Shown here: piece by piece, positions 1-64,000 of the stretch
Layout: every line of letters starts with the position of its first letter
Position numbering within the stretch: position 1 is the stretch's first letter
Source: a virus
Lineage: Duplodnaviria > Caudoviricetes
Reading direction: 5' to 3' (one strand)
DNA length: 64,000 nt
Virus record (IMG/VR): IMGVR_UViG_3300025936_000002
Coordinates: 1 to 64,000 of that record
Translations under genes and position numbers: made by a program
The notes under the pieces: model-generated
What the model was told of the DNA's origin: nothing
What the model saw: the letters and a program-made list of their open reading frames with translations, nothing else
Databases searched by the model: none

Positions 1-1
1 A

Positions 2-187
2 GCCCGCAGGAAGGTACTTACAGACTGCCCCGCATGTAGCTCGCCACTGATTCGTCTGCCCGGGCGACGCATCAAAGGCGAACCGTTGGAGGCTCGTGGG
101 CGATGCAGTCGCTGCCCGTGGCGTGGCTCGATCGCGCCCCCCAAGGTTGAAGTGCGCCGTGGGCGCCCAAGGAAGGAAAGAAACTAG
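2..187 (+). CDS. 3' end of a zinc-finger-like protein (truncated by window edge)
   Basis: Frame 2 is open from the edge to TAG at 185-187. It contains CPAC...CSRC and overlaps the next GTG start (TAGTG). Confidence 0.5.
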   Translation, partial: ARRKVLTDCPACSSPLIRLPGRRIKGEPLEARGRCSRCPWRGSIAPPKVEVRRGRPRKERN

Positions 188-1089
188 TGCGTCAGATCAG
201 TTTGTACGAAGACGATGATCTCGATCGCCTGCCGATCGATACGTTTCTGATCTACGGAGACACCGGCACCGGCAAGACGACGTGTTCGGGCGGCTTCCCG
301 AGGCCGCTCGTGCTCGCCGACGAAACGGAGGGTGGCTGGAAATCGCTTCGTGGCCTCTCTGACGATCAGCTGTTCGAGCCCGAGGTCAACCCGATCGTCT
401 GGGGTATCAGCGAGATGAGCGACATGATCGCTGCGGTCAACCAAATCCGGCCGCTCGTGGCGTCTGGACGGGTCCTAACCGTCGTCGTGAGTAGTATAAC
501 GTTCTACGCGAATTCGTATCTGTCGCACGTAAATCGCATCAACCCCGGAATCGATACGAGGCAGCTCTACGGCAACCTTGCGACGCACCTCCGCGAGGTC
601 AGAACCCAGGTGCACAACCTCGGCGTCAACGTCGTCTGGGAGGCCCTCGCTGACCATCCCGAGTCCGGCGGCGAAGATCAACCAAGCCGCCCGGGGCGGC
701 CATCCATCCCCGGCAAGTCCGCGGATCAGTTCAGCGCTGGCGTAGGCTACCTGTTCCGCGCAGCCCTCGACGATACCAAGAAGGACGGCAAGATCGTTGA
801 TCGGACCTTGAAGCTCTACACGCAACCGATGGGGGGCTACTTATCGCGTTGTCGGATCGGCAAGGAACTCAAGCAACTGCCGAATCCGCTGCTCGGCGGT
901 TACAAGGGCTTTCTCGAGGCCCGCGGCTACGACGTCGCGCGGCTGCGCAAAGGGCTGCGCCCGATCGACAAGTCGATCTCTATCGCGCCAGCGGCGATGG
1001 CGCTACCTACCAAGCCTCCAATCATCTCCAAACCAAAGGCGGTTTCTCCGCCGGCGGCCATTACCAAACCAGCAACAGCAACCAAGTAG
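187..1089 (+). CDS. Sak4/AAA_24-like phage ATPase (recombination/annealing)
   Basis: Walker A IYGDTGTGKTT near the N-terminus, hydrophobic strand VVVSSIT, and position next to an SSB-like gene as in phage Sak4-SSB pairs. Confidence 0.78.
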   Translation: MRQISLYEDDDLDRLPIDTFLIYGDTGTGKTTCSGGFPRPLVLADETEGGWKSLRGLSDDQLFEPEVNPIVWGISEMSDMIAAVNQIRPLVASGRVLTVVVSSITFYANSYLSHVNRINPGIDTRQLYGNLATHLREVRTQVHNLGVNVVWEALADHPESGGEDQPSRPGRPSIPGKSADQFSAGVGYLFRAALDDTKKDGKIVDRTLKLYTQPMGGYLSRCRIGKELKQLPNPLLGGYKGFLEARGYDVARLRKGLRPIDKSISIAPAAMALPTKPPIISKPKAVSPPAAITKPATATK

Positions 1090-1113
1090 CATCTAGGAAG
1101 GCATCCAAAACAA

Positions 1114-1701
1114 ATGAGCAACGAGTATCAACCGTTCGAAGTAGACCTCAACCTCGAGCAGGTCGAGACCTGGGACGGCCAACAGCGGCCCCTCCTTCCC
1201 GTCGATGCGGGCTACCATTTCAAGGTAGTCGGCGTCGACAACGACGGGAAGCAGATCACGATCCAGTCGGAGGTGATCGAGGGCGGTGCGGGCGAGACGG
1301 ATAGCCAAGTCGGCTCGTACTGCTGGAACAACTACAACATCCAGCACAAGGTGGGCCTGAAGCGCCTCAAGTGCTTCATGGTCGCGATCGGCGCCAGCCT
1401 CGGCAAGTTCAACTCCGACGAGGTAATGGGTCAGGCGTACTACGCCGACATCGTGCACAACCAAGGCAAGGCCCAGGTCGATCCGACCACCGGACAGACC
1501 ATGGAGCCGCGGATGTTCGCCAACGTCATCAACGAGCGCGGTGGTCTCGGGGATGAAGGCGGCACCACGGAGCCCGAGAAGCCGCCCATCACGCGCTCGG
1601 CCGCGCCCGCTACTCCGGCGGCTACCACGGCGCCAGCGGGCAACGGGAACGCCACGGCGAACAGCGGCAACAAGCGGCAGGGTGGGGCTCGTCGAGCCTA
1701 G
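1114..1701 (+). CDS. Probable ssDNA-binding protein (DUF669-like)
   Basis: Follows the Sak4-like gene. Beta-rich core (GYHFKVVGV...FANVI) with a low-complexity P/A/T tail and strong GC3 codon bias. Confidence 0.6.
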   Translation: MSNEYQPFEVDLNLEQVETWDGQQRPLLPVDAGYHFKVVGVDNDGKQITIQSEVIEGGAGETDSQVGSYCWNNYNIQHKVGLKRLKCFMVAIGASLGKFNSDEVMGQAYYADIVHNQGKAQVDPTTGQTMEPRMFANVINERGGLGDEGGTTEPEKPPITRSAAPATPAATTAPAGNGNATANSGNKRQGGARRA

Positions 1702-1812
1702 GTGGTTTGACCCTCGAACCAACGAGCTACTGTTCGTCGGCTCGGAGATCATCGATCACCTACGCGGTTAGGATCTGCCAGGAGGCTTCGCACGAAAAAT
1801 TGTTGATGAACG

Positions 1813-2355
1813 ATGGAGGCTCGGCGTAAAGCTGTGATCCACCGTTTTTGGGCCGAGAGGCTCAGCCAGGGGGCTGGCATCATGTTTGATGACGAAGCAG
1901 AAGTTATCTGCAGAGACGAACTCTGCAGATTGGAGCACGTGCACCCGCCGCACCTTTTCGGCGTTGGATCGACCGAGACGATCGGTCCTCGACGAGGACG
2001 GCCGGCGAAGCCATGGTGGCTCAAGCGCGATCCGACGGCCTACCAGCGGCCAGATCCGCGGGGGCTCACCGAGTGCATCCGGGCGTTGTTCAATCGCACC
2101 GAGCGGCCGATGGCGTTCAACGCGGTCCTGAACCACGTCCGCAACGACTATGGCAAAGTCTCATCTCGAACCGTCCACCGTCACCTGGAAGATCTGATTG
2201 AGGACGGATGGTTGGTGGCGATGGATCTCAACCTCACCTACTTGACGTATTTGCGTGCTGCGTCGTCTTGGGTTGTCGATCCAATCGCGATCCGCGACTA
2301 CATGATCGACAACTATGGCACTCGGCGCGACCAACGCGCCTTGGTGGAGGTCTAG
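1813..2355 (+). CDS. Hypothetical protein with C-terminal winged-helix-like segment
   Basis: 180-aa ORF. VSSRTVHRHLEDLIEDGWL resembles an HTH recognition helix plus wing. Confidence 0.5.
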   Translation: MEARRKAVIHRFWAERLSQGAGIMFDDEAEVICRDELCRLEHVHPPHLFGVGSTETIGPRRGRPAKPWWLKRDPTAYQRPDPRGLTECIRALFNRTERPMAFNAVLNHVRNDYGKVSSRTVHRHLEDLIEDGWLVAMDLNLTYLTYLRAASSWVVDPIAIRDYMIDNYGTRRDQRALVEV

Positions 2356-2643
2356 ATGTTATCTTCATGGCAAATGCTGCGGCGCTACGGGGTACGTCGT
2401 TGGTTAGGCGAGTATTGGCCTGATACGTTGCTTGTGGCGATCGTAGCTGCAGTGGTAGCTGGTCTAGTAGCATATGCAATAATAGATCATACAGATCGTG
2501 AGGAATGCACCTCGTCGGGTGGCCACGTCGAAGAATACAACCGCCGAACGATTATGGTTACCCAATCATGCGGTAGCGGTTGCTTCATTACGGTCCCGAT
2601 CGAAATCAGCGCTTGGCGCTGCATTTACGCGGAGAAGCCGTGA
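2356..2643 (+). CDS. Small membrane protein with Cys-containing ectodomain
   Basis: One hydrophobic helix (LLVAIVAAVVAGLVAYAII) followed by four Cys; abuts both neighbours. Confidence 0.5.
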   Translation: MLSSWQMLRRYGVRRWLGEYWPDTLLVAIVAAVVAGLVAYAIIDHTDREECTSSGGHVEEYNRRTIMVTQSCGSGCFITVPIEISAWRCIYAEKP

Positions 2644-3119
2644 TGCCTCTCGACCTCGACAAGCTCGAAGTCATCGCGCGTGCGGCCACGCCCGGCAAGC
2701 GCGAATGGATCGACCATTACGGCTCGGTGAAGCTCGACATCGTCAACGGCGACCACATCCTGATGGCCGAGCCGTGCGGCGATATGAATTCGAGCGTGAT
2801 CGTCGCCGACGCCGACGCCGCGCTCATCGCCGCGTGCGACCGCGAGACGGTGCTCGAGTTGATCGCAGCGGCTCGGGCCGCGCCGCAGTGGCGCACGAAT
2901 ACGCCGCCGCGCGGCGTGCGCTGTCTCGTGACAGCCCCGCACCCGAAACACGACGGAGCGTTGCGTGTGTTCGTGGCAACGCTCTCGCCCGACTACGACG
3001 GCCACTGCTGGTTCGGCGATGGAGTGCGGATCCATGGCGTCATCGCCTGGATGCCAGCACCGGAACCGGCGGTGAGGCCAGAAGAGTTTCTCGGCGAGAA
3101 GGAGCGAGTAGATGAATAA
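2643..3119 (+). CDS. Ead/Ea22-like protein with DUF551-like C-terminus
   Basis: LDKLEVIARAATPG...DAALIAA and IAWMPAPEP motifs. ATG at 2643 overlaps the upstream stop. Confidence 0.55.
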   Translation: MPLDLDKLEVIARAATPGKREWIDHYGSVKLDIVNGDHILMAEPCGDMNSSVIVADADAALIAACDRETVLELIAAARAAPQWRTNTPPRGVRCLVTAPHPKHDGALRVFVATLSPDYDGHCWFGDGVRIHGVIAWMPAPEPAVRPEEFLGEKERVDE

Positions 3120-3372
3120 ATGGTTGATGAGGAATGTCGGCTTGACTCTTAAACAAGCCGTGCCGTGGGCGATTACCTACATATCGTTGTTGTCGTTAAC
3201 GACGTTGGTAGTTGCTGATCTAACAGGCCTTAGATGGGCAATCGCCATCGTCTGGGGAGGGGCAACAGCTATCGTTGTGGGCCTCGCTATGTGGGTATGG
3301 ATCGATGATAGACGTCTCCATCGCAAATGGCGTCGTGATATAGAGAACAGCGAGACCAGGCCCAAGCGCTAG
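3112..3372 (+). CDS. Two-TM membrane protein
   Basis: Two hydrophobic helices and a basic tail; ATGA-type overlap with the upstream gene. Confidence 0.5.
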   Translation: MNKWLMRNVGLTLKQAVPWAITYISLLSLTTLVVADLTGLRWAIAIVWGGATAIVVGLAMWVWIDDRRLHRKWRRDIENSETRPKR

Positions 3373-3373
3373 G

Positions 3374-4021
3374 ATGAAAATGCGACTTCGAGCGCTAGAT
3401 CTGTTTTGTGGCGCAGGGGGCATTAGCGTTGGACTGTTTCGCGCTGGATTTGACGTTGTTGGGATAGACATAGAGCCGCAGCCAAACTATCCGTTCAAGT
3501 TTATCCAAGCTGATGCGTTCAAATGTTACCTTACGGGCTATGACCTAATTTCTGCCTCTCCGCCCTGTCAAGGCAGAACAGCCTATAAACGTCGTCCCAA
3601 TCACGTTCGATCAGTAGATACCGACGGATCTATAGTACGCGTTCGCGAGCGGTTGATGGTGTCGAATACCCCATACATCATCGAAAACGTCGTGGGCGCT
3701 CCGTTGATTTCACCGATCAAGCTCTGCGGCTCGATGTTCGATGAGACAACAAATATTAGACGTCACCGCATTTTTGAGTGCTCATTTCCAGTAGTTCAAC
3801 CTAGCTGTCGACACGAGCTACAACTAGGCTCGTTTCCACAGGCTACTAATAGGAAAAATCGACGTAGAACTGTCGAGGTTGGCGTTTGGCGCATACCACT
3901 TAAGATACAGCAAGAGGCGATGGGGATTGATTGGATGTCGTTGGCCGAATTGAGTCAAGCGATTCCTCCAATCTACGCTGAGTATTTGGGTAAGGCCGCT
4001 CGTGAATCGTTTAGACGATGA
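3374..4021 (+). CDS. DNA cytosine-C5 methyltransferase (short phage type)
   Basis: Motif I LDLFCGAGG, motif IV SPPCQ, motif VI IENV. Confidence 0.85.
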   Translation: MKMRLRALDLFCGAGGISVGLFRAGFDVVGIDIEPQPNYPFKFIQADAFKCYLTGYDLISASPPCQGRTAYKRRPNHVRSVDTDGSIVRVRERLMVSNTPYIIENVVGAPLISPIKLCGSMFDETTNIRRHRIFECSFPVVQPSCRHELQLGSFPQATNRKNRRRTVEVGVWRIPLKIQQEAMGIDWMSLAELSQAIPPIYAEYLGKAARESFRR

Positions 4022-4140
4022 GCTGATGCGTTTTTAGCCGCTCGTCCCAACTGAGGAGAGCGATGGCGTATGGAGGACGGCTCGACCAGCTCGAGCCGCG
4101 CTCCATGCGGCACAGAGCCGCAATAGAGGAGGGTATGGAT

Positions 4141-4374
4141 ATGAAGACGATATTGTTGACCGTACTGGTAGTGATTTCAGGGTGCGTCGATATGGACGCT
4201 GACGTCGAGCCGTCGCCGGCCGATGTGGTCCAGCCTACTTTTGGACTGGATCCCGACCTGAGAAACGAGTGTACGATAGAGGCAGAATACAGTGTCTGCT
4301 GTATATACGCCAACGGCTGTCAGTTTTGCACTTGGTGCTTCCCCGACCAGTGTTTCATCACCGGATCTTGCTAG
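4141..4374 (+). CDS. Cys-rich lipoprotein
   Basis: MKTILLTVLVVISG|C lipobox-type signal, acidic linker and a C-terminal cluster of 8 Cys. Confidence 0.6.
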   Translation: MKTILLTVLVVISGCVDMDADVEPSPADVVQPTFGLDPDLRNECTIEAEYSVCCIYANGCQFCTWCFPDQCFITGSC

Positions 4375-4415
4375 GGGTGTCCTGGTCTGCCGATCACGCT
4401 AGTCTATCTAGGACG

Positions 4416-7400
4416 ATGAGCGAGCATTCGTACCTGCCGCTCCTACGTGGCACCGATGAAGGTGCAGACTGCGCCAATTGCCCGTTTAGCAAGAATGGAC
4501 TACCTAACAATCCGGTCTATGGCGAGGGCCCCGAGAATCCGAAGTGGATTATCATCGGCGAGGGCCCCGGGCACAACGAGGTCCGCCATCAGCGGCCGAT
4601 GGTTGGAGCCACCGGAGACGTCGTTAATAAGATCTTGGCCAAGATCGGCCTGCGGCGCTCGTTCAACGAGCCATCCCAGGATGTTTGGGTGGGTAATAGC
4701 ACGCTGTGCATCCCACCGATGGGGGCGAATGAACAGGAGCGTGATCGGGCTGCAGCGGCTTGCAGCCATAGGCTGAAGCTAGAACTCGCCCAGTTTCCCA
4801 ATAAACCAATCTTGACCTTGGGGGCCGTTGCGGCGAGAGCCGTGATCCCCAAGGCGACGCTTGATGCGATCGATCCGCCGGATACGCCCAAGTCGATTCG
4901 CAAGGCGCAGAAACTGCGCCAGCAACCGACGCTGAAGCTCGAAGCAGCTAGACGCAAGGCCATCGACAAGCTAGCTGAGAAGCGCTTGGCGCGGTCTCTC
5001 AAAGCCTTCCGCACGAGGCTCATCAAGGAGGCTAAAGCCAAATACCGTCGTATCCCCGACGATCATTTCCTGGACGTCGAGGTATTGAAGGTCCAGGCGC
5101 AACTGGAAGTCAAAGCTCGCGCAGAGGCTGTCAAGGAATACGACGTCAAGGCGCAAGAGCGCGAGCTACGCAAGCTGGCAAAGGCAAGCCAGCCCAAGAA
5201 GCCGAAGAAGCCCAAGAAAATAAAGATCACGGACATCTGCGGATCGCTGTTTGATGTCGACGTCGACGGTACTGGGATTAGACCGGTCATCCCCGCGATT
5301 CATCCTGCCGCGCTCCTCCGCGGCGGCGGGGCTTCGATCGCGGGCAGCCATACGCCGGATATGGCCTTCGTCAACTTGGTCTACGACGCGGGCAAGGTCC
5401 ACGCGCTCGCCCGGGGCGTCGATATCCGCCTCAAGCTAAACGTCGAATACGAACTATTCGATCAGGATCGCGCCGCCGAGCTGTTTTTGGGGATATGGCG
5501 CGCAGCCCTCGACGAGGGCGCGTGCTCCTTGGACCTCGAGACCTACATTGACGACGTCGATCGGCACTCTGCCCTGATGTCATACGTCGCCAAGATCCGC
5601 GTGATCGGGCTTGCGACCAAAGATCTCACGGTATCGCTGGCGTGGGATCTATTGCCGGATTGGACGATGCCGCTCCTGCAGCTGCTCTTGGTACTAACCA
5701 GGGTTGGCTATCACAATGCGCTCTACGATCGGACGGTCCTCCAAAATCAGTTCTACGGCTTCGAGCTGAGTAGTGACTTTGACTGCACGCTGTTGGCTCA
5801 TCATGCGGCGTTTCCTGGGAACTCGCATCGATTGCAGGCTGTCACGTCGCAATTCTTCGGCGTAGCACCATGGAAAGCTGAGTTTCGCAATGCAGGCGAC
5901 GACTCCTCCTTGGAGGGCTTGGCAATCTACAACGCCAAGGATACCGGTGGCACCCACGCGTTGCGTGGTCCGCTACTATTACACGTCAAGAAAACCAAGA
6001 CAGATCGAGTCTACGACGTCGATAAGAAGATGTCGATCATGGCGAGTCGAATGCACCTCGCCGGGATGCCCGTCGATCGCGAGATCAACGCCGAGCTTGT
6101 TAAGACCTTCGGCAAGGCCGTGCGCGAGGCTCGAGACGCCGTCGAGAGTGTGGCCCGCGATCCGGAAAACCGCGAGCAGATCTGGCACTACTTGGCGATC
6201 GGCCAGGCCGAGAAGCGCCGCAAGCTAGATCCGAAAGAATTCGAGGAGCGTTATCAAATACGCCTGTCGACCCTGAAGCTAGATCCAGATTGGAAATGGA
6301 AGATCGGGTCAGGTAAGCACATCGCGGCTTTGCTGCAGACGATGGGCATCGCGTTGCATCAGCGAACCCAAGATGGTCGGGGGGCGCTCTCGACGAAGAA
6401 AGACATCTTGGAAGGCCTCACAGATTATCCGATCGTCAGTGAGATCCTGAACTATCGCGAGGCCGAGAAGCTACTATCTACTTTCGTACTGCCGATCTTC
6501 GATCGTCGAGATCAAGCTGGGAATGTTGTTCAGTACGGCTACGCCGACGACAACAGCCGCATTCATCCGATCTGGAAGGTCCATTTGATCTCCGGTCGAT
6601 GGGCTTCGACGTGGCCGGTTGTGTCAAACGTTCCCAAAGATAAGTGGAAAAAACTGCTGGGCGATGCCCTGATGGTGCTGTTAGGGGTCAAGGTGCCGAC
6701 GGAGCCCCGCGCGACGTTCAAGCTCGGCGATGGCACCTGGTGCCGCGTCAACAAAGACAAATCGATCAGCAAGTTGGTTCGGCCCAATCTGCGACGGCAG
6801 GTGCAGTGTCGCCCCGGTCGTGTCATCGTCGGATTCGACTACGAACAGATCGAAGCACGGGTGATCGCCTTGATCTCAGGTGACCCGTTTTTGTGCGCAG
6901 TGTTTGCTGATCCAAGCCGCGACATCCATACCGAGGTCGCGGCAATCATCTTCGATGCGTTCGCTAAACTGGACGCCGATAGCCAGGCGCAGATCCGCGA
7001 GCAGACCAAGCCGATCGAATACGGCTGGATGTACTTGGCGCGGGCCGAGACGTTGCATAAACAGCTCCTCAAGGAGGGCTTCCACATTAAATTCGTCGAC
7101 CTCCTCAAAGCCTACAAGCGGCTCGAGGAGCTCATGCCGGGCGTTCGGCGCTGGCAGAAGCTCTCCGAGGCACGAGCTTCGCAGCCGCCCTACGAGATCC
7201 GCGAGCCGATTTTGAATCGCCGTAGGGTTTGGCCGTTGGGTCAAGCCGAGCCAAGTGAAGCCTGCAACGCCGGCGTTCAACCTACCGCCGCCGGGATCAT
7301 GAACATGCACATGGCCCTCTTCATGGAGCACTCCATGGATAGCTATAAGGGGTTGATGCCCCTAGCCCAAGTCCACGATGCGGCCTACTTCGAGGTCTGG

Positions 7401-7526
7401 GAGGACGATGTATCGAGGTTGGAAGCTGACATCGAGCGCGATTTCACGCATGAGGAGACGATCGATGGGCGTACATTACGCTTCCCGGTCAAGGTCAAGC
7501 ATGCCACCTCGTGGGATCGTGTTTGA
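4416..7526 (+). CDS. Family A DNA polymerase with N-terminal UDG-like (SPO1-type) domain and 3'-5' exonuclease
   Basis: CANCPF and GEGPG (UDG family 4-like), IHPAALLR, ExoI SLDLET, motif A DYEQIEARV, motif B REQTKPIEYG, motif C QVHDA. Start placed at ATG 4416 rather than 4269. Confidence 0.92.
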   Translation: MSEHSYLPLLRGTDEGADCANCPFSKNGLPNNPVYGEGPENPKWIIIGEGPGHNEVRHQRPMVGATGDVVNKILAKIGLRRSFNEPSQDVWVGNSTLCIPPMGANEQERDRAAAACSHRLKLELAQFPNKPILTLGAVAARAVIPKATLDAIDPPDTPKSIRKAQKLRQQPTLKLEAARRKAIDKLAEKRLARSLKAFRTRLIKEAKAKYRRIPDDHFLDVEVLKVQAQLEVKARAEAVKEYDVKAQERELRKLAKASQPKKPKKPKKIKITDICGSLFDVDVDGTGIRPVIPAIHPAALLRGGGASIAGSHTPDMAFVNLVYDAGKVHALARGVDIRLKLNVEYELFDQDRAAELFLGIWRAALDEGACSLDLETYIDDVDRHSALMSYVAKIRVIGLATKDLTVSLAWDLLPDWTMPLLQLLLVLTRVGYHNALYDRTVLQNQFYGFELSSDFDCTLLAHHAAFPGNSHRLQAVTSQFFGVAPWKAEFRNAGDDSSLEGLAIYNAKDTGGTHALRGPLLLHVKKTKTDRVYDVDKKMSIMASRMHLAGMPVDREINAELVKTFGKAVREARDAVESVARDPENREQIWHYLAIGQAEKRRKLDPKEFEERYQIRLSTLKLDPDWKWKIGSGKHIAALLQTMGIALHQRTQDGRGALSTKKDILEGLTDYPIVSEILNYREAEKLLSTFVLPIFDRRDQAGNVVQYGYADDNSRIHPIWKVHLISGRWASTWPVVSNVPKDKWKKLLGDALMVLLGVKVPTEPRATFKLGDGTWCRVNKDKSISKLVRPNLRRQVQCRPGRVIVGFDYEQIEARVIALISGDPFLCAVFADPSRDIHTEVAAIIFDAFAKLDADSQAQIREQTKPIEYGWMYLARAETLHKQLLKEGFHIKFVDLLKAYKRLEELMPGVRRWQKLSEARASQPPYEIREPILNRRRVWPLGQAEPSEACNAGVQPTAAGIMNMHMALFMEHSMDSYKGLMPLAQVHDAAYFEVWEDDVSRLEADIERDFTHEETIDGRTLRFPVKVKHATSWDRV

Positions 7527-7978
7527 ACAGGTTTGACAGCGCGGTCGGCTAGGATCGCTGGATGGCAGCAAAGAGCGAACGTCCTCGTAATCGTCGGATC
7601 CGTCTCGTTGGGGGCGGGTTTCGTTGGACCCGTGAGGTCAACGCCAAAAGCTCTGGCGGCTCCATGAAGGCCCAACGCCGACGGATCCGGAAGGCTGAGA
7701 AAGCCAAGAAGGGCCACCGTCGATCGGCTAGAGGATGACAGATCGGCTTGGTAGGCTTGGATCGATGCAAGAAAGCACGATCTATGTCGATGCCGAGCCT
7801 CTAGCTCGTGAAGGTGAATGGGCCGTATGGCGCGCGTTAGATATTCCAAGTGGAGTTGCCAGGGGCTTTTGTTATAGCATTCTTGGCTGTAGCCAAGACG
7901 AACTCGATGCGCTTATCGTCGATATACTAAAAGTTGAATGTTGTAATACTCGATACCTCCGTATTCACACTTTAATCG

Positions 7979-8317
7979 GTGTTTAAACCACATTATGTCG
8001 CAGTCGTACATCGAGCCAACTTGGAATCAAGATCGGCGGCCTACAAACTGCCGCCGCTGATCAACGCGGAGCCGTTGTATCGTGATGGCGACGAATTAGA
8101 ATCGGTTAATCCACTGATCTATGATCGAGAGATGGATGCGATGTATGCGCATATCATGTCGGCCGCATTCGAGGAGCGTACAGCGTGGGGCGATAATGGC
8201 CCTGCAGAATATATGCAGGCGGCATGGAGCCGCGAGCTTCGTCGGCGTGTCGAGGAGAGCAACGAGCGCGAACGGAATCGCGTCTTGGTCGATCGCGAGT
8301 ACGAGGACTGGGAGTAA
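7979..8317 (+). CDS. Hypothetical protein
   Basis: 112-aa ORF co-oriented with the replication block; protein-like composition. Confidence 0.45.
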   Translation: MFKPHYVAVVHRANLESRSAAYKLPPLINAEPLYRDGDELESVNPLIYDREMDAMYAHIMSAAFEERTAWGDNGPAEYMQAAWSRELRRRVEESNERERNRVLVDREYEDWE

Positions 8318-8549
8318 AATCAACTCTGACAGCCTGGCTTGCTAAGCTCGATCTTGATGATGACCAAGGCTCAACGGAATCCCGGTGGTAGCAGTAGGAT
8401 GGGCAAACAGCGGCAGTGGTTCCTCGATGCAACCATGTTCGTGGACGTCCAGCGCAAGATCGAGGCGTTGCGGATTCAACGTATACACGCGGAGGCTGAG
8501 CGCATCATACGCGCGGAGGCTGAGCGTAGGAAGACCAAAGGAAAGTAGT

Positions 8550-8801
8550 ATGCCAATGGTACGGACGCAGATCATCGTGACCAAATGCAGGGAATGCCCG
8601 TTCTATGAACGAGGTGCTGCGAGCATGGTCGCCGATTTCTTCTTGAAGCGCACGACAGCGAGTGGCACCTGTAAATACGGCGTTCATGACCAGCCGTTCC
8701 CGATGGGGCGTCGGCAGATCTTGGATGAGCAAAGCGTTCCGTCGACGTGTCCGCTCAACAACGGCGATTGCTCGATTCAGCTAGCGCGAGATCTGCCGTG
8801 A
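8550..8801 (+). CDS. Small Cys-rich protein (CxxCP...C...CPL)
   Basis: ATG at 8550 after a GGAAAG/AAGGA-like RBS. Same Cys spacing as 36590-36850. Confidence 0.5.
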   Translation: MPMVRTQIIVTKCRECPFYERGAASMVADFFLKRTTASGTCKYGVHDQPFPMGRRQILDEQSVPSTCPLNNGDCSIQLARDLP

Positions 8802-9319
8802 TCGATCATGGGCTCTGCACTCCGCCCCGTGGGGTGGCTATTTGCAAAACACTTAACCGATTTGGCCGTTGGCAGCTGGACGACAATGATCGTAAGCCTG
8901 CCTTGGCTTTCCTTAGCGAGGATCCCGAGGACGACACCGCTGCGATCATCTGGATCGTCGACTGCAAGTGCGTCGGTCCAGGCGGTAACTGCCCACGAGC
9001 TAGGATGTTCCGTGCTGCAGGCGCCAAGTACGACAGCGCTAGCGTCAAGCTGCGTCCAGCAGTAGCCGCGGCTAGTAGCTCGAAACCAGCCAAGTCGCAT
9101 TCTGGTGGAGCTTGGACCAAAGGGCAGTCAGTCGAAGTGCAGCCCGAAGCCAAGGCTCCATGGGAGCCGGCCATCTACGTTGGCAAGGCCAGCATTCGTG
9201 GTTGGCATACCGTGAAGCTACGTGGTTTGGATGTTCAGGAGGACACCTGTGAGATCACCCTGGCCATGCGGCCAGACACCTTCGTAACCATCCCAGCGCG
9301 CCGTATTCGCCAAAGGTAG
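8798..9319 (+). CDS. Hypothetical protein
   Basis: GTG start overlapping the upstream stop (GTGA); coupled to the next ORF. Confidence 0.45.
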   Translation: MIDHGLCTPPRGVAICKTLNRFGRWQLDDNDRKPALAFLSEDPEDDTAAIIWIVDCKCVGPGGNCPRARMFRAAGAKYDSASVKLRPAVAAASSSKPAKSHSGGAWTKGQSVEVQPEAKAPWEPAIYVGKASIRGWHTVKLRGLDVQEDTCEITLAMRPDTFVTIPARRIRQR

Positions 9320-9321
9320 AT

Positions 9322-9546
9322 ATGCCTACTGCAGAGTACACTAAGGGTCAAGTAATCAGGATCAAGGCAAAGGCAGATACTCCGTGGATATTTGCTTTGT
9401 ACGAGACCCCAGTTGGGAATCAACACAAGGTCAGAGTGCCGCTCAAAGCAGCAATGTATCTGGGTTACGATCCGATCGTCCCAGCCGACGACGATCTATT
9501 TTTAACGCTGCCTGCGAGGCAAGTCAAACCGAACGGTGTTAAGTAA
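9322..9546 (+). CDS. Hypothetical small beta protein
   Basis: 74-aa ORF whose stop overlaps the MTase start (TAATG). Confidence 0.5.
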   Translation: MPTAEYTKGQVIRIKAKADTPWIFALYETPVGNQHKVRVPLKAAMYLGYDPIVPADDDLFLTLPARQVKPNGVK

Positions 9547-10376
9547 TGGAGCCGTTCCTGAAGGCTGTTGGCGGGAAACGTTGGATCAGTACGAAACTGG
9601 CCGACGAGATCATGGCAACTAATCCAAATCTCTACGTCGAGCCATTCGTTGGGGGCGGGGCGGTCACGTTGGCGCTTCCGCCGAGTATCCCCAAGATCGT
9701 CTCCGACATCAACAGCGGCTACATTGCGGTGTGGCTAGCACTCAAGAGCTACAAGCCGGAGGAGATGTTGGCTGCAATCGCCGACGTCCAACGGGAATAT
9801 CCAAACACTGCTTTTGGCTACGCCAGAGCCCGTGATGCGCTGAATGGACACCTAGCTGCAAAAGATAACACTGGAGTTCTCAAGCTCGCCGCGTTGGTGC
9901 TCTATATCAACACCAGATGCTTCAACGGCATCTGGCGCGTCAATCAAAGCGGCGAGTTCAACGTGCCATGGAACAAGACCAATAACCCACGACGCTTTTC
10001 CATCGGCGAGCTCAAAAGCTACCACGAGGCGCTCGCCGGCGCGGCGATCATGGATTGCGATTTCAGATCGACGCTTGATATCGTCGGTAATCGCGAGCTA
10101 CCGAAGACTGCGATCTACATCGATTCGCCCTACGATGAAACGTTCGACGGCTACGTCTCCGGTGGATTCGATGAGGTCGACCAACGAGACCTAGCGAAGT
10201 GGCTTCGGTGGCTTTCGGCGCGTGGCGCCAAGGTCTGGGCCACCAACTCCGATACGCCACTGATTCGCGAGCTGTACTCGGGCTGGGCAAAAATCGAGGT
10301 TATCGATGAATATCACTCGGTCGGGGCCAAGGCGAATCGTCGCGGGCAGCGGCAATGCCTGCTCATCCGTGCATGA
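9546..10376 (+). CDS. dam: DNA adenine methyltransferase, Dam/D12 class
   Basis: FLKAVGGK, YVEPFVGGG, FNGIWRVNQSGEFNVPW, catalytic DSPY (DPPY variant). GATC specificity is assumed, not shown. Confidence 0.85.
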   Translation: MEPFLKAVGGKRWISTKLADEIMATNPNLYVEPFVGGGAVTLALPPSIPKIVSDINSGYIAVWLALKSYKPEEMLAAIADVQREYPNTAFGYARARDALNGHLAAKDNTGVLKLAALVLYINTRCFNGIWRVNQSGEFNVPWNKTNNPRRFSIGELKSYHEALAGAAIMDCDFRSTLDIVGNRELPKTAIYIDSPYDETFDGYVSGGFDEVDQRDLAKWLRWLSARGAKVWATNSDTPLIRELYSGWAKIEVIDEYHSVGAKANRRGQRQCLLIRA

Positions 10377-10494
10377 TGGTGGTTGCATGGCCTAGAGCTC
10401 GAAGCCAGGCAGGCTGCAAGCTGATCGTCAACTTGACGCCTAGGACGAGTTGTGGGACGCTCGGCCCACACCCAGGTATTTAGGAGTCAAGAAA

Positions 10495-10602
10495 ATGGCC
10501 CGTAAGAAGAGAGCCGCCGCCCACTGCAAATTCGGTCGAGTCACCCGCGGGCGCCGCAAAGGCCAGTGCCGGAAGTCTCGCAAGCGTCGTACCAAGCGGT
10601 AA
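10495..10602 (+). CDS. 35-aa Arg/Lys-rich protein with 2 Cys (candidate DNA-condensing core protein)
   Basis: Not in the ORF track. Translated by hand: MARKKRAAAHCKFGRVTRGRRKGQCRKSRKRRTKR. TAGGAG RBS upstream. Confidence 0.7.
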   Translation: MARKKRAAAHCKFGRVTRGRRKGQCRKSRKRRTKR

Positions 10603-10632
10603 ATCCTCCATCTACCCACGGAGGAGGACATC

Positions 10633-10926
10633 GTGCAGATGAGCACCACGTGGGAGCAGACGGCGGTCTGGAACCCACAGGATCCGACGCAGCGTAACCG
10701 CGTGGTCTACGCCAGCCCTGGTGGCTGGGCATCGTTCTATTGGAACCGCATGCCGCCTGCCGGTGAGCTCAAAGGCCTTGGCGTCGGGTTCAGCGGCCTA
10801 CCACAAGCCGCCCAGATCGCTCTCGTCGTCTTGGGCTCGGCCGTCGTCGGCTACGTCGGCTACGCCAAGTTCGGCGACAAGTACATCCGCCCGACCCTCA
10901 AGAAAGTCGGCCTGGTGAAGCGGTAA
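10633..10926 (+). CDS. Tail-anchored membrane protein with LKGLG motif
   Basis: GGAGGAGG RBS, ELKGLG motif, one TM helix and a basic C-terminus. Confidence 0.7.
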   Translation: MQMSTTWEQTAVWNPQDPTQRNRVVYASPGGWASFYWNRMPPAGELKGLGVGFSGLPQAAQIALVVLGSAVVGYVGYAKFGDKYIRPTLKKVGLVKR

Positions 10927-10935
10927 AGGATTGTC

Positions 10936-11148
10936 ATGGCCAAGCATCGAAAGCCCGTGGGCCGCGCCAAACGCTGCAAGCGTGTAGCGACGCATGGCAC
11001 CAAGCGGGCAGCTAACAAGCTCGCAGCCAAGCTCAAGCGGGATGGATTTCGGCCGCTGGTGTCTAAGACCTACGGTGGAGCCCGGGTTGGGTGGGCGGTG
11101 TTCTCATGTCCGCCAGCAACCAAACGCCGCAAGCGCCGGCGGAGGTAG
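10936..11148 (+). CDS. Arg/Lys-rich small protein
   Basis: AAGGA RBS; very basic, two Cys, ends KRRKRRRR. Confidence 0.7.
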   Translation: MAKHRKPVGRAKRCKRVATHGTKRAANKLAAKLKRDGFRPLVSKTYGGARVGWAVFSCPPATKRRKRRRR

Positions 11149-11153
11149 CTTTC

Positions 11154-11513
11154 GTGGGCTTCTTTGATGATCTTCGCTACGACGCGGCTGCTATACAGCT
11201 CGCTGCGTTGTACCCGGCTGGCTCAGCGCCGACGTTCTCGGCAGCCGCCGCCGAGCTCCTAGACCCGTTTGACGCCGACGAGCGGAGCTTGATCGGCGCC
11301 AAGGCGATCGAGCACGGTGCCAACCCGCAAAGCGTGGCCAAGACCGTCGAGGCCCTCAACTACGGCGGCGCCACGCAGGGCTCGGAGGTCGTCGAGGTAT
11401 CAAGCAAGGCCCCCAAGAAAAGCGGTATGCCATGGGCGTGGCTCCTCGGTGGAGCCGCAGCGCTTACGGCGCTCGTTGCCTACAGCAAGCATCGGAAGGC
11501 GAAGCGTAGGTAA
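11154..11513 (+). CDS. Tail-anchored membrane protein
   Basis: GTG start after GGAGG; C-terminal TM (PWAWLLGG...) followed by KHRKAKRR. Confidence 0.65.
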   Translation: MGFFDDLRYDAAAIQLAALYPAGSAPTFSAAAAELLDPFDADERSLIGAKAIEHGANPQSVAKTVEALNYGGATQGSEVVEVSSKAPKKSGMPWAWLLGGAAALTALVAYSKHRKAKRR

Positions 11514-11518
11514 CGGCG

Positions 11519-11749
11519 ATGGCTCGGATCATGACCCTAGACGGGCTCGATCAGGCGAGGATCGCCGAGATTCGTGCGCAGCTGAGCCAGCCCGAGCTGT
11601 CATGGTGGAACCGCCCGATTGGCCTTGGTGGCGTCTTGGATCCGATCACGGCCAACCCCATCTGGGCCCTCGGCGGGGTTCTGCTCGGGGCGTGGCTCGC
11701 GGGCAGCGCCAAGGGCCGCAGCTTGGTTCGTCGGTTTGCCAAGAGGTGA
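11519..11749 (+). CDS. Tail-anchored membrane protein
   Basis: LDGLD and IGLGG motifs, C-terminal TM and basic tail. Confidence 0.65.
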   Translation: MARIMTLDGLDQARIAEIRAQLSQPELSWWNRPIGLGGVLDPITANPIWALGGVLLGAWLAGSAKGRSLVRRFAKR

Positions 11750-11752
11750 ACG

Positions 11753-11944
11753 ATGCTACGTCGAGACGTCACCAGGAATTTCATCCGCGAGCGGCAGTTC
11801 CCGCCGAGCAGATGCGATCGCCGCTCGTTCCGTACGATCAAGCGAGGCAAGGTCAAGATCGTCATCTGTTGCCCAAAAGGTCAGTGGCGCCGTGGGCGGT
11901 GCAAGGTCGGCACGCGCGCTCAATCGATCCTCAAGCCACGATGA
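11753..11944 (+). CDS. Arg/Cys-rich small protein
   Basis: CCPKGQWRRGRCKVGTRAQSIL; basic; translationally coupled. Confidence 0.65.
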   Translation: MLRRDVTRNFIRERQFPPSRCDRRSFRTIKRGKVKIVICCPKGQWRRGRCKVGTRAQSILKPR

Positions 11945-12234
11945 GCCGCAAACGCTTCAAGCCATCGCTAGCTTCGATCTGCGCGGTCAGTGCCGCCGGT
12001 CTCGATCTTCGCCTCACGCCCGGCGGCAAGGAGGCAACGCGCAAGGCGTTCACTGAAGCCGATCTCAAGCGGGTTTTGGAGCGGGGGGATAAGAAGGCCG
12101 CCGGGCACCTAGCTACTTGGCTACGCGGCCGATCAATCGTTCGTGGACCCGAGAAAGGCCCGTATGCGTTGACTGATAAAGGGCTGCTCGTCGTCGCGCG
12201 TGCTTGTCGCGTCTGGGCGAAGCGCGGGCGCTAG
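11941..12234 (+). CDS. Basic hypothetical protein, possible winged helix
   Basis: ATG at 11941 overlaps the upstream stop. YALTDKGLLV resembles a wHTH wing. Confidence 0.55.
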   Translation: MSRKRFKPSLASICAVSAAGLDLRLTPGGKEATRKAFTEADLKRVLERGDKKAAGHLATWLRGRSIVRGPEKGPYALTDKGLLVVARACRVWAKRGR

Positions 12235-12304
12235 AAGCTGGGACGATCACCGTTGAATGCAGGACAACCGGCGCGCCTGCAGCCGTTACCTTCGCTGCAA
12301 TACC

Positions 12305-12721
12305 TTACGTGTCCAAGCACCGTGAGATAGCCATGCACGGCTGGGCGCCTAGCTGCGCGCGGACAAGCTCGGTGATTGCATTTGGGGTCTCGACTGGGAG
12401 CTCGTCAAGCTCTCCTGCCACCCAGCGTTCGACGAGGCGCCGTGCGAGGGTGAGTACCGCGAGCTCGTTAGCGTTCATGGCCCAAGCACTGCGGGGATCG
12501 GTGCCTTGAGGACGTGGATAGGCTACGACTCCGACGTTGACCGCAACTTCGCCATTAGCCCATTTGAACGTTTCGATCTTTACGTCGATTCGTAGACCAG
12601 GATAGAGGTTTTCAGCCCAGTGAACATGCCACGAGCGGTTGGTCTTCTTGATCAGATCATCAGAGGCCTCTACGAGGCGAATTTTCTCAGCTTTGACGTC
12701 GGCGAATTTCATCGCCGTCAA
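12305..12721 (-). CDS. Hypothetical protein
   Basis: 138-aa ORF with protein-like composition; last gene of the leftward block. Confidence 0.5.
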   Translation of the reverse strand: MTAMKFADVKAEKIRLVEASDDLIKKTNRSWHVHWAENLYPGLRIDVKIETFKWANGEVAVNVGVVAYPRPQGTDPRSAWAMNANELAVLTLARRLVERWVAGELDELPVETPNAITELVRAQLGAQPCMAISRCLDT

Positions 12722-12742
12722 GCTTACGCCGATGGGCTGCCA

Positions 12743-13216
12743 CTACAGGCTGGTCGAGAAGTCGCCGAGGAAGTAGAGGCCGGCGAAGACGTTCCGCAGC
12801 GTCACGTGCTGGTAGGTTGCGCTCGTGAGCGTCTCGACTTGACCACTTGGACAAAAGTCGGGATCTACCCCCGGCGGATACAGGACCAAGGTGCCAGATA
12901 CGTTGCCGTTACCATCGTTCGCGAAAACCCCACCAGCAACCACGGGCCCGGCCACCACGGTCTTCTTCGGATCCTTAGGCGTGTTGCCGGACTTGGTCCG
13001 ACATTCCCACACGGCGGTAGCGTTGGCTGTCACATCGACCTCGGTATCGACGAGGGTGTTGCCCAGCCCCGCCAGCGCGAAGTCGACGGTGAGGCTCCAA
13101 TCGGCCTCTAGCGTCGCGCTAGTGGGCCCCGCGAGCCAATGGGGGCTATCGGCGTTGGCGGGGGTTGCGAATGAGATGCTGAGGGCAAACAGGACTAATA
13201 CGATGAGCTTCTTCAC
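12743..13216 (-). CDS. Secreted beta-rich protein
   Basis: Signal peptide MKKLIVLVLFALSISFATPANA|D, AGAGG RBS, two Cys. Confidence 0.7.
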   Translation of the reverse strand: MKKLIVLVLFALSISFATPANADSPHWLAGPTSATLEADWSLTVDFALAGLGNTLVDTEVDVTANATAVWECRTKSGNTPKDPKKTVVAGPVVAGGVFANDGNGNVSGTLVLYPPGVDPDFCPSGQVETLTSATYQHVTLRNVFAGLYFLGDFSTSL

Positions 13217-13263
13217 GGGGCCTCTTTAGCACTGTTGGGGCGATCCTGCCAAATAGAAACCCC

Positions 13264-13992
13264 TCAAAACATGGGTGAGCGACGGATGCCATGGGATGGG
13301 TTCATGGTCGAGACGTCACCGCGGTGGTCGACGTAGCTCGGAATCGAGATCGCTAGGCGGCATTGGGGATGCGAGTCGATATAGTTTTTGACGACCCCAT
13401 CAAACGGCGATCTCATGTTAGGCGGGAATGGATTGGTAGGGACGATTTCTAGCATGGCGTTATTGGCCAACTGTAGACGATGCGCGGCCGGGATGAACAA
13501 CCCTAGCGTCCCATAATATCGATCTTTGATCGGCCCATCCAGCCACACTGCTGGACAATGTAGGTTATTGCGCCTAGTTGTTTCAATAATTGGAAAATAT
13601 CTATGGCTGTATAGACTGATGAAGGTGTGAGGGGAGCCATAAATCTTGTGGAGCGCCTCAAGCCAACCGGGCTTGATCGCGATGTCGTCCTCGAAGATCA
13701 TTAGATCGTCATCGCCAGAGCGTAGGGCTGCTACGAAGTTGCCGACAGCGCGGAGCCGTGGAGGCAACGGCTCGATCAGCTGCCACAGGCCATCTGAGAT
13801 GCGATGGACGTGGAACATCGACGATAATCGTTCAGCGATCTCCTCGAAGTCGGGTGTACCGACGAAGACATCGACACCGGTGTTGCCTTGCTTTCGTCCG
13901 ATCGTCCATTCGGGCGTGGCTAGCACTAGGCTATCGATCGTGTCGTAGAGATACATCGGCTCGCGCTTGACCGTGATGATCGCAATCTGCAT
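13264..13992 (-). CDS. Glycosyltransferase-like protein (GT-A fold)
   Basis: YLYDTIDSL, LMIFEDDI (DxD-like) and PSYVDHRG motifs typical of GT2/GT25-like enzymes. Confidence 0.6.
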   Translation of the reverse strand: MQIAIITVKREPMYLYDTIDSLVLATPEWTIGRKQGNTGVDVFVGTPDFEEIAERLSSMFHVHRISDGLWQLIEPLPPRLRAVGNFVAALRSGDDDLMIFEDDIAIKPGWLEALHKIYGSPHTFISLYSHRYFPIIETTRRNNLHCPAVWLDGPIKDRYYGTLGLFIPAAHRLQLANNAMLEIVPTNPFPPNMRSPFDGVVKNYIDSHPQCRLAISIPSYVDHRGDVSTMNPSHGIRRSPMF

Positions 13993-13995
13993 TTT

Positions 13996-14223
13996 TTAAT
14001 GCTCCTCAGCTCTGCGTTTAATCTCGGCGTCTACGAGCTGCAAGCACAGCGCGTTTAGACCGCGATCGGTCCGCTCGGTGCCTGGCGCGGCCAGCATGCC
14101 GCGCAGTAGGCCCAACGTTGCGTCTGTGGCCTCTGTACGATCTCGGATCATGTCGACGAAGTCGCAAAGGTCACGAGCCGCCACCGCATAGAGGACGACC
14201 GCTTTGTTATCGATCGAAGTCAC
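13996..14223 (-). CDS. Hypothetical protein
   Basis: Likely GTG start overlapping the upstream TGA; the track's longer N-terminus overlaps a better ORF. Confidence 0.4.
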   Translation of the reverse strand: MTSIDNKAVVLYAVAARDLCDFVDMIRDRTEATDATLGLLRGMLAAPGTERTDRGLNALCLQLVDAEIKRRAEEH

Positions 14224-14597
14224 GAGGGCTTCCAGCCCTTCGGCTCTTTCCAACCCTCGGACTTGGCTTTGATAGCCCATTCCGGCCAAGGCGTGCCTCC
14301 GTCGTTCTTGATCGCAAGGTTGATCACGCGAAGGGCGGCTGTAGCCTTGGACCGTGAATCCCAGTAGAATCCGTGGTGATCTCGCTTGACGTTGCTTGTC
14401 TTGGCTGCAGCCATGCATGCGATGATGTGATCTCGCGCGGAGGCGTCCGCTGAGTTGAGATCGGCCTCGGTGTAGGCCCGGTCCCCGTCCCCAAGTGTGC
14501 CGCCTACATCCTCCTCAACCCACCAGGTGAGTCGATAGTAATCGTCTGCGTCATCAACGAACAGCTTGTCTTTGGCCATCACCGGCAAGTCTAGCAA
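14220..14597 (-). CDS. Hypothetical protein
   Basis: 125-aa ORF ending in the W-rich motif PWPEWAIKAKSEGWKEPKGWKP. Confidence 0.55.
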   Translation of the reverse strand: MLDLPVMAKDKLFVDDADDYYRLTWWVEEDVGGTLGDGDRAYTEADLNSADASARDHIIACMAAAKTSNVKRDHHGFYWDSRSKATAALRVINLAIKNDGGTPWPEWAIKAKSEGWKEPKGWKPS

Positions 14598-14606
14598 GCT
14601 GCGATG

Positions 14607-16043
14607 TCAGTAGGCCCGCTCGTCGGGTAGCACCACAAAATGGAATTGAGCCCCGTCGGCCTTGGTCTCTGAGGCTTTTACCTTGGCCGGGTCCATCGCC
14701 GCGACCAGATCGGCACGAGCCAAGACAACGTTTTCATCCTGGTGCATACGCACGAGTTCGCGCTTGAAGTCATTCAATGAAATGTCGATTGTTTTGGGGA
14801 GATGGCGATAGACGTCGGAGATGAATGCTTTGTACCCGAAACGGTCACGTTTAGGCACCATCGCTGCAGCTCGTTCAACGATGAACGTGGCGCCTGGCGG
14901 CAGGCTTGTTGTTGTTGCACCGAGGCCGCCTCTGGACCAACACCGCGCGGTCCCTTTCTTGTCGAGGCCGGATTTGCAAGGGGCTACTCGGTAGCCCGAG
15001 CGGATGAGTTCGTTCGTAGAGCCGCCCCAGCGCTTGCCATCGACAACCTCTACTGTCCCAAGGGAACCCTGGGCGCGGAGCGATCGCCGCAACCATCGTG
15101 CTCCTGCGCGGTAACGCTTGGCGTTGAGGCGTTTATTGCTGCTGGCTTGGCCAGCCTTTTGTCGAACAAGCAACGCAAGCGCATGGTGCTCATCCGTCCA
15201 CAACGGATACCCCATGCGTCGAGCGACATCATCGATAGTTGTCGGCTCGTCGGCGTCGAGCGCATCAGCCGTTTTATCGAGTATTTCTGCGGCCTGCTCA
15301 AAACGCTGAGTTTCGCGGCGTTCGTATGCCGTCCCGGGCTTGGCGAAAACCCCAGGTCGCGGAACACCCGCAAGCCCTCGGTGCTTGCTCTTGACATGTG
15401 TGTAGACCAGGGCGACGCCGACCACGACCATCATTCCGATCGCGACGCCCATCCAGGACTTTAGGGGTCCTGCCGAGAGCAGCGCATCGGCCATGTTCAA
15501 GGCCAGGAGCCGCGCCGAGGTCGGCGTATAGTGAATGCCGTCCGGGCCAGGGGCGATCATGGTCGAGATCGGCCGCCCGTCGATGAACCGCCAGCCAAAC
15601 AAATTTTTAAGGGTTCCTGCGACCACGTCCACCTGGGGGGTAGGTAGGCGATTCGTGAACGGTCCGATCGCCCACAACTCGGCGCCGGCATTCTTGTACA
15701 TCCCCACGAGCCGTTGGAACGCCTCGGCGTCGGGGGCCGCAGCCAACCCTACATCGTTCGTTCCCAAGACGAAGATGATCTTGGTCGGCCGCCAAGCTAG
15801 ATCGTCTTGGATCAACTGTTGCGCCGGCTCTCGAGACCAGAAGTTGTAGGCCGATCGCGAGACGAGCGCATTCGTCCGCACAGCCGCCGCGCCTTGCTCG
15901 AGGAGCAAGCTGGCGAGCAGATCGCCGGGCGCCGAACTTGAACGGTTCGAGCCTGCATTCACATCCCAGACGGGGTTTCCTCCGCTGGCATGCTGCGTCA
16001 AGCTGTCACCGAAGATCAGGATCCGCTCGCCTCGGGCGTTCAT
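14607..16043 (-). CDS. SGNH hydrolase + TM + basic/helical C-terminal domains (multidomain, possibly processed)
   Basis: IFGDSL, GTND and DGIH blocks (S-G-N-H), then a TM helix and segments delimited by GLAG, GSLG and GGLG. Confidence 0.75.
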   Translation of the reverse strand: MNARGERILIFGDSLTQHASGGNPVWDVNAGSNRSSSAPGDLLASLLLEQGAAAVRTNALVSRSAYNFWSREPAQQLIQDDLAWRPTKIIFVLGTNDVGLAAAPDAEAFQRLVGMYKNAGAELWAIGPFTNRLPTPQVDVVAGTLKNLFGWRFIDGRPISTMIAPGPDGIHYTPTSARLLALNMADALLSAGPLKSWMGVAIGMMVVVGVALVYTHVKSKHRGLAGVPRPGVFAKPGTAYERRETQRFEQAAEILDKTADALDADEPTTIDDVARRMGYPLWTDEHHALALLVRQKAGQASSNKRLNAKRYRAGARWLRRSLRAQGSLGTVEVVDGKRWGGSTNELIRSGYRVAPCKSGLDKKGTARCWSRGGLGATTTSLPPGATFIVERAAAMVPKRDRFGYKAFISDVYRHLPKTIDISLNDFKRELVRMHQDENVVLARADLVAAMDPAKVKASETKADGAQFHFVVLPDERAY

Positions 16044-16129
16044 AGCTTGGCTAGGATACAGCGAGCAGCGCGCTGCGACCAAACCTAGGACGAGGACTGT
16101 TTTAGGCCACAGGCGGATTATGGCACTGC

Positions 16130-16174
16130 ACGTTTCGTCTTGTCTCGCCTCGGATCGAATCGTATCGCATCGTT
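16130..16174 (-). repeat. Pentamer array 1 (NN-CGA units; candidate guide ncRNA)
   Basis: Plus strand acgtt tcgtc ttgtc tcgcc tcgga tcgaa tcgta tcgca tcgtt: 9 in-phase units, with more degenerate units to about 16195. Intergenic. Confidence 0.75.
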
Positions 16175-16408
16175 ATCCTCACGGTTCGGATTCGTCAAAG
16201 TTGACGATGAAGCCTTCCTGGATGAACTCGGCCGCGCAGCTGGCGCAGACGCGACAACCGCCGTCCGAAACCGTACCGATCGCAGGCTCGTAGCAGTGGA
16301 CGTCGCGGTAATCCTCGGCGTCGCCGGCATCGCCGCCTTCTACCAAAAAACGCCCGGACCTCGATCGTTTCGCAGCGGCCCTCGCGGGGTGGCGCGGGCA
16401 GCATTTGC

Positions 16409-16678
16409 CTACTCGTCCGAGTCGGCGTCCTCGTCCTCGTCGGAGGCTTCCGCTGCACGGGCCTCCTTGAGGGCGGCGAGAACCTCGCGGCCATTCATCA
16501 CCTTGACCTTGAGGGCATCGAGGACGATGTCTCTGGCCGCCGTGGTGACCTCCTTTACGGAGGGCTTGTCGCTGAGGGCGATGTTGGTCGGATCGAGCTT
16601 GATCGTGGCACCGGTGACACCATCGGCGCGGGGGAGGGTGATTTCGACTTCGACAGACACGGTTTTGTTCTTGGGCAT
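16409..16678 (-). CDS. Hypothetical protein with acidic tail
   Basis: AGGAGA RBS, strong GC3 bias, ends DEDEDADSDE. Confidence 0.7.
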   Translation of the reverse strand: MPKNKTVSVEVEITLPRADGVTGATIKLDPTNIALSDKPSVKEVTTAARDIVLDALKVKVMNGREVLAALKEARAAEASDEDEDADSDE

Positions 16679-16719
16679 CGTTCATCTCCTTACTGCATTC
16701 GGGTGACAGGTTTGGTTGT

Positions 16720-17202
16720 TTAGTCGTGGTCGCAGGCGGAGGTCGCCCACTTACCCTCTGGGAGGATACGTACGACGATGTGATCGCCGAAAGCTTGGCA
16801 CATGAAATAGTCGAAAGCGGCGGGTTCACTGGTGACGTAATCGCGCTTGTCGCCACCGGCCTGCTCGACGAGATCTTTCCAAGCTTTGGCGAGCACTCTG
16901 ATCTGAGCTTGGGTGCAACCGTCTAGGTTGGCGTTGTTACCCAAAAACTCTATTGCGAGGCCTTGCTCCTCCAGATCGTATAGCGATTCGTTGATATCGG
17001 CCTTTGTCGATACCAGGTATGGATCGCGTACGCCGAATATGCATGGATCGCCATCGTTGAAATACGGAGTATATTGCTTCCAACGCAGCTCGAATCCCTC
17101 GGGCAGAACCGCCTTGAAATGGTTGGTGACTTCTTGAGCCGCTTCGGCTTTGATTTGTTCCCGAGCCCGTTTGATGTTGTCTAGCATCGTCTTTAGAGCC
17201 AT
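16720..17202 (-). CDS. Hypothetical phage protein (usual neighbour of DUF6915)
   Basis: WKQYTPYFNDGDPCIF and FGDH motifs, recognised from the gene pair with DUF6915. Confidence 0.65.
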   Translation of the reverse strand: MALKTMLDNIKRAREQIKAEAAQEVTNHFKAVLPEGFELRWKQYTPYFNDGDPCIFGVRDPYLVSTKADINESLYDLEEQGLAIEFLGNNANLDGCTQAQIRVLAKAWKDLVEQAGGDKRDYVTSEPAAFDYFMCQAFGDHIVVRILPEGKWATSACDHD

Positions 17203-17205
17203 AGA

Positions 17206-17694
17206 CTAATCTTCTCCTGTGGATATGGGTTGGATGTTGTGGATTGCGGCCATAAGCACATCGCGCTCGCTACGTGTTGTGGTGTGGCCGAGACGCTCTA
17301 GTGCTTTGTGCAGGCGTTGATCGAGATGCTCGCGCACCTCGGCAGGTGTTGGTGGACGTTGATCCTTGGGGATCCTGTGGATACCGCCATGCCATGTTTG
17401 TTGTGGCAACTCCTCAAGCCAGTCTTCTAGGCTTGGGATGAATCCAAGATCTTCGATGATGTGCTGTTCAGCGATATCTCTCGTCGAGACTTCGCGTCCA
17501 TCGCTATTGATCAACGTCCGACCGAACACCCGCTCGACTGTGAAGCAACCAAGTGCATGATGGTGCGCCGCTCGATGTCTGAGATCGGGCATCGCGGCTT
17601 TGCTGCCATCGATGAAGTCATGGATTGCAATGTAGTCATCAGGCTTTCCGCCCCAACGAGCTACCGACCCTTTGGCGTGTTGGAAGGGCTTCAT
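17206..17694 (-). CDS. DUF6915-like protein
   Basis: HAKGSVARWGGKPDDYIAIHDFIDGSK, HRAAHHH and IAEQHIIEDLGFIPS. Confidence 0.7.
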   Translation of the reverse strand: MKPFQHAKGSVARWGGKPDDYIAIHDFIDGSKAAMPDLRHRAAHHHALGCFTVERVFGRTLINSDGREVSTRDIAEQHIIEDLGFIPSLEDWLEELPQQTWHGGIHRIPKDQRPPTPAEVREHLDQRLHKALERLGHTTTRSERDVLMAAIHNIQPISTGED

Positions 17695-17712
17695 TTGTTT
17701 GCGAGGATCGAA

Positions 17713-18108
17713 TCAGCGATCGCGATCGGCGAGATAGCTTTCGACCGTCGCGTAGCCCTGTTGAGCTGCAACGGCGGCATCGTCCGGGCGGCCGAGTACG
17801 ATGGCTTTCAGCTCGTGGCTCTGCGCGTATTTATATACGTTACACAGCATCTTGTGTGTCTTGACGTTTGTGAAGTCAACGCCATCTTCAACCCATTTCG
17901 TGTTGATTCCGACAGCAATAAGCCACCAATAGAAACCATCGCTATCGGGGTTCGGTTGGGACATGCGCTCGATCAACCCGTCTAGTTGGGCCAACTGCGT
18001 GCGGACTGCAGCGACGGTAGGTAGAGGGGAATCCTCGATGCGGCTCAATGCTGCAATCGTCTGCCGCACGGCGCTCAGCTCTCTTACGATGTCATTGTGA
18101 AAGGCCAT
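17713..18108 (-). CDS. Hypothetical protein
   Basis: Start moved to ATG 18108 (MAFHND); the track's upstream extension is pentamer array 2. Confidence 0.55.
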   Translation of the reverse strand: MAFHNDIVRELSAVRQTIAALSRIEDSPLPTVAAVRTQLAQLDGLIERMSQPNPDSDGFYWWLIAVGINTKWVEDGVDFTNVKTHKMLCNVYKYAQSHELKAIVLGRPDDAAVAAQQGYATVESYLADRDR

Positions 18109-18120
18109 TGTTTTCCAATC

Positions 18121-18200
18121 TCGCTTCGTTACGTATCGGTTAGCGACGTCTCGTCTCGTGGCGATTCGGTTAGAGTTGATTCGTCTCATCTCGAATCGGC
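18121..18200 (-). repeat. Pentamer array 2 (16 NN-CGA units; candidate guide ncRNA)
   Basis: Plus strand tcgct tcgtt acgta tcggt tagcg acgtc tcgtc tcgtg gcgat tcggt tagag ttgat tcgtc tcatc tcgaa tcggc; 13 nt downstream of the RAMP-like stop. Confidence 0.85.
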
Positions 18201-18213
18201 GACGGTAAAAAAT

Positions 18214-18798
18214 TTAGCTCATCTGGATGTTGATGAGCTTGAAGCGGCCGTAGAATCCGCCGTTGGCCGGGCGGAAGCGGCCGAGCCCTACGAAGGTGCC
18301 GGCATCCTCGAAGGCCTTGGCTAGCACGTCGCGATTGATGACCTCGTCCAAGACGTAGATCGTCGAGGTTGCACGCCACGGATTCAAAATCCGGGGCATG
18401 CAGCGCTTGACGCGGGTCCCGCCGGGCTTGCCGTTGGCGTCGAGGAACAGCCATTCACCCTCGAAATCGTCGAGGGTGGCCGGGCGCCATCCGTTCTTGT
18501 CGTTCGACTTGAACAGCGGAAGCTCGTCGGTGATCAGGATCCCCGACTTGAAGCGCTTGGTGTAGGTAGCATTGCGCTCGCCCGGGATCTTCCCGAGGTA
18601 GGACGACGCCGACTCGAGGCACTTCTTGAGCATCATCGGTGGAATGAACGGAGCGCCTGCGGCGTTGACGTGGATCCGTTGCCTCCACGTCCGCTTCTCG
18701 AGTTCGTCGGCGGTCTCCTTGCCCTCGCGCTGCGGATCGTAGAATCGCGATGGGCTATGTGGACTGATTCCCTCGATCGTCACATTGGCTGTCTTCAT
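18214..18798 (-). CDS. Stand-alone Cas7/RAMP-like protein
   Basis: N-terminal strand NVTIEGISP, PFIPPMMLKKCL helix, and C-terminal G-rich loop FVGLGRFRPANGGFYGRF followed by a final beta strand. This is the RAMP motif order. Confidence 0.72.
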   Translation of the reverse strand: MKTANVTIEGISPHSPSRFYDPQREGKETADELEKRTWRQRIHVNAAGAPFIPPMMLKKCLESASSYLGKIPGERNATYTKRFKSGILITDELPLFKSNDKNGWRPATLDDFEGEWLFLDANGKPGGTRVKRCMPRILNPWRATSTIYVLDEVINRDVLAKAFEDAGTFVGLGRFRPANGGFYGRFKLINIQMS

Positions 18799-18811
18799 TT
18801 GTAGTTACCTC

Positions 18812-18871
18812 TCGTTACAACTTGTATCGGCTTGGTTAGCTTCGTTACGTGTTGATTCGGCTCGTGTCGGG
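18812..18871 (-). repeat. Pentamer array 3 (12 NN-CGA units)
   Basis: Plus strand tcgtt acaac ttgta tcggc ttggt tagct tcgtt acgtg ttgat tcggc tcgtg tcggg; directly upstream of the RAMP-like RBS. Confidence 0.82.
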
Positions 18872-18891
18872 AAAGACTACTTCTCGCTGAG

Positions 18892-19395
18892 CTACTTCTC
18901 GCTGAGCGCTTCGAGGGTGGTTCCGAGTTCCAAACGTGAGTTGGCAACCTCGACGGCTCCACGGATCTTGCGTTCGGCCTTCGGCGTCGCGAGATGGTGG
19001 AGCGTTCCAACGACGGCAAGCTTGGTGTTGTACTCCACCTGCTCTGCCGGCTGCAAGGCATTGTAGTTCTTGACGCCGTAGACCAAGGCGGCGGCGGCTT
19101 TCTTGGTCTCGCGGCGGACGTGCTTGATCGTTCGATCTGCAACCGTAGGTACTGCAGCATCGGCGACGTGACGCCACCCTTGGTTGCGTTCGCGGACGAT
19201 CAAGATTTTGTGCTCCTTCAGGAGCACGTTCTTGACCGTCCGCATGTATTTGTACCATACAGCTCGTTGCGCTTTGGTGGCCTGATCGATCTGTTCATCG
19301 GTAATGAGGCCGCCTACGGGCACAGCTTTGATCAACTCGACGATGGAGTTGGTGTAGGCATGTCGATTTCCATGTATTAGCAGTTCTGTCGTCAT
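18892..19395 (-). CDS. Partner protein of the RAMP-like gene (helical, possible winged helix)
   Basis: 167-aa ORF flanked by arrays. KILIVRERNQGWR resembles a wing; the C-terminus is helical. Confidence 0.65.
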   Translation of the reverse strand: MTTELLIHGNRHAYTNSIVELIKAVPVGGLITDEQIDQATKAQRAVWYKYMRTVKNVLLKEHKILIVRERNQGWRHVADAAVPTVADRTIKHVRRETKKAAAALVYGVKNYNALQPAEQVEYNTKLAVVGTLHHLATPKAERKIRGAVEVANSRLELGTTLEALSEK

Positions 19396-19410
19396 CGTTT
19401 AAATGGCCTT

Positions 19411-19475
19411 TCGTTACGTTGTGGCTCGCCTCGTTTCGACACGCTTCGGGCCGCATCAGCTCATCTCGTGGCGAT
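19411..19475 (-). repeat. Pentamer array 4 (13 NN-CGA units)
   Basis: Plus strand tcgtt acgtt gtggc tcgcc tcgtt tcgac acgct tcggg ccgca tcagc tcatc tcgtg gcgat. Confidence 0.82.
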
Positions 19476-19489
19476 TAATGGTCTGCTAC

Positions 19490-19650
19490 TGCTGAAGCCT
19501 AGTGGATGTACTAACCAGATCGGCTACTAGGATGCTACTAGGATGCACCGTGGTTGGTCCAGCTGAGCGCTGCAGGAGTGCCCCTGGATCTAGTGGTGGC
19601 CCAGATCGCGTTTTCGACAGATTGGTTAATACATCCACTACGCATCAGCA
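19490..19650. repeat. 28-bp imperfect inverted repeat enclosing 105 nt
   Basis: 19490-19517 tgctgaagcctagtggatgtactaacca against the reverse complement of 19623-19650, tgctgatgcgtagtggatgtattaacca: 25/28 identical. Confidence 0.8.
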
Positions 19651-19655
19651 TCCTT

Positions 19656-19746
19656 TCGTTACGTTACGATGCGCCTCGCCTCGTATCGACTTGTTTCAAG
19701 TCGGCACAAATCGACTTGTTTTCGCTTCGATTCGCATCGGCTCGCT
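19656..19746 (-). repeat. Pentamer array 5 (18 NN-CGA units, one 1-nt phase slip)
   Basis: Plus strand tcgtt acgtt acgat gcgcc tcgcc tcgta tcgac ttgtt tcaag tcggc acaaa tcgac ttgtt t tcgct tcgat tcgca tcggc tcgct; 18 nt downstream of the recombinase stop. Confidence 0.85.
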
Positions 19747-19764
19747 AACCACAAACAACCTACG

Positions 19765-20736
19765 CTAGCGGTCTGACATTCGTCGATGGACCAGATCGGC
19801 CAACCAAGGTGGCGTCGAGTTGCGGACCCGGCCGCCGATCTCTCGGGCATCCATGTAGCCGCCGAGGGCGCCAAGCTTGCCCAAGCTGTGATGGGTGATC
19901 GCTGCGATCTCTTGGGGCTTTTGGCCCATCGCCTCGCGCCAGGTCACGAACGTATGGCGAAGCAGGTGGGGGTTGATGTGTCGGAGGCCGGCGAGCTTGG
20001 ATCGCTCTGAGAAGATCTTGGCAACTCCAGACATCGATAGCACTTTGTCAGTCGGCCTAAACGGGGTTGAACTGATGGCAGATCGCCGCAGAGGACAAAA
20101 CACCGGACCCGTTAGCTGCTGATATCGATCAAGAACAAGCAACCATTGGTTTAAGGCTACGAGCGAAATATCTGAGAGGGGTACCCAATCTGGATCTCTA
20201 CCTTTGAGCGGCACAAAGGCAGCTGGATAAGGCCAGGGGCCCAGAGCGTTCAGAGTTAGACCTTCGCTGCGTATCCCCAGCAGCGACATGCAGCGCATGC
20301 CGGTCTCGAGGCCGACGACGATCAGCGCAAAATCACGGATGCCAGCGTAGCTGTGATCGCAAGTATCGAGGAGCGCTCGGGCCGAAGCCTCGTCGAGGGC
20401 CAGCTGCGGTTTTCGATCTTTGGCCTTGGCTGTAGCCACCCGAGCGAAGTCCAGATCGTCGTTGTTCTCGTAGTGGGCAAACCATCGACTGGCGTAGCCA
20501 ACGGACTGCATCAGGCGATTGGCGCTCTGAGGTTTCATCCGCTTGAGGAGCTCGTCGTAGAACACGGCGGCGGCCTTGCGGGTCCAGTTGATCGGGTTGC
20601 TACCGACGAAGGCAATCCACTGATCCAGATCGCGGAGATAACGGCTCTTGGTCGTCTCGGCGATGTTGTGCGCCGAGATCACGATCTCGTGCAGCTTGCT
20701 TTGGGGGACGGGGGGGCTATTGCCAGGCGATTTCAT
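19765..20736 (-). CDS. Tyrosine recombinase/integrase
   Basis: RDFALIVVGLETGMR (Arg I), PHLLRHTF (HxxR), ITHHS (His) and GGY (Tyr); N-terminal SAM-like domain TKSRYLRDLDQW. Confidence 0.88.
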   Translation of the reverse strand: MKSPGNSPPVPQSKLHEIVISAHNIAETTKSRYLRDLDQWIAFVGSNPINWTRKAAAVFYDELLKRMKPQSANRLMQSVGYASRWFAHYENNDDLDFARVATAKAKDRKPQLALDEASARALLDTCDHSYAGIRDFALIVVGLETGMRCMSLLGIRSEGLTLNALGPWPYPAAFVPLKGRDPDWVPLSDISLVALNQWLLVLDRYQQLTGPVFCPLRRSAISSTPFRPTDKVLSMSGVAKIFSERSKLAGLRHINPHLLRHTFVTWREAMGQKPQEIAAITHHSLGKLGALGGYMDAREIGGRVRNSTPPWLADLVHRRMSDR

Positions 20737-21337
20737 CGAGCTTCTTCCGCGCGCGTTCGCCAAGCGGCAAAAATTCGATTGCCTCGGTCAGTAGTATCCA
20801 TGGTAGTTCCTTTGAGATCCGACCGGAATCAGGTCCGATGGTAGCTACCTCGTGAAGCGTATTAGCGCCATTCCATGACCAAATGCGCTTAGCGGCGGTC
20901 AAAATGGCCTCTTTGCCGTCTCGACGAAACAGGCGGCCATAGTGAATCCCAGCAGAGTAGGTACGGACTACAACCCATTCGCCGATGTCTTGTTCGATGC
21001 TTGAAATAGAAACCACGCTAGTCTCCTTATTTGTTAGATCCCCGTCCCCGGACCCGGACCCGTACCCGGACCCGGACCCGTCCCCGTCCCCGTCCCCGTA
21101 CCCGGACCCGGACCCGGACCCGTACCCGGACCCGGACCCGTCCCCGTCCCCGTCCCCGGACCCGTCCCCGTACAGAAAACCTGCAAGCGATGGCGCCCGC
21201 CAAAAGGCGGCCCCTTGATCTCCGGCCCCTTCGTACCAATCGGCGGTTGTTGCTCGTGCGTCCAGCGAGTCGACCGACTCAGCAAGCAATGCGGCTAAAC
21301 GCACAGTGGATTCATCCCCGCCATGATAGCAACCCAC
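20717..21337 (-). CDS. G/S/D/Y low-complexity linker + DUF6948-like domain (start uncertain)
   Basis: GDGSGSGYG repeats, then VVVRTYSAGIHYGRL...AKRIWSWNGANTLHEVA. Confidence 0.65.
   Translation of the reverse strand: MGCYHGGDESTVRLAALLAESVDSLDARATTADWYEGAGDQGAAFWRAPSLAGFLYGDGSGDGDGDGSGSGYGSGSGSGYGDGDGDGSGSGYGSGSGDGDLTNKETSVVSISSIEQDIGEWVVVRTYSAGIHYGRLFRRDGKEAILTAAKRIWSWNGANTLHEVATIGPDSGRISKELPWILLTEAIEFLPLGERARKKLDEIAWQ
21042..21172. repeat. Hexamer tandem repeat (cccgga/cccgtc/cccgta) with 60-bp higher-order duplication
   Basis: Lines 21061 and 21121 start with the same 38 nt; encodes alternating Gly-X. Confidence 0.9.
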
Positions 21338-21648
21338 TCTTCGGCGGTTGGCGGACGGAAGACTCCGACGGGCTCGGTGTAGTGCTCGATTCCGTTTGCG
21401 GTGTCGTACGTACGATAGGCATATTCGCCCTCCCAGATGGAGATGCCTTCGGGGGCATCGCCCAATCCAAGATCGTCGAGCTGGTTACCGCTTGCAGAGA
21501 TCTCGAATTCGATCATCGAGTCGTCTGAGCACCAGACGACGCAACCGCCGTGATCGCCCCTGGCGACGACCGCTCGTGAGGGCTTCTGGTACGGTTCTAC
21601 TTCAGGCGCGTCGATGTCAACCTCAGTCGATAGGGCGACGTTCATCAT
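21295..21648 (-). CDS. Hypothetical acidic protein
   Basis: 117-aa ORF containing LGLGDAPEGISIWEG; ATGA overlap with the upstream gene. Confidence 0.55.
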   Translation of the reverse strand: MMNVALSTEVDIDAPEVEPYQKPSRAVVARGDHGGCVVWCSDDSMIEFEISASGNQLDDLGLGDAPEGISIWEGEYAYRTYDTANGIEHYTEPVGVFRPPTAEEWVAIMAGMNPLCV

Positions 21649-22106
21649 GATAGGCCATCCGGGTTGGTGAGTGCGTTGCGTAGGGAGCTGATTGCAAGGT
21701 TGATCAGCGACGCCGCGAGATGACGATCGTACACGCGACGCATGGAGCCGCTGATACCTTTACCTGAGGCTTGGAGTGCGGCTTCTCCTGCGTGGCGCAA
21801 GGCGACGAGCGCTTGGTGGCAAAGGCAGTATTCGAGGAGCATCGCAGCTGCGCGGAGGATTTGCGTCGCGTGCGCTTGAAGCAATGGGGCATCGTAGCTC
21901 CGTAGGCGATCGACGTCCGGCGCGGTATGGATGATCGCCTCAACGTGTTGCCGGGCAGCCTGCGCGAGAGACGTCGACGAATAGGCCGATTTCGAGCTTG
22001 GCTTGCGCTGTACGCGCTTTTTGAGGCGTTGACGGTCTGCGGGCGCAGATCCGAGGGATGGCCGCGTGGAGCGGCCCACACGGCGTTGGGCGATTCGTCT
22101 GGACAT
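21645..22106 (-). CDS. Hypothetical helical protein
   Basis: GGAG RBS, basic N-terminus, Ala/Leu-rich helices. Confidence 0.5.
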   Translation of the reverse strand: MSRRIAQRRVGRSTRPSLGSAPADRQRLKKRVQRKPSSKSAYSSTSLAQAARQHVEAIIHTAPDVDRLRSYDAPLLQAHATQILRAAAMLLEYCLCHQALVALRHAGEAALQASGKGISGSMRRVYDRHLAASLINLAISSLRNALTNPDGLS

Positions 22107-22137
22107 GGCTGGAAGGCTCCTCAGGCCTGTGTCTAGC

Positions 22138-22152
22138 TAACTACTTGTAATC
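22138..22152. promoter_or_regulatory. Candidate operator, variant TAACTACTTGTAATC
   Basis: Intergenic; matches the dyad motif at 28438 and 45478 with a different central dinucleotide. Confidence 0.45.
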
Positions 22153-22210
22153 ATTACGTTTTACATAGGTATGGCATATTCCCAATATGCCGTACCACAG
22201 GAGATTGAGG

Positions 22211-22468
22211 TCATGGCTTCCTTGGGTAGTCAGGATCGTCGGTGAAGATGAACACGTGACAGCCGCTGCGATCGACATGGCGACGGTTCACGCCACTCCG
22301 ACCGACAACCTCGACGATGGCCGACGCAAACACCCGGAGCCTGCGCTCGGAGGTGATCCGGATCGGGCGCAAGTCCATCATCGGTGCGGCCCGCAGACTA
22401 GCGCCGAGTCCGAGGAGCTTGCGCCAGGCCGTCCGTTCGTGATCGTTCATACGCAACGTCTTGCTCAT
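22211..22468 (-). CDS. Hypothetical protein
   Basis: ATG at 22468 overlaps the upstream stop. Confidence 0.4.
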   Translation of the reverse strand: MSKTLRMNDHERTAWRKLLGLGASLRAAPMMDLRPIRITSERRLRVFASAIVEVVGRSGVNRRHVDRSGCHVFIFTDDPDYPRKP

Positions 22469-22875
22469 TGTTTGGTCGCTTTGACAGCCAAGGCCGCGAC
22501 GACCGGACCGTGCTGACAGATCATGATGTGTCGACGGATCTCCTCGAGCGACATCATCGGGATGGCTTCCCAGGCCTCTTGGGTGTCTCCGGCCGCTTCG
22601 AGACACCACATGCATTTCGCCCCGACAGGTTTTTGCGTGAGAGCCCAGTCGAAGCGCTCGGTGAGGATACCGAAGGCGCGTGCGAGGAGTGCGCAGTTCT
22701 CAGCTGCGATAGTCAATGCAGAGCGAGCTTCGTGATGCGTTTTTGCCGCCCACGTTCGTTTCAGGCCGACGCAGGGCGTACAAATATCCTCAGCGAGGTC
22801 TAGCGCGCGATCGAGGAGCGCATTCTCCTCTTCCTCAGTTTTGGGGGCTGGAACCTCCACCGTAATATCGTCCAT
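22465..22875 (-). CDS. Hypothetical protein with Cys/His motifs
   Basis: MDDITVEV start after AGGGGAAG; CTPC, CMWC and HIMICQH motifs. Confidence 0.5.
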   Translation of the reverse strand: MDDITVEVPAPKTEEEENALLDRALDLAEDICTPCVGLKRTWAAKTHHEARSALTIAAENCALLARAFGILTERFDWALTQKPVGAKCMWCLEAAGDTQEAWEAIPMMSLEEIRRHIMICQHGPVVAALAVKATKQ

Positions 22876-23181
22876 TTTATCTTCCCCTCGATTCCCAGAT
22901 ATGCACATCGCAGTACGTTCGACGCGAAGCTCAGTTGTGCCCTCAGTGGTGCCCCGTTTGGGTCGAATCGCGCCTGAAGTTATGCGATAGCCGCGCTGCT
23001 TGAGCGCCCATTCGACCCGGCAATACTGTATTTCATCAGCAGACATCAATTCTGACATACGTGGGTCTGGTGCCGCAGCGCTAGGTAGCTCTGCGATCTC
23101 ATCAGCGCTCCAAGTACGCGTGCCCTCTGTGATGCGGATGCGCGTGATAGTACGGATGCGCGTGATGGGCCCCATGATGAT

Positions 23182-24192
23182 CTACTGGCCGTTGAACTTC
23201 TTGAGGATGCTCTCTAGGCGCTGATCACCGGGCTTGCCGGTGGTGACGAGCTTGAGGGCGGCCATGACGCCCTCGAGATACGCCGTCGTCTTGTCAGAGC
23301 GGGCCTTGGGGAGCTCCTGCTCTACGATGTAGGCCTCGAAGCGGATCTGATCCTTGCGTAGCATGGCCTCGACGCCCCGGGCTGTCTTCTTGCCCTTGCC
23401 CCGCTTCATGAGCTTGATGACCTTTTTATCGGTGGGAGGCCCATCCCAGGACAGACAGGTCGCCAGAAACTCATTCTGCTTCTCTGGATCTTCCTCGCGG
23501 CAGAGCATTGCCGCCGCCGAGAGGTTGATTCGACCTGCCGCCACCATCTCCTTGGTTTTGTCGGTGGCGACCGTTACGTAGCGTGTGAGGTCGCGGACAC
23601 GTTGCTCGGTCAGGCCGACCTGTTGCCCAACCAACGCGTAGTCGTTCTGCGTCGCATCGAGCAACTGGGTCATGAGCGTCAACGCCGTCTCCATATCATC
23701 GGGGTGGACCTGATGATTTTCAGCGAGGAGACGTTGCAGCGCGACCGCCGTACTGTACTCAGCCGCCTTGCCCAAGCAAGGCAACTGGATCAGCGGGAAC
23801 CCCCGCGCGAAGCATGCCGCGTTCGCCTCGCGATCGCTCTGATCGGCCACGCCGCAATGACGCTTGCGGGCGGCATTGGCCCGCCGGGCCCCACGTGTCC
23901 GCATTTGGCCGGTCTCGACCGTCGGCACGCCGTTGCGACGGACGATCGTGATCGCCTTGATCACGCCTTGTGCGTCGATGCTCTCGACGAAACCATCCTT
24001 GAAGATCTGCTCCAGCCGCTTTGGCCGGAACAGTGGATCGGCGGTGGTGGGCGCCGACGTGTCGAGCGGACCCCGCTCGTCGGGATGCTTGACGTGATCC
24101 TTTCCACCCACGAGAGAGACCTCGTCGGGGAAGAAGATCGGGATAGAGCTGTGACGCGTGTCGAATGCCTTTTTGCTGGTTGCTTCGCTCAT
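23182..24192 (-). CDS. ParB/Spo0J-like protein
   Basis: FVESIDAQGVIKAITI and TGQMRTRGARRA (degenerate GxRR box), ENHQVHPDD, then HTH YALVGQQVGLTEQRVRDL. Confidence 0.7.
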   Translation of the reverse strand: MSEATSKKAFDTRHSSIPIFFPDEVSLVGGKDHVKHPDERGPLDTSAPTTADPLFRPKRLEQIFKDGFVESIDAQGVIKAITIVRRNGVPTVETGQMRTRGARRANAARKRHCGVADQSDREANAACFARGFPLIQLPCLGKAAEYSTAVALQRLLAENHQVHPDDMETALTLMTQLLDATQNDYALVGQQVGLTEQRVRDLTRYVTVATDKTKEMVAAGRINLSAAAMLCREEDPEKQNEFLATCLSWDGPPTDKKVIKLMKRGKGKKTARGVEAMLRKDQIRFEAYIVEQELPKARSDKTTAYLEGVMAALKLVTTGKPGDQRLESILKKFNGQ

Positions 24193-24546
24193 GGTTTCCC
24201 TTTGGGGTATCTTGGATCTATGCACCCGCGGCATGACACGCGGCGCGCAAATTATAGGCCAGTTGGTACTTTATCGTTGTAGATCAAACCGATCGGCTCA
24301 ATGGGGCTGGGCGAACTCGGAGTCAGGCGGGGAACGGACGGTCGCCCCGAATCAGCGGATGCGCCCAGCGGATCGCTTCCCGGGCCGAGTTGTCGCCGTG
24401 GCGACTGGTGCGGACCACGCGTGGTTTGCGAGCAGCCAACCGACCACATTCGCGAAGTACCCACTGCCCCGAGACCAGCTCGAGGACGAAGCGCCAATCG
24501 CCCGTCGCGTACATACCGCGGCGCACGCGTTTGAGGGTGCAGCGGA

Positions 24547-24852
24547 TCATGCGTCGTCCAATCTATCGACGTTGACAACGCGCGTCATCGTTGGTGCGTC
24601 CTCGAGCGCTTGGCGCAGCCCGACCGCTTCGGCGCACGCTCGGCGTGCCTGTGCCACCGTCTCCGGGCCGTGCTTGTCGGGGTTCCTGGCGATGTTGCAC
24701 TGCACCGCCAATTCGTAGTCTTTTTCAGCCCAAGCTGCATCGTGGAGAGCCGCAAGGTCATCGTCGCTGAGGCTTCCAGCTGTGACCATCTGCCTCGTGG
24801 CATCTGGATCGTCAATAACAATAATGATTTCGTCATCCATCGTTTTCGTCAT
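24547..24852 (-). CDS. Hypothetical protein
   Basis: 101-aa ORF in a tightly packed leftward run. Confidence 0.45.
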   Translation of the reverse strand: MTKTMDDEIIIVIDDPDATRQMVTAGSLSDDDLAALHDAAWAEKDYELAVQCNIARNPDKHGPETVAQARRACAEAVGLRQALEDAPTMTRVVNVDRLDDA

Positions 24853-25156
24853 CCAACGTTAGAAAATTAGGGTGCTTCGGGACCAAGGCGGTTGCGGCGC
24901 TCCAACCGCGCTGCCTCGACGACTTTTCGCATGTAATCGGCACTGGCGAACAGCCCGCCGCCGACGTTGCGCGGCTCGATGCCATCGTCCTCGAAAGGGG
25001 CCTGGAGGATCGGCTCGGTGGGCCGCTCGATCGGCAAGGTCTCGATCAGTTCCTCGTTGTAGATCAAGATTGTATCGTCGTCGTCGGGCACCGTTCGCCT
25101 ACCTTTTATGGGTTAGATACCCTACAACGTATTGCAGTGAATACGCTCTAGGGAGT

Positions 25157-25495
25157 CTAGCTCCGCTCCGCCCGCCCCTCGAACGTCATCGTAGGCTTGG
25201 CGAGCTCCGCCCGAACGGCTTCGAGCACTGCGCGACCCTCACCAGAGCGCAGGGGCAGCGCGTTGCGGAACTCCTCGACGACGCTGACCGTATCGAGGCA
25301 GCAAGCCCCGACAGTGATCTCCCGAACGATCTGCTTCCCGATGCCGCCCCGATCGGGGCGCCAGGAGCCCCCACGTGTCGGGGGCGGATAGGCCCGCGGG
25401 CGCTGCGGATGCTCTACGACCTTATCCTTGATGGGAACCCGGAACGACTTCTCTCCGGGATCACTGACCTTCTTGCATTTCTCACAGATGAACAT
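25157..25495 (-). CDS. Hypothetical zinc-binding protein
   Basis: MFICEKCKK and GACCLD motifs; GAAGGA RBS. Confidence 0.55.
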   Translation of the reverse strand: MFICEKCKKVSDPGEKSFRVPIKDKVVEHPQRPRAYPPPTRGGSWRPDRGGIGKQIVREITVGACCLDTVSVVEEFRNALPLRSGEGRAVLEAVRAELAKPTMTFEGRAERS

Positions 25496-25677
25496 GTGTC
25501 TTCCTTCGGCTAAACGTTGGAGGGTACGAGCGGGACAGAGCGGGGATTGCCGCGTCCACGATGGCGTCTATCCAGGCGGGCGTCCTCATGCCGGCACCGA
25601 GAGCGAGGCGACCCACGCCATCGCAGCAAGGTGGCGCACGTACGCCGCCACTATTGTCATTTCGGGGTGTCATCCCA

Positions 25678-26346
25678 TCACTCCTCCGATCTGTTCGGCC
25701 CGGGCGAAGGGTTGCGCCACCTCTCGACCGCCCGCTCCTCCCATCCAGGCTCAGGCTCGACCTCGGGCAGGTCGCGGATGCGGGCAGCGACGGCCCGGTC
25801 TGCCTCGTCGAGGTCGTCCTCAGTGGCCATCGCCTCGCCCATCGCGAGCCGCTCGAGGCACGTCTCGATCTGCGCGCGCCACGACGGGTCCAGGATCGTC
25901 ACCTGGAGCCCGGCGCGGATCTCCTCGGCGGTGCGGCCGGTGCCCGGGTCGATCACCACGGCCACGATGGAGACCTCGCGGAGCGTGCGCAACCAGAGGC
26001 GCGAGGGGACGGCCTCGAGCTGGACGTCATCATCGAGGGCGCCCTCGGAGGGTCGCGTGAGCGCGTAGGCCTGCGGGACGCGGGTCACGAGACGCGCCGC
26101 TCCTGCGTCATATCGAGACCCACTCCGGCGCGGGCGCCTGCCCGCTCGTACGAGCGACGGATCTCTACCTCGTTCCTTGCCGACTCCCATGCGGCGGCGA
26201 CATCGGCGACGACGCCGCGGAGCGTCCGATGAATGGGACGCGTCAGGGCGATCGGGCCGATCACGAGGAGGCCGGGGTGGCGTGGATTGTTCCTGCCGTG
26301 GCCATGGTAGGCGTACCACCGCAGGTCGGATGCCCACTGGCGGCAC
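25678..26346 (-). CDS. Hypothetical protein (true start probably near 26100)
   Basis: Only the C-terminal part (LVTRVPQAYALTRP onward) is protein-like. Confidence 0.4.
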   Translation of the reverse strand: MPPVGIRPAVVRLPWPRQEQSTPPRPPRDRPDRPDASHSSDAPRRRRRCRRRMGVGKERGRDPSLVRAGRRPRRSGSRYDAGAARLVTRVPQAYALTRPSEGALDDDVQLEAVPSRLWLRTLREVSIVAVVIDPGTGRTAEEIRAGLQVTILDPSWRAQIETCLERLAMGEAMATEDDLDEADRAVAARIRDLPEVEPEPGWEERAVERWRNPSPGPNRSEE

Positions 26347-26580
26347 AGGCTGACGGTGGAGTGCTCGAGGCGGTCGGCGACGAAGAGAGCGGCAGAGCGA
26401 ATGATGTCCATGGTCATGGTCGGTGTCCTTGCTGGGCCGCGCGTGCGGCCCTGTATCTAGAGATCCCTTTCTGGGGCGGATCGATCGTCGAATCGATTAC
26501 GACGCGGCTCGCTGCGAGAACGTCGTCGTCGAGATCGACCTCGGCTGGGCGCGTGAGCGCGTAGGCCTGTCGATGGCGGG

Positions 26581-27228
26581 TCACGAGCGGGCGCTGACCT
26601 GGCGAGCAAGCTCGGCCTGCTGCCTCATGATGGTGGCATCCTGCGCCTCGCGGACCCGCGTGAGGCTGGTGATCGTTTGACGGGCCTCGGCGAGCCGCTC
26701 ATGGAGTGCCGACACGGCCGATCGGCCCATCGCGATCAGCCGCTCGGCCATGGGGGTCAGCAGGGCGCTCGCCGGCGCGAGGCCGGTGGCGCCGATGATG
26801 CGCCCGGAGGCGTCGCGCACCTGGCCCATCGGGATCAGGAGGTCGACGATTGGGCGGCCCGCGGCGAGCGCGCCGATCGCGGTCACGATCGACACGATGC
26901 AGAACGTGGTGCAGCCGAACGCCTGCTCGTCGGCGGGGATGTCGGGGAGGTTCTCCACGCCGGAGTAGCCGGCGAAGTCGACGACGCCGCTGTGGACCAT
27001 GCTCCAGTGGTTCTCGTAGGCGTCCTGGGTGTCTCCGCTGACGGAGAGCTCCATGCACCCGGCGCCGGCCATCGGCGTCTCGACGGCGCGCGGCAGATCC
27101 GCCGGCGCGCATGCCGGATAGGTCACCGGCGGCAACGGCTCGCGATCGGCGGGCGCGCCGGTGTCGGACGGGCGCGTGCGGTAGATGGTGACGGGATGCG
27201 GGGTAAGATTGACGATCTTGATAGACAT
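26581..27228 (-). CDS. Hypothetical phage protein (IVNLTPH family), probably frameshifted at the 3' end
   Basis: KIVNLTPHPVTI N-terminus and a C-terminal coiled coil; a second frame continues with LVTRHRQAYALTRP. Confidence 0.55.
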   Translation of the reverse strand: MSIKIVNLTPHPVTIYRTRPSDTGAPADREPLPPVTYPACAPADLPRAVETPMAGAGCMELSVSGDTQDAYENHWSMVHSGVVDFAGYSGVENLPDIPADEQAFGCTTFCIVSIVTAIGALAAGRPIVDLLIPMGQVRDASGRIIGATGLAPASALLTPMAERLIAMGRSAVSALHERLAEARQTITSLTRVREAQDATIMRQQAELARQVSARS

Positions 27229-28437
27229 GAGAGATCTTTCTTTCTGCCGCACTCGGCGGCCTGCTCGTAAGACGTTCGTGGGGTCGCCGATCGAACACCG
27301 ATCGGCTCAAAGGGACCGGGGCGAGCCCGGAGTGGTCAGCTATTCGTCGCGCGTGGTGATCTGGATCCCGTCGACGCCATCGAGACGGTCGATCATGGCC
27401 GACTGGTCACGCAGGATCTCGCGGGCCCTGCGCGCATGCTTGGTATCCTGCGCCAGGACGACGCGCACACCACCGTCGACCTGCGGGATGCGAGCGACGA
27501 CGCGGCTCACGACCGCACCGCCCTGATCCGCGCCGCGTAGTCCGCTGCGTCCGGCTCGTCGAGCCGCGCTGCCAGCGTCTCGAGCCTGGTCGCGATCCGC
27601 TCCGCGAGCTCGGGCGACACCGCCGCCTGTGCCTCGTCCCAATCCGACGGGACGAGCGCGAGCAGCACCGGGCCGAGCGCGCGAGGGACCGAGTCGTCGA
27701 CGACCGCGCGGACGGCAGACGCCGTCGCGATCCAGCCACCGGCGACGTGCGCGGACATGCCGAGGTGCCGGGCCTGGTGCAGGGTGACGAGGCAGAGCGT
27801 GTAGGGGCTCACGCGCGACCTCCGCCCATCGACCGCTCCTGCTCGCGGCGCATCCTGGCGGCCACGTCCTCCGCCGTCTCCGGCTCGGGCAGGCGCGGCA
27901 GATCCGTGCGGCTCTGGTACCGGCCGCCGACGGATGACGCGCAACTGACGTTTGGTCTCGCGCGGCGTCACCTCGTGATATCCCATGCGTATTCGATAAG
28001 CCGCCGCGCGCTCCATCGTTACGCCCAGGTAGAAGTCCGACGAGCGCTGATCGATGTGCGTACCCTCGACGGTGCCAACCGCATGCGAGTCGACGCGGAT
28101 CCCGCCGTCGACGGCGGTCAGAGTCTCGGTGATCATAGTGCGGACGGCGCCGAAGTTGCCGTCTTGGGTGGGGCGGATGTTCTCGGTGCGGCAGAAAGTG
28201 CGGGTCGTGCCGTTCGAGAGGACCGCTTTGATGGCGGGACTGCTCTTAATTTCGGTCACGGTGAGAGAATATCCAAAAGGGGCGCCAATTCCAACACCAG
28301 AGCTAACTACGCGAAAGCACTAGAAATGCCACAGCACCTACATCAGGCACCTGTAACCGAAACGCCACAGGTACCGTCCGCTACCCGTGTAAAACAAGCC
28401 ACGCCTAGAAGGCAAGATCTTTCGCTGGGTTAGGACC

Positions 28438-28453
28438 TAACTACGCGTAATTT
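28438..28453 (+). promoter_or_regulatory. Candidate operator TAACTACGCGTAATTT
   Basis: Identical 16-mer in opposite orientation at 45478-45493, partial copy at 28304. All lie in divergent intergenic regions. Confidence 0.6.
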
Positions 28454-28539
28454 ACCGTAAATTTGACCGATCTAGCTCCGTATGACAGGGTGGGTTGACC
28501 TCAACCGGCCCCACCCATCCCCAGCAAGGACCCTATCAA

Positions 28540-28854
28540 ATGGCCCCGAAAATTGACGCTATGACTTGCTTTCGCTTGTCGCCTGAGGTTCGAGCGGCGG
28601 TAGATGTCTACTGCCATGAAAACCATCTGAGCATCACGGAGCTCTACCGAGGGCTTACCGAAACGATCTTGAACGGGGAGATGACGGGGCTCAATGAAGG
28701 CTTCCGCCAAGGTCGACAACTTGGCTTGCAGCTAGCCAAGGCCGCCCTCCAAAGGGCACACGACAGTCTCCCCCAAAACATGGAGGACGCCTTGATCGAG
28801 TACGGATCCATCAACGCGGCCGGTCCCATGAACAGCGTCACCCGAACAGGCTAG
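28540..28854 (+). CDS. Ribbon-helix-helix transcriptional regulator
   Basis: TCFRLSPEVRAAVDVYCHENHLSITELYRGL has the RHH strand-helix-helix pattern. Confidence 0.65.
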   Translation: MAPKIDAMTCFRLSPEVRAAVDVYCHENHLSITELYRGLTETILNGEMTGLNEGFRQGRQLGLQLAKAALQRAHDSLPQNMEDALIEYGSINAAGPMNSVTRTG

Positions 28855-28856
28855 GC

Positions 28857-29078
28857 TTGATCAACATGAAAGCGATCGTCTCCTGCCCTAACGATGGGCT
28901 TCCGCACGTTGTTTACTGGACCGGCCAAGTTCTGCTCCACGTTGGGGCAATCACCTACTGCAACGAGGAGATCAAGGTCAAAACCGGCGTTTTGCAGGTC
29001 CCCGACGATGTCGAAACCTGCAAGCGCTGCAACGACGCTATCGCAAATCACCGCTATCCCAAGCCACGCAAGACATGA
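28857..29078 (+). CDS. Small Cys/His protein
   Basis: CKRC plus further Cys/His; coupled to neighbours. Confidence 0.45.
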   Translation: MINMKAIVSCPNDGLPHVVYWTGQVLLHVGAITYCNEEIKVKTGVLQVPDDVETCKRCNDAIANHRYPKPRKT

Positions 29079-29278
29079 CCGGGGCGCTCGATCCGAGGAC
29101 CGACGACGGGGCTGAGTGCGATCACGGCGTCGTCTTCGATGCGGCAGCCGCCAAAGGTAAATCGGCGGGAGAAGTCAGACGACGATGGCCGCGGCTATTC
29201 GGCGTTTGTCCCAAAGGCTGCGGCTTCACAGGTATTGCCTACGCAAGCACGTTGCACTACGTATCTGGGAGCTGGTAG
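29075..29278 (+). CDS. Small Cys-rich protein
   Basis: ECDHG and CPKGCG motifs; ATGA overlap. Confidence 0.5.
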   Translation: MTGALDPRTDDGAECDHGVVFDAAAAKGKSAGEVRRRWPRLFGVCPKGCGFTGIAYASTLHYVSGSW

Positions 29279-29284
29279 CCAAAA

Positions 29285-29890
29285 ATGAATATCGCTTTCC
29301 TCGATTTCGATGGCGTATTGAACAACATCAAGATGAAACGGCAATCGAGCCGTGGTTGTTCTAGGCGGATTCAAGGTAGGCCGCCCAACTACGACGAGAT
29401 CGAGCCCTGTGGTTGTGAGCAGATCGTTCAGCATTTCGATCGGGCCAATGTCGAACAGCTCAACGAGCTAGTTGAGAAAACCCAAGCCAAGATCGTGCTC
29501 AGCACCAGTTGGCGTAAGATCTACGATGTGCCCTCGCTGGGGCATGTCCTCGAAGAGGTTGGCTTCAAGGGTGAGGTCGTCGACGAGACCCCCGATCTAC
29601 CGAACGATGAGCAATGGAAGGATTCGACGCGAGGTCGCTTCTGGATCGACCGCATCCAGCGGGGACACGAGATCGGCGAATGGCTCCTCCGGCATCCCGA
29701 GGTAACCAACTGCGTCATCCTAGATGACGCTATTGACATGTGGCAATTGACGTTTTGCCACGTCCAGACCAACGATATGGTCGGCTTGACAGCGGCCGAC
29801 GTTGGTTGCGCGGTCGACCTCTTAGCTAGCTCAGCGAGGCCGCTAGCGGCCTTCAGAGCGCGTTTTGGGATTCACCGGATTCATCGATGA
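29285..29890 (+). CDS. HAD-superfamily protein (RNA-repair-associated HAD type)
   Basis: FLDFDGVLN, IVLSTSWR, RGHEIGEWL and VILDD. Confidence 0.82.
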   Translation: MNIAFLDFDGVLNNIKMKRQSSRGCSRRIQGRPPNYDEIEPCGCEQIVQHFDRANVEQLNELVEKTQAKIVLSTSWRKIYDVPSLGHVLEEVGFKGEVVDETPDLPNDEQWKDSTRGRFWIDRIQRGHEIGEWLLRHPEVTNCVILDDAIDMWQLTFCHVQTNDMVGLTAADVGCAVDLLASSARPLAAFRARFGIHRIHR

Positions 29891-30031
29891 GTTCCATTGA
29901 GATTGAATGGCTACTCGAGGATGCATTCAAGCATCCATGTAAACATATCCGCCGAAGCGCTGCTCGGCGACTCGGTGAGATCTGGGCTCAACCAGCGCTT
30001 GAGGAGATCGAGCGCGCGCTAAATCGGAGAA

Positions 30032-30478
30032 CTAGGCCCCGATCGAGCCCAGGATCTCGACGTCCAGGTAAACCTGGACCCCGCCAGAAGCGATAACGTT
30101 CGAGATCAGGAGCGAAGGGGTAGTAGGATCAACGGTCCCTTGGATGGCATCGACCGTGAAGGACGAAGCATGACGCCGCTCGAGGCGGCAGATCGCCGTG
30201 GGCTTGTTGGGGTTGCCGACCAAGGTTGCGTTGTCTTCGCTCTGTAGGAGCGCGCGGGCCTCAGCCTGGGACGAGATGCCTCCCACCGAGATCAAACCGT
30301 AGCCTTGCGTCTTGACGCGAGCGATTTGCTTGAGCGGACCCGCGAGCGAGTCGGTCAAGAGATCGGGGGATGGGCCGCCTACGCACTGGATCTCGACCGA
30401 TTCGGACCCGACAGTCGAGTTGATCAGGTAGCGGAGCCGATTGTGGCCCGCGAATACAAGGGTTGCTGTGATGGCCAT
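30032..30478 (-). CDS. Putative virion protein, paralog A
   Basis: MAITATLV..GHNRLRYL, QGYG, AEARAL and YLDVE are shared with the two upstream ORFs. Confidence 0.7.
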   Translation of the reverse strand: MAITATLVFAGHNRLRYLINSTVGSESVEIQCVGGPSPDLLTDSLAGPLKQIARVKTQGYGLISVGGISSQAEARALLQSEDNATLVGNPNKPTAICRLERRHASSFTVDAIQGTVDPTTPSLLISNVIASGGVQVYLDVEILGSIGA

Positions 30479-30480
30479 GG

Positions 30481-30924
30481 CTACGCTCCAACTGCTCCGC
30501 CCTCGAGCTCGACGTCGAGGTATGCGACACCTGCGGCGGCGGGGGCCGTGATGGCGATAGTGGGATGACCCGAGCCATCGACATTGGCATCGACGATCCA
30601 GATCGGCGCCGTAGTTCCCGTGCGAGGCGTGAACTCGCAACGACCAGTCATCAGGAGCTGACCCGGGTTGGCCCCAGATCGATCGCTGAGCCACAGCGCG
30701 CGCGCCTGCGCCTGGGTCAAGGCGCCCGCAGGAAATGCGCCGTAGCCATCCGTGAACGTCTTGGTTAGCTGGCGGATCTTGCCGGGCGCCGAGTACGTAA
30801 GGAGGTCGTTGGTCGGCTGACCTGTCGTGGTCAGCGTGATCGTACTGCCCGCGTTCCCATCCTGCGTCAGGATCCAACGTTGGCGGTTGGGGCGAAATTC
30901 ACACACTACTGCTGTAACGGCCAT
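30481..30924 (-). CDS. Putative virion protein, paralog B
   Basis: DGYG..AGALTQAQARALWLSDR and VDANVDGSGHPTI are shared with paralog C. Confidence 0.7.
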   Translation of the reverse strand: MAVTAVVCEFRPNRQRWILTQDGNAGSTITLTTTGQPTNDLLTYSAPGKIRQLTKTFTDGYGAFPAGALTQAQARALWLSDRSGANPGQLLMTGRCEFTPRTGTTAPIWIVDANVDGSGHPTIAITAPAAAGVAYLDVELEGGAVGA

Positions 30925-30926
30925 GG

Positions 30927-31415
30927 CTAGTCTCCGATCGTATCGCCGACGTAGATGTCGAGCTCGCAAGTCGCCGAGGTATCGCCGTCGGAGACGGCGA
31001 CCGAAGCGACGTTGATCGTTGGGTGCCCCGGGCCGTCAACGTTGGCATCGACGAACCAGGCATCACTAATCCCCGTGCGGGGCGTGAGCCGGCAGAGCGC
31101 CGTAGGAACGATATCGAGTCCCGCCAACGCAGCATCCTCGGTAGACGGGTTCTGCGAGCCGATCCGGTCGGAGAGCCATAGCGCGCGGGATTTGGCCTGC
31201 GTCAGGGCCCCGGGCGCGTACTTCCCGTAACCCTGCGTAAAGGCCTTGGCGAGGAGCATCACCGGCCCTTGATTGGTGCCGAGGTCAGTCAGGATATCTG
31301 GCGTTGCCGCACCAGTCGTCGTGATGACACCCGTGTCGGCCCCCGTCGATAGGGTCGACAGGAGATACCGCAGACGATTATGCCCGGAGTGGACGAGCGT
31401 TGCCGTGATGGCCAT
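30927..31415 (-). CDS. Putative virion protein, paralog C
   Basis: MAITATLVHSGHNRLRYL, QGYG..PGALTQAKSRALWLSDR and VDANVDGPGHPTI. Confidence 0.7.
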   Translation of the reverse strand: MAITATLVHSGHNRLRYLLSTLSTGADTGVITTTGAATPDILTDLGTNQGPVMLLAKAFTQGYGKYAPGALTQAKSRALWLSDRIGSQNPSTEDAALAGLDIVPTALCRLTPRTGISDAWFVDANVDGPGHPTINVASVAVSDGDTSATCELDIYVGDTIGD

Positions 31416-31645
31416 GACGATGACCATACACGGCGATTCTACAATGATCAAACTAACTTGAGCGGAGTTCTCGGCCTGATCAGATCGCAGCGCACAATGT
31501 CCCGAAAACTTGGGGTCGGCCATCTTGTTCATCTGATCAGACGTGAACCCCAAGATCGCCTCGGAGTCGATCTGCCAGTTGCCTGGATCCAAGGTGGCGC
31601 CCTCACGGCGGTTGTAGCCGTACCATCCTACATGGCAAGCTCTCT

Positions 31646-31933
31646 TCATTGATGCCGACGATGCCCACCATCGGTAGCATTGCAGAGACTACAGAGTATC
31701 CGTAACTTGATCCCAGCTTTGTACTCACGCCAGTAGCGCGCAACCCGAGCGCTCGACGATAGTTTTCTCAAATTCCAGCTGCGACCGTTGACGTGATCGA
31801 TCTCTAGTTCGGTGGTATCCTCGACGAGCCGCAGACACTCAAGATTTTGACACCGCAGATCTGGCGCCAGAAAGTAGCACCAAGTCGGTGCGGCGCTTGG
31901 CAGCATAGTAGGCGTTCTCTCTAGTCCGCGCAT
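31646..31933 (-). CDS. HNH-type endonuclease-like protein
   Basis: CQNLEC, LEIDHVNG and LCSLCN. Confidence 0.6.
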   Translation of the reverse strand: MRGLERTPTMLPSAAPTWCYFLAPDLRCQNLECLRLVEDTTELEIDHVNGRSWNLRKLSSSARVARYWREYKAGIKLRILCSLCNATDGGHRRHQ

Positions 31934-32019
31934 TCGCCGTCATCTTGGCTCGGCGACGACGAGATCGAAGCGTCGATGGGTTAACCTTTGCGGGGTTCAC
32001 GAAAAGTAGGCTACCGGGT

Positions 32020-32949
32020 TTATCCTCGTAGCTTGTTCAGCAAAGCAGTTGCAGTTGCCGTGAACGAGCGGTTGCGTTGATGGTTCCAATCTCGCGCCTT
32101 GGTCCCCATGACATCGAGCGTATCGTCGCTCAACGAAGATAGCTCTTGCAGCGCAGCAACGATCGCCTGCGGCTCCACAGCCCATCGACGACCAAATACC
32201 GTTTCAGCGGTCAGCCTCGGTTGGAGCAGGCGGCCGAAGGTGGGCAGTACGTGCTCGTTCATCGGACTAGCATCGGTTGTAATGACGATACAGCCGCAGG
32301 CAGTAGCTTCAGTAATGTAGTGGCCCCAACCTTCAACCTCACTCGGGCAGAGATGGAAACGATGATGGCCGATCACCGCATCAAGCCCGAGGCGGGCCAT
32401 CCAGTCAAAACGAGCCACACGGGGCGGTAGGGGCCAGATCGGCAGCTTCGATACGATTGCAAGTATAGGTAAACGAACGCCAGCAGCATGGGCATCCCAA
32501 TAGGCGCGCAACACCGCTTGCGTACCTTTGGCGTTTGACCGTCCGGCGATATGCAATGCCGCATGCTGTTTGTAGACGTCATATCTAAAAGGATTCCGTG
32601 ATAAGAACCCGGTGAAATGGGCGTTATCGCAGCCGTGATCCATGAACCATTCATGCGCACCGGCGCTCTTGGTCCAGATCTGCGTCAGGTCGTGCAGGTA
32701 GATCATCCAATCTGAAGAGAACCACTCCAGATTGAAGATGCCGATGTTATGACGCGCACGGCGCAACCACTTCGGGTTGAATTTCTCGACGAAAAAGTTG
32801 ACGTCTGCGGGCTCCATAGGCTCGACGTTAGAACGCCAATCAACCTCGGTTACTTCATGCCATAGATCGCGAAGGAAGTCGCCGAGCAGCTCGCGATCGG
32901 TTGCCAAGCCGACATCGTTGTCGAGATCCGTGATCAAATTGCAGCGCAT
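32020..32949 (-). CDS. Glycosyltransferase, GT-B fold (GT4-like)
   Basis: FHLCPSEVEGWGHYITEATACGCIVITTDASPMNE contains the EX7E motif. Confidence 0.82.
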   Translation of the reverse strand: MRCNLITDLDNDVGLATDRELLGDFLRDLWHEVTEVDWRSNVEPMEPADVNFFVEKFNPKWLRRARHNIGIFNLEWFSSDWMIYLHDLTQIWTKSAGAHEWFMDHGCDNAHFTGFLSRNPFRYDVYKQHAALHIAGRSNAKGTQAVLRAYWDAHAAGVRLPILAIVSKLPIWPLPPRVARFDWMARLGLDAVIGHHRFHLCPSEVEGWGHYITEATACGCIVITTDASPMNEHVLPTFGRLLQPRLTAETVFGRRWAVEPQAIVAALQELSSLSDDTLDVMGTKARDWNHQRNRSFTATATALLNKLRG

Positions 32950-32981
32950 CGTAGATCGGATCAACCTACCAAGGCCGCCTG

Positions 32982-34646
32982 TCAAAGCTGAGCGCTGATC
33001 ACAATGCCAGCACCACCATCGCCGCCGGCGGCTCCGTTGCTGCCCGTGCCGTTACCTAACCCACCTGATCCACCTAAACCACCAGCGGCTGTAGTTGTAG
33101 GTGCTGAGCCGCTCGCTCGTAGGGCAATAACGATTCCGCCGCCGCCGCCGCCGCCACCCCCACCACCGCCACCGTTTACAGCCGCCGCCGCGCCACCGTT
33201 ACCGCCTTTGCCCCCTTTGGCTTGCAGCACTCCGGTACCTACAAACGCTCTAGCACAAACCACCAACATCCCGCCGCTACCGCCACCACCGCCGCCACCG
33301 CCGTCCGTCGTAGCCAAGGCGCCGCCCGCCCCACCACCACCGCCGCTTCCAGCTGTCCATGGAGTACCGACGTCCGATCGACCACGGATCGCCGAAATCA
33401 GGTTATGGATGTCGCCATTCGCGGCGTCTAGTAGCGTCACGGTTCCACCGTTACCACCTGCACCGTTTGACGACAGGATGGCGTTGCTGCCACCACTGCC
33501 GCCGCCCCCACCTTGGCCTGCAGCCCCAGCACCACCAACGTTTGGTGGTGCTGTAGCAGCGGCTTGAGCTCCACCGGTTGTCGTGCCCGCAACAAAGCCG
33601 CGGGGTGCATCTGTGCTGACATCACCATCGGCAGGTAGCGCGACGTCCCCGTTGCCGCCCGCTGCTGAGCCGGCGAGAACCTCCGCAGAGATTGCAAGGC
33701 CGCCTGTACCGGCGCCGGATGCGCCGACCTTGCCGTCATTACCGTTGAACGAGACGACGCCATTGCACGTAAGCGTCCCGTAGACGAGGAGCCGCCACCC
33801 TTGCATCTTGAGCGTCACGCCTACATTGATCGTGCCATCATTCAAAAACAGATCGCGCGTCGCGGTGTAGGTGTTTGACGAAGGGACCATACCTAGGATC
33901 GTGGCTGCACCGTCGAACGTTTGGTTCCCGTCGCTGCCGTCGCCGAGCAATCCAAGCGCCCCCGAGATGGTAATCTGTGCAACGCCGCCGCCGGCGTCGG
34001 TCGCAGTTACTCCAGGGCCAACAAAGTTGTGTGTTGTATGGGGGGCTCCAGCAAGAGCTACACCTTCATCTTGGACTATGACGCCTGGAATCGTCACCGT
34101 TGCGACACCGCCACCTGCATTGGTGGCTGCAACGCCCCCGCCGACAAAGTTCAGGCTGGTATGAGGTGCGCCGGGAACAGCCACACCTTCATCCAAAAAG
34201 GTAACTCCGGGGATCGCAATGCTTGCAACACCACCACCTGCATTAGCGGCTGTAACACCAGCCCCTGTGAAGTTGTGTACCGTGTGCGGTGCGCCCGCGA
34301 GCGCGATCCCCTCATCTTGGACTACTACACCTGGGATTGTAATGTTGGCGGCGCCCGCCCCGCCATCAGTCGCCGCAACTCCACCACCGATGAAGTTGTG
34401 AATGGTGTGCGGAGCCCCCGCCAGGGCCGCCCCCTCATCTTCAACGACGATCCCAGGGATCGTAATCGTCGCCACTCCACCGCCCGCGTCGCTAGCAACA
34501 ACACCTCCGCCAACAAAGTTGAGTGTCGTCGATGGAGCGTCGCTGATCGGGGTACCTTCATCCTCGACATTGACGTCAGGTTCGCCACCGCCGCCTGGAG
34601 TTGCGCCGCCAGCACCACCAAATCCACAACAATCGCTGCCATTCAT
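32982..34646 (-). CDS. Gly-rich fibre/spike protein with five 41-aa repeats
   Basis: Five DEG...GAPHT.NF.G.GV.A...GGG.A.I.IPG repeats, then a Gly-rich GGxGGxGG domain. Confidence 0.75.
   Translation of the reverse strand: MNGSDCCGFGGAGGATPGGGGEPDVNVEDEGTPISDAPSTTLNFVGGGVVASDAGGGVATITIPGIVVEDEGAALAGAPHTIHNFIGGGVAATDGGAGAANITIPGVVVQDEGIALAGAPHTVHNFTGAGVTAANAGGGVASIAIPGVTFLDEGVAVPGAPHTSLNFVGGGVAATNAGGGVATVTIPGVIVQDEGVALAGAPHTTHNFVGPGVTATDAGGGVAQITISGALGLLGDGSDGNQTFDGAATILGMVPSSNTYTATRDLFLNDGTINVGVTLKMQGWRLLVYGTLTCNGVVSFNGNDGKVGASGAGTGGLAISAEVLAGSAAGGNGDVALPADGDVSTDAPRGFVAGTTTGGAQAAATAPPNVGGAGAAGQGGGGGSGGSNAILSSNGAGGNGGTVTLLDAANGDIHNLISAIRGRSDVGTPWTAGSGGGGGAGGALATTDGGGGGGGGSGGMLVVCARAFVGTGVLQAKGGKGGNGGAAAAVNGGGGGGGGGGGGGIVIALRASGSAPTTTAAGGLGGSGGLGNGTGSNGAAGGDGGAGIVISAQL
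33960..34574 (-). repeat. Five coding tandem repeats, 123-bp period
   Basis: Residues 25-229 of the fibre ORF. Confidence 0.85.
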
Positions 34647-35182
34647 CCGTTGTAATCCTTGTGACGAATAGGCCGGGCAGTCACCGAAATCTGGAGGCCT
34701 TCAGGCAGAGTAATATCTGCCAAGACGCCACCGATCGAGAGCCGATCATAGCAGGCAATGTTGCTGAACACCTGTGAGAAGCCAACGCGATCGCTCGCGG
34801 GCCCCGCCTGCTGAACTATCGGGATCTGCGGCGCGTTGTTCCCTAGGTTGATACCGATGATCCCCAACAAGGCGCGGTTGCGCTCAGCTGCGATCGTCGG
34901 AGTCTCGACGAGATCAATTTCACCGTAGAGGCCTACAAGATCGGTGGTTCCATTACCGATCGTCCCTACCCCTGCGTCGGCACGAAATTCGATCACGATG
35001 CAGACGTAGGGCGCCTCGCGGCCCTCACCGGCGATCCAAAGTGGTCGAATGCTCGTATAGGCTTGTTCACCGCCAAGCTTCAGGCTGGTGAGGCCAGACG
35101 CAATCGTGATGAGTTGTGAACGCTCGATCGATCCGACGTTCGGGATGTTGCGGTTGAGGGGGAAACGGACGGTGCTTGACAT
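34643..35182 (-). CDS. Beta-rich putative virion protein
   Basis: 179 aa with alternating hydrophobic strands; ATGA-coupled to the fibre gene. Confidence 0.6.
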   Translation of the reverse strand: MSSTVRFPLNRNIPNVGSIERSQLITIASGLTSLKLGGEQAYTSIRPLWIAGEGREAPYVCIVIEFRADAGVGTIGNGTTDLVGLYGEIDLVETPTIAAERNRALLGIIGINLGNNAPQIPIVQQAGPASDRVGFSQVFSNIACYDRLSIGGVLADITLPEGLQISVTARPIRHKDYNG

Positions 35183-35686
35183 CTAGCGCCCCTTTTTGGT
35201 CTTCGGCGTGGCCCTCAGCCGATTTGAGATCCAAATCAAGCCGAGCGCGGTCAAGGCACCGAGCGCCAACTGTTGCCAGAAGGGAAGCAGCCTGAAGCGC
35301 ATAAATAGGCTTGTCTGCGCGCCGTAGGGGCTGTGCACAACTGAAATTGGGGGCACCCCGCCACCACCTCCGGGCACTGGGGCTGCAACGTGAGGGAGGC
35401 CGACCTCCTCAGCCACGCCAACTAGAAACTCGGCGAGACCCTTAGCAGACGTCACCGAGCTGTCTTGCTGGCTCCATTGAGCCATGACTCCTGTAGCCGT
35501 ACTGGAGGTCTCAGCACTAGGGCAAATGGATTGATAGCATTTACCTGTGGCCACCCACGCCAAGGAGGCGTAGGCCCCTTGCTTGGTATTGGCGCCCCAG
35601 AGGCCGTCTACGGCAACCCGCGGAAAGCCTCCGACCGCTGCGAAGCGGTTGATCACGTTTTGTAGGGCGGTTACGGCGGGATCCAT
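35183..35686 (-). CDS. Peptidoglycan-binding-domain protein with C-terminal TM anchor (start uncertain)
   Basis: VTALQNVIN...VDGLWGANTKQG is a PG_binding_1-like signature; TM and basic tail follow. Confidence 0.65.
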   Translation of the reverse strand: MDPAVTALQNVINRFAAVGGFPRVAVDGLWGANTKQGAYASLAWVATGKCYQSICPSAETSSTATGVMAQWSQQDSSVTSAKGLAEFLVGVAEEVGLPHVAAPVPGGGGGVPPISVVHSPYGAQTSLFMRFRLLPFWQQLALGALTALGLIWISNRLRATPKTKKGR

Positions 35687-35730
35687 CGCACCTAAGACCC
35701 TACCAAAATCCTCTGGTAGACTCGAGAAAA

Positions 35731-36606
35731 ATGGCGCCCGATTGTTATCCGTGGTGGCACGCAAAGTTTGAGCCGTTCCGGGCTCAACCGATCTACGTTA
35801 GCTCAGGCTGCGCGATCAATGCGATCGGCAACGTCGCGTGCGAGCCGGAGAGGATGCGCGCCGACGCCGAGGCGTTCCTCCGCGCCCATGGATTTCTCAG
35901 CTCGCTATCGCTCGAGGCTTACACCCTCGCGCGGTACATGCAAGGTGAGGTCGGTGGGGGGCATCCGCCGGGAACGCTGGAGGAAGCCGTTGCCGTCGGT
36001 GAAGCGGCAGTAAATCGAGCCAAGCTCGAAGGCAAACGCGATGCAAACGCGATTCTACTGTATCGCCAGAATCCCTCTCACCCTAACTACGGTTGGTATG
36101 GGCCGATCCACGGCGGGACGGGAACCACGACGGCGCCGTATGGTCGATGGGCCACGACCGGGGTTGACCCGACGGTCTTATCTTGCCTCTTGGCCGACTT
36201 GATCGTATCCGGCCAAAGCGGCAACTTTTCCAAGGGCGCCGACGATCAAGCCGGCATCCAGTACACGGCCAATTTTCCGTCGCTGCCAGCCTATGTAACG
36301 TATCTTGCCAACAACCACGGGTTTTGGGTTGGCCCCTTGGTTGGCGTGGACCACTGGCGAACCTTCTTGGTTCGCAACCAACGAGGCGAGACAGCGAGCA
36401 CTCCATGGGGCGCCGAGCGGGTCAAGTTCACCCTCGACTACCTGAACATGGACATGGCTGCCTCCGGCGGCCGGAAGATGCCCCAGCCTTGGTCAAAGGA
36501 TCTTCCGATGTGCCCTCGAAGCGGCGCGTTGTGGATCGCCGGGCTACTTGGCCTCACGATCGGTGCCTTGGCCTTTAGCCACGGCTGGATCAAGACGCCG
36601 ATTTAG
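35731..36606 (+). CDS. SleB/Hydrolase_2-like cell wall hydrolase with C-terminal TM anchor
   Basis: YTLARYMQGE...AVAVGEAAVNR, with the putative catalytic Glu in GE; C-terminal TM. Confidence 0.6.
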   Translation: MAPDCYPWWHAKFEPFRAQPIYVSSGCAINAIGNVACEPERMRADAEAFLRAHGFLSSLSLEAYTLARYMQGEVGGGHPPGTLEEAVAVGEAAVNRAKLEGKRDANAILLYRQNPSHPNYGWYGPIHGGTGTTTAPYGRWATTGVDPTVLSCLLADLIVSGQSGNFSKGADDQAGIQYTANFPSLPAYVTYLANNHGFWVGPLVGVDHWRTFLVRNQRGETASTPWGAERVKFTLDYLNMDMAASGGRKMPQPWSKDLPMCPRSGALWIAGLLGLTIGALAFSHGWIKTPI

Positions 36607-36850
36607 ATCGTGGTCGAAGGCGAAGCAGTAAATCCGCCTCCTTTAGGGGGCACCATTTAGGTACTGGTGCATTTGACGCCCCTAATAGGTAAGGCGTTCG
36701 CATTATTCGATAGCCGTCCTCGCTAGCATCGTCATGCGTACATGCCCATTGCATGGTCTCTTCGTCTGAGGTAGCAAACGGACAAAACACGCAATCGCGG
36801 ATTATCTTGAGCTTAGTTAACCGTCGCTTTTTCAACGCGTCATCTCCCAC
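36590..36850 (-). CDS. Small Cys-rich protein (CxxCP...C...CPL)
   Basis: DCVFCPF, WAC and VPKWCPL; similar to 8550-8801. Confidence 0.5.
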   Translation of the reverse strand: MGDDALKKRRLTKLKIIRDCVFCPFATSDEETMQWACTHDDASEDGYRIMRTPYLLGASNAPVPKWCPLKEADLLLRLRPRSKSAS

Positions 36851-37175
36851 GACGCAATGATCGTCGGGAAGATCGGTCGCAGTAGCTCTAACATCGCTTC
36901 GGCATAGACGCGTATTTCATATTGCGCATGACGACCCATCGCCGCCTAGCATACGTTGACGGTCTGCCACCTTGGCTGCTAAACCTAGAAACCAACATGT
37001 CCCGCAACCCGACCAAGCCATCCTGCTGCACGCGGCCGATCGTTCGGCCGGCTCCGACCATGCCCAAGCGGCCCTCCTCGCCGCGGCCTATCGCGCGGCC
37101 TCGATAGTTTCCGCGGCATGCTGAAACCATTACGTTGGTGGTCTGCCACGAACCTGTGATAGCCTCGAAAGCGCC

Positions 37176-37424
37176 ATGGCAAAGAAGAGACGCGTCAAGT
37201 GGAAATCGGAGCGTATCTCCGACAAGCGTGGTTTTCGTGAGAGGGCGGTGGTAGGTCGCTGCCGATTGAGCGTGGTTGCTTACCCGAACGAGGCTGCGCC
37301 GTTTTATTGGCGTATCAGCCGAGGACGAAAGACTACCGCAATCGCTAGCGGCTCTACGAGAACCATGAACGCAGCCAAGATCACCAGCGTTCAACGCGCG
37401 CGAGTATTATGCGGTCGTCGCTAG
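37176..37424 (+). CDS. Arg/Lys-rich small protein
   Basis: MAKKRRVK start; basic; two Cys. Confidence 0.6.
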   Translation: MAKKRRVKWKSERISDKRGFRERAVVGRCRLSVVAYPNEAAPFYWRISRGRKTTAIASGSTRTMNAAKITSVQRARVLCGRR

Positions 37425-37446
37425 AAAATGGTAGATTGATCTGACC

Positions 37447-37683
37447 ATGGCGAAGAAAGCAGCCGGCTGCGCACGCAAGACGATCCGATTCAAGACCAAG
37501 CGGGGCAAGGTCATCCAGTTCTCAGGCCACAGCGGTAAGGCCTGCGGTCCTCGGCCCAAACCCAAGACGGGACACCTCAAGGTGTACCAAAACGCCTTGG
37601 CTTCAGCCTCACGAAGCTGCAAGCGCAAGAACCTGAAGCGAGGCGCGTTCCTCAACTGCGTCGCCAGCGCGATGCCTCGTTAG
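37447..37683 (+). CDS. Arg/Lys/Cys-rich small protein
   Basis: MAKKAAGC start; four Cys; strong codon bias. Confidence 0.7.
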   Translation: MAKKAAGCARKTIRFKTKRGKVIQFSGHSGKACGPRPKPKTGHLKVYQNALASASRSCKRKNLKRGAFLNCVASAMPR

Positions 37684-37714
37684 TCGCGTCATGCTGTAGC
37701 GGTACAATCACCAA

Positions 37715-37942
37715 ATGATGTGGTTGTGGATCGTTGCAGCTATATGCCTCTACGCATTCATCGGCGGGGCAACCTTTGGGGTAGCAAAGCGTCTCGATCT
37801 GGGGCCCGACTACTGCACGGCCGGCGTAGTTATGTGGCCGCTCGCGTGGATAGCTTTATTGCTTTCGCTGCTCTTCTACCTCGGCATGCGCTTGGAGTAT
37901 GTGTTGCCCGCAATGATCGCGAGACGGAAGCAGCGCCCATGA
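37715..37942 (+). CDS. Two-TM membrane protein
   Basis: Two hydrophobic helices with the motif VVMWPLAW. Confidence 0.55.
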   Translation: MMWLWIVAAICLYAFIGGATFGVAKRLDLGPDYCTAGVVMWPLAWIALLLSLLFYLGMRLEYVLPAMIARRKQRP

Positions 37943-38088
37943 CCGCCAAAAAGCGCCGAGCGATCAAGCTCAAGGCGGAGCAAGTCCAGAGGATCGAGGC
38001 CTACTGCAAGGCTCGTGGCATCTCCACGCGTAGATTCCTTGAAGATCGGATCGACGAAGCCATTTCGGATCTAGAGACCACTAACTAG
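37939..38088 (+). CDS. RHH/CopG-like regulator
   Basis: RAIKLKAEQVQRIEAYCKARGISTRRFLEDRI. Confidence 0.55.
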   Translation: MTAKKRRAIKLKAEQVQRIEAYCKARGISTRRFLEDRIDEAISDLETTN

Positions 38089-38324
38089 GCAGACCGAGGC
38101 GCCGTTGCGCGCGCTCGATCACCAGTACGATCGAATCGTCGCTAACCTCGATCCCTTTGGGCGGGAGCGACGAGTCGTCCAACGCTGCGGAGACCGCTCC
38201 GGCGGCAGCTTGGACCTTCAGGTGAGCATCTACGGCCTTCACGGCTGCAGCTTGGAGGGCCTGCTCTCCAGTCGAGCTGCCCTGCGCCAACCGCCGGCGT
38301 GGTGTTGCCATGATCATCTCCCCT

Positions 38325-38744
38325 TCACCGAGGCGATCGAGGCCCCGTGAACCGATCATGCAGCTTGCCTAGCACCTCCGTCAACACCTCTGCCGACTTG
38401 CTTGTCTGCTCGCTGATCGTGCCAACGACGGCAGTGAACTCCTTGCGCATGGCGTCCTCGTGGACGCGGTTGTCGCTGTAGATGTGCCGCAGTGCCTCAG
38501 CGTGCTCCTTCGCCTGTGCGGCGATTTTAGCTTCGCACTCGGCACGAATCGCCACCTCGCGTGCGTTGCGCTTCTCGAGTTCCACAGCGTTGGCCTTGTC
38601 GGCATCCGCTTTGGCCCCCTCCGCTTTGCTGATGCGCGTATCAGCCCACTTGAACAAGAACGCCACGACTGCAGCCAACACGCCCACCGCCGCCATGCCC
38701 TGCCATGGCTCGACGTTCGCAGCGACGGTAACGAGGCTCACCAC
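38325..38744 (-). CDS. N-anchored membrane protein with coiled coil (holin/lysis-like, unproven)
   Basis: One TM (VGVLAAVVAFLFKW) followed by a long charged helix. Confidence 0.5.
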   Translation of the reverse strand: MVSLVTVAANVEPWQGMAAVGVLAAVVAFLFKWADTRISKAEGAKADADKANAVELEKRNAREVAIRAECEAKIAAQAKEHAEALRHIYSDNRVHEDAMRKEFTAVVGTISEQTSKSAEVLTEVLGKLHDRFTGPRSPR

Positions 38745-39026
38745 GCCATCATATCAAGTCGGGGTTGAGATGCGCTAATCGTGCATGCACACGTTTAGGC
38801 AAAGCTATAAAAATGTTGACATTTTAGTCAATTTACAATATCGCGCTCTCGACGAACAGGGCCAAAGCCATCGGCGGCAGTATCGATGAGGATCCGAACC
38901 ACCTTACGTTGCCTTAGTCGTTCTGCAATTTCTCGTGTGTACTTACCGAAGCCGGCGCCGGCACCAATGGTGCAATCAGCCTCCATGGCCCTCGCGGCAT
39001 CTAGTTCATCGCGGCGCTTCATCGCT

Positions 39027-39377
39027 TTAGGCCTCAACGGCTGCGCGGAGAATATCGTAGAGCTGCTGATCGCCTACAGCACCCTCATACTTGACCGGAT
39101 GTTCGTAGCGCCTAAACAAGACGGTGGTGGGCAGCCCAACTACTGCCAGCTCATCTGCCACCTTGTTGATCTGCGGATCTGCGCTCTGAGCATCCAAGAG
39201 CAGGATCGGAATTTCGTCCTCGGCGAAGGACTGTCCCTTATCACCGAAGACGAGGCGATGGCCGTAGCCTTGCCACCGCTTCACTTGATTCTCGAGCCGC
39301 GGTTTGAACTCTTCGCAGGCAGGACATCCCCGCATCGCAAAGACTACGATCACGGCTGGGCAATGCTCGAAGCTCAT
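39027..39377 (-). CDS. Thioredoxin-fold protein
   Basis: VVFAMRGCPACEEFKP (CxxC) and VGLPTTVLF (cis-Pro loop). Confidence 0.78.
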   Translation of the reverse strand: MSFEHCPAVIVVFAMRGCPACEEFKPRLENQVKRWQGYGHRLVFGDKGQSFAEDEIPILLLDAQSADPQINKVADELAVVGLPTTVLFRRYEHPVKYEGAVGDQQLYDILRAAVEA

Positions 39378-39661
39378 GGCATTTCTTCCCAAAGATGCTT
39401 CAGGCTGCCTAGAAGTTCATACAACTCTTTGGCACACGTGAGAGTCAATGCACGCCAATTGACATCAGCCCACGTTCTGCCGTTGGGTGACCACGCGCTA
39501 CCGTCGATATCTACAACACGATCAACGATTTGCGTATTGATCGGCGTACCCTCGAGGGATACACAAATACGAGGAGAATCGTTTGGGTCATCTCCTACAC
39601 TGACACCAACGCAGTCAGGGTTGGTGACATCGGCAATGCTGAATTCGTAGTAGTTGGCCAT
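39374..39661 (-). CDS. Hypothetical protein
   Basis: 95-aa ORF, ATG-coupled to the thioredoxin gene. Confidence 0.45.
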   Translation of the reverse strand: MANYYEFSIADVTNPDCVGVSVGDDPNDSPRICVSLEGTPINTQIVDRVVDIDGSAWSPNGRTWADVNWRALTLTCAKELYELLGSLKHLWEEMP

Positions 39662-39696
39662 AGATTGCCCTATCAGCTAACCACGGTGGGCTGCCA

Positions 39697-40155
39697 TCAT
39701 CTGATCTTAGGGCGTCGTCTACCACGAATGCGATCAATTACTTCTTGCGGACGGCCGTCACGTGTGGCGTCACGAGCTACTTGCTCTGGGCCGGAGATGA
39801 CGCATCCACGTTTCATCTGCATCTCCCAGATCAACCGCTCCTTTCGATCTGCCTCACGTCGATTTCCAGCTACAATTTCCGTAGTAGGCATCGGATCCTC
39901 GCCGTACGTACGTCGATAGGCCTCAACGCTTCGTGGATCTAAGTCGCGTTCTGTTTTAGCGTTGCGCAAAACAGCAATGAATGAAGAGAGAAGCCACCTT
40001 GGTTTGGTTTCTCCTTGCTGCTTTTTAGGGATCTCATACAGCCTACCGACTCGTGCAGCAGCTCGATCCAGCTGTTTAGGAGTCATGTCACGTAGACGAT
40101 CTGTCCGTACGCGACAGATATTTATTTCTGGCTTGTTTTTTCGTCCTCGTGCCAT
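39697..40155 (-). CDS. Hypothetical basic protein
   Basis: 152-aa ORF; GGAAAG RBS. Confidence 0.45.
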   Translation of the reverse strand: MARGRKNKPEINICRVRTDRLRDMTPKQLDRAAARVGRLYEIPKKQQGETKPRWLLSSFIAVLRNAKTERDLDPRSVEAYRRTYGEDPMPTTEIVAGNRREADRKERLIWEMQMKRGCVISGPEQVARDATRDGRPQEVIDRIRGRRRPKIR

Positions 40156-40164
40156 CTTTCCACC

Positions 40165-41049
40165 TCAGAATTGCGGCAGATCGAGGATAGGGCGGCCTTG
40201 GGCGCGGCGTTGGATGGCCTTCAGGACCACGAGCGCTCCGACGCCAGCAACCACCGTGAAACCGGTCCACTGCAGCCATCCCCACGGCTTGTTTTGGCCA
40301 GGCAGCGCAAACTTGGGCTTGTCGACGATCTTGTTGCAGGTGGCAACGCACGCATCGGTTTGGCCACCTTGACCAGTGCAGGTTTTGAGGCATTCGAGAC
40401 GAGCGGCGGTGTAATTGGCGAACGCGTTGGCTTGCTCCGCGACTTGCTTGGAGTTGGATTCTTGGACCGCGCTCGTCTCGAGGTAGTGCATGATTGCGAC
40501 GATCGCTACGGATACAGCAATAGCGATACCGGCAATTGCGATCAGGACTATCGGCAGAACACCCAAGCCGTTCGTGGCGGTTTGGCTTCGCGCCGCTTGA
40601 ACCTGCAGGAGCGTCGAAAAGCTCGGCGCCCGTTCAGGATTCAACGCAAATTGATCTTGGGTGACGATCTGGATCTCGTTGGTCGACAGCCGCTGCGCCT
40701 TCTTGGTTGGCGTCATAGCCGCCCTGAGCGCCCCCGAGAGTGAGTTTCCACCCCCCTCGCAATTCATTTGCCAGGCAGTTTCGCCGGAGACGCCCTTCCA
40801 AGCGAACAGGGTCGGCGCTGTAGGTAGCTCGGGCACACCCTGCTCGCCGTTGGCCCGCAGCGTCGCCAGCATACCCGCCTGCGTGTTGTAAGTGGCCAAG
40901 GCCCACAGGTTGTAGGCCTTTACCTCGTCGCAGGTAGCCTCGCCGACTTGGAGCAGGCCAGCGATGTTGCCTGCCGCCCTCCGCATCGCCTGGTAGAGGC
41001 GCTCGATGTTGTCGGCGATCGTCTTGAGCCTGGTGGCGTCGTCGGCCAT
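40165..41049 (-). CDS. Two-TM membrane protein with Cys-bridged loop
   Basis: TNGLG precedes TM1, loop has CLKTC...CVATC, then TM2 and a basic tail. Confidence 0.75.
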   Translation of the reverse strand: MADDATRLKTIADNIERLYQAMRRAAGNIAGLLQVGEATCDEVKAYNLWALATYNTQAGMLATLRANGEQGVPELPTAPTLFAWKGVSGETAWQMNCEGGGNSLSGALRAAMTPTKKAQRLSTNEIQIVTQDQFALNPERAPSFSTLLQVQAARSQTATNGLGVLPIVLIAIAGIAIAVSVAIVAIMHYLETSAVQESNSKQVAEQANAFANYTAARLECLKTCTGQGGQTDACVATCNKIVDKPKFALPGQNKPWGWLQWTGFTVVAGVGALVVLKAIQRRAQGRPILDLPQF

Positions 41050-41285
41050 GCCAAGGAGCTTACCACAGGTGCTAGGCGTCTAGTCATCCTCCAGTAAGCA
41101 CAGCGCGGTTTGAAGCATCTGCCTCAGCTTGGCCTTGACGAGCGGCACGGTCGATTCATGGACGCCGATCGAAATACGACCCCGCCAAAGATGCTCCCAA
41201 TGCTCAACCTCAATATTGATTGAGCCATGGTCCTCAGAATGATCGGCTTTGAACATCATCGGTTGGAGCGGCATCGCAGACCAAG

Positions 41286-41594
41286 CTACAGCTTTGATCT
41301 GACAAGTGCTGCCACGCCAATCACGCCTATCCCCAAGAGGCTCCAAGTCCACCACGGCCAGCCACCAAAACCAAAACCACCTAGGCCGGATTCCACCCGT
41401 CGAAGGCGTGTATAGTAGTCGGGCACCTCGTAGAGATGATCGAGAGCGATCTCATACGCGATTTGCGGATCGCGCGTGTGTTCCATCTCGACGCGGATTC
41501 CCTCTTGGATCTGCCATGGATCGACATCGATCGGCCCCATGCCAGAGGATTTACCTCCAGGGATGCGTTCAGGTCGCGGCGGCCAAACCAACAT
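41286..41594 (-). CDS. DUF5661-like domain with C-terminal TM anchor
   Basis: GIRVEMEHT.DP.IAYEIALDHL.E.PDYYTRL, then SGLGG and a TM helix. Confidence 0.72.
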   Translation of the reverse strand: MLVWPPRPERIPGGKSSGMGPIDVDPWQIQEGIRVEMEHTRDPQIAYEIALDHLYEVPDYYTRLRRVESGLGGFGFGGWPWWTWSLLGIGVIGVAALVRSKL

Positions 41595-41596
41595 GT

Positions 41597-41962
41597 CTAG
41601 AGCTGGGTTGCCATCCCAACTTCGGCCGGAACGTTTTGGAAGACTTGGTAACTGATCTCGACACCTGAGCCATCGGCACCCCCAGAGGGGGTGGAGACGA
41701 AAAGGCTTTGGCCCTTGGCCAAGACGAAGACGTCGACTTGACCGGCGGGAAGCTTCCAGGTGTCGATCTGAGTCGGGAAGGTCTGCAGCGTCGAAGCGTC
41801 GAACGCGATCAAGACATATTGCCCATAGGCGTTGTTACGCACCCGGACAACGCAATCGTATCCGACGCGATCGACGATCACCGCAGGTGTAATTGGCGTC
41901 GGCGTCGCCGGTGGGCCGGATATGATCGGAACCTTGAGCGTATTTACGCGGCTAGCAAACAT
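41597..41962 (-). CDS. Small beta-rich virion protein (penton/spike candidate)
   Basis: 121 aa, all-beta pattern, immediately after the small capsid candidate. Confidence 0.5.
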   Translation of the reverse strand: MFASRVNTLKVPIISGPPATPTPITPAVIVDRVGYDCVVRVRNNAYGQYVLIAFDASTLQTFPTQIDTWKLPAGQVDVFVLAKGQSLFVSTPSGGADGSGVEISYQVFQNVPAEVGMATQL

Positions 41963-41981
41963 GACAGATCAATTCGCTAGG

Positions 41982-42479
41982 CTAGCGGTTGTTCGTCGCA
42001 GGAGCGATGACAATCAGGAAGCCTTCGAAGGTAATGGCCACCAAGATCGATGCCATATTCGTAACAGCAGGGAACGTGTCCGCTTGGACCGTGACTTGGA
42101 ACCCCGTCGAGCACTGCAGATACTCCGGATCGGCCCACTCCCAGGTCCGCTCCGACGAGCCTTTGGTGAGCGTCCCGATGCGGGTCGGGACACGCGTCAT
42201 GGCCTGCTCGCGGTTGAACACCTTGATCGAGACCTTGATCAAGCCAGCAAGTAGCTCCTGGTCGGGCTGCGTGGGGAGCATCACGCCTTGAGAGTCAAGC
42301 GCGTAGAGCCGCGGGATCATTCGATGGACCTCGAACGGCTTATCCGTCTGACAACTAAAGGTCGCCTGCGGGAAATCGGTCGCAACCTGTGCTGTAATGA
42401 GCAAAAGCTCGCCGAACAGCGAGTAGGGATCCCGATCGGTGATGACGCGGTCAGCGTAGGTATTTGGCAGACGACCCAT
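41982..42479 (-). CDS. Candidate small single-jelly-roll major capsid protein
   Basis: 165 aa, all-beta pattern (DPY...DKPFEV...ITFEG), AGGAG RBS, strong codon bias. Confidence 0.55.
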   Translation of the reverse strand: MGRLPNTYADRVITDRDPYSLFGELLLITAQVATDFPQATFSCQTDKPFEVHRMIPRLYALDSQGVMLPTQPDQELLAGLIKVSIKVFNREQAMTRVPTRIGTLTKGSSERTWEWADPEYLQCSTGFQVTVQADTFPAVTNMASILVAITFEGFLIVIAPATNNR

Positions 42480-42607
42480 GACGTTTGGACTCCTGCCGCA
42501 TTGATGCTAGCGGCCTATCTAACGTCCACGAATCGTTACATAAAGTCAAAAAAGACGCAGATTTACGGCGGGGAGATCATCCAAACCAATAAGCCAATCG
42601 AGACAAG

Positions 42608-42952
42608 GTGATGGCCAAGCCGAAGGAGGTGGTTTTCTTCGAGCGGCCCACCGTGACCGGTCGGCTTTACAGCGCCAAAGGGCCCTCAGGCTGGCTCGAG
42701 ACGTTCCCCCGTAAGCAGCTCGATCTGCAGCTGCAAGCCTTCCTCGGCTTGGCTCCGATCGATCAAGTCGTCGCCACCTTCATCACGCTGCGCGAGGTCG
42801 ACGATGACGAACCCACTACGTGGCAAACCGTCATCGGCTACCTGGGCCGAATGGTCGGCTTGTCGCCCTTAGAAGTCCCGCCAGAAATCGGGCTCGCCTT
42901 TTGGGGGCGAGTCGAATTGGAGTTAGCTACCAGACAAACACAAACAAATTGA
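42608..42952 (+). CDS. Hypothetical protein
   Basis: AAGG RBS; 114 aa; opposite strand to the capsid genes. Confidence 0.55.
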   Translation: MMAKPKEVVFFERPTVTGRLYSAKGPSGWLETFPRKQLDLQLQAFLGLAPIDQVVATFITLREVDDDEPTTWQTVIGYLGRMVGLSPLEVPPEIGLAFWGRVELELATRQTQTN

Positions 42953-42958
42953 AAAGCC

Positions 42959-43294
42959 ATGACGTTAGACGATCTTCCAAAGTTGTTCGCCACCGCACGA
43001 ATCGAAGCCTCGACGTCTGCGAGGTATGTTACTGGAGCGGCGCCCCATGGTGTATGCCGCTATTGTGGCGAAGCTCTACAGTTGTTCCAGTCACACGGGC
43101 TAGATGGACATGCCCGTTGCTGCGTAACCATTCAATTTCAACGGGCGGTATACATGCTTTATTGGAATACGCCTAGACTCAATAAAACTAGTATCGCCAA
43201 GGCTTGTGGAGTTAGCATTACTGCAGTTAGCAAATGGATTGACCGTGTAGTCCACGAACGCAAAGCGCCACCATCCGAAGATGGTGGCGCCTAG
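42959..43294 (+). CDS. Zn-finger + HTH regulator
   Basis: CRYC...H..C and KTSIAKACGVSITAVSKWI (HTH). Confidence 0.6.
   Translation: MTLDDLPKLFATARIEASTSARYVTGAAPHGVCRYCGEALQLFQSHGLDGHARCCVTIQFQRAVYMLYWNTPRLNKTSIAKACGVSITAVSKWIDRVVHERKAPPSEDGGA
43265..43290 (-). terminator. Intrinsic terminator hairpin downstream of the large capsid gene
   Basis: Perfect 11-bp stem gcgccaccatc with loop cUUCGg on the minus strand followed by TTT; a T-run also lies on the plus side. Confidence 0.75.
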
Positions 43295-43320
43295 TTCTGG
43301 TTTTTTGAAACCGAGAACTA

Positions 43321-44028
43321 CTAGGTCACGTTGCGCTTGATCAGGCCGTAGAGATAGCTCTTGATGTCGGCAAACGTCAAGTTATCGCCGCCATCCGAGG
43401 CGGGCTGGACGATGACCGGCGGCGCCTCGGGGTTGAACTCGAGCCGATACGCGATGTTCTCGCGCATCCAGATCGGCAGAACGAGCGCGTTGCGATCGCG
43501 GGGCGACGGAACGCCGTTCTGCGCGAGCTCGAAGTTGGCGTTGGTGCTGAACACGTTGAAGCCATGCCCCTGCGGGTAGTCCTGGATCACACCGGACGTG
43601 TACACCTTGTCGTTGTACTTGAACTCCAGGTAGGTCACGCGATCGACGTTGAACAGCGTCCGCAGCGTGGCCGGATCCGACAGTGCACCGTTGGTGTCCG
43701 GGAACTGCGGCTGCGTCGCGTTCTCGGCCGGGCGCTCGACGCGGACCATCTTGATCCCGATGCCGTAGATGAACATCTCCCACGACATCGGCAGACCGGT
43801 ATCACCGGCGCGAGCGAGGTTGCTATCCACGCGGGTGCTAGTACGTGTGCCGCCGTTGATCGGCTGCGCGCGACCGTTCACGAACGCCTGCAGACCGAAG
43901 GTCTGCCCGTTGGTGAACTGCACGGTGCTATACAGCTTGTCATCGATCCAGTCTTCGATCTGGATCGTCTGCCCGCTGGGCAGGGTGAACGTGGTGGTTC
44001 CTGGTGCTACTCCGACAGTGCCGGCCAT
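43321..44028 (-). CDS. Candidate large single-jelly-roll major capsid protein
   Basis: 235 aa, beta-rich, extreme GC3 bias, AAGGAG RBS and own terminator. Motifs T..DSN...G.LP..WE..IYGI, NGVP and YLYG...R.V are recalled from jelly-roll capsid proteins. Confidence 0.62.
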   Translation of the reverse strand: MAGTVGVAPGTTTFTLPSGQTIQIEDWIDDKLYSTVQFTNGQTFGLQAFVNGRAQPINGGTRTSTRVDSNLARAGDTGLPMSWEMFIYGIGIKMVRVERPAENATQPQFPDTNGALSDPATLRTLFNVDRVTYLEFKYNDKVYTSGVIQDYPQGHGFNVFSTNANFELAQNGVPSPRDRNALVLPIWMRENIAYRLEFNPEAPPVIVQPASDGGDNLTFADIKSYLYGLIKRNVT

Positions 44029-44096
44029 GGTGGCTTCTCCTTGCGATGTGATGAGTCATGAACGGCGCCGAACGAGCGCCAAGGAAGACGAGGTGA

Positions 44097-44717
44097 CTAG
44101 CGACCGGCCCCGAGGAGCGTGGCGCCGTAGGCGGCGGCGAGGTTGTGCGTCGGGGGACCGCCGGCGCCGAGGAGCTGGATCGATGCTGCCGACGGAGTGC
44201 CGAGCAGCGAGATGGGCGGAGCGCCGCCGCCGGGGCCCGCGAGGTGCGAACCCGCAACGCCCGGGATTGCACCCTGAGCATGCGAGACCGGCGAGAGCTC
44301 GGGGAGCCCGAGACCGTTGAGCGCCCGCGTGGCCGGATAGCCCAGCCCGTTGAGCGCCCGCGCCTGCGGGAACCCGAGACCCTTGACCTCAGGCGGCACG
44401 ACCTTGGCCGGCACCGTCGCTTCGCCCATCATCCACTTGCCGATCAGAGGCAGCCCCGCGACGAGGAGCGCCGTCACCGTGCTGGCAACGGCTGCGCCGC
44501 GGGTCGACTTCATCGAAGCCAGCACCGCAGATGTCGCGAGGCCGAGACCAAGGCCGATCGCTTCGGCATGCTGAGAGCCGCCGATGTGGCGTGCCGCAAG
44601 CGTACCGACGCCCGCTACGCCACCACCGATCAGAGCACCATACGTCGGGTTGAGACGCCCGCCCTTGAACATCCCGAGCCCCAGCAGATCGACGCCCGAG
44701 GAAATCAGCTTTGCCAT
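44097..44717 (-). CDS. Membrane-associated virion protein with four xxGLG motifs
   Basis: LLGLG, VKGLG, LNGLG and LNGLG; Gly/Ala-rich hydrophobic helices; directly upstream of the capsid gene. Confidence 0.75.
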   Translation of the reverse strand: MAKLISSGVDLLGLGMFKGGRLNPTYGALIGGGVAGVGTLAARHIGGSQHAEAIGLGLGLATSAVLASMKSTRGAAVASTVTALLVAGLPLIGKWMMGEATVPAKVVPPEVKGLGFPQARALNGLGYPATRALNGLGLPELSPVSHAQGAIPGVAGSHLAGPGGGAPPISLLGTPSAASIQLLGAGGPPTHNLAAAYGATLLGAGR

Positions 44718-44754
44718 TTGAAAATTCTCCTGATCTTGATCTTGGGAAACGGGA

Positions 44755-44922
44755 TCAGCAGCCGCCCTTGACGAAGGTCCAACCGCTGCGGTGTTTCTTC
44801 GAGCGACCGACGAAGCAGAGCTTCACGCCGCGTCCACGCTTGGTGCGAACGCACTTGCACTGCTTATGCTTGGACGCGCCGAGACCCCCACCCGGGCCGT
44901 CTAGACTCATGATCTTCGCCAT
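44755..44922 (-). CDS. Lys/Arg/Cys-rich small protein
   Basis: MAKIMSLDGPGGGLG followed by a basic segment with four Cys. Confidence 0.65.
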   Translation of the reverse strand: MAKIMSLDGPGGGLGASKHKQCKCVRTKRGRGVKLCFVGRSKKHRSGWTFVKGGC

Positions 44923-44938
44923 GTTGATTGACCCCTGA

Positions 44939-45442
44939 TCAGCGGTACCATTGGCGTAGAGGACGATCGATGAGGGCTTGTGCCTGCGCGGCCGGGAATG
45001 CCACGCCGTAGCGATCCTTTTGGATCGCCATGAGTCCCGCCATCTGCGCGGCCAGCTGCGGCGCGATTTGCTGCGCCATACCCGGAGCCGGGCCGGGCAT
45101 ACCCAACCCATTCATGGGTTGAGGTGGCATCCGCGGCACACCACTTGCCGTAGGTGGCATCGGATGTGGAGCAGGCATCCCAGCAGACATCAGCTTCTTG
45201 GCTCGACGCTCGGCGATCCAAGCTCGGAGCCGAGCGAGGAACCGCTCCACGGGGGCCGGCATCGCGCCGAGACCCTGCAGCATCATGCCGCGCTCGGCAC
45301 CCTGCGTGAACGCCATCGCCACCGCCTCGACGTCCGCCGGCGGCTGATAGCCCACCATCGGAGCCAGGACGCTGGTGCGATACACCCGATCGGGACGCAT
45401 GAAATGCATCCCGTCGCCGTGCCTGTTGGTAAAATCAGCCAT
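44939..45442 (-). CDS. Pro/Met-rich virion-associated protein
   Basis: LQGLG and MNGLG motifs; first gene of the capsid operon. Confidence 0.65.
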   Translation of the reverse strand: MADFTNRHGDGMHFMRPDRVYRTSVLAPMVGYQPPADVEAVAMAFTQGAERGMMLQGLGAMPAPVERFLARLRAWIAERRAKKLMSAGMPAPHPMPPTASGVPRMPPQPMNGLGMPGPAPGMAQQIAPQLAAQMAGLMAIQKDRYGVAFPAAQAQALIDRPLRQWYR

Positions 45443-45477
45443 GTATGCAACATCGAACGTTGACGGATTTTTGTCAA

Positions 45478-45493
45478 AAATTACGCGTAGTTA
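45478..45493 (-). promoter_or_regulatory. Candidate operator abutting a TTGACA -35 box of the capsid operon
   Basis: Minus strand reads TAACTACGCGTAATTT TTGACA N17 GATGTT, then 6 nt to the ATG at 45442. Confidence 0.55.
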
Positions 45494-45595
45494 TACAGAC
45501 TCAAGGCGAGGCTAGATCAAAGCATGCTATACAAGTGCTCAAACCAAAACGGATCGGGGGCGATTCGTAGTGGCTAATGCAGATCCAACGCAGCC

Positions 45596-46168
45596 ATGCT
45601 CATCGCCCACCATTCAACCGCCGCGGCCATCACGCCGCATGCCGCTGATCGCTCTTGGGTGGTGTTCTTTCAGACTGCCTTGCCCGCCAACGTGGTCTCA
45701 CCGATTCGGATCGTCGGAGTCAAAGGCGCCGATATCAATAAAGAACTTCGTCGGACTACCGAACTCAACGCCTACGATATCCAGATCGTAGGCTTGATCC
45801 AGACGCAGCCCGGCCTAGACGCCGACGAGCACGCCAAAGCAATCGCCGAGCAATACGCGGGGGCACACCTGCATCACGGTTGGTACCTGCCAACGGGTGA
45901 TCTGATCGCCTTCATCCAACATCACGCCAAACGAGAGCTACAGGCGCTGCTCAACCAAGTCCATCCAGGAGCAATCCACGAGCACGTTGTCGACCTCCAC
46001 GAGATGGCCAAGGTGCTTGGCTGCGCCGAGGTCACGATCCGCCGGATGATCGCCCGTAACGAGATTCCGTTCATGCGCGCCGGCCGCGAATACCGCTTTC
46101 AACCCGTCGAGGTGATCGCCGCCCTTCAACGCCAAGGCGTCCTCAAGGTTGGCAGATCGGCAGGTTAA
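45596..46168 (+). CDS. T5orf172/GIY-YIG-like domain fused to excisionase-type HTH
   Basis: VVFFQT...IRIVG...HLHHGWY (degenerate), then LHEMAKVLGCAEVTIRRMIARNEIPFMRAGREYRF. Confidence 0.6.
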   Translation: MLIAHHSTAAAITPHAADRSWVVFFQTALPANVVSPIRIVGVKGADINKELRRTTELNAYDIQIVGLIQTQPGLDADEHAKAIAEQYAGAHLHHGWYLPTGDLIAFIQHHAKRELQALLNQVHPGAIHEHVVDLHEMAKVLGCAEVTIRRMIARNEIPFMRAGREYRFQPVEVIAALQRQGVLKVGRSAG

Positions 46169-46178
46169 GGTTCGACGT

Positions 46179-46694
46179 ATGACCCATCTAATCGACGGCG
46201 AGTTTCAGAGTGATAAGTATCCCACCTGCCCACGCGGCAAGGTGCCCTTGAGCTGCAAGGATCCGATGGCACAGGATCTACTTTGGGAGTACGCGAAGCG
46301 TCGGGCGGTTGTAGATGCAGAGTTTTCTAACGACCTCGAGACTGCGCTGATCACAGCTGGGTTCAAAGTTGTAGTTTGCGAGTGGTGCGGCTCTCGGCAT
46401 CGTACAATCTTCGACGACAACACGATCCAAGGCATCGACTGTGCCGCAAGCGTCGACTTCGACGGCGAGCAGTGGTTGGTACATGGCCATTATGGAAGTG
46501 CCGTCGATACGCTCGTCTTCCGGTTTGTTGCCAACGCGCCCTCAACTCCAACCAAAACCGTATGTGACGCCTGCATCAAGGCGCGGTTCGACGGCGGAGA
46601 TCTCGTAGAGATTGATGATCCAACCGAAGCGGACGATCCGGTCGAAGCCGCGCTTGGATTTGAGCTGGCAACCGAGCCCTTCGATAAAAGCTAA
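46179..46694 (+). CDS. Hypothetical phage protein
   Basis: HLIDGEFQSDKYP...LSCKDPMAQDLLWEYA, then a CEWC...CDAC region. Confidence 0.55.
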   Translation: MTHLIDGEFQSDKYPTCPRGKVPLSCKDPMAQDLLWEYAKRRAVVDAEFSNDLETALITAGFKVVVCEWCGSRHRTIFDDNTIQGIDCAASVDFDGEQWLVHGHYGSAVDTLVFRFVANAPSTPTKTVCDACIKARFDGGDLVEIDDPTEADDPVEAALGFELATEPFDKS

Positions 46695-46725
46695 ATGTCA
46701 GATCGACGAGCTAAGCTCTGCTTCG

Positions 46726-47253
46726 ATGAAGATCGAAGTTGAAATCGCAGATATCAGCCGTCAAGAAATCGTCGAGGCAGTCGCCCGCCGCGTGTTAGGC
46801 CAAGACCGACGAGACGACGAAGGGCCGCAGCAATCGTCAATCGAGATACTGTTTCGTCGATTACTAGAGTCTCAAATCAAGGGGCTCGCCGAGAGCCTCG
46901 TGAGAGAGAAATTCGACGAGGTGATCGCCAGTCGAATCGATTATGCAGTCGATACTGTCCTCTCCGAGGGTTGGGCGTGTACCGACGGGTACGGCAACGT
47001 CCTCCTCCTCGGACAGAAAGTCGACCTCAAGGGTAGGATCGCACAGCAGCTAGAGAAAATGTCCGGTGAAGGCTATAGCAAGCCACGCCTGAAGCACATC
47101 GATCGACTCGTAATCGAGACCCTTGAAAAGACACTCCAAATGGAGTTCAAGCCGGCGATCGACGCTGCGCGCAAAGCACTCCGCGACCAACTCGATACAG
47201 CCGTCATGACCAAGTTCGCCGAGGCCGTCAAGAGCGCGCTCGGAATTCGATAA
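46726..47253 (+). CDS. Hypothetical helical protein
   Basis: Acidic/basic helical 175-aa ORF containing TDGYG. Confidence 0.55.
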   Translation: MKIEVEIADISRQEIVEAVARRVLGQDRRDDEGPQQSSIEILFRRLLESQIKGLAESLVREKFDEVIASRIDYAVDTVLSEGWACTDGYGNVLLLGQKVDLKGRIAQQLEKMSGEGYSKPRLKHIDRLVIETLEKTLQMEFKPAIDAARKALRDQLDTAVMTKFAEAVKSALGIR

Positions 47254-47266
47254 AGGACACCAACCA

Positions 47267-47497
47267 ATGCCCACGTTACCGCGAGATTTGACCGACGAGG
47301 AACGCCGCAAAGCCATCCAAAGGACCCAAGTCATCGTCGGGGAGCATCTTCGAGCGTTCTCAAAAATACTTGCCGTTGAACTTGGTCTACGAACGACTGG
47401 ACCGATAGGTACAGATCCAGTGGTGAGGTTTGCGGCCGAAATGTACGCAGACGTTTGGCTTGATGAAGCCACCAAGATCGCCGGTGGCTGGGAGTGA
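47267..47497 (+). CDS. Hypothetical protein
   Basis: AAGGA RBS; coupled to the next ORF. Confidence 0.5.
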   Translation: MPTLPRDLTDEERRKAIQRTQVIVGEHLRAFSKILAVELGLRTTGPIGTDPVVRFAAEMYADVWLDEATKIAGGWE

Positions 47498-47790
47498 TCA
47501 AATGCCCCAAGTGCCTCGCCGATGCTGAGGCTATGGAGACCCGCGACGTCGGCAAGGGGCCCCTGACCTATGTCCGTCGTCGTCGTCGTTGTACGCAATG
47601 CGGAAAGCGCATCACGACCTACGAAGTGATCGTTGATGAAGGCATCACGGGCGATGTCATGGTCGTCGGGCGCAAAGAGATGATGGACGTTCTGAGGGTA
47701 GCGGTAGCGGCGTTCTCGTCGCGCATAGACGATGACGGTGTATCAGCCAAGCTCCTTGAGCAACTCCTTGGGGCGGACGTTGATCCATGA
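47494..47790 (+). CDS. NrdR-like zinc-ribbon protein lacking the ATP-cone
   Basis: KCPKC...ETR...VRRRRRCTQCGKRITTYE matches the NrdR N-terminal signature. Confidence 0.72.
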   Translation: MIKCPKCLADAEAMETRDVGKGPLTYVRRRRRCTQCGKRITTYEVIVDEGITGDVMVVGRKEMMDVLRVAVAAFSSRIDDDGVSAKLLEQLLGADVDP

Positions 47791-48029
47791 TTAACGGAGA
47801 TCTACATCAATCGATCTTGGCTATCCTACAGGCTGACAAAGCAACATGGCTCAGACAGCTGTGCGAAGCGCTTGGGATCAAGCGGCAACGACAGGGCTAC
47901 TCCAGGGCGAGCTATCGCCGACGAGGGGAGGTTGAAGAAAGCCTGCAGGAGCTCGTGAAACGAGGTCTCGTGATCGGTGGTAGACGGAGTGGATGGCGAC
48001 TCGCCGCACCAAACCCTAAAGACCCGTGA
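47787..48029 (+). CDS. Winged-helix protein
   Basis: VEESLQELVKRGLVIGGRRSGWRL. Confidence 0.5.
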   Translation: MINGDLHQSILAILQADKATWLRQLCEALGIKRQRQGYSRASYRRRGEVEESLQELVKRGLVIGGRRSGWRLAAPNPKDP

Positions 48030-48041
48030 TAGGCTCTCGGC

Positions 48042-48395
48042 ATGGCCCAGCTTGCCGCCCGCAGCTACTACGACGAGACCGGAACCTACGAGGGCGGATC
48101 TGGCCGAACGGTCGATACAAGCCCAATGCCGCCGACACCACTACCGCGGCCCGTCACGAGCCCCAACCCAGTGCCGTCAGACGGCCTACCGCCACCCATC
48201 AATCCAAGCGACGCACCGATCGTGACGCCATCTATCCCGCCTGCACCCTACCCGACGAACACAGGCATCGTCCCGCCGCATCTACAGATGACTTGGATCC
48301 AAGCCCATCCGATGGTGATCCCGGTTGGGATCGGCTTGGCTGGGCTCCTCTTGGGCCTCACCATCGGCATCGCCGTTGGCAGCCGCAAGCGCTAG
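48042..48395 (+). CDS. Pro-rich tail-anchored membrane protein
   Basis: P/T-rich linker, C-terminal TM and SRKR. Confidence 0.7.
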   Translation: MAQLAARSYYDETGTYEGGSGRTVDTSPMPPTPLPRPVTSPNPVPSDGLPPPINPSDAPIVTPSIPPAPYPTNTGIVPPHLQMTWIQAHPMVIPVGIGLAGLLLGLTIGIAVGSRKR

Positions 48396-48784
48396 CGAAG
48401 TAGCGCGCCGGCGCCGCCGAGGACGGCCAATCCGAGCAGCGCGACACCACCGATGACCAGCCACTTGCGGTTGGTCCAGGCCCACGAGTCGAAGCCGAAG
48501 CCGAGCCCGTGAGGCGGATCTATCCACCGCGCCTTGGTGATGCCTAGACCAGTGAGGCTCGTGCAGGGTAGACCGGGGCAACACGGCGCTTGGCCGTTGG
48601 TGCACGCCAACGGATCACCTTGGATGCGTTGTGGAACGTAGCTGAGCGGCTGGATCGTCCGCTGCCCGTTGGTCCAGTCGCCTGGAATCTTGCAATGCGG
48701 ATTGAGCTTGATGTTGATTGCAGGATCCTCAGAAAATTGCCAATCAGGGATCAACCCGAGTCCATGTGGTTGCGCAAACATCAT
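48392..48784 (-). CDS. Tail-anchored membrane protein with three GLG motifs
   Basis: PHGLG, LTGLG and PHGLG; Cys cluster; C-terminal TM. Confidence 0.7.
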   Translation of the reverse strand: MMFAQPHGLGLIPDWQFSEDPAINIKLNPHCKIPGDWTNGQRTIQPLSYVPQRIQGDPLACTNGQAPCCPGLPCTSLTGLGITKARWIDPPHGLGFGFDSWAWTNRKWLVIGGVALLGLAVLGGAGALLR

Positions 48785-48791
48785 AGTTGTT

Positions 48792-49103
48792 TTATCTCCT
48801 CGTTCGACGCAGCGGTCTAATCTGCCAGCCAGACAAACGACGATTAGCCGCCGCGAAGTCGGCAATGTCGGAGCGCGCAAACGAAATTGCAGCATGCGCC
48901 GCATCGCGCATAGCGCGCGGATCGTCAACAGCAAGACGACGGCCATGGACGCTACGAGATCCTGCCGCCGGCGGCTTCACCGAAACCGTTTCACAGCGTT
49001 CGCCTTTGACGGTTGGGCACATCTTGACTCGATATTGATCTGTTCGATCGTTGAAGCTAACTTCGAGCTTCAAGCTACCACTCTTGAATCGCTGCTTTGC
49101 CAT
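48792..49103 (-). CDS. Basic small protein
   Basis: MAKQRFK start overlaps the upstream stop; ends RRTRR. Confidence 0.6.
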   Translation of the reverse strand: MAKQRFKSGSLKLEVSFNDRTDQYRVKMCPTVKGERCETVSVKPPAAGSRSVHGRRLAVDDPRAMRDAAHAAISFARSDIADFAAANRRLSGWQIRPLRRTRR

Positions 49104-49543
49104 TACGCAACCCTCCGCTTGCCGAAGCCTTGGGCGACGCCGATGACCGGCGTGATCACCGGGAAGGTCAAACCCATTAAGGCCCACCAGAGGGCCCAAC
49201 CGATGGACTGATTGCGCCTGTAGCCGTGGTAGGCGCTCGCCGCCATGCTCGCAGTCGACAGGATCCCCCAAACCAGCCCCCAATTCACCTTGGAGCTCGC
49301 ATCGAGCCACGTGAGCGCCCCCGCGACAGCCTTGCTATCCACCCCACGAGCGATCAGCGCTCGGGCTGCATCGGTACGGGGCCCGCCGGAGGCGTAGAGC
49401 TTTAGGAACTCAGCCACCTGCGTAGACGACGGATTCGGCGACTTGAGGAGGAATCCATCGATCTCGTTGTCGAGGCCGAGCAGCTGGATCGGCGGACCTA
49501 GCAGTTGGACGGGGGCTGGCATGGTTGCTTCCGAGCCTACCAC
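49103..49543 (-). CDS. Two-TM membrane protein
   Basis: LLGLD motif; TM-AYHGYRRNQSIGWALWW-TM; basic tail. Confidence 0.7.
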   Translation of the reverse strand: MVGSEATMPAPVQLLGPPIQLLGLDNEIDGFLLKSPNPSSTQVAEFLKLYASGGPRTDAARALIARGVDSKAVAGALTWLDASSKVNWGLVWGILSTASMAASAYHGYRRNQSIGWALWWALMGLTFPVITPVIGVAQGFGKRRVA

Positions 49544-50003
49544 CGTTTGGCCTCAGGTCGGTAACCGTCATGCTACCTCGGTAGCCTCGACGTCCGATGA
49601 ATGGATGCTGCATGGCGAACTCTGACAGCACAACGCACGACTTGACTTGCTACTGGTACTGGCCGTGCGGTTGTCGCAAAGAGCGCGATTCAAACGAACA
49701 CGCCGTAGCCCATACGCATACGTACCGAGAACCGCCGCAGAATGATCGGCCGATCGATCCATCTCAAGATAATCGGCCGATCGATCTGCCCCCAGTCTAC
49801 AGGCTGCTTAACTTCAAACCATATCGGAGACACAGATGACCCTCGAAGAAGCCAAGCCAAGTTACAGCGGCGACTCATGGTTACTCAGACGCCACCGCTC
49901 GATCCGGCTCTCGTCGATACGATCGCTGCCCTTTTAGTCGACGTCGACGACGAGGCCTACACCAAAGGCCATACAGACGGCGTCGCCGATTGCTCGTGAC
50001 CGA

Positions 50004-50759
50004 CTACGCGTCGAAGTCGATGAACTTGGCGTAAGTCGGCTCGCGGCCGAAGTGATCGTTGCCGGGGAGAGTCGTGTCCAGGGCGACGAATTTGTCTCCG
50101 CCACCCTTCGGTAGAAGGGCCCCAGGGAAGATATGCTCCCAGTCCTCGGCGCCCTTGGTCTGGACTACACGAAGCCGCGGTGTAATGCCGTTTTCCGCGA
50201 GCATCGTTGCCGCCAAAATGTTGTGATCGTCGCAATCGCCGCCACCGAACTCCAACGTTCGATGGGCAGCTTGGAAGAGGTCAACCCCCTCTACTTTCCC
50301 ATCGTGCCAACGGATTGGTGCAATATCGCCTGTATAGCGAACGCGAGCCTTGATGAAGTCGTAGATTGCTTTGGCTTCACACATCCCGTCTCGCTCTGGG
50401 CAATGGGCGGTTGCCTGCAACGAGATCTTTCGCATCCGTCCATCTTTGATGGATTCACGGACGCGCTCTTGGATCGAAGCTACGCGGACCTCGATCGGCA
50501 TGTTGTCCATCTCACGAAGTGTTGTAGTATACCCACCGGCTGTACGCTGATCGACGATCGGCGCCTCTTGAGCCTTACCTAGGAACCGCCGACCTTTTCG
50601 CCCCCATCCAAGGCCGGAGATCGGGGTTGGAGCCCCCTGACGGCTGTAGGCAATCCCCCCGAGGATGAGGAGACCCAGCCCCGTAAGACCTGAGATCCAA
50701 GCGAGCGTGGTTGGCTTCTTCACGGTGCCTTGGATGCTAGCACGGCTTTGGCAAACCAT
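50004..50759 (-). CDS. Transglutaminase-like cysteine protease with N-terminal TM (probable GTG start 50723)
   Basis: Triad GDCDD (Cys), WEHIF (His), ALDTT (Asp); VRYTGD upstream; TM then ISGLG. Confidence 0.8.
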   Translation of the reverse strand: MVCQSRASIQGTVKKPTTLAWISGLTGLGLLILGGIAYSRQGAPTPISGLGWGRKGRRFLGKAQEAPIVDQRTAGGYTTTLREMDNMPIEVRVASIQERVRESIKDGRMRKISLQATAHCPERDGMCEAKAIYDFIKARVRYTGDIAPIRWHDGKVEGVDLFQAAHRTLEFGGGDCDDHNILAATMLAENGITPRLRVVQTKGAEDWEHIFPGALLPKGGGDKFVALDTTLPGNDHFGREPTYAKFIDFDA

Positions 50760-51062
50760 CGAGTTAGGCTGCTTTCAATGGTCCGCATTCCATCTACATG
50801 CATCAATAACGTCGTAACTAAGACCGCAGCAGTGCGTGACGGCCTGCGCCGTTTCGGCGATTTTCCTGGGATGGATGAGCTGTATCGACGTGGCGCATTC
50901 CGCCACATCGAAGACGTGGCCTACGCACGTATTGCCTTAGAGAAATTCAAGTCGACTGTCGATAAAATAGCTCGAGAACTAGATGAGTCATACGTAACTG
51001 ATATTCCATTCGGCCATCGCTGCGATCGCATCTATCCGCCCACCTGAACATCGGAACCAGAA

Positions 51063-51395
51063 ATGCCCTTCCTCCAACCGCCACACATCCCAGCCTACGT
51101 GATTGATCTAGTTGTGGTGCGCATCTACGTAGGCACAAGGGATGCTGTTGAGGTCTTACCGAAGGAAGGATTGGAGGCTGCGCAACGACTCCAAGCTGAG
51201 GCTTGGTGCCGAGCAATCGTAAATCTACTTGCTGCAGAACTCTCGTTGCGGATTGCGTCTGCGACTAGCGTCGTTCGCGTTTTGTCTGGAAGCGGCGAAG
51301 GGTCGGAGCTACGGTTGTTGCCGGCGGCTCAGACTGGTTTAGTCGCCTTGATGGACGAGGAGCCTTGGCGCCGTCTACCAAGACGCGACGGATGA
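51063..51395 (+). CDS. Hypothetical protein
   Basis: 110-aa ORF; no recognisable motif. Confidence 0.4.
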   Translation: MPFLQPPHIPAYVIDLVVVRIYVGTRDAVEVLPKEGLEAAQRLQAEAWCRAIVNLLAAELSLRIASATSVVRVLSGSGEGSELRLLPAAQTGLVALMDEEPWRRLPRRDG

Positions 51396-51681
51396 CATCC
51401 GATCGAGCTAGGCTTTGGCTATGTCCTTAGGCCTATCGTTTCCGCCGTTGTATCTCTGCCCTGACTGCGAAGGTAACGGAGTGATCATGTACGCAGGCAA
51501 GGTCGTCCTCAAGGTCTGCTCGGTCTGCGAGGATCGACGCCGTACCGCCCGAACCGGCTTTGATCGAGCAACGACTGGCGCCGATCGACACCGATCACTC
51601 AAGGCTCTAATCGTAGAAAGGTGGCTTCGTGGCCTCGGCAAGACCTAAACCGAGGGCCTACCCGTGATAGGCTAGCCACCT

Positions 51682-53178
51682 ATGCACGTGTTTCGAGCGC
51701 GAGGTCTGCACGGTCAGGGGCTATGCGGCCTCGGCGACTATCCAGCTAGCAACGGATTCTGTTGGGTCCCCGCTAGCGGGGACATCCCGGGCCACTGGGA
51801 GCGGCCATGGGCTGGTAGCAACCCAACGACGCCGTGCAAGTATCCGCCACCTGATAGCGGTGGAGCGATCGTACGTGATCATACGAGCGGCGGGGGCGGA
51901 GGTGGCGTAACGGTGACCGAGAGCCCCAGCATCTTGGACGTCGCCAAAGGCACCATTGTCAACTTGGCGATGGTGAACCGCCTCTTCAACGCGACGCTCA
52001 AGCAATACACAGAGCGTGAGGCGCTAGCGGTCAAGGCGCTCATGGTTACGGGGGAGGGGTTGCCCGCATGCCCACCCGAGAGCCAACAAACCATCGACGG
52101 CAAACCAACTTGTTACGGGTTCACGCCGCGTACAGCAGCTGCAGCACTGCCTGGAGGGTTTGAAGTCCTCGGCGTCCCGTTCAACGTGTCTGAAATCGGC
52201 ATTACCAAGAAGCCGCAATTCGAGCGCGTATTCACGCCAAACAATGAACAGCGGATCATGATCGAATCGATGATCATTCGTCGATCTGATGATCTACTAC
52301 TTGCTGCCCTCGGAGATGCGTTGGATCGTGCAGTCGCTGCGAGCAGTGGGGGCGTCATGACCCCCAATGATCGAGATCGAGCGATTGCCAAGCTGTCGGC
52401 GGCGCAGGCATTCGCGTTGCTGCCCGATTGGCAAACGGTGATCCCAGGAATGGCACTGCGTTCGGATCCGCCGCGAAGCTATGAGCTAGATGTCGAAGGT
52501 GGATTCAGTAAATGGCACGATCGGGGCGGATTTCTGATCTCACGCGCTATCGCTACCGGTCAATACTTCATCAACGTCCCTCAACCGGATCAAGCGCGCC
52601 AGGCGGGAACCATCTCGCCACGGGTGTGCACGTCAATTCTGTGCGCCTGCAGTCCAACCGGTACACCATCGTGCATTGCCGATTGGATCCCATCATCAGA
52701 TGGGGGGCGCGTTCGACTTTGGGTCCATGTTGCAATCGATCCTAACGGATCGATGAAGATGACTCTGAAGCATGATGATCCTAGTTGGCTAGAGAAGGCT
52801 GGTGGAAAAATCCATGCCTTCGTGGATGTCTTGAACAAAGCAATATGCACAGCGGCCCCAGCCATCAAAACGCAAACAACTTCGGTCATCGCCGACAAGT
52901 ACGTCGACGCCAACGGCAAGGCGTGTACTAAAGGCGCGACGGGCTGCAACCTTGTTCAGGCCTCAGCCGCGGCAACGGGGGGCGTTGGCCTCCTGAATTT
53001 TGCGGTAGGAACGTACTGCAGCGTCATTGCGAGCAACCAACAAAACCCTAAGGAGCCGGTGCCCCCAACCCCGACTCCGGCCCCCATCACCACAACTCCA
53101 CCGTGGTTGCATTATCTGCCCTGGGTGATTGGCGGCCTGGCACTCGGTGCCGGAGCGGTAGTTATCACGCGTCGCTAG
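51682..53178 (+). CDS. Large Cys-containing tail-anchored virion protein
   Basis: N-terminal GLHGQGLCGLG, many Cys pairs, P/T linker, C-terminal TM and RR. Confidence 0.75.
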   Translation: MHVFRARGLHGQGLCGLGDYPASNGFCWVPASGDIPGHWERPWAGSNPTTPCKYPPPDSGGAIVRDHTSGGGGGGVTVTESPSILDVAKGTIVNLAMVNRLFNATLKQYTEREALAVKALMVTGEGLPACPPESQQTIDGKPTCYGFTPRTAAAALPGGFEVLGVPFNVSEIGITKKPQFERVFTPNNEQRIMIESMIIRRSDDLLLAALGDALDRAVAASSGGVMTPNDRDRAIAKLSAAQAFALLPDWQTVIPGMALRSDPPRSYELDVEGGFSKWHDRGGFLISRAIATGQYFINVPQPDQARQAGTISPRVCTSILCACSPTGTPSCIADWIPSSDGGRVRLWVHVAIDPNGSMKMTLKHDDPSWLEKAGGKIHAFVDVLNKAICTAAPAIKTQTTSVIADKYVDANGKACTKGATGCNLVQASAAATGGVGLLNFAVGTYCSVIASNQQNPKEPVPPTPTPAPITTTPPWLHYLPWVIGGLALGAGAVVITRR

Positions 53179-53405
53179 TTGAGGATCGAAGCTCGATCGG
53201 GGAGGGGATACATCGCCCGCAGGTACACGGGCCGAGCGCCACCCCCACAACGGGCAACAACATCTCGTGGCGCTTATGGATGATCTGATCTGTATCCATT
53301 TGTTGCAGAATTTCGAGCGATCGCTGAAGTAGGTGGTTGACGGTCATTGCCCTGCGATCGTAGCAGGCTGCCCTGTCGCGCGAAAATCGCGGCTGAGGGG
53401 AACCC

Positions 53406-53891
53406 GTGGTAGCGTCAGGACCAAGTCCTATGATCCATCGCGGCGGAACCCTCCTAGGAACCAACGAGATTGAGAACCTCCAGCGAGCCTTGAGCAATCT
53501 CGCCGTGGCCACACAGCGCCCGGCGATCAACGCCAAGGTTACCGGCGTCATGGATGATCAGACCATGACGGCCTTGAGCGCTGGGCTTGGCCTGCTTACC
53601 GAGCAGTTACCGAAGTGGCTCTACCTTGGCCTGCAGGGTGTTCTGATCCTAGGTGTTACGAGCTCGCAGGCGAAAAAGTACGCCGGCGAGTACGCAGCGC
53701 AGCTCACGCTCGCGGCGAACACCGCCGCGGTCAAGTTCAAAACGACACCTCCAGTAATCGCGCCTGCATCTCAACCTCAAATCGTCGGATTCTTTGCGCC
53801 GGGTTGGTACAAGACGCCGATCGGATTGGGCTTGATTGCTCTGGCGTTATTCGTCGGATACAAGATCTTCATCGCCCCCAAGGCAGCCTAA
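53406..53891 (+). CDS. Membrane protein with PG-binding-like N-terminus
   Basis: IENLQRAL...VTGVMDDQTMTAL resembles PG_binding_1; C-terminal TM. Confidence 0.55.
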   Translation: MVASGPSPMIHRGGTLLGTNEIENLQRALSNLAVATQRPAINAKVTGVMDDQTMTALSAGLGLLTEQLPKWLYLGLQGVLILGVTSSQAKKYAGEYAAQLTLAANTAAVKFKTTPPVIAPASQPQIVGFFAPGWYKTPIGLGLIALALFVGYKIFIAPKAA

Positions 53892-53900
53892 GGAACAAAC

Positions 53901-54194
53901 ATGAAGCGCATCACGTTGGGCGCCCTCGGCGCGTATCCTCAAACGGACGGAAAATGTTGGATGCCGCCGGGGTCAATCTCCGCACCAAGTGGCGGTTGGG
54001 TTGCAATCAATGATCCACTTACACTATGTACCTACAAGGGTCCTGCTGCAGGCGTAGTATCAACGCCGGGAGCTACGACGCCGACCCTACCGAGCGTGAT
54101 GCCATCTTGGTGGGATCGCATCCCGACTTGGCTCAAGCTCGTGGGCGGCGTGGCGGTGGCCTATCTTGGCTACACGTATTTCATCAAGAAGTAG
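53901..54194 (+). CDS. Tail-anchored membrane protein
   Basis: AAGGA RBS, TLGALG motif, C-terminal TM and KK. Confidence 0.7.
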   Translation: MKRITLGALGAYPQTDGKCWMPPGSISAPSGGWVAINDPLTLCTYKGPAAGVVSTPGATTPTLPSVMPSWWDRIPTWLKLVGGVAVAYLGYTYFIKK

Positions 54195-54569
54195 ATGAGT
54201 CTAGTCGACGATATCGTAGCGCTCGGGACGCAGGCGCCGGCCGTCGTCGGGGGCCTAGTACGCGTCGTCAAGGCCGTCGGTCCAGTCCTGCCGACGATCC
54301 AGTTGGTATTCGATGATCCGGCCTTCCCACGGGTCATCGCCCAGATCAAAGAACTTCACGAGATCGAGGCGGCCAAGGCGGGCCCATCGACCCCTGAGGC
54401 TCCAACACCCCCCGCAGCCAAGGCGGGGATCGGCCTCAATAAGGCCGTGCCGTTCCTGGATGCCGTTATCTACGCACAGCGTAACCCGTGGGCGCCTTGG
54501 GTGGCTGGCGGCTTGGTTCTGCTCCTGATCGGCGGGGTTGGCTACAAGCTTGGCAGACGGCGGCGGTAG
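54195..54569 (+). CDS. Tail-anchored membrane protein
   Basis: Amphipathic helices, C-terminal TM and RRRR. Confidence 0.7.
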   Translation: MSLVDDIVALGTQAPAVVGGLVRVVKAVGPVLPTIQLVFDDPAFPRVIAQIKELHEIEAAKAGPSTPEAPTPPAAKAGIGLNKAVPFLDAVIYAQRNPWAPWVAGGLVLLLIGGVGYKLGRRRR

Positions 54570-54580
54570 AGTGGCCCTCA

Positions 54581-54961
54581 ATGGGCTACTCAACTAAATA
54601 CTCGATCGATCTTCTTGCCGCGCCGGGCTCGATCGATCTTCTTGCCGCGCCGGATCAAACCAAGGAGGCTTTCCGACGAGCCTTCGATACGCATAAATCC
54701 GAACGCGGTATGCGCTTCGCAAATCTTGGATCCGGCGATGGATTCAAGTGGTATGAACATGAGCTACACATCGTCGACGCCATGCGCGAATCCGGCGTGA
54801 CTGCTGTTGATCTCCACGGCGAAGGTGAGGTGCAAGGTGATGTCTGGGACAAGCAGTTCAGGCTCAAGGGCGACAAGATCATCGTCCTCAAGTACGCATA
54901 CAACCTGACGCGGGATGATCAACCAACGAGCGAAACCACCTACGCCGCGGGGTCGCAATGA
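54581..54961 (+). CDS. Hypothetical phage protein with a 9-aa in-frame duplication
   Basis: KWYEHE...GEGE..GDVW motif; SIDLLAAP occurs twice. Confidence 0.6.
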   Translation: MGYSTKYSIDLLAAPGSIDLLAAPDQTKEAFRRAFDTHKSERGMRFANLGSGDGFKWYEHELHIVDAMRESGVTAVDLHGEGEVQGDVWDKQFRLKGDKIIVLKYAYNLTRDDQPTSETTYAAGSQ

Positions 54962-55152
54962 TCGATAAAGACCTTGTGCTGGCAATCGCCCGTAAAGCGT
55001 TTGATGCAGGTGGCGATCCAACAGAGCCAAAATTTGATCTTTGGTGGGCCAAACAGATCGAAATTGCTGGGCTCTGGATGGACTTCTGCCCGAAGGTTGA
55101 GCCAAGCGCTGAGGCTGGTGGTGGGCTGACTAACGTCGCCACCGACTAATCG

Positions 55153-55476
55153 ATGGATCTCGCCGCGATGTTCGTGTCTCAGCGAAAGCTGAGAGCGCCC
55201 GCGCAGCTACACCGGCTTGTTGAGAGCATACAGCGCTATGATCCCATTCCGCCTGTGCTCCTCAGCGAGGACGACGATGGCTCGGTGCAGATCGAGGACG
55301 GCCACCACCGCGTCACGGCGTACTGGCTTGCGGGACGTCACACACTCTGGCCGGATGAGTACACCCTCACGGCGCGGAGGGGAGTCCCGGCCGCGGTTCG
55401 GCCACATCTGCGATCTGATCGCACGCGTCCGCGCACTCGGTGCCGCCTTGCCGTAAGGCCCTCGGCTTTGTGGTAG
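55153..55476 (+). CDS. ParB/Srx N-terminal-domain protein (possible 3' frameshift)
   Basis: LVESIQ...IPPVLL...IEDGHHRVTAY. Confidence 0.68.
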   Translation: MDLAAMFVSQRKLRAPAQLHRLVESIQRYDPIPPVLLSEDDDGSVQIEDGHHRVTAYWLAGRHTLWPDEYTLTARRGVPAAVRPHLRSDRTRPRTRCRLAVRPSALW

Positions 55477-55486
55477 CCTCAAGGGC

Positions 55487-55729
55487 ATGACCGTCGGTGT
55501 TGCGCCTGGAACCACGACCATCCACCTTGGCTTGGGCGAACCCAACAAGCAGTTGGTGCTGCACAACCCATGGGTGTCTGGTGACGTCGCCTTGGGGGCG
55601 ATTCAGACCAAGGCCAAGATCCGATGGGACATCATCGGGGTCATCGGCGGAGGATCCCTGATCATAGCCCTTGCAGCCGGCCTTATCGCCAGCGCATTCG
55701 AGGCGGGCTCTGACAGACGGACGACGTAA
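55487..55729 (+). CDS. Tail-anchored protein sharing its N-terminal decapeptide with the large capsid protein
   Basis: TVGVAPGTTT is identical; HLGLG motif; C-terminal TM. Confidence 0.7.
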   Translation: MTVGVAPGTTTIHLGLGEPNKQLVLHNPWVSGDVALGAIQTKAKIRWDIIGVIGGGSLIIALAAGLIASAFEAGSDRRTT

Positions 55730-55739
55730 ACTTGGAGCC

Positions 55740-56108
55740 ATGAATGAGCACAGAGTCAAGGTCGATGGTGGAAAGTACGAATTCGTAGAAGGCTATGTGA
55801 TATCCGTGCTCAGGCACGGCAAGCCTTACGTCGATGACCTCGCAGCACCCAACGCGATAGCAGCGATGATGGCTGAATTGGACGCCGCGCGGCTAGTCCT
55901 CGAACGGGTTAGCGACTTTGTGGTAGTCGAGACGCTCAATGGACGAGGAGGGGGCTTGGCACCGCTGCGCCAAGTCCTCGCTCGGCATGAGGCGCTTGTC
56001 GGCCAACCTATGAAGCCGAGCCCTTGGGCTCGGCCGGAGTGCCTATGCGCAGGTGGCGATAGCGGCTGCCACGAGCCGGATTGTGATCGTCAAGGGGGCA
56101 AGAAATGA
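55740..56108 (+). CDS. Hypothetical phage protein
   Basis: DGGKYEFV...LRHGKPY N-terminus; GGAG RBS. Confidence 0.55.
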   Translation: MNEHRVKVDGGKYEFVEGYVISVLRHGKPYVDDLAAPNAIAAMMAELDAARLVLERVSDFVVVETLNGRGGGLAPLRQVLARHEALVGQPMKPSPWARPECLCAGGDSGCHEPDCDRQGGKK

Positions 56109-56809
56109 GTGATCAGAGGGCAGCGCCTGATTGCGCTGTGCCGACTCAGCTCGACAAGCCAGGGGCGGCAGACGTGCCGTTCCCGGTCACCGTGCTGGCG
56201 ACGTCGGACCTGTCTGCACCCGAGACCGAGCACCCCTGCTGTCGTGGCGTCGGCGGGCACGAGACATGGTGCGACATGCCGACGTCGCTCAAGGTCGCCA
56301 CCCCCTCGCTCGACCCACCCAAGATCACGCCCGAGCTTGCCGCCCAGCTGGCCGACGAGGGCGCGCGGGCCAGCAACGAGTACCTGCGCCGGACGCGTCT
56401 GATGCTCGGGCCGCCGCAAAGCTTGGCTGAACTGCAGGCTAGGATCGCCCTCGAGCGAAAGGTTGAGATCGCCGCCCACGATGCTGAAGTGGCGCAGCTC
56501 CGGGATGCGTTGGACAAGGTCCATGCGTTGCTCCGCGAAGCTGACAGCCGCGCCGTCGAGTGGGCACGCTTGATCAGCTTGCTAGGTCAGCAGGCCAAAG
56601 AACTGGTCATGTATCTTGGCGGCGCTACGTGCGGTAGCGCGACTGGCGACCTCCAGGAATCGGTGCACCTCGTAGGTGACCTAAAGCGCGCGCTGGCGAA
56701 GATGGATCGAAGCCGCGATTACTGGGCTGGCAAGGTGGTAGCGCTGCAGGCGCGTCTGCCGCACAAGGCGAAGAAACCAGCGCGCAAGGCAAGGCGTGCA
56801 AGGAGCTAA
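56105..56809 (+). CDS. Hypothetical coiled-coil protein
   Basis: ATGA overlap; heptad-rich C-terminal half. Confidence 0.55.
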   Translation: MSDQRAAPDCAVPTQLDKPGAADVPFPVTVLATSDLSAPETEHPCCRGVGGHETWCDMPTSLKVATPSLDPPKITPELAAQLADEGARASNEYLRRTRLMLGPPQSLAELQARIALERKVEIAAHDAEVAQLRDALDKVHALLREADSRAVEWARLISLLGQQAKELVMYLGGATCGSATGDLQESVHLVGDLKRALAKMDRSRDYWAGKVVALQARLPHKAKKPARKARRARS

Positions 56810-56950
56810 AAGATGCCATGGTGTACCACCTGCAATTTGGCCAAATCGGCTGCACCTGGTTTCAACTTGGTTGCCGTTGCGCACGTCGATCTATCGGGGC
56901 GAAAGCCGAGCGGCGGGCTGTGGTCGGGGTCGAGATACTACGCTCACAAA

Positions 56951-57211
56951 CGATGCACCTGATGAGGACCACCGTTCGGAACGGGCGCATCGTCGTTGGC
57001 GAACCCACCCACCAGGTTGCCCGAGGGGTACGAGTTCGAACTCTGCGTCCTGAACGACGACGGCATGAGCGAGGAGGAGCACCAGCGCCTGCATGCATCG
57101 ATCGCACGCGGCATCCGTGATGGGCGCGCCGGGCGTGAGGTGGACCTCGACAGCTTCGTGGAGCAACTCGACGTAGAACCCGTGAAGGTTGTCATGACCG
57201 AGGAGGCCTAG
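56951..57211 (+). pseudogene. Frameshifted antitoxin remnant
   Basis: RTTVRNGRIVVGEPT in one frame continues as LPEGYEFEL...EEHQRLHASIARG in another; resembles antitoxins paired with RelE/ParE. Confidence 0.55.
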
Positions 57212-57480
57212 CGCCAGGCGCGCGCCGAACGCAAGCGGTGGCGCAAACCGGACGCCAAAGCAGCTCTTCACGCAAGAGCTGCGGTCAGCGCGGCACATCT
57301 CGCGCGCGGACCGCAGCACGAGATCACGGTCCCTTCGACGGTCAGCCCGTGCGGCGGCCATTTGCTCGAGAAGACGCGCTGCCACCTCTACTGCCGTCAT
57401 GTCGAAGTAAGAGAAATTCGTTCGGATCTTCGCTGTCTCGGGCGCGATGAGACGGGGCCCCTGGTCGATCGAGCCGCTGA
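57182..57480 (+). pseudogene. Decayed RelE/ParE-family toxin
   Basis: VKVVMTEEA*RQARAERKRWR...QLFTQEL...GQPVRR...LLEKTRCHLY...VRIFAV spread over several frames, with an in-frame TAG. Confidence 0.55.
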
Positions 57481-57817
57481 GCCGCGTGTAAGCTGATGAC
57501 ACCTTGGGTAGCTAAGTAGCTGAAAGGAGGGCCAAATTGAATTTGAAAGTTTGGTCCCTAGGACGCCTGAGAACGCTAACTATCTCGTGCACTTGCAACG
57601 ATCACATCCCGGTTGCGCGGGTGGTTCGTTCTGGTTGGTCCTCGCTGACCCTGGCACTCTTGGTTGTCGTGGCAGCTACGTGGCAGGGGGAGGGGAAGCA
57701 CCGACCACGTTTGTATTTACGGTTACATCTGTAAGGCTGCGCCGATGGATGTAACCCGGTCGCGCTGAGTGTTCCAGCGCGCCCTTACCGCGCTGATCTA
57801 CGAGGCCCGAAAAACAA

Positions 57818-57843
57818 AGGGTCGCTTCATCGGAAGCGACCCT
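57818..57843. terminator. Bidirectional intrinsic terminator
   Basis: Perfect 10-bp stem agggtcgctt/aagcgaccct with an A-rich left flank and T-rich right flank. Confidence 0.75.
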
Positions 57844-57931
57844 GTTTGTTTGATTAATTTGCGCTTCTAAGGGGAGCGCTACCCATTCATATCAGTATCG
57901 TGGTCTCGTGTGATGACGTTGTCAACACGCC

Positions 57932-58400
57932 TCACGTCATTCCCGCCCAACCAGCGATAACTCCAAACTTTTCTCGGGGTACAGCCTCGATCGAGGAACG
58001 GCCGTCGTTACCGCGACGCACAAGCCGAACCGACTGAGGGCTGACAGTTTGGACTCTGTCCAAGAACTTCGCCGAGTGGGTACAAACCACGACCTGCGCC
58101 CCCGGGTGATCGCCGTGCGGCTTCGACAGGTCGTGGACCGCCGCAACGAGGTTGCTGATGCTTGACGGGTGGACGCCGTTTTCGGGCTCTTCGACGCACA
58201 ACAAACTGTGCGCCGTGGACCCGTAAACGAGCGACATATACGCGAGCAACAAGATCGTCCCATCGCTTTCAAGGTCTGCAGGAATAGGACTACCCGACGA
58301 GGACATAACTAGATTGATGCGCTTGCGAAGGTGCTCTCCCTCGGGACCCTCCATGCGCTCAAGCGGTAGAAGGATATCCGTCACATGCGGGCATGCAGCC
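57932..58400 (-). pseudogene. C-terminal fragment of an ABC/AAA_21-type ATPase
   Basis: ESDGT signature, Walker B CVEEPENGVHP and H-loop CTHS; no Walker A upstream. Confidence 0.7.
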
Positions 58401-58460
58401 CGGAAGCGATCGAGGAGGTAATCCCTGCGTCGATCGCAGGCGCTCCGACGGCGCCCTCTA

Positions 58461-58823
58461 CTATGTAAACAGAACGAAGAAGGCCGCAGCCATACGCGCA
58501 AGACGCTTGGTTTGGGCTACGTTTACTCGCCGCACCAATTCCTCCGACATCTGTAGTCCGCAGCGTCCGTCTGGTAATAGATCGAATCGACCAATATAGC
58601 ATCCATCTTGAGGCGGTAGGGCATTGAATCCTTGCATGAAGGCTTGCAAGACACCCTGCAGGCTTGGTTGATCGATCCACGTCGATGGATCTTCGGCTAC
58701 CCATGTTGCGCCATCGCGTCTCTCTAGGTTGAAGTTGGAGGCTGCTTTGATGATGCGGTAGTCGCCGTGGATTTCACCGGGATGCCGCTGAATTTTGAGG
58801 GTTACGATTTGTTGCTTGGCCAT
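58461..58823 (-). CDS. Hypothetical protein
   Basis: 120-aa ORF divergent from the next membrane gene. Confidence 0.5.
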   Translation of the reverse strand: MAKQQIVTLKIQRHPGEIHGDYRIIKAASNFNLERRDGATWVAEDPSTWIDQPSLQGVLQAFMQGFNALPPQDGCYIGRFDLLPDGRCGLQMSEELVRRVNVAQTKRLARMAAAFFVLFT

Positions 58824-58871
58824 TTCGAGCCCGAGTTTAACGCCTAGGCCTGTCGTGGTACGCTCTTAGAC

Positions 58872-59414
58872 ATGGCGCTCGGCGTTGTTTTGACTCCCTA
58901 CGGACACATCCCAGGATCGTTCCCGACAGCCGTAGACTTCGATCACAGAAGGGCCGAGACGTTCAGGTCTCCCTTCGATCCTAGGTGGTACGAGCGAGGC
59001 GAAGCCGGTATGTACTACGATACGCAGCTCGGAGCGACACCCACTGACTTCGAGCTCTCGCGGAAGATCGGCTTCATGCCGATCAAGACGGGATGGGTCG
59101 TCACGAAGCAGGGCTACCTACCCGGTCGGTGGTATCCCCCCGATGGGGGTTGGCCGGGCCAGCCGGCCCTCACTCGCTCCAAGGTGGTCCCCTTCGACCG
59201 CTACTCGCTGCGGGGGCTCGGCGAGCCCGAGCCTCAACCGATCCCACTACCGCCGCCTGCAACCGCGGATGACGTCTTGGCCGTGATGGCAGCCCATAAC
59301 GATCGCGTCTTCGCCTTGGCTTTGGTCTCCACCACAGCCGTGACCATCTCTGCCCTGATCACGCTTCTACGGACGCTCAAGCTCCTACGAGAGGGTCGCT
59401 CACGTGGCGAATAA
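58872..59414 (+). CDS. Tail-anchored membrane protein with LRGLG motif
   Basis: SLRGLG, Pro linker and C-terminal TM. Confidence 0.7.
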   Translation: MALGVVLTPYGHIPGSFPTAVDFDHRRAETFRSPFDPRWYERGEAGMYYDTQLGATPTDFELSRKIGFMPIKTGWVVTKQGYLPGRWYPPDGGWPGQPALTRSKVVPFDRYSLRGLGEPEPQPIPLPPPATADDVLAVMAAHNDRVFALALVSTTAVTISALITLLRTLKLLREGRSRGE

Positions 59415-59653
59415 CTCAATTCCAGGACGCGAAATCAGTCGGCAAATCAAGGCCGAATACACGCTAATCGAGCACGCACCTGCCGGCCATCAAACCGAGG
59501 GCTGCAAATTCCTCGAGACCAGTTGCGTCGACAGTTGCCCCAGGATGTACCGCATCGACAACGCACATCCTAGCTTCGCAGAAGTCCAAGCTGGATTGGA
59601 CTGCGGCGATCGATCGGTCATCTTTTGTTACCATCACGTTGACGCTCAAGCTC

Positions 59654-60397
59654 CTACGTGAGGGGTCGCGCTACAGAGTACCTGCATATCGGTCGAGACA
59701 TATGGCCCGTAACAACGCGGGTATCGCAGGCGATCTTCCGTCCCTGCGCTTTCATCTGGCGGCAGAATTCAACATCTTCACTGCGGCCTTGCTGATTCGG
59801 TCCGGCCTCGACAAAACGAAACGAAGCCTCCCCGACGGCATGAAGGTTGATTGCCATAATCGCCGTTGCTGCGGCATCGATCGGGACAAGACCTCTAGGC
59901 TCGGGCTCTAGATCGATCTGTTCGATCGGCAGTAGCCAATTATCTGCTACACGCAGACGGTAAACCATTGGTAATGTCGCGTTGAGACGCCCAACGACAG
60001 GAGCTGCGACGACGTCGAAGCCTGCAGCATCGGCATCGTCGATCATGCTGAGAAGCGCCCAACCACCAGATTGACCACTCAGGTCGCGTTGGACGAAGAC
60101 GTCTGCGTCGAGCATCAGGAGCCAATCGGCATCAGCAGTCATGGCTGTAGCCAAGGCCATGTTCCTGGCGCGGTCGACAGGGTTGATATCCCACGTGTTG
60201 ACTTGAATCAACCTGAAGCGCTCCTTGCGATCTTGTAGAGAGCCGCCGAGCGTGAGCCACATCAAGGCTTGGTTGGAGGTGACTTGACCGCCATAGGCGA
60301 TCAAGGCGATAGCGAGATCGATACGCTGCGATTCCATTATCGTGTCTCCATAAGCATTTTGACCCATCCCAACGAAGGTCTGTAGTGCGCCGTGCAT
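59654..60397 (-). CDS. Glycosyltransferase family 2-like protein
   Basis: ARNMA, WLLMLDAD (DxD), SEDVEFC and DTRVVTGHM. Confidence 0.8.
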   Translation of the reverse strand: MHGALQTFVGMGQNAYGDTIMESQRIDLAIALIAYGGQVTSNQALMWLTLGGSLQDRKERFRLIQVNTWDINPVDRARNMALATAMTADADWLLMLDADVFVQRDLSGQSGGWALLSMIDDADAAGFDVVAAPVVGRLNATLPMVYRLRVADNWLLPIEQIDLEPEPRGLVPIDAAATAIMAINLHAVGEASFRFVEAGPNQQGRSEDVEFCRQMKAQGRKIACDTRVVTGHMSRPICRYSVARPLT

Positions 60398-60723
60398 GAA
60401 GTGATCGCCCGCCGAAGATCGATAGCCAGTGTTTCAGCTTTTTCGCGACCTCGACGAAGATTTTCTCTGCGACGAGAATCTACTAGGGCCTCTGTAATAG
60501 CATAGTTAGCTCTACCTTGTAGTTCCCATGTAGGTTCGGTTACGTCCATATCGACGGCATCCAACGTGCGTAGAGTGCCTTGAAAGCACTTTGTTTGCGC
60601 CGTAATCGCAAGCCGCCAAATGCGATCTCTATCGTCGCAATCAGTAGCTCGAATAGCCGCCGCAGTAGCATAGATCCCGATGAGACCCGAACACGATCGA
60701 TAGATTGATGTACTCGCGATCTG

Positions 60724-61285
60724 TCACAGCGCGGTTCCAACGAATGCATCTTTGACGATGCCAAACAATTCTGCAGAGGACAACTGAAACCGATCGAAGC
60801 CATAATGAAAGTCTACTCCGCGTCGACAAACGCTGTTTGCATGAATCGCCGATTCCTGAATCTTACGTATCACTGTGATGACTATACCGCTACAAGGTGT
60901 GTGATGATATTCGAGCGCCGGCATCGTGTACTCGTCGCCGGCTGAGTAGCGCTCCACGCCTCGCATGTAGACGTTGACGTCTGCGACCGGATAGCTCTCT
61001 CGGCCACCCTTGTCGCTGCGTGGTCCGTTGTGGCTGATCAGCACGTGGGATCCGGTGCCTGGCTTCACGACCTCTAGATCGCATCGCTGGTTGACCTGGA
61101 TGCCCTTTAGAACGCGCGAGGTGAACGAGAACCTGTGATTTGTGGATCGCCGAGTGCTCGTAGCAGTTTCGACGCGGCAAGTCAGGGTGCCACACGTGCA
61201 AGCGCTGATTGCCGTCGAGCTTGACTTGGATTAACCCAAGCCCATGGAGCGAGATCGTTTCAGCAGTAGGGGTGAAATCTTTCAT
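60724..61285 (-). pseudogene. Cupin-fold protein split by a 1-nt frameshift (or a sequencing error)
   Basis: Removing one T at 61139-61141 joins RLHVWHP...AIH to NHRFSFTSRVLKG...YH, a cupin His motif. Confidence 0.65.
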
Positions 61286-61321
61286 TGCTGCACGATACCT
61301 CCCCTTGGTATAGCTGTGGCT

Positions 61322-61627
61322 ATGGCCACGGCTGCGCTCCCCACTTATAAAACGGCTGCCCACGTCCTCGAACGAGACAAGGGATCCGGTGTGCGGCTCC
61401 TGGGATGGACTGTGGCCCGAACGCTACTGATCGCTCCGCCGTTCATGGTCGTAGGCGTTCCTGCGAAGCAGGCCTTCATTGGGGCCGGAATCGCGAGTGG
61501 CTTGATCAGCTTGTTCACGCTGCTTCGCATCTTCGATGCGCGGCAGACTGGCTTAGCTGGACTCAGGCGACCGCAGGCGGATCGCCACGGTCGCCGTCGT
61601 CTGCCCCCGCGTCCCGTCCGAAGGTAA
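61322..61627 (+). CDS. Membrane protein with GLAGL motif and basic tail
   Basis: Two hydrophobic segments, then TGLAGLRR and an Arg-rich end. Confidence 0.6.
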   Translation: MATAALPTYKTAAHVLERDKGSGVRLLGWTVARTLLIAPPFMVVGVPAKQAFIGAGIASGLISLFTLLRIFDARQTGLAGLRRPQADRHGRRRLPPRPVRR

Positions 61628-61886
61628 ACCAGGCGAACGTCAAGAATAGGGCCGCCGGCCAAACGGCGCCCGCCGCGGCTCCAACAAGCATTCCAAGCGC
61701 CACCGAGAAGGCTAACGGCGCATGTTCTCGCCGCGCTGCGGTTGCTACGACAGCCCCCGCGACAAGGCTAGTTAGGCCTCCGATGATCGTATAGTTGTAT
61801 GCCCCTACATCAGGACGTACGCCGAAGATCGAGCCGTAGACGGAGGCAGCTAGAATGCAGACGATGGCTATAACCTTGAACCACAT
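61563..61886 (-). CDS. Three-TM membrane protein
   Basis: Three hydrophobic helices; overlaps the convergent gene. Confidence 0.5.
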   Translation of the reverse strand: MWFKVIAIVCILAASVYGSIFGVRPDVGAYNYTIIGGLTSLVAGAVVATAARREHAPLAFSVALGMLVGAAAGAVWPAALFLTFAWFTFGRDAGADDGDRGDPPAVA

Positions 61887-61912
61887 GCAGCCAAAGCTAG
61901 CATCCTAGGCTG

Positions 61913-63919
61913 TCAAGCTCGCGCACGACCATTCTTGGCCGGCTTGGTTGACGGTTTGGCGCTCGGAGGTGGGGGCGTCTCCTCTTCTTCATCGCCGTTG
62001 TCATCGTCGTCATCCTCGTTCTCTTCCTGCGGCCCTCGCTTCAAGATCTCGACGACGCCATCTCGGTACTTCTGTGGCGCATCGGGAACCAAGACGGAGA
62101 CGAACTCGGCAAGGAGACCCTGACCAAGCAGCTCGATCATGGCCGGAATCGGGATCTGTCGTTGCTGCGCCATCGTCGCGGCGATGACGATTACCTCAGC
62201 TGCACGATCGGGATGGATCCCAGGGACGTCTGTCGTCTTCTCGACGATCTTGCCGCTGGAGAGCATCTCCTCGGCTGCGTGGACAAACTCGGCAACCCCC
62301 TTGCGGAGATCGAGGACATCATCCAACGCAGGCCCAAACCACTCTTCGTCAGTGCGACCCCACAGCCGCGTCGGCTTGGTCGGTGGTTGGGGTGTTGCCT
62401 TGGTTGGCTCGGTAGGCTCCATAACGGGCGGCCCCGCCAAGGCCGGCGGCTGCGGGAACGCTGCGGGGTTGGCCGCACGCGCCTGGACTTCCATCACGTG
62501 AGCCTGGGCTTGGGCGATCGTGGCCTGCGCCTGCGCTTGCGCCACGGCCTCCTTCTGCTTCGCACCCACGAAGCGCTCGAGGAACTCCTTGACGTTGTCC
62601 ATGCCCTTGGTCACGGCATCGATCACACCACCGCCTTGCGGTTGCGTGTTGAGGGCAGTCTCCAGCACGCGTTGCTGCATATCGAGGACCGTGCTCGTCA
62701 TGCGCGTCGTCCGCTCGACGGCCTGCTCGACGCCTTGCTGGCTTTCGCGGGCGAGGGCAACCATCTCCCTCGGATTCATCATGAAGGCCTGGACGCGGGC
62801 CATGGCCGCGCTGTTTTCGCGAGCCATCTCCTTCAGAACCTCAGCGTGTTGCCGTTGATTCTCCGTCATCAACGTGATGAACGGGTCGGCCTTGCTCGAT
62901 GCATTTTGCATCTGCGTCATCATGTTCGTGATCATCGTCTGGAACTCACGTTGCATCGTCTCGATCTGGCGCTGAGTTGCCTCGTAGGCCCGCTTTGCCT
63001 CCTCGGCTTGGACGCGCATCTGCTCGCGGATCAAGGTCTCACGGCGTTCGGCCTCCTGCTCACGACGTTGGTTGTCTGTGTTGGTCTCGAGTCGACGATT
63101 GTGCTCCTTCAGCTCGTTGAACTGGGCTTGCATCGCGAGTAGCTCGGGCGATGGCCCCTTGGGTGTTGCAGCCTCTTTGAGGCTTGTCGCCAGGCTCGTC
63201 ATCATCGCTTCAAGCCGCTGGAAACGATCGTTGTTTGCTAGCCGCTCGCGTTCGAGCTCGGCCTTGTGTCGAGTCTCCAACGTCTCTCGCTCACGTCGCT
63301 CGTTCTCGTCGCGGAGCTTCTTGAGCTCCAACTCACGTTCACGGCGATCTGCCTCAGCCTGCCAAAGCGTATATTGCTGCGATCCAACCTGTGGCGGTGG
63401 TGGCATTGGGTAGCCGCCGGGGGCAGTTGGCGCGAATGGCGGCTGCGGAAACATGGGCGGCATGCGAGATCCCTGCGGTTGGGGGTTGGGGGCAGAAAAG
63501 ATGGTTGTGGTCTCGGGATTCACCGCGTCTTGAAGCGGTGGAGGAATCGTCTCTGGATACGTGTTCGTCGGGTAGAATGGCCGCCAAGTCATCTTCTGCG
63601 GCTGCTCGGACGAATCGACGACGCTGATCTCATAAAGGCCGCCGCCTGACCACTGTGTGACGAGGTAGCCCTCCAAGCGTCGAATCTCTTCCTTCGTGAA
63701 GCCCTCACCATTCTCGTGATTCGAGTCGGAGGGCCAAACTGGAATCGGCGATCGTTGATTGTTCTTGAGCCGATCGATCCGAACAGTTAGCGGCTCGTTC
63801 ATCGCCGCCAACTTCGCATCGTCGAACGTACCGTGGTTCTGCCGTGGTGCTGCAGCCATTGTTGGACGATGGTGGTCACGCCTCCAAGACGTGTCAAATT
63901 TGACGGTTGTAATCGTCAT
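61913..63919 (-). CDS. Large coiled-coil protein (Q/E/M-rich), possible scaffold/tape-measure
   Basis: Globular N-terminus, Pro-rich linker, roughly 300 aa of heptad-like helix, helical C-domain and acidic tail. Confidence 0.8.
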   Translation of the reverse strand: MTITTVKFDTSWRRDHHRPTMAAAPRQNHGTFDDAKLAAMNEPLTVRIDRLKNNQRSPIPVWPSDSNHENGEGFTKEEIRRLEGYLVTQWSGGGLYEISVVDSSEQPQKMTWRPFYPTNTYPETIPPPLQDAVNPETTTIFSAPNPQPQGSRMPPMFPQPPFAPTAPGGYPMPPPPQVGSQQYTLWQAEADRRERELELKKLRDENERRERETLETRHKAELERERLANNDRFQRLEAMMTSLATSLKEAATPKGPSPELLAMQAQFNELKEHNRRLETNTDNQRREQEAERRETLIREQMRVQAEEAKRAYEATQRQIETMQREFQTMITNMMTQMQNASSKADPFITLMTENQRQHAEVLKEMARENSAAMARVQAFMMNPREMVALARESQQGVEQAVERTTRMTSTVLDMQQRVLETALNTQPQGGGVIDAVTKGMDNVKEFLERFVGAKQKEAVAQAQAQATIAQAQAHVMEVQARAANPAAFPQPPALAGPPVMEPTEPTKATPQPPTKPTRLWGRTDEEWFGPALDDVLDLRKGVAEFVHAAEEMLSSGKIVEKTTDVPGIHPDRAAEVIVIAATMAQQRQIPIPAMIELLGQGLLAEFVSVLVPDAPQKYRDGVVEILKRGPQEENEDDDDDNGDEEEETPPPPSAKPSTKPAKNGRARA

Positions 63920-64000
63920 GGGCTACTAAACAATGCTAGGATGCCTCTACCAAGAGTTAAAAGCAGTCTTTTTGAGTCGTTACACGGCGTTCAGCAATCA

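Follow-up and report, generated by a model that had tools for sequence, protein, structure and literature searches.

A Gly-Leu-Gly tag on membrane-anchored late proteins of an uncultivated bacterial virus, and a candidate protease that may read it

Ribosomal protein L27 and the capsid and scaffold proteins of phage 80alpha have N-terminal leaders that the host protease Prp trims. By analogy, a leader with a motif that is common to several virion proteins and is removed by a cysteine protease may be compared with the N-terminal tag described here, although Prp is cellular and has another motif, whereas the candidate enzyme of the present virus, p251, is viral and membrane-bound. In adenoviruses, adenain, a Cys-His-Asp/Glu thiol enzyme carried within the virion, recognizes the consensus (M/I/L)XGX-G, and LxGL-G formally fits this first type of site (PMC3386624). 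For LapG and CPR-C4, site-specific or general protease activity has been proven (PMC4359373, PMC9108980). According to its structural model, p251 has the same fold and Cys-His-Asp arrangement as LapG/BTLCP and CPR-C4, but it is viral, belongs to the core of its virus lineage, and is anchored by an N-terminal membrane helix. The Salisaeta phage SSIP-1, which encodes a homolog of p251, is tailless and membrane-containing, with two types of capsid protein (PMC6356626).

The source virus is an uncultivated bacterial virus and is probably tailless and membrane-containing. Its complete genome of 85 kb has direct terminal repeats, and no tail, portal or terminase genes are recognizable in it. The window (the whole stretch of 64,000 nucleotides that was analysed) has a G+C content of 59%, and genes were called with a simple codon-bias caller made for the present analysis. 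A module at 35-64 kb holds the jelly-roll capsid candidate p235 together with membrane-anchored proteins, and it is taken to be the structural module because of p235. This protein, itself without a GLG tag, is 61-82% identical in seven related viruses. Capsid proteins make up the top three VIA matches of its model (SPV1, Z 8.2; HHIV-2, 8.0; HCIV-1, 7.8), with scores that are borderline and in the range of common beta-sandwiches. The modelled single jelly roll thus resembles best the capsids of internal-membrane viruses, namely those of the sphaerolipovirus type (HCIV-1, HHIV-2, SH1, P23-77) and SPV1, but the genome sizes, replication genes and hosts of these viruses are unlike those of the present virus, and neither a shared tag nor a maturation protease is known for them. 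At the sequence level, the p235 profile did not match gp45, gp46 or gp47 of SSIP-1 (probability ≤ 2.7; no tblastn match). The tagged membrane-anchored proteins are late proteins, mostly tail-anchored, and they are presumably virion proteins (Table 1).

Table 1. Positions of the tagged proteins, of the candidate enzyme and of the capsid candidate in the window.
Protein	Gene	Strand	Sites and context
p97a	10633..10926	+	LKGLG 10768-10782, 9 residues before C-terminal membrane helix
p294	40165..41049	-	TNGLG-VLP 40561-40575, directly before first membrane helix
p102	41286..41594	-	DUF5661 domain, then ESGLG 41379-41393, then hydrophobic C-terminus
p235	43321..44028	-	235 aa; candidate single-jelly-roll major capsid protein; AlphaFold model pLDDT 86.5
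p206	44097..44717	-	Membrane protein rich in glycine, encoded immediately upstream of capsid gene; LLGLG 44673-44687 (N-terminal); VKGLG 44373-44387; LNGLG 44340-44354; LNGLG 44307-44321
p167	44939..45442	-	LQGLG 45266-45280 and MNGLG 45101-45115, both in Pro/Met-rich linkers
p130/p184	48392..48784	-	Small tail-anchored protein; likely start MMFAQPHGLG-LIPDWQF, tag 48755-48769; LTGLG 48542-48556; PHGLG 48500-48514, 14 residues before C-terminal membrane helix
p146	49103..49543	-	N-terminal ...VQLLGPPIQLLGLD at 49469-49483, variant LLGLD
p251	50004..50759	-	Membrane-anchored transglutaminase-fold Cys-His-Asp enzyme, candidate tag reader/protease; N-terminal membrane helix, then basic linker with ISGLG 50607-50621
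p498	51682..53178	+	Tail-anchored protein; N-terminal leader MHVFRARGLHGQGLCGLG-DYP; LCGLG 51721-51735
p97b	53901..54194	+	N-terminal MKRITLGALG-AYPQTDGKCW, variant tag LGALG 53916-53930
p80	55487..55729	+	HLGLG 55523-55537, then membrane helix
p180	58872..59414	+	LRGLG 59208-59222, Pro-rich linker ahead of C-terminal membrane helix

On these proteins, L-x-G-L-G is a real tag in the form of a short linear motif, with the core G-L-G. An earlier note on the sequence had listed xxGLG sites in a series of open reading frames, and all of the main ones are present there, in plausible genes; of the variants that it named, LLGLD (49103), LGALG (53901) and LDGLD (11519) were found, but LDGPG is absent from the gene set, and LAGLR occurs only in unrelated genes, e.g. 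that of an integrase. The approximately 100 occurrences of GLG over all six reading frames of the window could speak for chance, a Gly/Leu-rich composition or a DNA repeat, as could the three sites that come from one tandem repeat. Such an origin is nevertheless refuted. In per-protein shuffles of the whole genome, 15.2 GLG were expected and 33 are found (z 4.6), and for L.GLG the values are 1.3 and 10 (z 7.8), counts that include the three sites of the p206 repeat, some N-terminal sites in paralogous N-termini (51682, 53901) and one site within a membrane helix. When the 35-64 kb genes were shuffled in blocks of 15 residues, the excess persisted (GLG 20 versus 7.0 expected; L.GLG 8 versus 0.9, z 7.7), while the same shuffles gave no significant excess outside this region (GLG 13 versus 9.8, L.GLG 2 versus 0.8). 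Likewise, [LIM].GLG occurs 10 times per 6588 residues in the module and twice per 14751 residues elsewhere (Fisher p = 2.7e-4). The order of the residues matters, as L.GLG is found 10 times in this genome and its anagrams 0-4 times each. The codons differ between sites, and the signal therefore lies at the protein level and does not reflect a DNA repeat. The excess also recurs in 7-8 other genomes; in seven related metagenomic loci, L.GLG is present 36 times versus 3.3 expected, with 2-5 occurrences of the anagrams. The proposals that the motif exceeds its Gly/Leu composition and is concentrated in the structural module were thus both borne out.

The motif had been written as (L/I/M)xGLG, and this form stood in part: GLG is enriched and order-specific, but Leu occupies position -2 in only 47% of sites, and the invariant core is therefore GLG. 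In some families it is reduced to Leu-Gly. Also over-represented around the tag are Leu at -2, Asn/Ser at -1 and Pro at +2, and the residues after the core are mostly Asp/Glu or Leu/Ile/Met-Pro. As had been suggested, the sites lie in short N-terminal leaders, in linkers and just before or after membrane helices, and in addition in the tandem repeats of p206. The N-terminal excess is modest (22 of the 81 sites in the first 35 residues, which hold 20% of residues), and GLG outside membrane helices is associated with membrane-helix proteins (odds ratio 7.1, p 2e-4).

These positions could mean that the sites have no common partner, GLG being a flexible turn or hinge between a soluble domain and a membrane helix, supplemented by paralogous N-terminal domains, and p251 a cell-wall endopeptidase for entry or exit that is unrelated to the motif. 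The sites indeed adjoin membrane helices in the 40165, 10633 and 48392 proteins, one site lies inside a helix, p498 and p97b share a paralogous N-terminus (GLG-D/A-YP-x3-G-x-CW), and the fold of p251 matches the pseudomurein isopeptidases PeiP and PeiW. However, GGL, LGG, GAG and GVG should be acceptable in a mere hinge, yet not one of them is enriched; the flanking positions are also biased; and the tag recurs at the very start of small unrelated proteins, a long way from any helix. This explanation is thus unlikely, and one shared partner probably reads the tag.

In many orthologs from related viruses, GLG is kept while its flanks have diverged, often in an N-terminal leader of the form M-x(3-10)-(R)GLG-(D/E or Leu/Ile-Pro), and GLG at N-termini and in linkers is retained in proteins that are otherwise only 23-50% identical. 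The p498 orthologs (23-42% identity) mostly keep the N-terminal GLG (e.g. MIMLRGLGLCGLG, MSMLFARGLG, SLLSGLG), and those of p146 have MLPALLGSGLGD, MFPAFPMLGLGD or MMVQLLGLGD at the equivalent site. Sites are gained and lost among orthologs as expected of a linear motif. L004 and L008 retain the first p167 site as LNGLG or LSGLG, and in the other orthologs it has changed; those of p294 carry DGLGF, AGLGIAP or RQLGIAP; and orthologs of p180 have RGLGD at the equivalent place, with a second site in L007 (RRALNGLG) and L010 (KKALRGLG-MIP) within an insertion absent from the window protein. Orthologs of p80 are present in L005 and L013, and the L005 protein has ALGPI in place of HLGLG. Among more than 200 homologs of p206 on contigs of 20-138 kb, an alignment of 37 sequences shows a nearly invariant LNGLG, whereas the N-terminal site is LLGLN in most relatives. 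Alignment of 20 homologs of p130/p184 shows hardly any variation in the N-terminal (G)LG-x-IPDW, and GLGIT and DLG are seen repeatedly. Outside the main module, p97a alone has a clear site, LKGLG.

What reads the tag is a separate question. The earlier note had linked the motif to adenovirus-type cleavage, and the resemblance lies in a short Gly-containing consensus common to several unrelated virion proteins, here inferred ones. A true adenovirus-type system with a clan CE protease of the adenain family is, however, close to refuted, in spite of the formal fit to the first consensus. Searches of all six frames of the complete 85-kb genome gave no match to Peptidase_C5 or C48 (PF00770, PF02902) even at E ≤ 10; Peptidase_C5, C48 (Ulp1) and C39 are without a match in the genome, and the adenain families are absent among the 25 of 38 families listed from a Pfam scan of 109 genes. 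The second type of adenain site, (M/I/L)XGG-X, is at expectation (24 [LIM].GG. versus 28.1 expected in the whole genome), and in [LIM].G.G only Leu is over-represented at the variable position (4.3-4.9-fold), so that a position that is free in adenain sites is a fixed Leu here. Furthermore, the fold of p251 is transglutaminase-like and not of clan CE, the host is bacterial, and cleavage is putative.

The other proposal, that the 50004 protein is a protease candidate, fared better. p251 is the sole gene of the genome with a Transglut_core match (24.2-25.8 bits, curated cut-off 23) and the only protease-like fold found in it. Its triad C175, H208 and D227 (GDCDD / H / ALDTT) is invariant in eight orthologs, and the protein occurs in all seven relatives, in L013 and in L017, with more than 360 homologs of uniform length. 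p251 also carries LTGLG within its membrane helix, and 59 of 78 full-length homologs (76%) have G[LFMI]G in a disordered basic linker. At the sequence level, it matches no solved structure. Its model is closest to 3kd4 (Z 14.1) and 3isr (Z 10.6), followed by PeiP (9.9), PeiW (8.8) and the proven proteases LapG (4fgo, Z 8.9) and CPR-C4 (7pjo, Z 8.6); Foldseek matches have E values of 1.5e-5 to 1e-3 (LapG 4u65_E, E 1e-4). p251 is thus a putative protease, and would not be a cell-wall peptidase or a cross-linker. This assignment is weakened because the fold also houses cell-wall isopeptidases and cross-linking enzymes at similar scores, factor XIII and TG2/3 scoring like proteases and isopeptidases (Z 8-10), and a virion enzyme for cell-wall entry would be the ordinary alternative role.

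A homolog of p251 in a described phage is gp34 of SSIP-1 (hhalign probability 97.4, E 1e-11, catalytic C/H/D aligned), which is annotated as a structural (virion) protein and comes from the sole phage record matched by p251 (tblastn E 5e-3). The late proteins of SSIP-1 are also tail-anchored, and some of them (gp37, ORF36, ORF52 and gp53) carry GLG or GMG, tags that look weaker than those of the present virus. In contrast to the present virus, SSIP-1 has a circular genome of 44 kb, and the membrane helix of gp34 is C-terminal instead of N-terminal.

The leading reading, held tentatively, is that the sequence is a processing tag that is putatively cut by p251. The enzyme would recognize GLG and would cut at or beside it while particles assemble, trimming leaders and freeing domains from their anchors, and it might release itself via the tag in its own linker. 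This reading is favoured because the tag is enriched and order-specific, with an excess that is repeated in the seven related loci; because GLG persists in otherwise divergent orthologs and goes along with membrane-helix proteins; because p251 is the only protease-like fold, is conserved with an invariant triad, and bears the tag itself; and because its SSIP-1 homolog is annotated as structural and its fold neighbours LapG and CPR-C4 are proven proteases. It is weakened by the modest N-terminal excess and by the fading of the L.GLG excess in the more distant relatives L015 and L017. Moreover, some N-terminal leaders, as called, comprise just 1-3 residues (MLGVIP, MTLGIIP), so that leader removal seems pointless unless start codons were miscalled, and the IPDWQF behind the tag is conserved to the same degree as the tag.

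These last observations suit a different role, namely that of an uncut docking or sorting peptide predicted to bind a common site on the capsid lattice or on some other factor of assembly, so that the tagged proteins would be gathered into a patch of host membrane, the future inner membrane of the virion, and tied to the shell. This possibility is nearly as likely as processing and fits the data about as well. Conserved flanks such as GLG-x-IPDWQF and leaders too short for their removal to matter are in its favour. The N-terminus of p80 copies the arm of the capsid protein (MTVGVAPGTTT) directly before HLGLG, suggesting that N-terminal peptides of membrane proteins engage the shell in this lineage. 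VKGLG and the two LNGLG of p206, encoded beside the capsid gene, are carried by tandem 11-residue units, and two to three evenly spaced LNGLG-(I/L)P units would suit multivalent contact with a symmetric capsomer. Docking leaves the tag of most p251 homologs unexplained, though p251 may need sorting as well; site turnover in linkers fits docking and cutting alike.

On the processing reading, it is conceivable, if short of probable, that large membrane-containing viruses of bacteria, forming a widespread and uncultivated lineage, mature their particles via their own membrane-anchored p251-type cysteine protease, which would cut at G-L-G on a dozen unrelated membrane proteins and on itself. If true, this would be a maturation system that has converged on that of adenovirus with another fold, the first of its kind in tailless prokaryotic viruses.

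Proteins with a hydrophobic helix that are encoded at 35-64 kb of the virus genome (the module) recurrently carry a peptide of the form L-x-G-L-G, with the core GLG. Comparisons within the genome and with its relatives establish a conserved, portable and order-specific tag on membrane-anchored late proteins. Every main LxGLG or xxGLG site reported in the earlier note was found in its ORF; the variants LLGLD, LGALG and LDGLD were confirmed, LAGLR turned out to be confined to unrelated genes, and LDGPG could not be located. In the whole genome, GLG occurs 33 times versus 15.2 expected from per-protein shuffles, and the tag pattern L.GLG 10 times versus 1.3. After shuffling in 15-residue blocks, which preserves local Gly/Leu richness, the genes at 35-64 kb have 20 GLG versus 7.0 expected (z 4.9) and eight L.GLG versus 0.9 (z 7.7), counts in which the sites in p206, the protein encoded next to the capsid candidate, and in paralogous N-termini are not mutually independent. 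The 14,751 residues outside the module contain no excess by block shuffles (GLG 13 versus 9.8, L.GLG 2 versus 0.8), and [LIM].GLG is concentrated in the module, with 10 occurrences versus 2 elsewhere (Fisher p = 2.7e-4).

The order of the residues matters as well: the 33 GLG compare with 14 GGL and 17 LGG, and the 10 L.GLG with 0-4 occurrences of five other letter orders. The motif is thus commoner than Gly/Leu content predicts by whole-protein shuffles, 15-residue local shuffles and anagram counts, which together rule out a composition artefact, and a chance recurrence is scarcely credible. Because the sites use differing codons (GGC CTT GGC, GGG CTG GGC, GGT CTC GGG and others), the signal resides at the protein level, and a DNA-level repeat is ruled out as its source. 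Helix-bearing proteins are associated with GLG outside the hydrophobic helices (odds ratio 7.1, p = 2e-4).

The virus record, the first 64 kb of which form the window, has 85,269 bp with direct terminal repeats and is estimated to be complete. The window has a G+C content of about 59%. There are no tRNA genes, and our own codon-bias caller, with approximate calls and start codons, gave 110 genes. Scanning 109 of the 110 genes against Pfam and PHROGs revealed replication and recombination genes, i.e., a family A DNA polymerase fused to a UDG-like domain, helicases, a primase, a topoisomerase, a Sak4-like protein, methyltransferases, an integrase and a ParB-like protein; among the families listed, terminases, portal and tail proteins, head-maturation proteases and structural PHROGs are all absent. 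The region of 35-64 kb is dense with small proteins that each have one hydrophobic helix, mostly C-terminal, as predicted by a simple hydropathy scan. In two membrane-anchored proteins of this region (table), peptidoglycan-binding-repeat-like segments (LQ..L..........DG..G..T) were noticed by eye, and Pfam has no match to them at E <= 0.1; if these repeats are real, some tagged proteins would act on the cell wall.

Features of the window discussed in the text
Position	Strand	Feature	Remarks
4269-7526	+	Family A DNA polymerase, 1085 aa	N-terminal uracil-DNA-glycosylase-superfamily domain; best phage matches 22-27% identical
19765-20763		Tyrosine integrase	
21034-21285	-	ORF with (Gly-Thr/Gly-Pro)n low-complexity run	In a 531-bp stretch without called gene that separates the integrase from the next gene
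35183-35764	-	Membrane-anchored protein	Repeat-like segments
41286-41594	-	Small protein	DUF5661 domain (E 1.6e-12), then ESGLG, then Trp-rich hydrophobic C-terminus; orthologs not detected in the fetched loci
43321-44028	-	p235, capsid candidate	
44097-44717	-	p206	
44307-44390	-	Tandem units of p206	2-3 units of 11 residues, GLG-[I/L]P-x-x-R-A-L-N
48392-48946	-	p184	
50004-50759	-	p251, transglutaminase-fold protein	
51682-53178	+	p498	
53406-53891	+	Membrane-anchored protein	Repeat-like segments
55487-55729	+	p80, 80-aa membrane protein	
58872-59414	+	p180	

More than 200 homologs of p206 were found, many on contigs of 50-138 kb, and seven of their loci (L004-L010) were sampled by fetching about 20 kb each. 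These loci preserve the order of the genes that surround the capsid candidate, and each has an excess of L.GLG (3-7 versus 0.3-0.4 expected); pooled, they contain 36 versus 3.3 expected (z 17.8), with 2-5 for the anagrams. At 81 sites outside helices, Leu is found at position -2 in 47% (5.6-fold) and Asn or Ser at -1, followed by a hydrophobic residue or Asp at +1 and by Pro at +2 (3-fold). In two more distant relatives (L015 and L017), Leu at -2 and the tag excess fade. The first of these loci, CP070815.1 3,705,225-3,725,920, lies inside a closed Gemmatimonadota MAG chromosome, beside host-like enolase-superfamily genes, and holds a 64%-identical homolog of p235 together with adjoining module genes; it may represent an integrated relative and give a clue to the host. 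Further matches come from contigs of MAGs assigned to Actinomycetes, Polyangiales, Alphaproteobacteria and Woesearchaeota, and these may be binning artefacts. The variable slots that flank the conserved module in four loci (L005, L006, L008 and L010) hold AcrVA2-like and Acb2/Tad1-hairpin-like (anti-defence), ThyX, dCTP deaminase and MazG genes, all typical of bacterial viruses.

Within individual proteins, the tag is retained to different degrees. The LNGLG of the tandem units of p206 is nearly invariant and fixed across more than 35 relatives, while the other unit positions drift and the units of any one genome evolve in concert; the C-terminal ...YGATLLGGGR likewise hardly varies, and the N-terminal LLGLG reads LLGLN in most relatives. 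Homologs of p184 retain the N-terminal M-M-F-A-x-P-x-G-L-G-x-I-P-D-W, and GLGIT and DLG recur in them; most p498 orthologs (23-42% identity) start with a GLG-containing leader; and p180 orthologs retain RGLG-D/E, those of L007 and L010 having an extra site of the ALNGLG or ALRGLG type within an insertion. An N-terminal M-x(3-10)-(R)GLG-(D/E or L/I-P) is shared by many small proteins of the relatives, as in MYFRGLRGLGD, MMFYGLRGLGG, MFQLRGLGED, MMVQLLGLGD and MLLAREGLGLIP. Nevertheless, the support for a strict N-terminal leader is modest, as 22 of the 81 non-helix sites fall within the first 35 residues versus 20% of all residues, a figure that is blurred by longest-ORF start calls.

The gene for p235 has the strongest codon bias of any gene in the 35-64 kb region, and about 88 family representatives are present in a library of 1.8 billion proteins. 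Its AlphaFold model is a single jelly roll (pLDDT 86.5), and the best three matches in a Foldseek-independent structural search are capsid proteins of the internal-membrane viruses SPV1 (Z 8.2), HHIV-2 (8.0) and HCIV-1 (7.8). From this model, p235 is likely to be a capsid protein, short of proof because the Z values are borderline, and its tagged neighbours are putative virion proteins on the basis of position and architecture. Comparison of the p235 profile with gp45, gp46 and gp47 of Salisaeta phage SSIP-1 by hhalign revealed no similarity, and a search of IMG/VR with p235 gave no close relatives; relatives were obtained via protein searches. The protein p80 starts with MTVGVAPGTTT, which nearly duplicates the N-terminal arm of p235 (MAGTVGVAPGTTT), and this capsid-like arm is also present in its ortholog in L005.

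The only protease-like gene found, which is also the genome's single match to Transglut_core, encodes p251, in which an N-terminal helix and a disordered basic linker precede the catalytic domain, with Cys175, His208 and Asp227 invariant in eight orthologs. The homologs of p251 number more than 360 and are uniform in length, and several are on contigs equal in length to contigs that carry p206 homologs. Of 78 full-length homologs, 59 have G[LFMI]G in the linker that joins helix and catalytic domain, typically as (V/L)-(S/A/N)-G-L-G-(W/F/R)-G-R. Other protease families had no match at E <= 0.1 among 20 module proteins, and the p251 profile had no meaningful match among PDB sequences. Its fold neighbours are the structural-genomics 'putative proteases' 3kd4 (Z 14.1) and 3isr (10.6), factor XIII, tissue transglutaminases, the pseudomurein isopeptidases PeiP and PeiW, and LapG (Z 8.9) and CPR-C4 (Z 8.6), which are proteases by experiment (PMC4359373, PMC9108980). 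By its modelled fold p251 is a candidate protease, but the fold does not fix the activity, because it is shared with enzymes that cross-link proteins or cut cell-wall isopeptides. In a profile comparison, p251 matches gp34 of SSIP-1 (probability 97.4, E 1e-11) with the catalytic residues aligned, and gp34 is a structural protein according to its GenBank record. The phage SSIP-1 lacks a tail, contains a membrane and has capsid proteins of two types (PMC6356626).

The tag may be read by p251, which would then cut at tagged leaders and linkers. Such cleavage, which we favour tentatively and below even chances, would account for where the tag lies (leaders and linkers), how it turns over, why p251 has it in its own linker, and why enzyme and tagged module strictly co-occur. 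It is possible, with a somewhat lower likelihood, that the tag stays uncut and serves in docking or sorting, which would account for the even spacing of the p206 repeats and the location of that gene beside the capsid gene, the conservation of residues directly after the tag, and the very short leaders of some homologs, and would also fit the capsid-like arm ahead of HLGLG in p80. A hinge without a partner is unlikely, since it fits the anagram and context statistics poorly. The earlier note had taken (L/I/M)xGLG for a candidate maturation cleavage code by analogy with the adenovirus protease. The GLG form is indeed enriched, but the genome has no member of the adenain, Ulp1-like or C39 families, the second adenain class, [LIM].GG., is no more frequent than expected (24 versus 28.1), and only Leu is over-represented at the variable position among [LIM].G.G matches (4.9-fold), so that a true adenain-type system is extremely improbable. 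We know of no maturation protease described for PRD1-, PM2-, P23-77- or SSIP-1-type viruses.

The tag bears on how membrane-containing phages choose the proteins of the virion membrane and on whether they mature by proteolysis. A lineage with hundreds of metagenomic homologs now gains a short peptide code, roughly a dozen candidates for substrate or cargo, and one conserved candidate enzyme. Cleavage by p251, if true, would parallel adenovirus maturation by convergence, and docking would represent a sorting signal for viral membranes; either outcome would aid in spotting virion proteins in an otherwise unannotatable group.

Follow-up and report, generated by a model that had tools for sequence, protein, structure and literature searches.

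The reference system for VIPR (Viral Interference Programmable Repeat) is the type II system of Escherichia phage SUSP1, which comprises Vipr, vap1 and GGY/NN vrRNAs (bioRxiv 10.64898/2026.04.26.720920, 10.64898/2026.04.26.720927). In the model given in these two preprints, one protomer is bound per pentamer, the fixed triplet is the handle and the NN dinucleotides form a gapped guide; the arrays consist of 9-16 units, with repeats followed by a tail, and the position-3 pocket of SUSP1 Vipr sterically excludes purines. Other VIPRs have also been reported without self-targets. Non-canonical arrays were described as GAC/NN, CAC/NN, WGT/NN and TGH/NN (bioRxiv 10.64898/2026.10.21.760802), and NNNGG, YNNNG and NNNNG variants are given in the methods of bioRxiv 10.64898/2026.04.26.720920. 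VIPR was described only in 2026, is under development as a minimal programmable DNA-binding platform, and has been proposed as the ancestor of CRISPR RAMP proteins.

The stretch analysed here (the window, 64,000 nucleotides) comes from a complete virus genome of 85,269 bp that has direct terminal repeats and lacks terminase, portal and HK97 capsid genes. Its locus of 5-nt-phased arrays (table 1) is very probably a VIPR system, because a Vipr-family protein, flanking arrays in homologous loci and a conserved accessory gene were found together. It consists of a vap-like gene, vipr and six putative guide-RNA (vrRNA) genes, all on the minus strand, in a lysogeny-side operon beside the integrase, with array A1 2 kb downstream of the core; its predicted role is the silencing of competing viruses' genes. 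An initial annotation, made from the sequence alone, had pointed to phage RAMP-like 'Vipr' proteins with GGY/NN repeat RNAs; the published work on these (bioRxiv 10.64898/2026.04.26.720920, 10.64898/2026.04.26.720927) describes the pentamer, handle and gapped-guide model that the annotation had inferred. The novelty implied there did not hold, as the literature already contains VIPR as well as arrays of this kind with non-canonical triplets. What the locus adds is a CGA core, covariation at residue 14, a close relative with the CGA frame but other NN strings, and a candidate small-terminase target.

Table 1. Features of the putative VIPR locus, with positions in the window.
Feature	Position	Strand	Description
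tyrosine integrase	19765..20763	-	adjoins the locus on the upstream side, same strand; context
array A5a	19720..19744	-	5 perfect CGA-NN units, immediately past integrase stop codon
array A5b	19654..19718	-	13 CGA-NN units; last CGTAA CGTAA CGAAA GG
array A4	19409..19473	-	13 CGA-NN units; last CGTAA CGAAA GG; vap start codon 11 nt on
vap-like accessory gene	18892..19395	-	167 aa; N-terminal winged helix and C-terminal helical bundle (predicted)
array A3	18810..18869	-	12 CGA-NN units; final unit + GG gives GAGAGG, vipr start codon 9 nt on
vipr	18214..18798	-	194-aa Vipr-family RAMP protein, by profile, AlphaFold model and Foldseek
terminator-like hairpin, then T-run	18216..18239	-	end of vipr, directly ahead of array A2
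array A2	18119..18198	-	16 CGA-NN units between vipr terminator-like hairpin and 131-aa gene
array A1	16128..16172	-	9 CGA-NN units between small ORF and GDSL-lipase-like gene

The absence of a CRISPR context stood up to examination. No CRISPR repeat-spacer array and no Cas1 were found in the genome, which ruled out reading the arrays as CRISPR, and a PADLOC search of eight neighbouring proteins matched no defence family and no Cas family. The locus has a single RAMP gene in place of the array, Cas1/Cas2, several RAMPs and large subunit of a class 1 CRISPR-Cas effector. An Rfam search of 15500-20500 returned no match, and hence neither a hammerhead nor any other known RNA is present between the arrays. 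A sigma-70 promoter scan of the locus stayed at background with no promoter identifiable, and the hairpin after vipr was the only terminator-like element in the scan.

The annotated 194-aa ORF with a C-terminal G-rich loop was present and terminates in GLGRFRPANGGFYGRF. Its predicted layout comprises an RRM core, a beta-hairpin thumb at approximately residues 112-137 and a G-loop at 171-185 (GLGRFRPANGGFYGR). By sequence and modelled fold it is a Vipr-family RAMP protein, as the earlier assignment to Cas7/RAMP-like proteins had anticipated. A profile of 33 homologues matched SUSP1 Vipr (chain 36pp_D; E 9.1e-9, profile positions 80-182), with the G-loops aligned; a single-sequence search against SUSP1 Vipr gave E 0.21. 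The N-terminal 90 residues alone gave no sequence match to SUSP1 Vipr, and SUSP1 His17 is therefore not alignable with residue 14. All residues invariant over the 33 aligned homologues are kept in the window protein, which carries His14/Pro16 where the family has Tyr14/Gln16. The AlphaFold (AF2) model (pLDDT 93.6) places the G-loop between the last helix and the last strand. Foldseek top matches of the model were all Cas7-family (Csm3, Cmr4 and type VII Cas7; E ~1e-6, probability 1.00), making these class 1 proteins the closest solved folds. They resemble the Vipr model in that each subunit covers a fixed RNA step and a thumb disrupts pairing at regular intervals, but differ in sequence (14-17% identity, TM 0.4-0.57) and in a period of 6 nt against 5 nt here, and belong with cas genes that the locus lacks. 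Pfam, NCBI-style and PADLOC libraries returned nothing for Vipr or the vap-like protein, and in PHROGs both matched only families of unknown function, the vap-like protein falling in phrog_5926.

The 167-aa winged-helix neighbour is, by synteny and predicted structure, a conserved accessory gene of VIPR type and a putative DNA-binding helper. At least 26 of 100 homologous loci have a homologue next to vipr, with synteny conserved. The model (pLDDT 89.6) has an N-terminal winged-helix topology; it gave weak Foldseek matches to MarR, FadR, ScpB, BirA and histone H1 (E 0.05-0.25), and in a profile search the protein weakly matched the MGMT winged helix (E 0.036).

Arrays were scanned for TCG on the plus strand (CGA on the coding strand) at 5-nt phase, in at least 4 of 8 units. 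Sites at 16120-16194, 18116-18205, 18827-18881, 19401-19470 and 19651-19766 passed, together with a borderline coding site at 16588; no further phased CGA site was found in the rest of the 64-kb window or the remainder of the 85,269-bp genome. The scan thus agrees with the annotation of five intergenic arrays and none elsewhere, apart from the borderline site, although 19654-19744 resolves into two sub-arrays of 5 (A5a) and 13 (A5b) units with a 1-nt phase slip between them, giving six arrays. The observed maximum was 7/8 units, with 13 windows of at least 5; 197 of 200 first-order Markov simulations peaked at 3-4 units, and windows with at least 5 averaged 0.025 per simulation, which ruled out a chance repeat as the source. 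Over 61 automatically phased units, position 1 was C in 54 (89%), position 2 G in 49 (80%) and position 3 A in 46 (75%), with positions 4 and 5 near uniform; approximately a quarter of units depart from CGA. Four arrays finish with conserved CGTAA CGA(A/G)(A/G) units, followed directly by GG in three. Searches of the 85-kb genome for self-targets, with skips of 0-2, gave nothing above shuffled controls.

The arrays are genuine and, in relatives, run in the same direction as vipr. Looking for flanking arrays in homologous loci, as the annotation had proposed, showed that 95 of 100 have one or more 5-nt phased arrays no further than 2.5 kb from vipr; co-orientation follows from the vipr strand, on which GGC was counted 165 times against 7 for GCC. 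In two relatives (L094 and L096), every array ends in conserved repeats and a small GCCC...GGGC hairpin, 3' in vipr orientation, in agreement with the published repeat-then-tail layout. In a close relative (L100; 91% nucleotide identity in the integrase and 83.5% in vap), CGA arrays with many perfect units occupy the same two intergenic sites. Their leader and 3' end are conserved, as are the leader and first units of A5a, whereas NN strings and unit numbers differ. Array position and CGA frame are thus conserved in this relative and NN is hypervariable, as guides would be.

The likeness to SUSP1 extends over a RAMP protein of ~20 kDa with a single RRM and a G-loop, homologous at profile level, flanking tandem pentamers of a fixed triplet and variable NN (9-16 units, except for the 5-unit A5a), a small accessory gene with predicted DNA binding, a viral location without cas genes or a CRISPR array, and the lack of self-targets. 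The scaffold differs, with CGA (C at position 1, a purine at position 3) in place of GGY (YNNGG unit); only the middle G is in common. The G-loop reads GRFRP here and GDWRP in SUSP1, and SUSP1 Arg138 aligns with Met134. As 5-nt arrays with a fixed non-GGY triplet beside a Vipr-like fold, the locus resembles the non-canonical VIPRs: its core fits the class of non-canonical triplets in bioRxiv 10.64898/2026.10.21.760802 and the 'alternative' NNNNG class in the methods of bioRxiv 10.64898/2026.04.26.720920. The text of these two preprints, figures aside, names neither CGA nor CGC, and reports no residue-triplet covariation.

GAC, GTC, CGC, CAC, GGT and GTT arrays were present within the 194-aa protein's own family, and the triplet clusters with protein clade, which the annotation had posed as a check. 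CGA was the only core with a purine at position 3 among ~100 loci, the nearest relatives having CGT and CGC; CGC, CGT and CGA are used by proteins still 70-76% identical. Core position 3 varied with Vipr residue 14, being C beside Tyr, T beside Phe/Ile/Leu and A beside the His of the window protein, and triplet changes tracked one or two Vipr residues in five independent lineages. One homologue (L101) has Tyr14/Pro16 and retains C at position 3, so that Pro16 alone does not alter this position. Since the SUSP1 pocket excludes purines, recognition of A must differ here. The covariation suggests that the scaffold triplet drifted from CGC through CGT to CGA along with residues 14 and 16; such drift would give a scaffold specificity distinct from GGY, possibly as insulation from rivals' decoy or solo vrRNAs. 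In a wider reading, which is tentative and somewhat doubtful, very few Vipr residues would set the triplet (14 with 16, in the loop after strand beta-1, for position 3; 134, 120, 119 and 59 for position 1). The His14/Pro16 protein would accept a purine (CGA), which would make it orthogonal to GGY-type Viprs, the drift would be an arms-race response blocking rivals' solo or decoy vrRNAs, and a tail-less jelly-roll virus would be turning VIPR on the packaging gene of a tailed phage. If true, rapid triplet drift would offer an easy way to obtain VIPR tools that are orthogonal and can be multiplexed.

One candidate target is a small-terminase gene in a tailed phage. The first 11 units of A2 (18144-18198) matched a contig (L102:485-516) at 22/22 NN positions with a 1-nt skip, in frame, inside an Sf6-type small-terminase gene, the skipped base being the wobble position; the placement in coding sequence with the skip at wobble is shared with SUSP1. 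The chance expectation of this match was 0.008-0.027. Over all 17 units counted (a weak GTCGC unit ahead of the 16 listed), A2 matched at 25/34 (0.74), below the published 0.8 cut-off, and the same pattern had no match in a much larger metagenome contig set. Exact 1-nt-skip scans of IMG/VR gave none for A4, A3, A5b, A1, one L100 guide and one L094 guide, a target thus being found for only one of the six window guide patterns; none of the other window guides, full-length or in 8-unit windows, pointed to the contig matched by A2. When 334 arrays were screened all-against-all on 848 kb of sequence from the loci, only the known match and one of 19/20, between two near-identical loci, came up. No gene shared between the target contig and this virus was found.

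TRAP (trp RNA-binding attenuation protein) sites consist of 11 GAG/UAG triplets 2-3 nt apart, and offer an analogy, though only that, in a protein oligomer that reads a fixed triplet at ~5-nt spacing in an mRNA leader; TRAP differs in being a cis-acting regulator of unrelated fold whose spacers carry no information. The arrays might likewise act only in cis, as Vipr-binding leaders (TRAP/CsrA-type operators) that control translation or stability downstream in a polycistronic mRNA, and not as trans-acting DNA guides. Four arrays end 9-11 nt ahead of a start codon, the last unit and GG forming a Shine-Dalgarno-like GAAAGG/GAGAGG, and a structured tail was not found, both as expected of such leaders. 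An operator needs no hypervariable NN, however, yet NN and unit numbers wholly differ in a relative with 84-91% identical flanking genes; a 22/22 in-frame match to a foreign gene would be unexpected, and homologues act in trans on DNA by experiment (bioRxiv 10.64898/2026.04.26.720920, 10.64898/2026.04.26.720927). A purely cis role is accordingly very unlikely, while a cis effect could exist alongside guide function. It is highly improbable that the locus is a decaying or inactive VIPR relic with degenerate arrays, in which the shift to CGA reflects lost constraint and not new specificity. The ~25% of units that depart from CGA, the unseen tail hairpin and the lack of an identifiable target for most guides would fit such decay, but the protein retains every residue invariant in its aligned homologues, the independent relative L100 keeps the CGA frame with many perfect units, the A at position 3 is far from random at 75%, and internal degeneracy is reported as normal for vrRNAs (bioRxiv 10.64898/2026.04.26.720920).

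The arrays could also be phased sites at the DNA level (iterons, arm-type sites or bending tracts) for the winged-helix protein or the integrase, with the RAMP-like protein unrelated to them, given that the integrase adjoins, the winged-helix protein is encoded at the locus and a 5-bp period is half a helical turn. This is extremely improbable: the arrays are strand-asymmetric and co-oriented with vipr in ~95 loci, in viruses with different neighbours, they follow vipr and not the integrase, their triplet co-varies with Vipr residues, and published homologous arrays are RNAs bound by Vipr (bioRxiv 10.64898/2026.04.26.720920 / 10.64898/2026.04.26.720927).

For the VIPR system preferred here, the SUSP1 work suggests that the arrays would be transcribed together with the operon and that Vipr protomers would polymerise one per pentamer, with CGA buried and NN exposed. 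The filament would read double-stranded DNA with one base skipped per unit, from which it is proposed that NN pairs with codon positions 1-2, and would silence genes of competing viruses, the small-terminase gene being a candidate. The non-GGY triplet with its purine at position 3, the promoter scan at background, the missing tail hairpin, the units that depart from CGA, the single target among six guide patterns and the failure of the N-terminal half to match SUSP1 Vipr weigh against this reading. A guide's fixed handle can shift base by base (CGC, CGT, CGA), and a purine would be tolerated at a position sterically limited to pyrimidines in the solved SUSP1 complex; together with the residue tracking, this yields a specificity code that can be put to the test, and candidate pairs of protein and scaffold that would be orthogonal. 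The predicted natural target bears on the one-base-skip rule outside GGY systems. VIPR is extended to a large virus without tailed-phage head, portal or terminase genes, and the annotation's suggestion that a tail-less virus uses a different triplet is so far borne out.

The layout departs from SUSP1 in several respects. No hairpin or pseudoknot tail was evident past the window's arrays, whose conserved terminal repeats (CGTAA CGAAA GG) run into the ribosome-binding sites of the genes that follow. The vrRNAs stand singly in the gaps between consecutive genes and border on these sites, whereas SUSP1 has one upstream vrRNA and a downstream array, and vap lies upstream of vipr. An integrase also adjoins VIPR loci in several relatives.

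At the locus, a RAMP protein of the Vipr family is encoded together with a conserved winged-helix partner, and six arrays of CGA-NN units share one orientation. The 194-aa protein had been read in the initial annotation as Cas7/RAMP-like, and this was borne out by profile and fold comparison. No Pfam family was found for it, and its more than 340 same-length homologues, from metagenomes and a few genomes, are all unnamed. A profile of 33 homologues matched one solved structure, the Vipr chain of the VIPR reference system of Escherichia phage SUSP1 (PDB 36pp_D, E 9.1e-9), over the half from thumb to C-terminus, with GxGRFRP aligned to GVGDWRP; the same chain was already top-ranked in a single-sequence search (E 0.21). 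No alignment of the N-terminal halves of the two proteins was obtained by sequence. The AlphaFold model (pLDDT 93.6) contained a long beta-hairpin (residues 112-137) and a glycine-rich loop that follows the last helix and precedes the last strand. The solved structures ranked highest by Foldseek were without exception backbone subunits of the Cas7 family (Csm3, Cmr4 and type VII Cas7; E ~1e-6). Only two homologues were found in cultured phages (tblastn, phages collection), in Pseudomonas phage vB_Pae_LESphi2 (29% identity) and Gordonia phage MakoManhole (30%), both annotated as hypothetical proteins.

The Vipr work named in the initial annotation exists (bioRxiv 10.64898/2026.04.26.720920 and 10.64898/2026.04.26.720927). 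As these preprints describe it, VIPR combines an ancestral RAMP protein of ~20 kDa, a vap gene with an accessory role and guide RNAs (vrRNAs) in which 9-16 YNNGG repeats precede a 3' tail. Each repeat is bound by one protomer with GGY buried, NN pairs with double-stranded DNA with one base skipped per unit, usually a codon wobble base, and competing phages and satellites are what the systems target in nature. Repeats of the forms NNNGG, YNNNG and NNNNG are already given as alternatives in the methods of 10.64898/2026.04.26.720920, and an October 2026 preprint (10.64898/2026.10.21.760802) describes 21 array clusters that are associated with Vipr and built on non-canonical triplets, e.g. GAC, CAC, WGT and TGH. 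The locus was rightly read as a candidate RNA-guided system, but this kind of system is already published, non-GGY triplets included. Neither CGA nor CGC is named in the accessible text, figures aside, of 10.64898/2026.04.26.720920 or 10.64898/2026.10.21.760802.

All genes from 14.6 to 20.8 kb lie on the minus strand, in whose orientation the pentamer-bearing intergenic stretches consist of consecutive 5-base CGA-NN units. Their confinement to these sites was corroborated by a phase-aware count of plus-strand TCG, in which five runs and one borderline intragenic site were obtained and no comparable run was found elsewhere in the window or in the remainder of the 85,269-bp genome. The highest value in the real sequence was 7 of 8, whereas 197 of 200 sequences simulated to match its dinucleotide statistics peaked at 3-4. 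When 61 units were phased automatically, C made up 89% of the first core position, G 80% of the second and A 75% of the third, with positions 4-5 near uniform. All five arrays initially listed were real, but the integrase-side one is two arrays offset by a one-base phase slip. As a peculiarity of this locus, the arrays are placed singly ahead of successive genes, with terminal units that form the ribosome-binding sites. No CRISPR-type repeat-spacer array, Cas1 or PADLOC defence family was found in the neighbourhood, in agreement with the earlier description.

Coordinates of the locus and of neighbouring features in the window.
Feature	Coordinates	Strand	Units	TCG-phased run (+ strand)
Array A1	16128-16172	-	9	16120-16194
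Possible ORF, ~55 aa	16184-16350	-		
Borderline TCG-phase site, intragenic	16588			
DUF6915 / phrog_8143 gene	17206-17694	-		
Array A2	18119-18198	-	16	18116-18205
vipr, 194 aa	18214-18798	-		
Array A3	18810-18869	-	12	18827-18881
15-nt tandem duplication	18877-18907			
vap-like gene, 167 aa	18892-19395	-		
Array A4	19409-19473	-	13	19401-19470
Imperfect hairpin	19480-19640			
Array A5b	19654-19718	-	13	19651-19766 (with A5a)
Array A5a	19720-19744	-	5	19651-19766 (with A5b)
Integrase	19765-20763	-		
Gene with low-complexity tract	20717-21337	-		
6-nt tandem repeat	21041-21173			

Three further features were observed among the arrays. The long imperfect hairpin between A5 and A4 (~160 nt; RNA MFE -71.4 kcal/mol, z -4.26) holds a tandem GCTACTAGGAT x2, is unique in the genome, is not present in the close relative L100 and matches nothing in Rfam; candidate identities are an attP or operator region beside the integrase, an insertion and a structured RNA. 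Across the vap-like stop codon, just upstream of A3, runs an exact tandem duplication of 15 nt (CTACTTCTCGCTGAG), and a possible small ORF with a Cys-rich (CxxC) motif ends directly before A1, its frame being missing from the 60-aa ORF list.

Relatives were sampled as 100 fetched loci encoding Vipr homologues. In the two checks on homologues that the initial annotation had proposed, flanking pentamer arrays were general (95 of the 100 had one or more arrays of strong 5-nt periodicity no farther than 2.5 kb from vipr) and the triplet was clustered by protein clade (as few changes on the protein tree were needed in 0 of 200 label shuffles); it has nevertheless switched many times across the tree. 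GGC outnumbered GCC by 165 to 7 on the vipr strand, so that arrays are co-oriented with vipr and the transcribed strand in the window is taken to be the minus strand. Read in the direction of vipr, every array in two loci (L094 and L096) closes with repeats that are conserved, together with a small hairpin. The triplets of the family were, by falling frequency, GGC, CGC, GAC and GTC, and more rarely GGT, GTT, CGT and CAC. The window, L093 (CGT, 73-76% identity to the window) and L094 (CGC, 70%) form a supported triad within a ten-member CGN clade. The window was alone with CGA among the triplets tallied; the relative L100 also carries CGA-NN arrays, at both matching intergenic positions, which makes CGA a lineage property and not a one-off.

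Between L100 and the window nucleotide identity was 91% in the integrase and 83.5% in the vap-like gene. At their two ends the arrays were conserved (leader and first units; terminal units and ribosome-binding region), and the interior NN strings and unit numbers were wholly different. Such turnover would be expected if the arrays are exchangeable guides, and would not be if they formed a leader acting in cis or a DNA site bound by protein; across relatives the arrays behave like cassettes that can be exchanged. Separately, in an all-against-all screen, the array at L011:3233-3302, in a GGC-type VIPR locus, matched the near-identical locus L026 at position 3621 (19/20 NN, 1-nt skip), and may exemplify a VIPR guide directed against a relative.

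Among the 62 loci with Tyr14, which lies in the motif SPYSQS following strand beta-1, C made up a median 0.85 of core position 3. The triad member L094 (CGC) has Tyr14/Gln16. All six loci without Tyr14, about five independent lineages, deviated there: T was found at 0.73 in L093 (Phe14/Met16), 0.82 in L042 (Ile14/Phe16) and 0.91 in L054 (Leu14/Met16), mixed C/T in L025 and L068 (Leu14/Phe16), and A at 0.75 in the window (His14/Pro16). A homologue with Tyr14/Pro16 keeps C, which indicates residue 14 for this position; residue 14 may correspond to SUSP1 His17. The SUSP1 position-3 pocket excludes purines (10.64898/2026.04.26.720920 / 10.64898/2026.04.26.720927), so the window Vipr must hold its A differently. 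Core position 1, G versus C, co-varied with residue 134 (Phe versus Met or Tyr), aligned to SUSP1 Arg138 of the thumb, and further with residues 120, 119 and 59; part of this signal is shared ancestry. Going by the accessible text of the published VIPR papers, the protein-triplet covariation is new.

In at least 26 loci a homologue of the 167-aa protein is encoded immediately next to vipr, usually downstream and, in the window's triad, upstream. Its model (pLDDT 89.6) has an N-terminal helix-strand-helix-helix-hairpin winged-helix topology followed by long helices, and Foldseek and profile matches, all weak, were to winged-helix DNA binders. It fits the description of vap genes of types II, VI and VII in 10.64898/2026.04.26.720920 / 10.64898/2026.04.26.720927.

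Targets were sought in IMG/VR with exact one-base-skip patterns of 9-11 units from five of the window arrays and two relatives' guides. One match was obtained in total, from the first eleven units of A2 (18198-18144); the other four window arrays scanned and the relatives' guides gave none. The site (485-516 of L102, a 25.8-kb contig of 60% G+C) matched at 22/22 NN positions and lies inside an Sf6-type small-terminase gene directly upstream of a large-terminase gene; it reads F-E-E-I-L-T-I-Q-D-E-R, each skipped base being a wobble base. A codon-aware estimate gave 0.008-0.027 chance matches in 3e10-1e11 bases, and since the same model expects about 1-3 matches for less specific patterns, of which none was found, this is no underestimate. 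A far larger metagenome set gave no match to the A2 pattern. Against the assignment, the last five A2 units mismatch the site, full-length NN identity is 25/34 (0.74) over 17 units (the 16 listed and a weak GTCGC unit ahead), under the published 0.8 threshold, and no other window guide converged on the contig. From the sequence match, the small-terminase site is a good candidate target of A2, not a proven one. No guide matched the window's own 85-kb genome at skips 0-2, and no Terminase_6C, HK97-capsid or portal family was found in that genome; lacking Terminase_6C, it could not be hit by a terminase guide.

By analogy with the SUSP1 work, the operon would be transcribed from the integrase onward through the arrays, and Vipr would polymerise with one protomer per unit, repeat tracts protected and NN exposed. 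The filament, assisted by the winged-helix protein, would bind NNx-spaced double-stranded DNA of rival viruses and block transcription. More speculatively, as the terminal units form ribosome-binding sites, Vipr loading might also damp translation of vap, vipr and the next gene. To the published systems the locus adds a CGA (purine) scaffold, a putative code in residues 14 and 16, and the prediction that a virus in which those three tailed-phage families were not found targets a terminase gene.

No vipr linkage of the other neighbouring genes was found in the other loci. The DUF6915 / phrog_8143 gene (E 1e-43), two genes downstream of vipr, is kept on the ERZ27265651 contig, whose Vipr is 98% identical, and is unlinked to vipr elsewhere. 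Beyond the integrase lies a gene for a protein whose long low-complexity tract (Gly-Ser/Gly-Asp/Tyr) is encoded by 22 copies of a 6-nt tandem repeat. The vipr-vap pair is next to a tyrosine integrase in several distant relatives (L101 and the contigs of the Vipr homologues P0071 and P0073), which suggests that VIPR is commonly at the lysogeny end of temperate elements.

Follow-up and report, generated by a model that had tools for sequence, protein, structure and literature searches.

VIPR (Viral Interference Programmable Repeat) is a virus-borne, CRISPR-related system of RNA-guided DNA silencing that was first described in 2026 (bioRxiv 10.64898/2026.04.26.720920, 10.64898/2026.04.26.720927). 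It consists of Vipr, a small stand-alone RAMP protein, the accessory protein Vap, and vrRNAs (10.64898/2026.04.26.720920, 10.64898/2026.04.26.720927). A vrRNA is composed of 9-16 pentamers, each made up of a hypervariable dinucleotide, NN, and a GGY triplet that is fixed (10.64898/2026.04.26.720920, 10.64898/2026.04.26.720927). Each Vipr protomer binds one unit and hides the GGY, and the NN pairs with DNA in such a way that every third base is skipped (10.64898/2026.04.26.720920, 10.64898/2026.04.26.720927, 10.64898/2026.10.15.759431). The natural targets are mostly coding sequences and the skipped base is usually the wobble base, by which synonymous escape is defeated (10.64898/2026.04.26.720920, 10.64898/2026.04.26.720927, 10.64898/2026.10.15.759431). 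According to the VIPR papers, real vrRNAs have no self-targets. The published vrRNAs carry an invariant structured 3' tail.

The skip-one rule holds in all VIPR systems tested so far, which are of the GGY type. Repeats of the NNNGG, YNNNG and NNNNG types are also listed, for which the rule was not tested (10.64898/2026.04.26.720920). The VIPR papers allow 'a related consensus' besides GGY, and non-canonical arrays with the composition GAC/NN, CAC/NN, WGT/NN, TGH/NN and NNNNG have been reported (10.64898/2026.10.21.760802; methods of 10.64898/2026.04.26.720920). CGA or CGN vrRNAs are not named in the texts of the VIPR papers, figures apart.

The DNA described here belongs to a temperate, uncultured 85-kb virus. 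It is a complete IMG/VR record of 85,269 bp with direct terminal repeats, and the window that was analyzed comprises its bases 1-64000. The virus is contained in assemblies of the JGI samples 3300005340 and 3300005341 and in the ENA and SRA entries SRR5452140, ERZ27264292 and ERZ27265651. Interspersed with five NN-CGA arrays, A to E, and on the same strand as these, are the genes for a Vipr homologue and a Vap-like winged-helix protein. Along the minus strand, the order is integrase, array E, array D, a 167-aa gene, array C, a 194-aa gene and array B, followed by a 131-aa gene, a DUF6915 gene, further genes, array A and a GDSL-like gene. Array B, which is array 2 of the initial annotation, is very probably (with a probability of about 0.85) the vrRNA gene of a VIPR system of a CG-first variant, carried by this temperate virus.

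Array B, a candidate vrRNA, occupies positions 18121-18200 of the minus strand and contains 16 NN-CGA units in strict 5-base phase. From 18200 to 18121 it reads GCCGA TTCGA GATGA GACGA ATCAA CTCTA ACCGA ATCGC CACGA GACGA GACGT CGCTA ACCGA TACGT AACGA AGCGA. The triplet is CGA in 9 of the 16 units, CGT or CGC in 3, and degenerate in 4 (TGA, CAA, CTA and CTA). One extra degenerate unit is found on either side of the array, CCGTC at 18201-18205 and GATTG at 18116-18120, and the 3' end of the array is 13 nt upstream of the ATG at 18108. The 18 units that span the array contain 12 phased CG dinucleotides, a number reached by none of 20,000 shuffles (p<5e-5). Array B could be decaying, with 7 of its 16 units departing from CGA. 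The variable dinucleotides that the initial annotation had listed for it (GC TT GA GA AT CT AC AT CA GA GA CG AC TA AA AG) are exact, and so are the strings listed for its array 3 (18812-18871) and array 4 (19411-19475). A putative terminator-like hairpin or processing signal, identified by a consensus scan only, is located at 18216-18239 of the minus strand. It consists of 8 bp and a T6 run, overlaps the vipr stop codon and immediately precedes array B. Due to its position between the two, co-transcription of array B with vipr is not assured.

All five NN-CGA arrays, B and four others, lie within 16.1-19.8 kb, and none is found elsewhere in the 85-kb virus. The phased CG content of each of the other four arrays is likewise above that of all 20,000 shuffles (p<5e-5 each). 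In the whole genome (85,269 bp), it is only at arrays A, B, D and E that windows of 12 units contain 8 or more phased CG. The four-unit CGA pattern CGANNCGANNCGANNCGA, with at most one mismatch allowed, is present 17 times on the minus strand and 0 times on the plus strand, compared to 5 and 1 occurrences, respectively, for the reversed control. Array A (16130-16174, minus strand) is positioned 2 kb downstream and, with its 9 units, is the cleanest CGA run. Array C (18812-18871, minus strand; array 3 of the initial annotation) has 12 units and ends in AACGA, directly after which come the ribosome-binding site GAGG and the vipr ATG at 18798. Array D (19411-19475, minus strand; array 4) has 13 units, the last two being AACGT AACGA; AAGG comes next, and then the ATG at 19395, where the 167-aa gene starts. 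Array E (19656-19746, minus strand) consists of two short arrays of about 6 and 7 units, which are split by a 7-bp hairpin (19697-19718). It starts directly past the integrase stop codon, and its E2 half terminates in AACGT AACGA AAGG. The hairpin gives array E an MFE z-score of -2.7. Arrays A-D are not predicted to fold stably, with z-scores that range from -0.17 to +0.51 (-0.17 for array B). The arrays are statistically real and unstructured, fitting a guide tract.

The 3' end is constant in every array and reads ...ACGTAACGA, or TGTAACGA in array C. Because of this constancy, the AA units at the very end, one or two in number, probably form a handle and are not part of the guide. In arrays C, D and E2, GAGG or AAGG comes directly after the constant end, and a start codon is 14-16 nt away. 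Several blocks, degenerate triplets included, are also common to the arrays: CGAATCAAC and GCTAACC are present in B and C, and ATCGCCACGAGA is present in B and D. Thus the NN strings of B, C and D are not freely variable. The initial annotation had taken every array to have a different string, as expected for distinct guides. The strings do differ, but those of B, C and D, having blocks in common, are not fully independent of each other.

Several other elements are found next to the arrays. The 3' end of array A overlaps a putative promoter at 16117-16146 (minus strand; GAGACA, an 18-nt spacer and TG-n-CATAAT, a consensus match only), which is positioned upstream of the GDSL-lipase-like gene. 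The 180-nt stretch between arrays E and D (19480-19655, minus strand) contains the direct repeat GCATCCTAGTA in two copies (19523-19546) and several TAG-rich words. A possible ORF of about 37 codons begins there right after the AAGG of array E2. The stretch is adjacent to the integrase, and attP or operators could be located in it. Further upstream, at 21041-21173 of the minus strand, there are 22 hexamers of the form NN-CGGG, in which NN is GA, TC or TA only; this is probably the 'array 1' of the initial annotation. It is not an array of the VIPR type. The hexamers are in frame with an ORF at 20717-21337, where they would encode a (Gly-Asp/Ser/Tyr)n linker N-terminal to a DUF6948 domain. The JGI gene call is a 195-aa product that spans the repeat. 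Alternatively, a strong AAGGAG ribosome-binding site with a GTG at 21016 would allow a short protein to be made, in which case the repeat would be its G-rich leader.

The 194-aa protein encoded at 18214-18798 of the minus strand is, judging from its homologs and its predicted structure, Vipr, a minimal RAMP protein of the Cas7-like kind with an RRM core, a glycine-rich loop and a thumb. The sequence of the G-loop is G-L-G-R-F-R-P and that of the thumb is R-C-M-P. A search with the single sequence gave a weak match to PDB entry 36pp, 'SUSP1 Vipr protein', with an E-value of 0.21, across the G-loop. A profile of 42 homologs matches the same entry with an E-value of 7.7e-9 over the C-terminal half, with the G-loops aligned. 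The AlphaFold model has a pLDDT of 92, and its Foldseek matches are Cas7, Csm3 and Cmr4 at E-values of about 1e-6. The model can be superimposed onto these backbones with VIA-align over its full length, with Z-scores of 11-12. The protein collection contains 342 homologs.

The 167-aa gene (18892-19395, minus strand) is the candidate vap. In its predicted structure (pLDDT of 89), a winged helix at the N-terminus is combined with a helical bundle. Homologs of it found by BLASTP adjoin vipr in 28 of 82 related loci. All of its matches to known families are weak: the MGMT DNA-binding domain at an E-value of 0.011 (PF01035 in 3 members), and the ScpB, MarR and GntR winged helices at E-values of about 0.1. 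The gene fits a Vap-type accessory protein, a label that is taken from its neighborhood and predicted fold.

Arrays with a 5-base period are found beside vipr homologs in 74 of the 88 related loci that were examined as DNA. These loci comprise 80 from IMG/VR, in which Vipr is 41-59% identical to that described here, loci L089 (73%) and L090 (70%), and six loci of a blind check. Period-5 arrays are present in 72 of the 82 loci of the main set, always on the gene strand, and by the same criterion in 2 of the 6 blind-check loci. The fixed triplet in the relatives is mostly GGC, which belongs to the published GGY type; CGC, CGT, GAC, GTC, GGT and GTT are found as well. The third base of the triplet is A in this virus, T in L089 and C in L090.

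The first base of the triplet covaries with the thumb of Vipr. In an alignment of 54 Vipr homologs with a callable array triplet, residue 134 (Met here; it aligns with Arg138 of the SUSP1 thumb) is Phe in 40 of 40 proteins with G-first arrays and Tyr or Met in 14 of 14 proteins with C-first arrays. It is the single column of the alignment that separates the two groups completely. Residue 132 is mostly Arg in the C-first group and Lys in the G-first group. On the phylogeny, a FastTree tree without support values, C-first arrays have four or more separate origins. In the blind check, six additional homologs were picked solely by their residue 134. One protein with Met, two with Tyr and one with Cys were accompanied by C-first arrays (CGC or CAC), that is, four out of four; another locus with Met was uninformative. 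The sole control with Phe, L194, which has Arg at position 132, also has CGC/CAC arrays. Residues other than Phe at position 134 are therefore accompanied by C-first arrays in 18 of 18 cases, but Phe does not exclude a C-first array. Control L194 thus rules out residue 134 as the sole predictor of the first base, and the thumb motif as a whole is a better descriptor. The covariation supports a protein that would read the triplet and leave the NN free.

The 3' ends differ in some of the relatives. In L090, L190 and L194, the arrays close with two to four constant AACGN units and then a GC hairpin. At L190:3600-4260 and L090:4680-5004, both with Met at the thumb position, the vrRNA genes are in tandem and very clean. 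Each such gene consists of an AT-rich promoter-like word, ACATTTTTAATC, 9-15 NN-CGC units, three AACGC units that are constant, and a GC hairpin. These tandem genes are good material for defining the ends of CG-first vrRNAs.

The arrays of relatives at 58-73% identity are wholly different from those of this virus. The invariance of NN strings among related genomes, which the initial annotation had named as speaking against its reading, thus does not apply. The copies in three other assemblies (L174-176) are of the same strain as this virus (99.96-100% identical) and therefore say nothing about the variability of NN. In another contig, from ERZ27265651, the Vipr of which is 98% identical, the intergenic gaps are 235 and 528 nt compared to 93 and 105 nt here (coordinates only), which suggests array turnover. 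The closest Vipr proteins in IMG/VR (58-59% identity) belong to records G001 and G002, from which loci L010 and L009, respectively, are derived. These genomes have about 1% of their length in common with this virus (tblastx), and the VIPR module is the only common part. The vipr-vap-array module thus passes between unrelated viruses.

Targets were searched for with NN?NN? patterns on both strands against a null of shuffled guides, as in the VIPR papers, where the usual criterion is an 80% NN match. In the 85-kb genome, with gaps of 0-3 nt and 200 shuffles each, no array gave a self-match above the shuffled controls. The best skip-one self-matches are 20/32 for array B, 16/24 for array C and 18/26 for array D, all within the shuffled range. 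The initial annotation had found no self-match by eye, and indeed there is none with an NN match of 80% or more. In a collection as large as IMG/VR, chance matches at the 80% criterion would number in the hundreds for guides of 12-13 units, so that only near-perfect matches could count there. IMG/VR was scanned with exact 8-unit NNx seeds from arrays B, C and D, followed by local extension. The numbers of seed matches are chance-like: 29 for units B1-8, 4 for B9-16, 1 for D1-8, 18 for D6-13, 22 for C1-8 and 9 for C5-12. None of the matches in IMG/VR could be extended, the best being 22/32 for B and 22/26 for C. One exact scan each of the metagenome and genome collections with the 11 units B1-11 gave one match in a metagenome and one in a Desulfovibrionaceae MAG, neither of which extended (25/34 and 26/34). 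The MAG match is in frame and reads AFEEILTIQDD; about 0.25 in-frame B1-11 matches are expected by chance, as estimated from amino-acid frequencies.

The C1-8 matches include a cluster that is antisense to a conserved hydrophobic 34-codon membrane ORF (MIPQWAPAFGWVLFCIACG...), e.g. at L159:2475-2576, with the skips on wobble bases. The ORF recurs in 14 viral contigs (L143-L164), many of them from the rhizosphere and one from sample 3300005340 of this virus, and exact matches to 8 units of array C are confined to it. The cluster was rejected as a target: units 9-13 are unmatched, the seeds match as often as chance predicts, and none of the other guides converges on these contigs.

The 188 guides of the relatives gave no signal against 0.75 Mb of loci and this genome with gaps of 0-3 nt, and neither did arrays A-D against 178 kb of whole records (the two closest Vipr carriers and two contigs with the C1-8 ORF) with any gap. 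An integrase-anchored search for competing elements found no relatives. Overall, no target for arrays A-D was found in the virus, in IMG/VR (exact 8-unit seeds of B, C and D), in the metagenome and genome collections (the exact 11-unit pattern of B) or in about 0.9 Mb of loci, and all matches were at chance level. The gap-model search called for by the initial annotation (gaps of 0-3 nt, its arrays 2-4) thus gave nothing above shuffled controls in the DNA searched. Its codon-style decoding of array 2 is arithmetically correct. As to its proposal of an NNx code that tolerates wobble changes, the code equals the published VIPR rule, but no target of arrays 2-4 was found that would show it at work; the skip-one rule is extended to the CGA variant by homology. 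The proposal is partly supported, in that the mechanism appears to be right in kind. The initial annotation had reached this non-contiguous code from the raw sequence, but it is the known VIPR mechanism, published in 2026, and hence no discovery.

By homology to the SUSP1 and Pseudomonas fulva systems, the arrays would be transcribed together with the genes. Each 5-nt unit would then be held by one Vipr protomer, with the CGA sequestered and the NN exposed, and the bound CG-first triplet would be matched by a thumb with R-C-M instead of K-C-F. The final one or two units (AACGT AACGA) are probably a constant handle, and no hairpin tail follows them. The NN of the resulting filament would pair with double-stranded NNxNNx DNA and silence the transcription of a competing mobile element. 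With x usually on a wobble base, synonymous mutations should give no escape.

The array may also be a VIPR guide that is read by a different rule, in which the third base of the triplet (A, T or C) varies and pairs, or the number of skipped bases is not one. If so, the codon-style decoding of the initial annotation is wrong. In favor of such a rule, that base varies among close relatives (A here, T in L089 and C in L090), NNNGG, YNNNG and NNNNG repeats exist for which the skip-one rule is untested (10.64898/2026.04.26.720920), and no skip-one target was found. However, gaps of 0, 2 and 3 nt likewise gave nothing above the shuffles in the DNA so tested, every tested system follows skip-one, and the fold is conserved here, as are the parts of the thumb and the bundle by which the one-base skip is determined. 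A different rule is accordingly unlikely, though less so than the other alternatives. One of these is that the arrays are mainly cis-acting leaders, on which Vipr filaments form in the polycistronic mRNA, immediately ahead of each ribosome-binding site, and control translation of vipr, vap and their neighbors, with DNA targeting being secondary or lost. Arrays C, D and E2 do pass without a break into GAGG or AAGG, with a start codon 14-16 nt from their ends. The arrays also lack a separate hairpin tail, and they have blocks in common and many degenerate units. On the other hand, in relatives with the same gene-array-gene layout the guides are clean and hairpin tails are present, no two arrays have the same NN string, and the published systems silence DNA in trans, all of which makes mainly cis-acting leaders improbable.

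The arrays resemble the sites of TRAP, the trp RNA-binding attenuation protein, which are GAG or UAG triplets 2-3 nt apart. In both cases, triplets separated by two spacer bases are found in leaders near ribosome-binding sites, and TRAP-like leader sites were in fact the first reading of this locus, which was abandoned when the link to Vipr was found. The similarity of period-5 triplets in 5' leaders is all that would favor recognition by an unrelated, TRAP-like protein ring that binds RNA, or an iteron array acting at the DNA level. The triplets here are CGA, CGT and CGC, not GAG or UAG, and the protein is a different one. Furthermore, the arrays track Vipr homologs in 74 of 88 loci and covary with a Vipr residue, all of them are on the gene strand, and none matches an Rfam family. 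The likeness to TRAP is a resemblance only, and an origin of this kind is hardly credible. A more speculative extension of the VIPR reading is itself unlikely: this virus might belong to a CG-first VIPR lineage in which the thumb was re-tuned several times independently for a different RNA triplet, and which here has lost the tails and fused its guides to the ribosome-binding sites of vipr, vap and one neighboring gene, such that the filaments both release guides and throttle their own translation. If true, such filament-based throttling would be a built-in dosage control that has not been described for VIPR.

Read as a vrRNA gene, array B and its surroundings extend what is known about VIPR. 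The locus adds a second triplet alphabet, being a clear CG-first (CGA) member. Together with its relatives, it shows repeated, joint changes of the held triplet and a short motif of the thumb. This link between triplet and thumb offers a way into the question of how Vipr recognizes its scaffold and possibly into the construction of orthogonal VIPR tools. The host range of the VIPR module is also widened, to the large virus described here, which has the module in common with otherwise unrelated viruses. The fusion of the guide tract to a ribosome-binding site hints at a coupling of guide production to expression of the system.

The backbone proteins of Class 1 CRISPR systems (Csm3, Cmr4, type VII Cas7 and type IV Csf2) have the fold that is predicted for the 194-aa protein, with an RRM, a G-loop and a thumb (Z-scores of 10-12), and form a filament on a guide RNA with periodically flipped bases, as the 194-aa protein would. 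However, repeats with spacers and other cas genes are absent here, the period is 5 nt and not 6 nt, and the guide is made of dinucleotides. TRF and repeat scans found no CRISPR repeat-spacer array (period of about 60-79 nt), the RAMP gene is the sole cas-like gene in the neighborhood, where PADLOC found nothing, and Rfam matched no ribozyme or known RNA family.

The type II VIPR systems of Escherichia phage SUSP1 and of a Pseudomonas fulva prophage (Vipr, Vap1 and vrRNAs) resemble this system in their organization. As in this virus, a stand-alone RAMP protein of about 20 kDa with a G-loop and a thumb is adjoined by an accessory gene of the DNA-binding type (here the candidate vap), the carrier is viral, and no self-target is found. 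Several arrays of pentamers, each consisting of a fixed triplet and NN, flank the genes on the same strand; they have 9-16 units in the published systems and 6-16 units here. The sequence similarity to SUSP1 Vipr is distant (an E-value of 0.21 for the single sequence and of 7.7e-9 for the profile, over the C-terminal half). Asp177 and Trp178 of the SUSP1 G-loop are replaced by Arg and Phe, and Arg138 of the thumb is replaced by Met. CGA, in some units CGT or CGC, takes the place of the canonical GGY triplet, and the arrays have no predicted pseudoknot or hairpin tail and abut ribosome-binding sites. The non-canonical VIPR arrays, too, are found as 5-nt arrays with a triplet other than GGY beside divergent Vipr-like folds. 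Since the VIPR papers allow non-canonical triplets, the CGA triplet marks this system as a variant and does not exclude it from VIPR.
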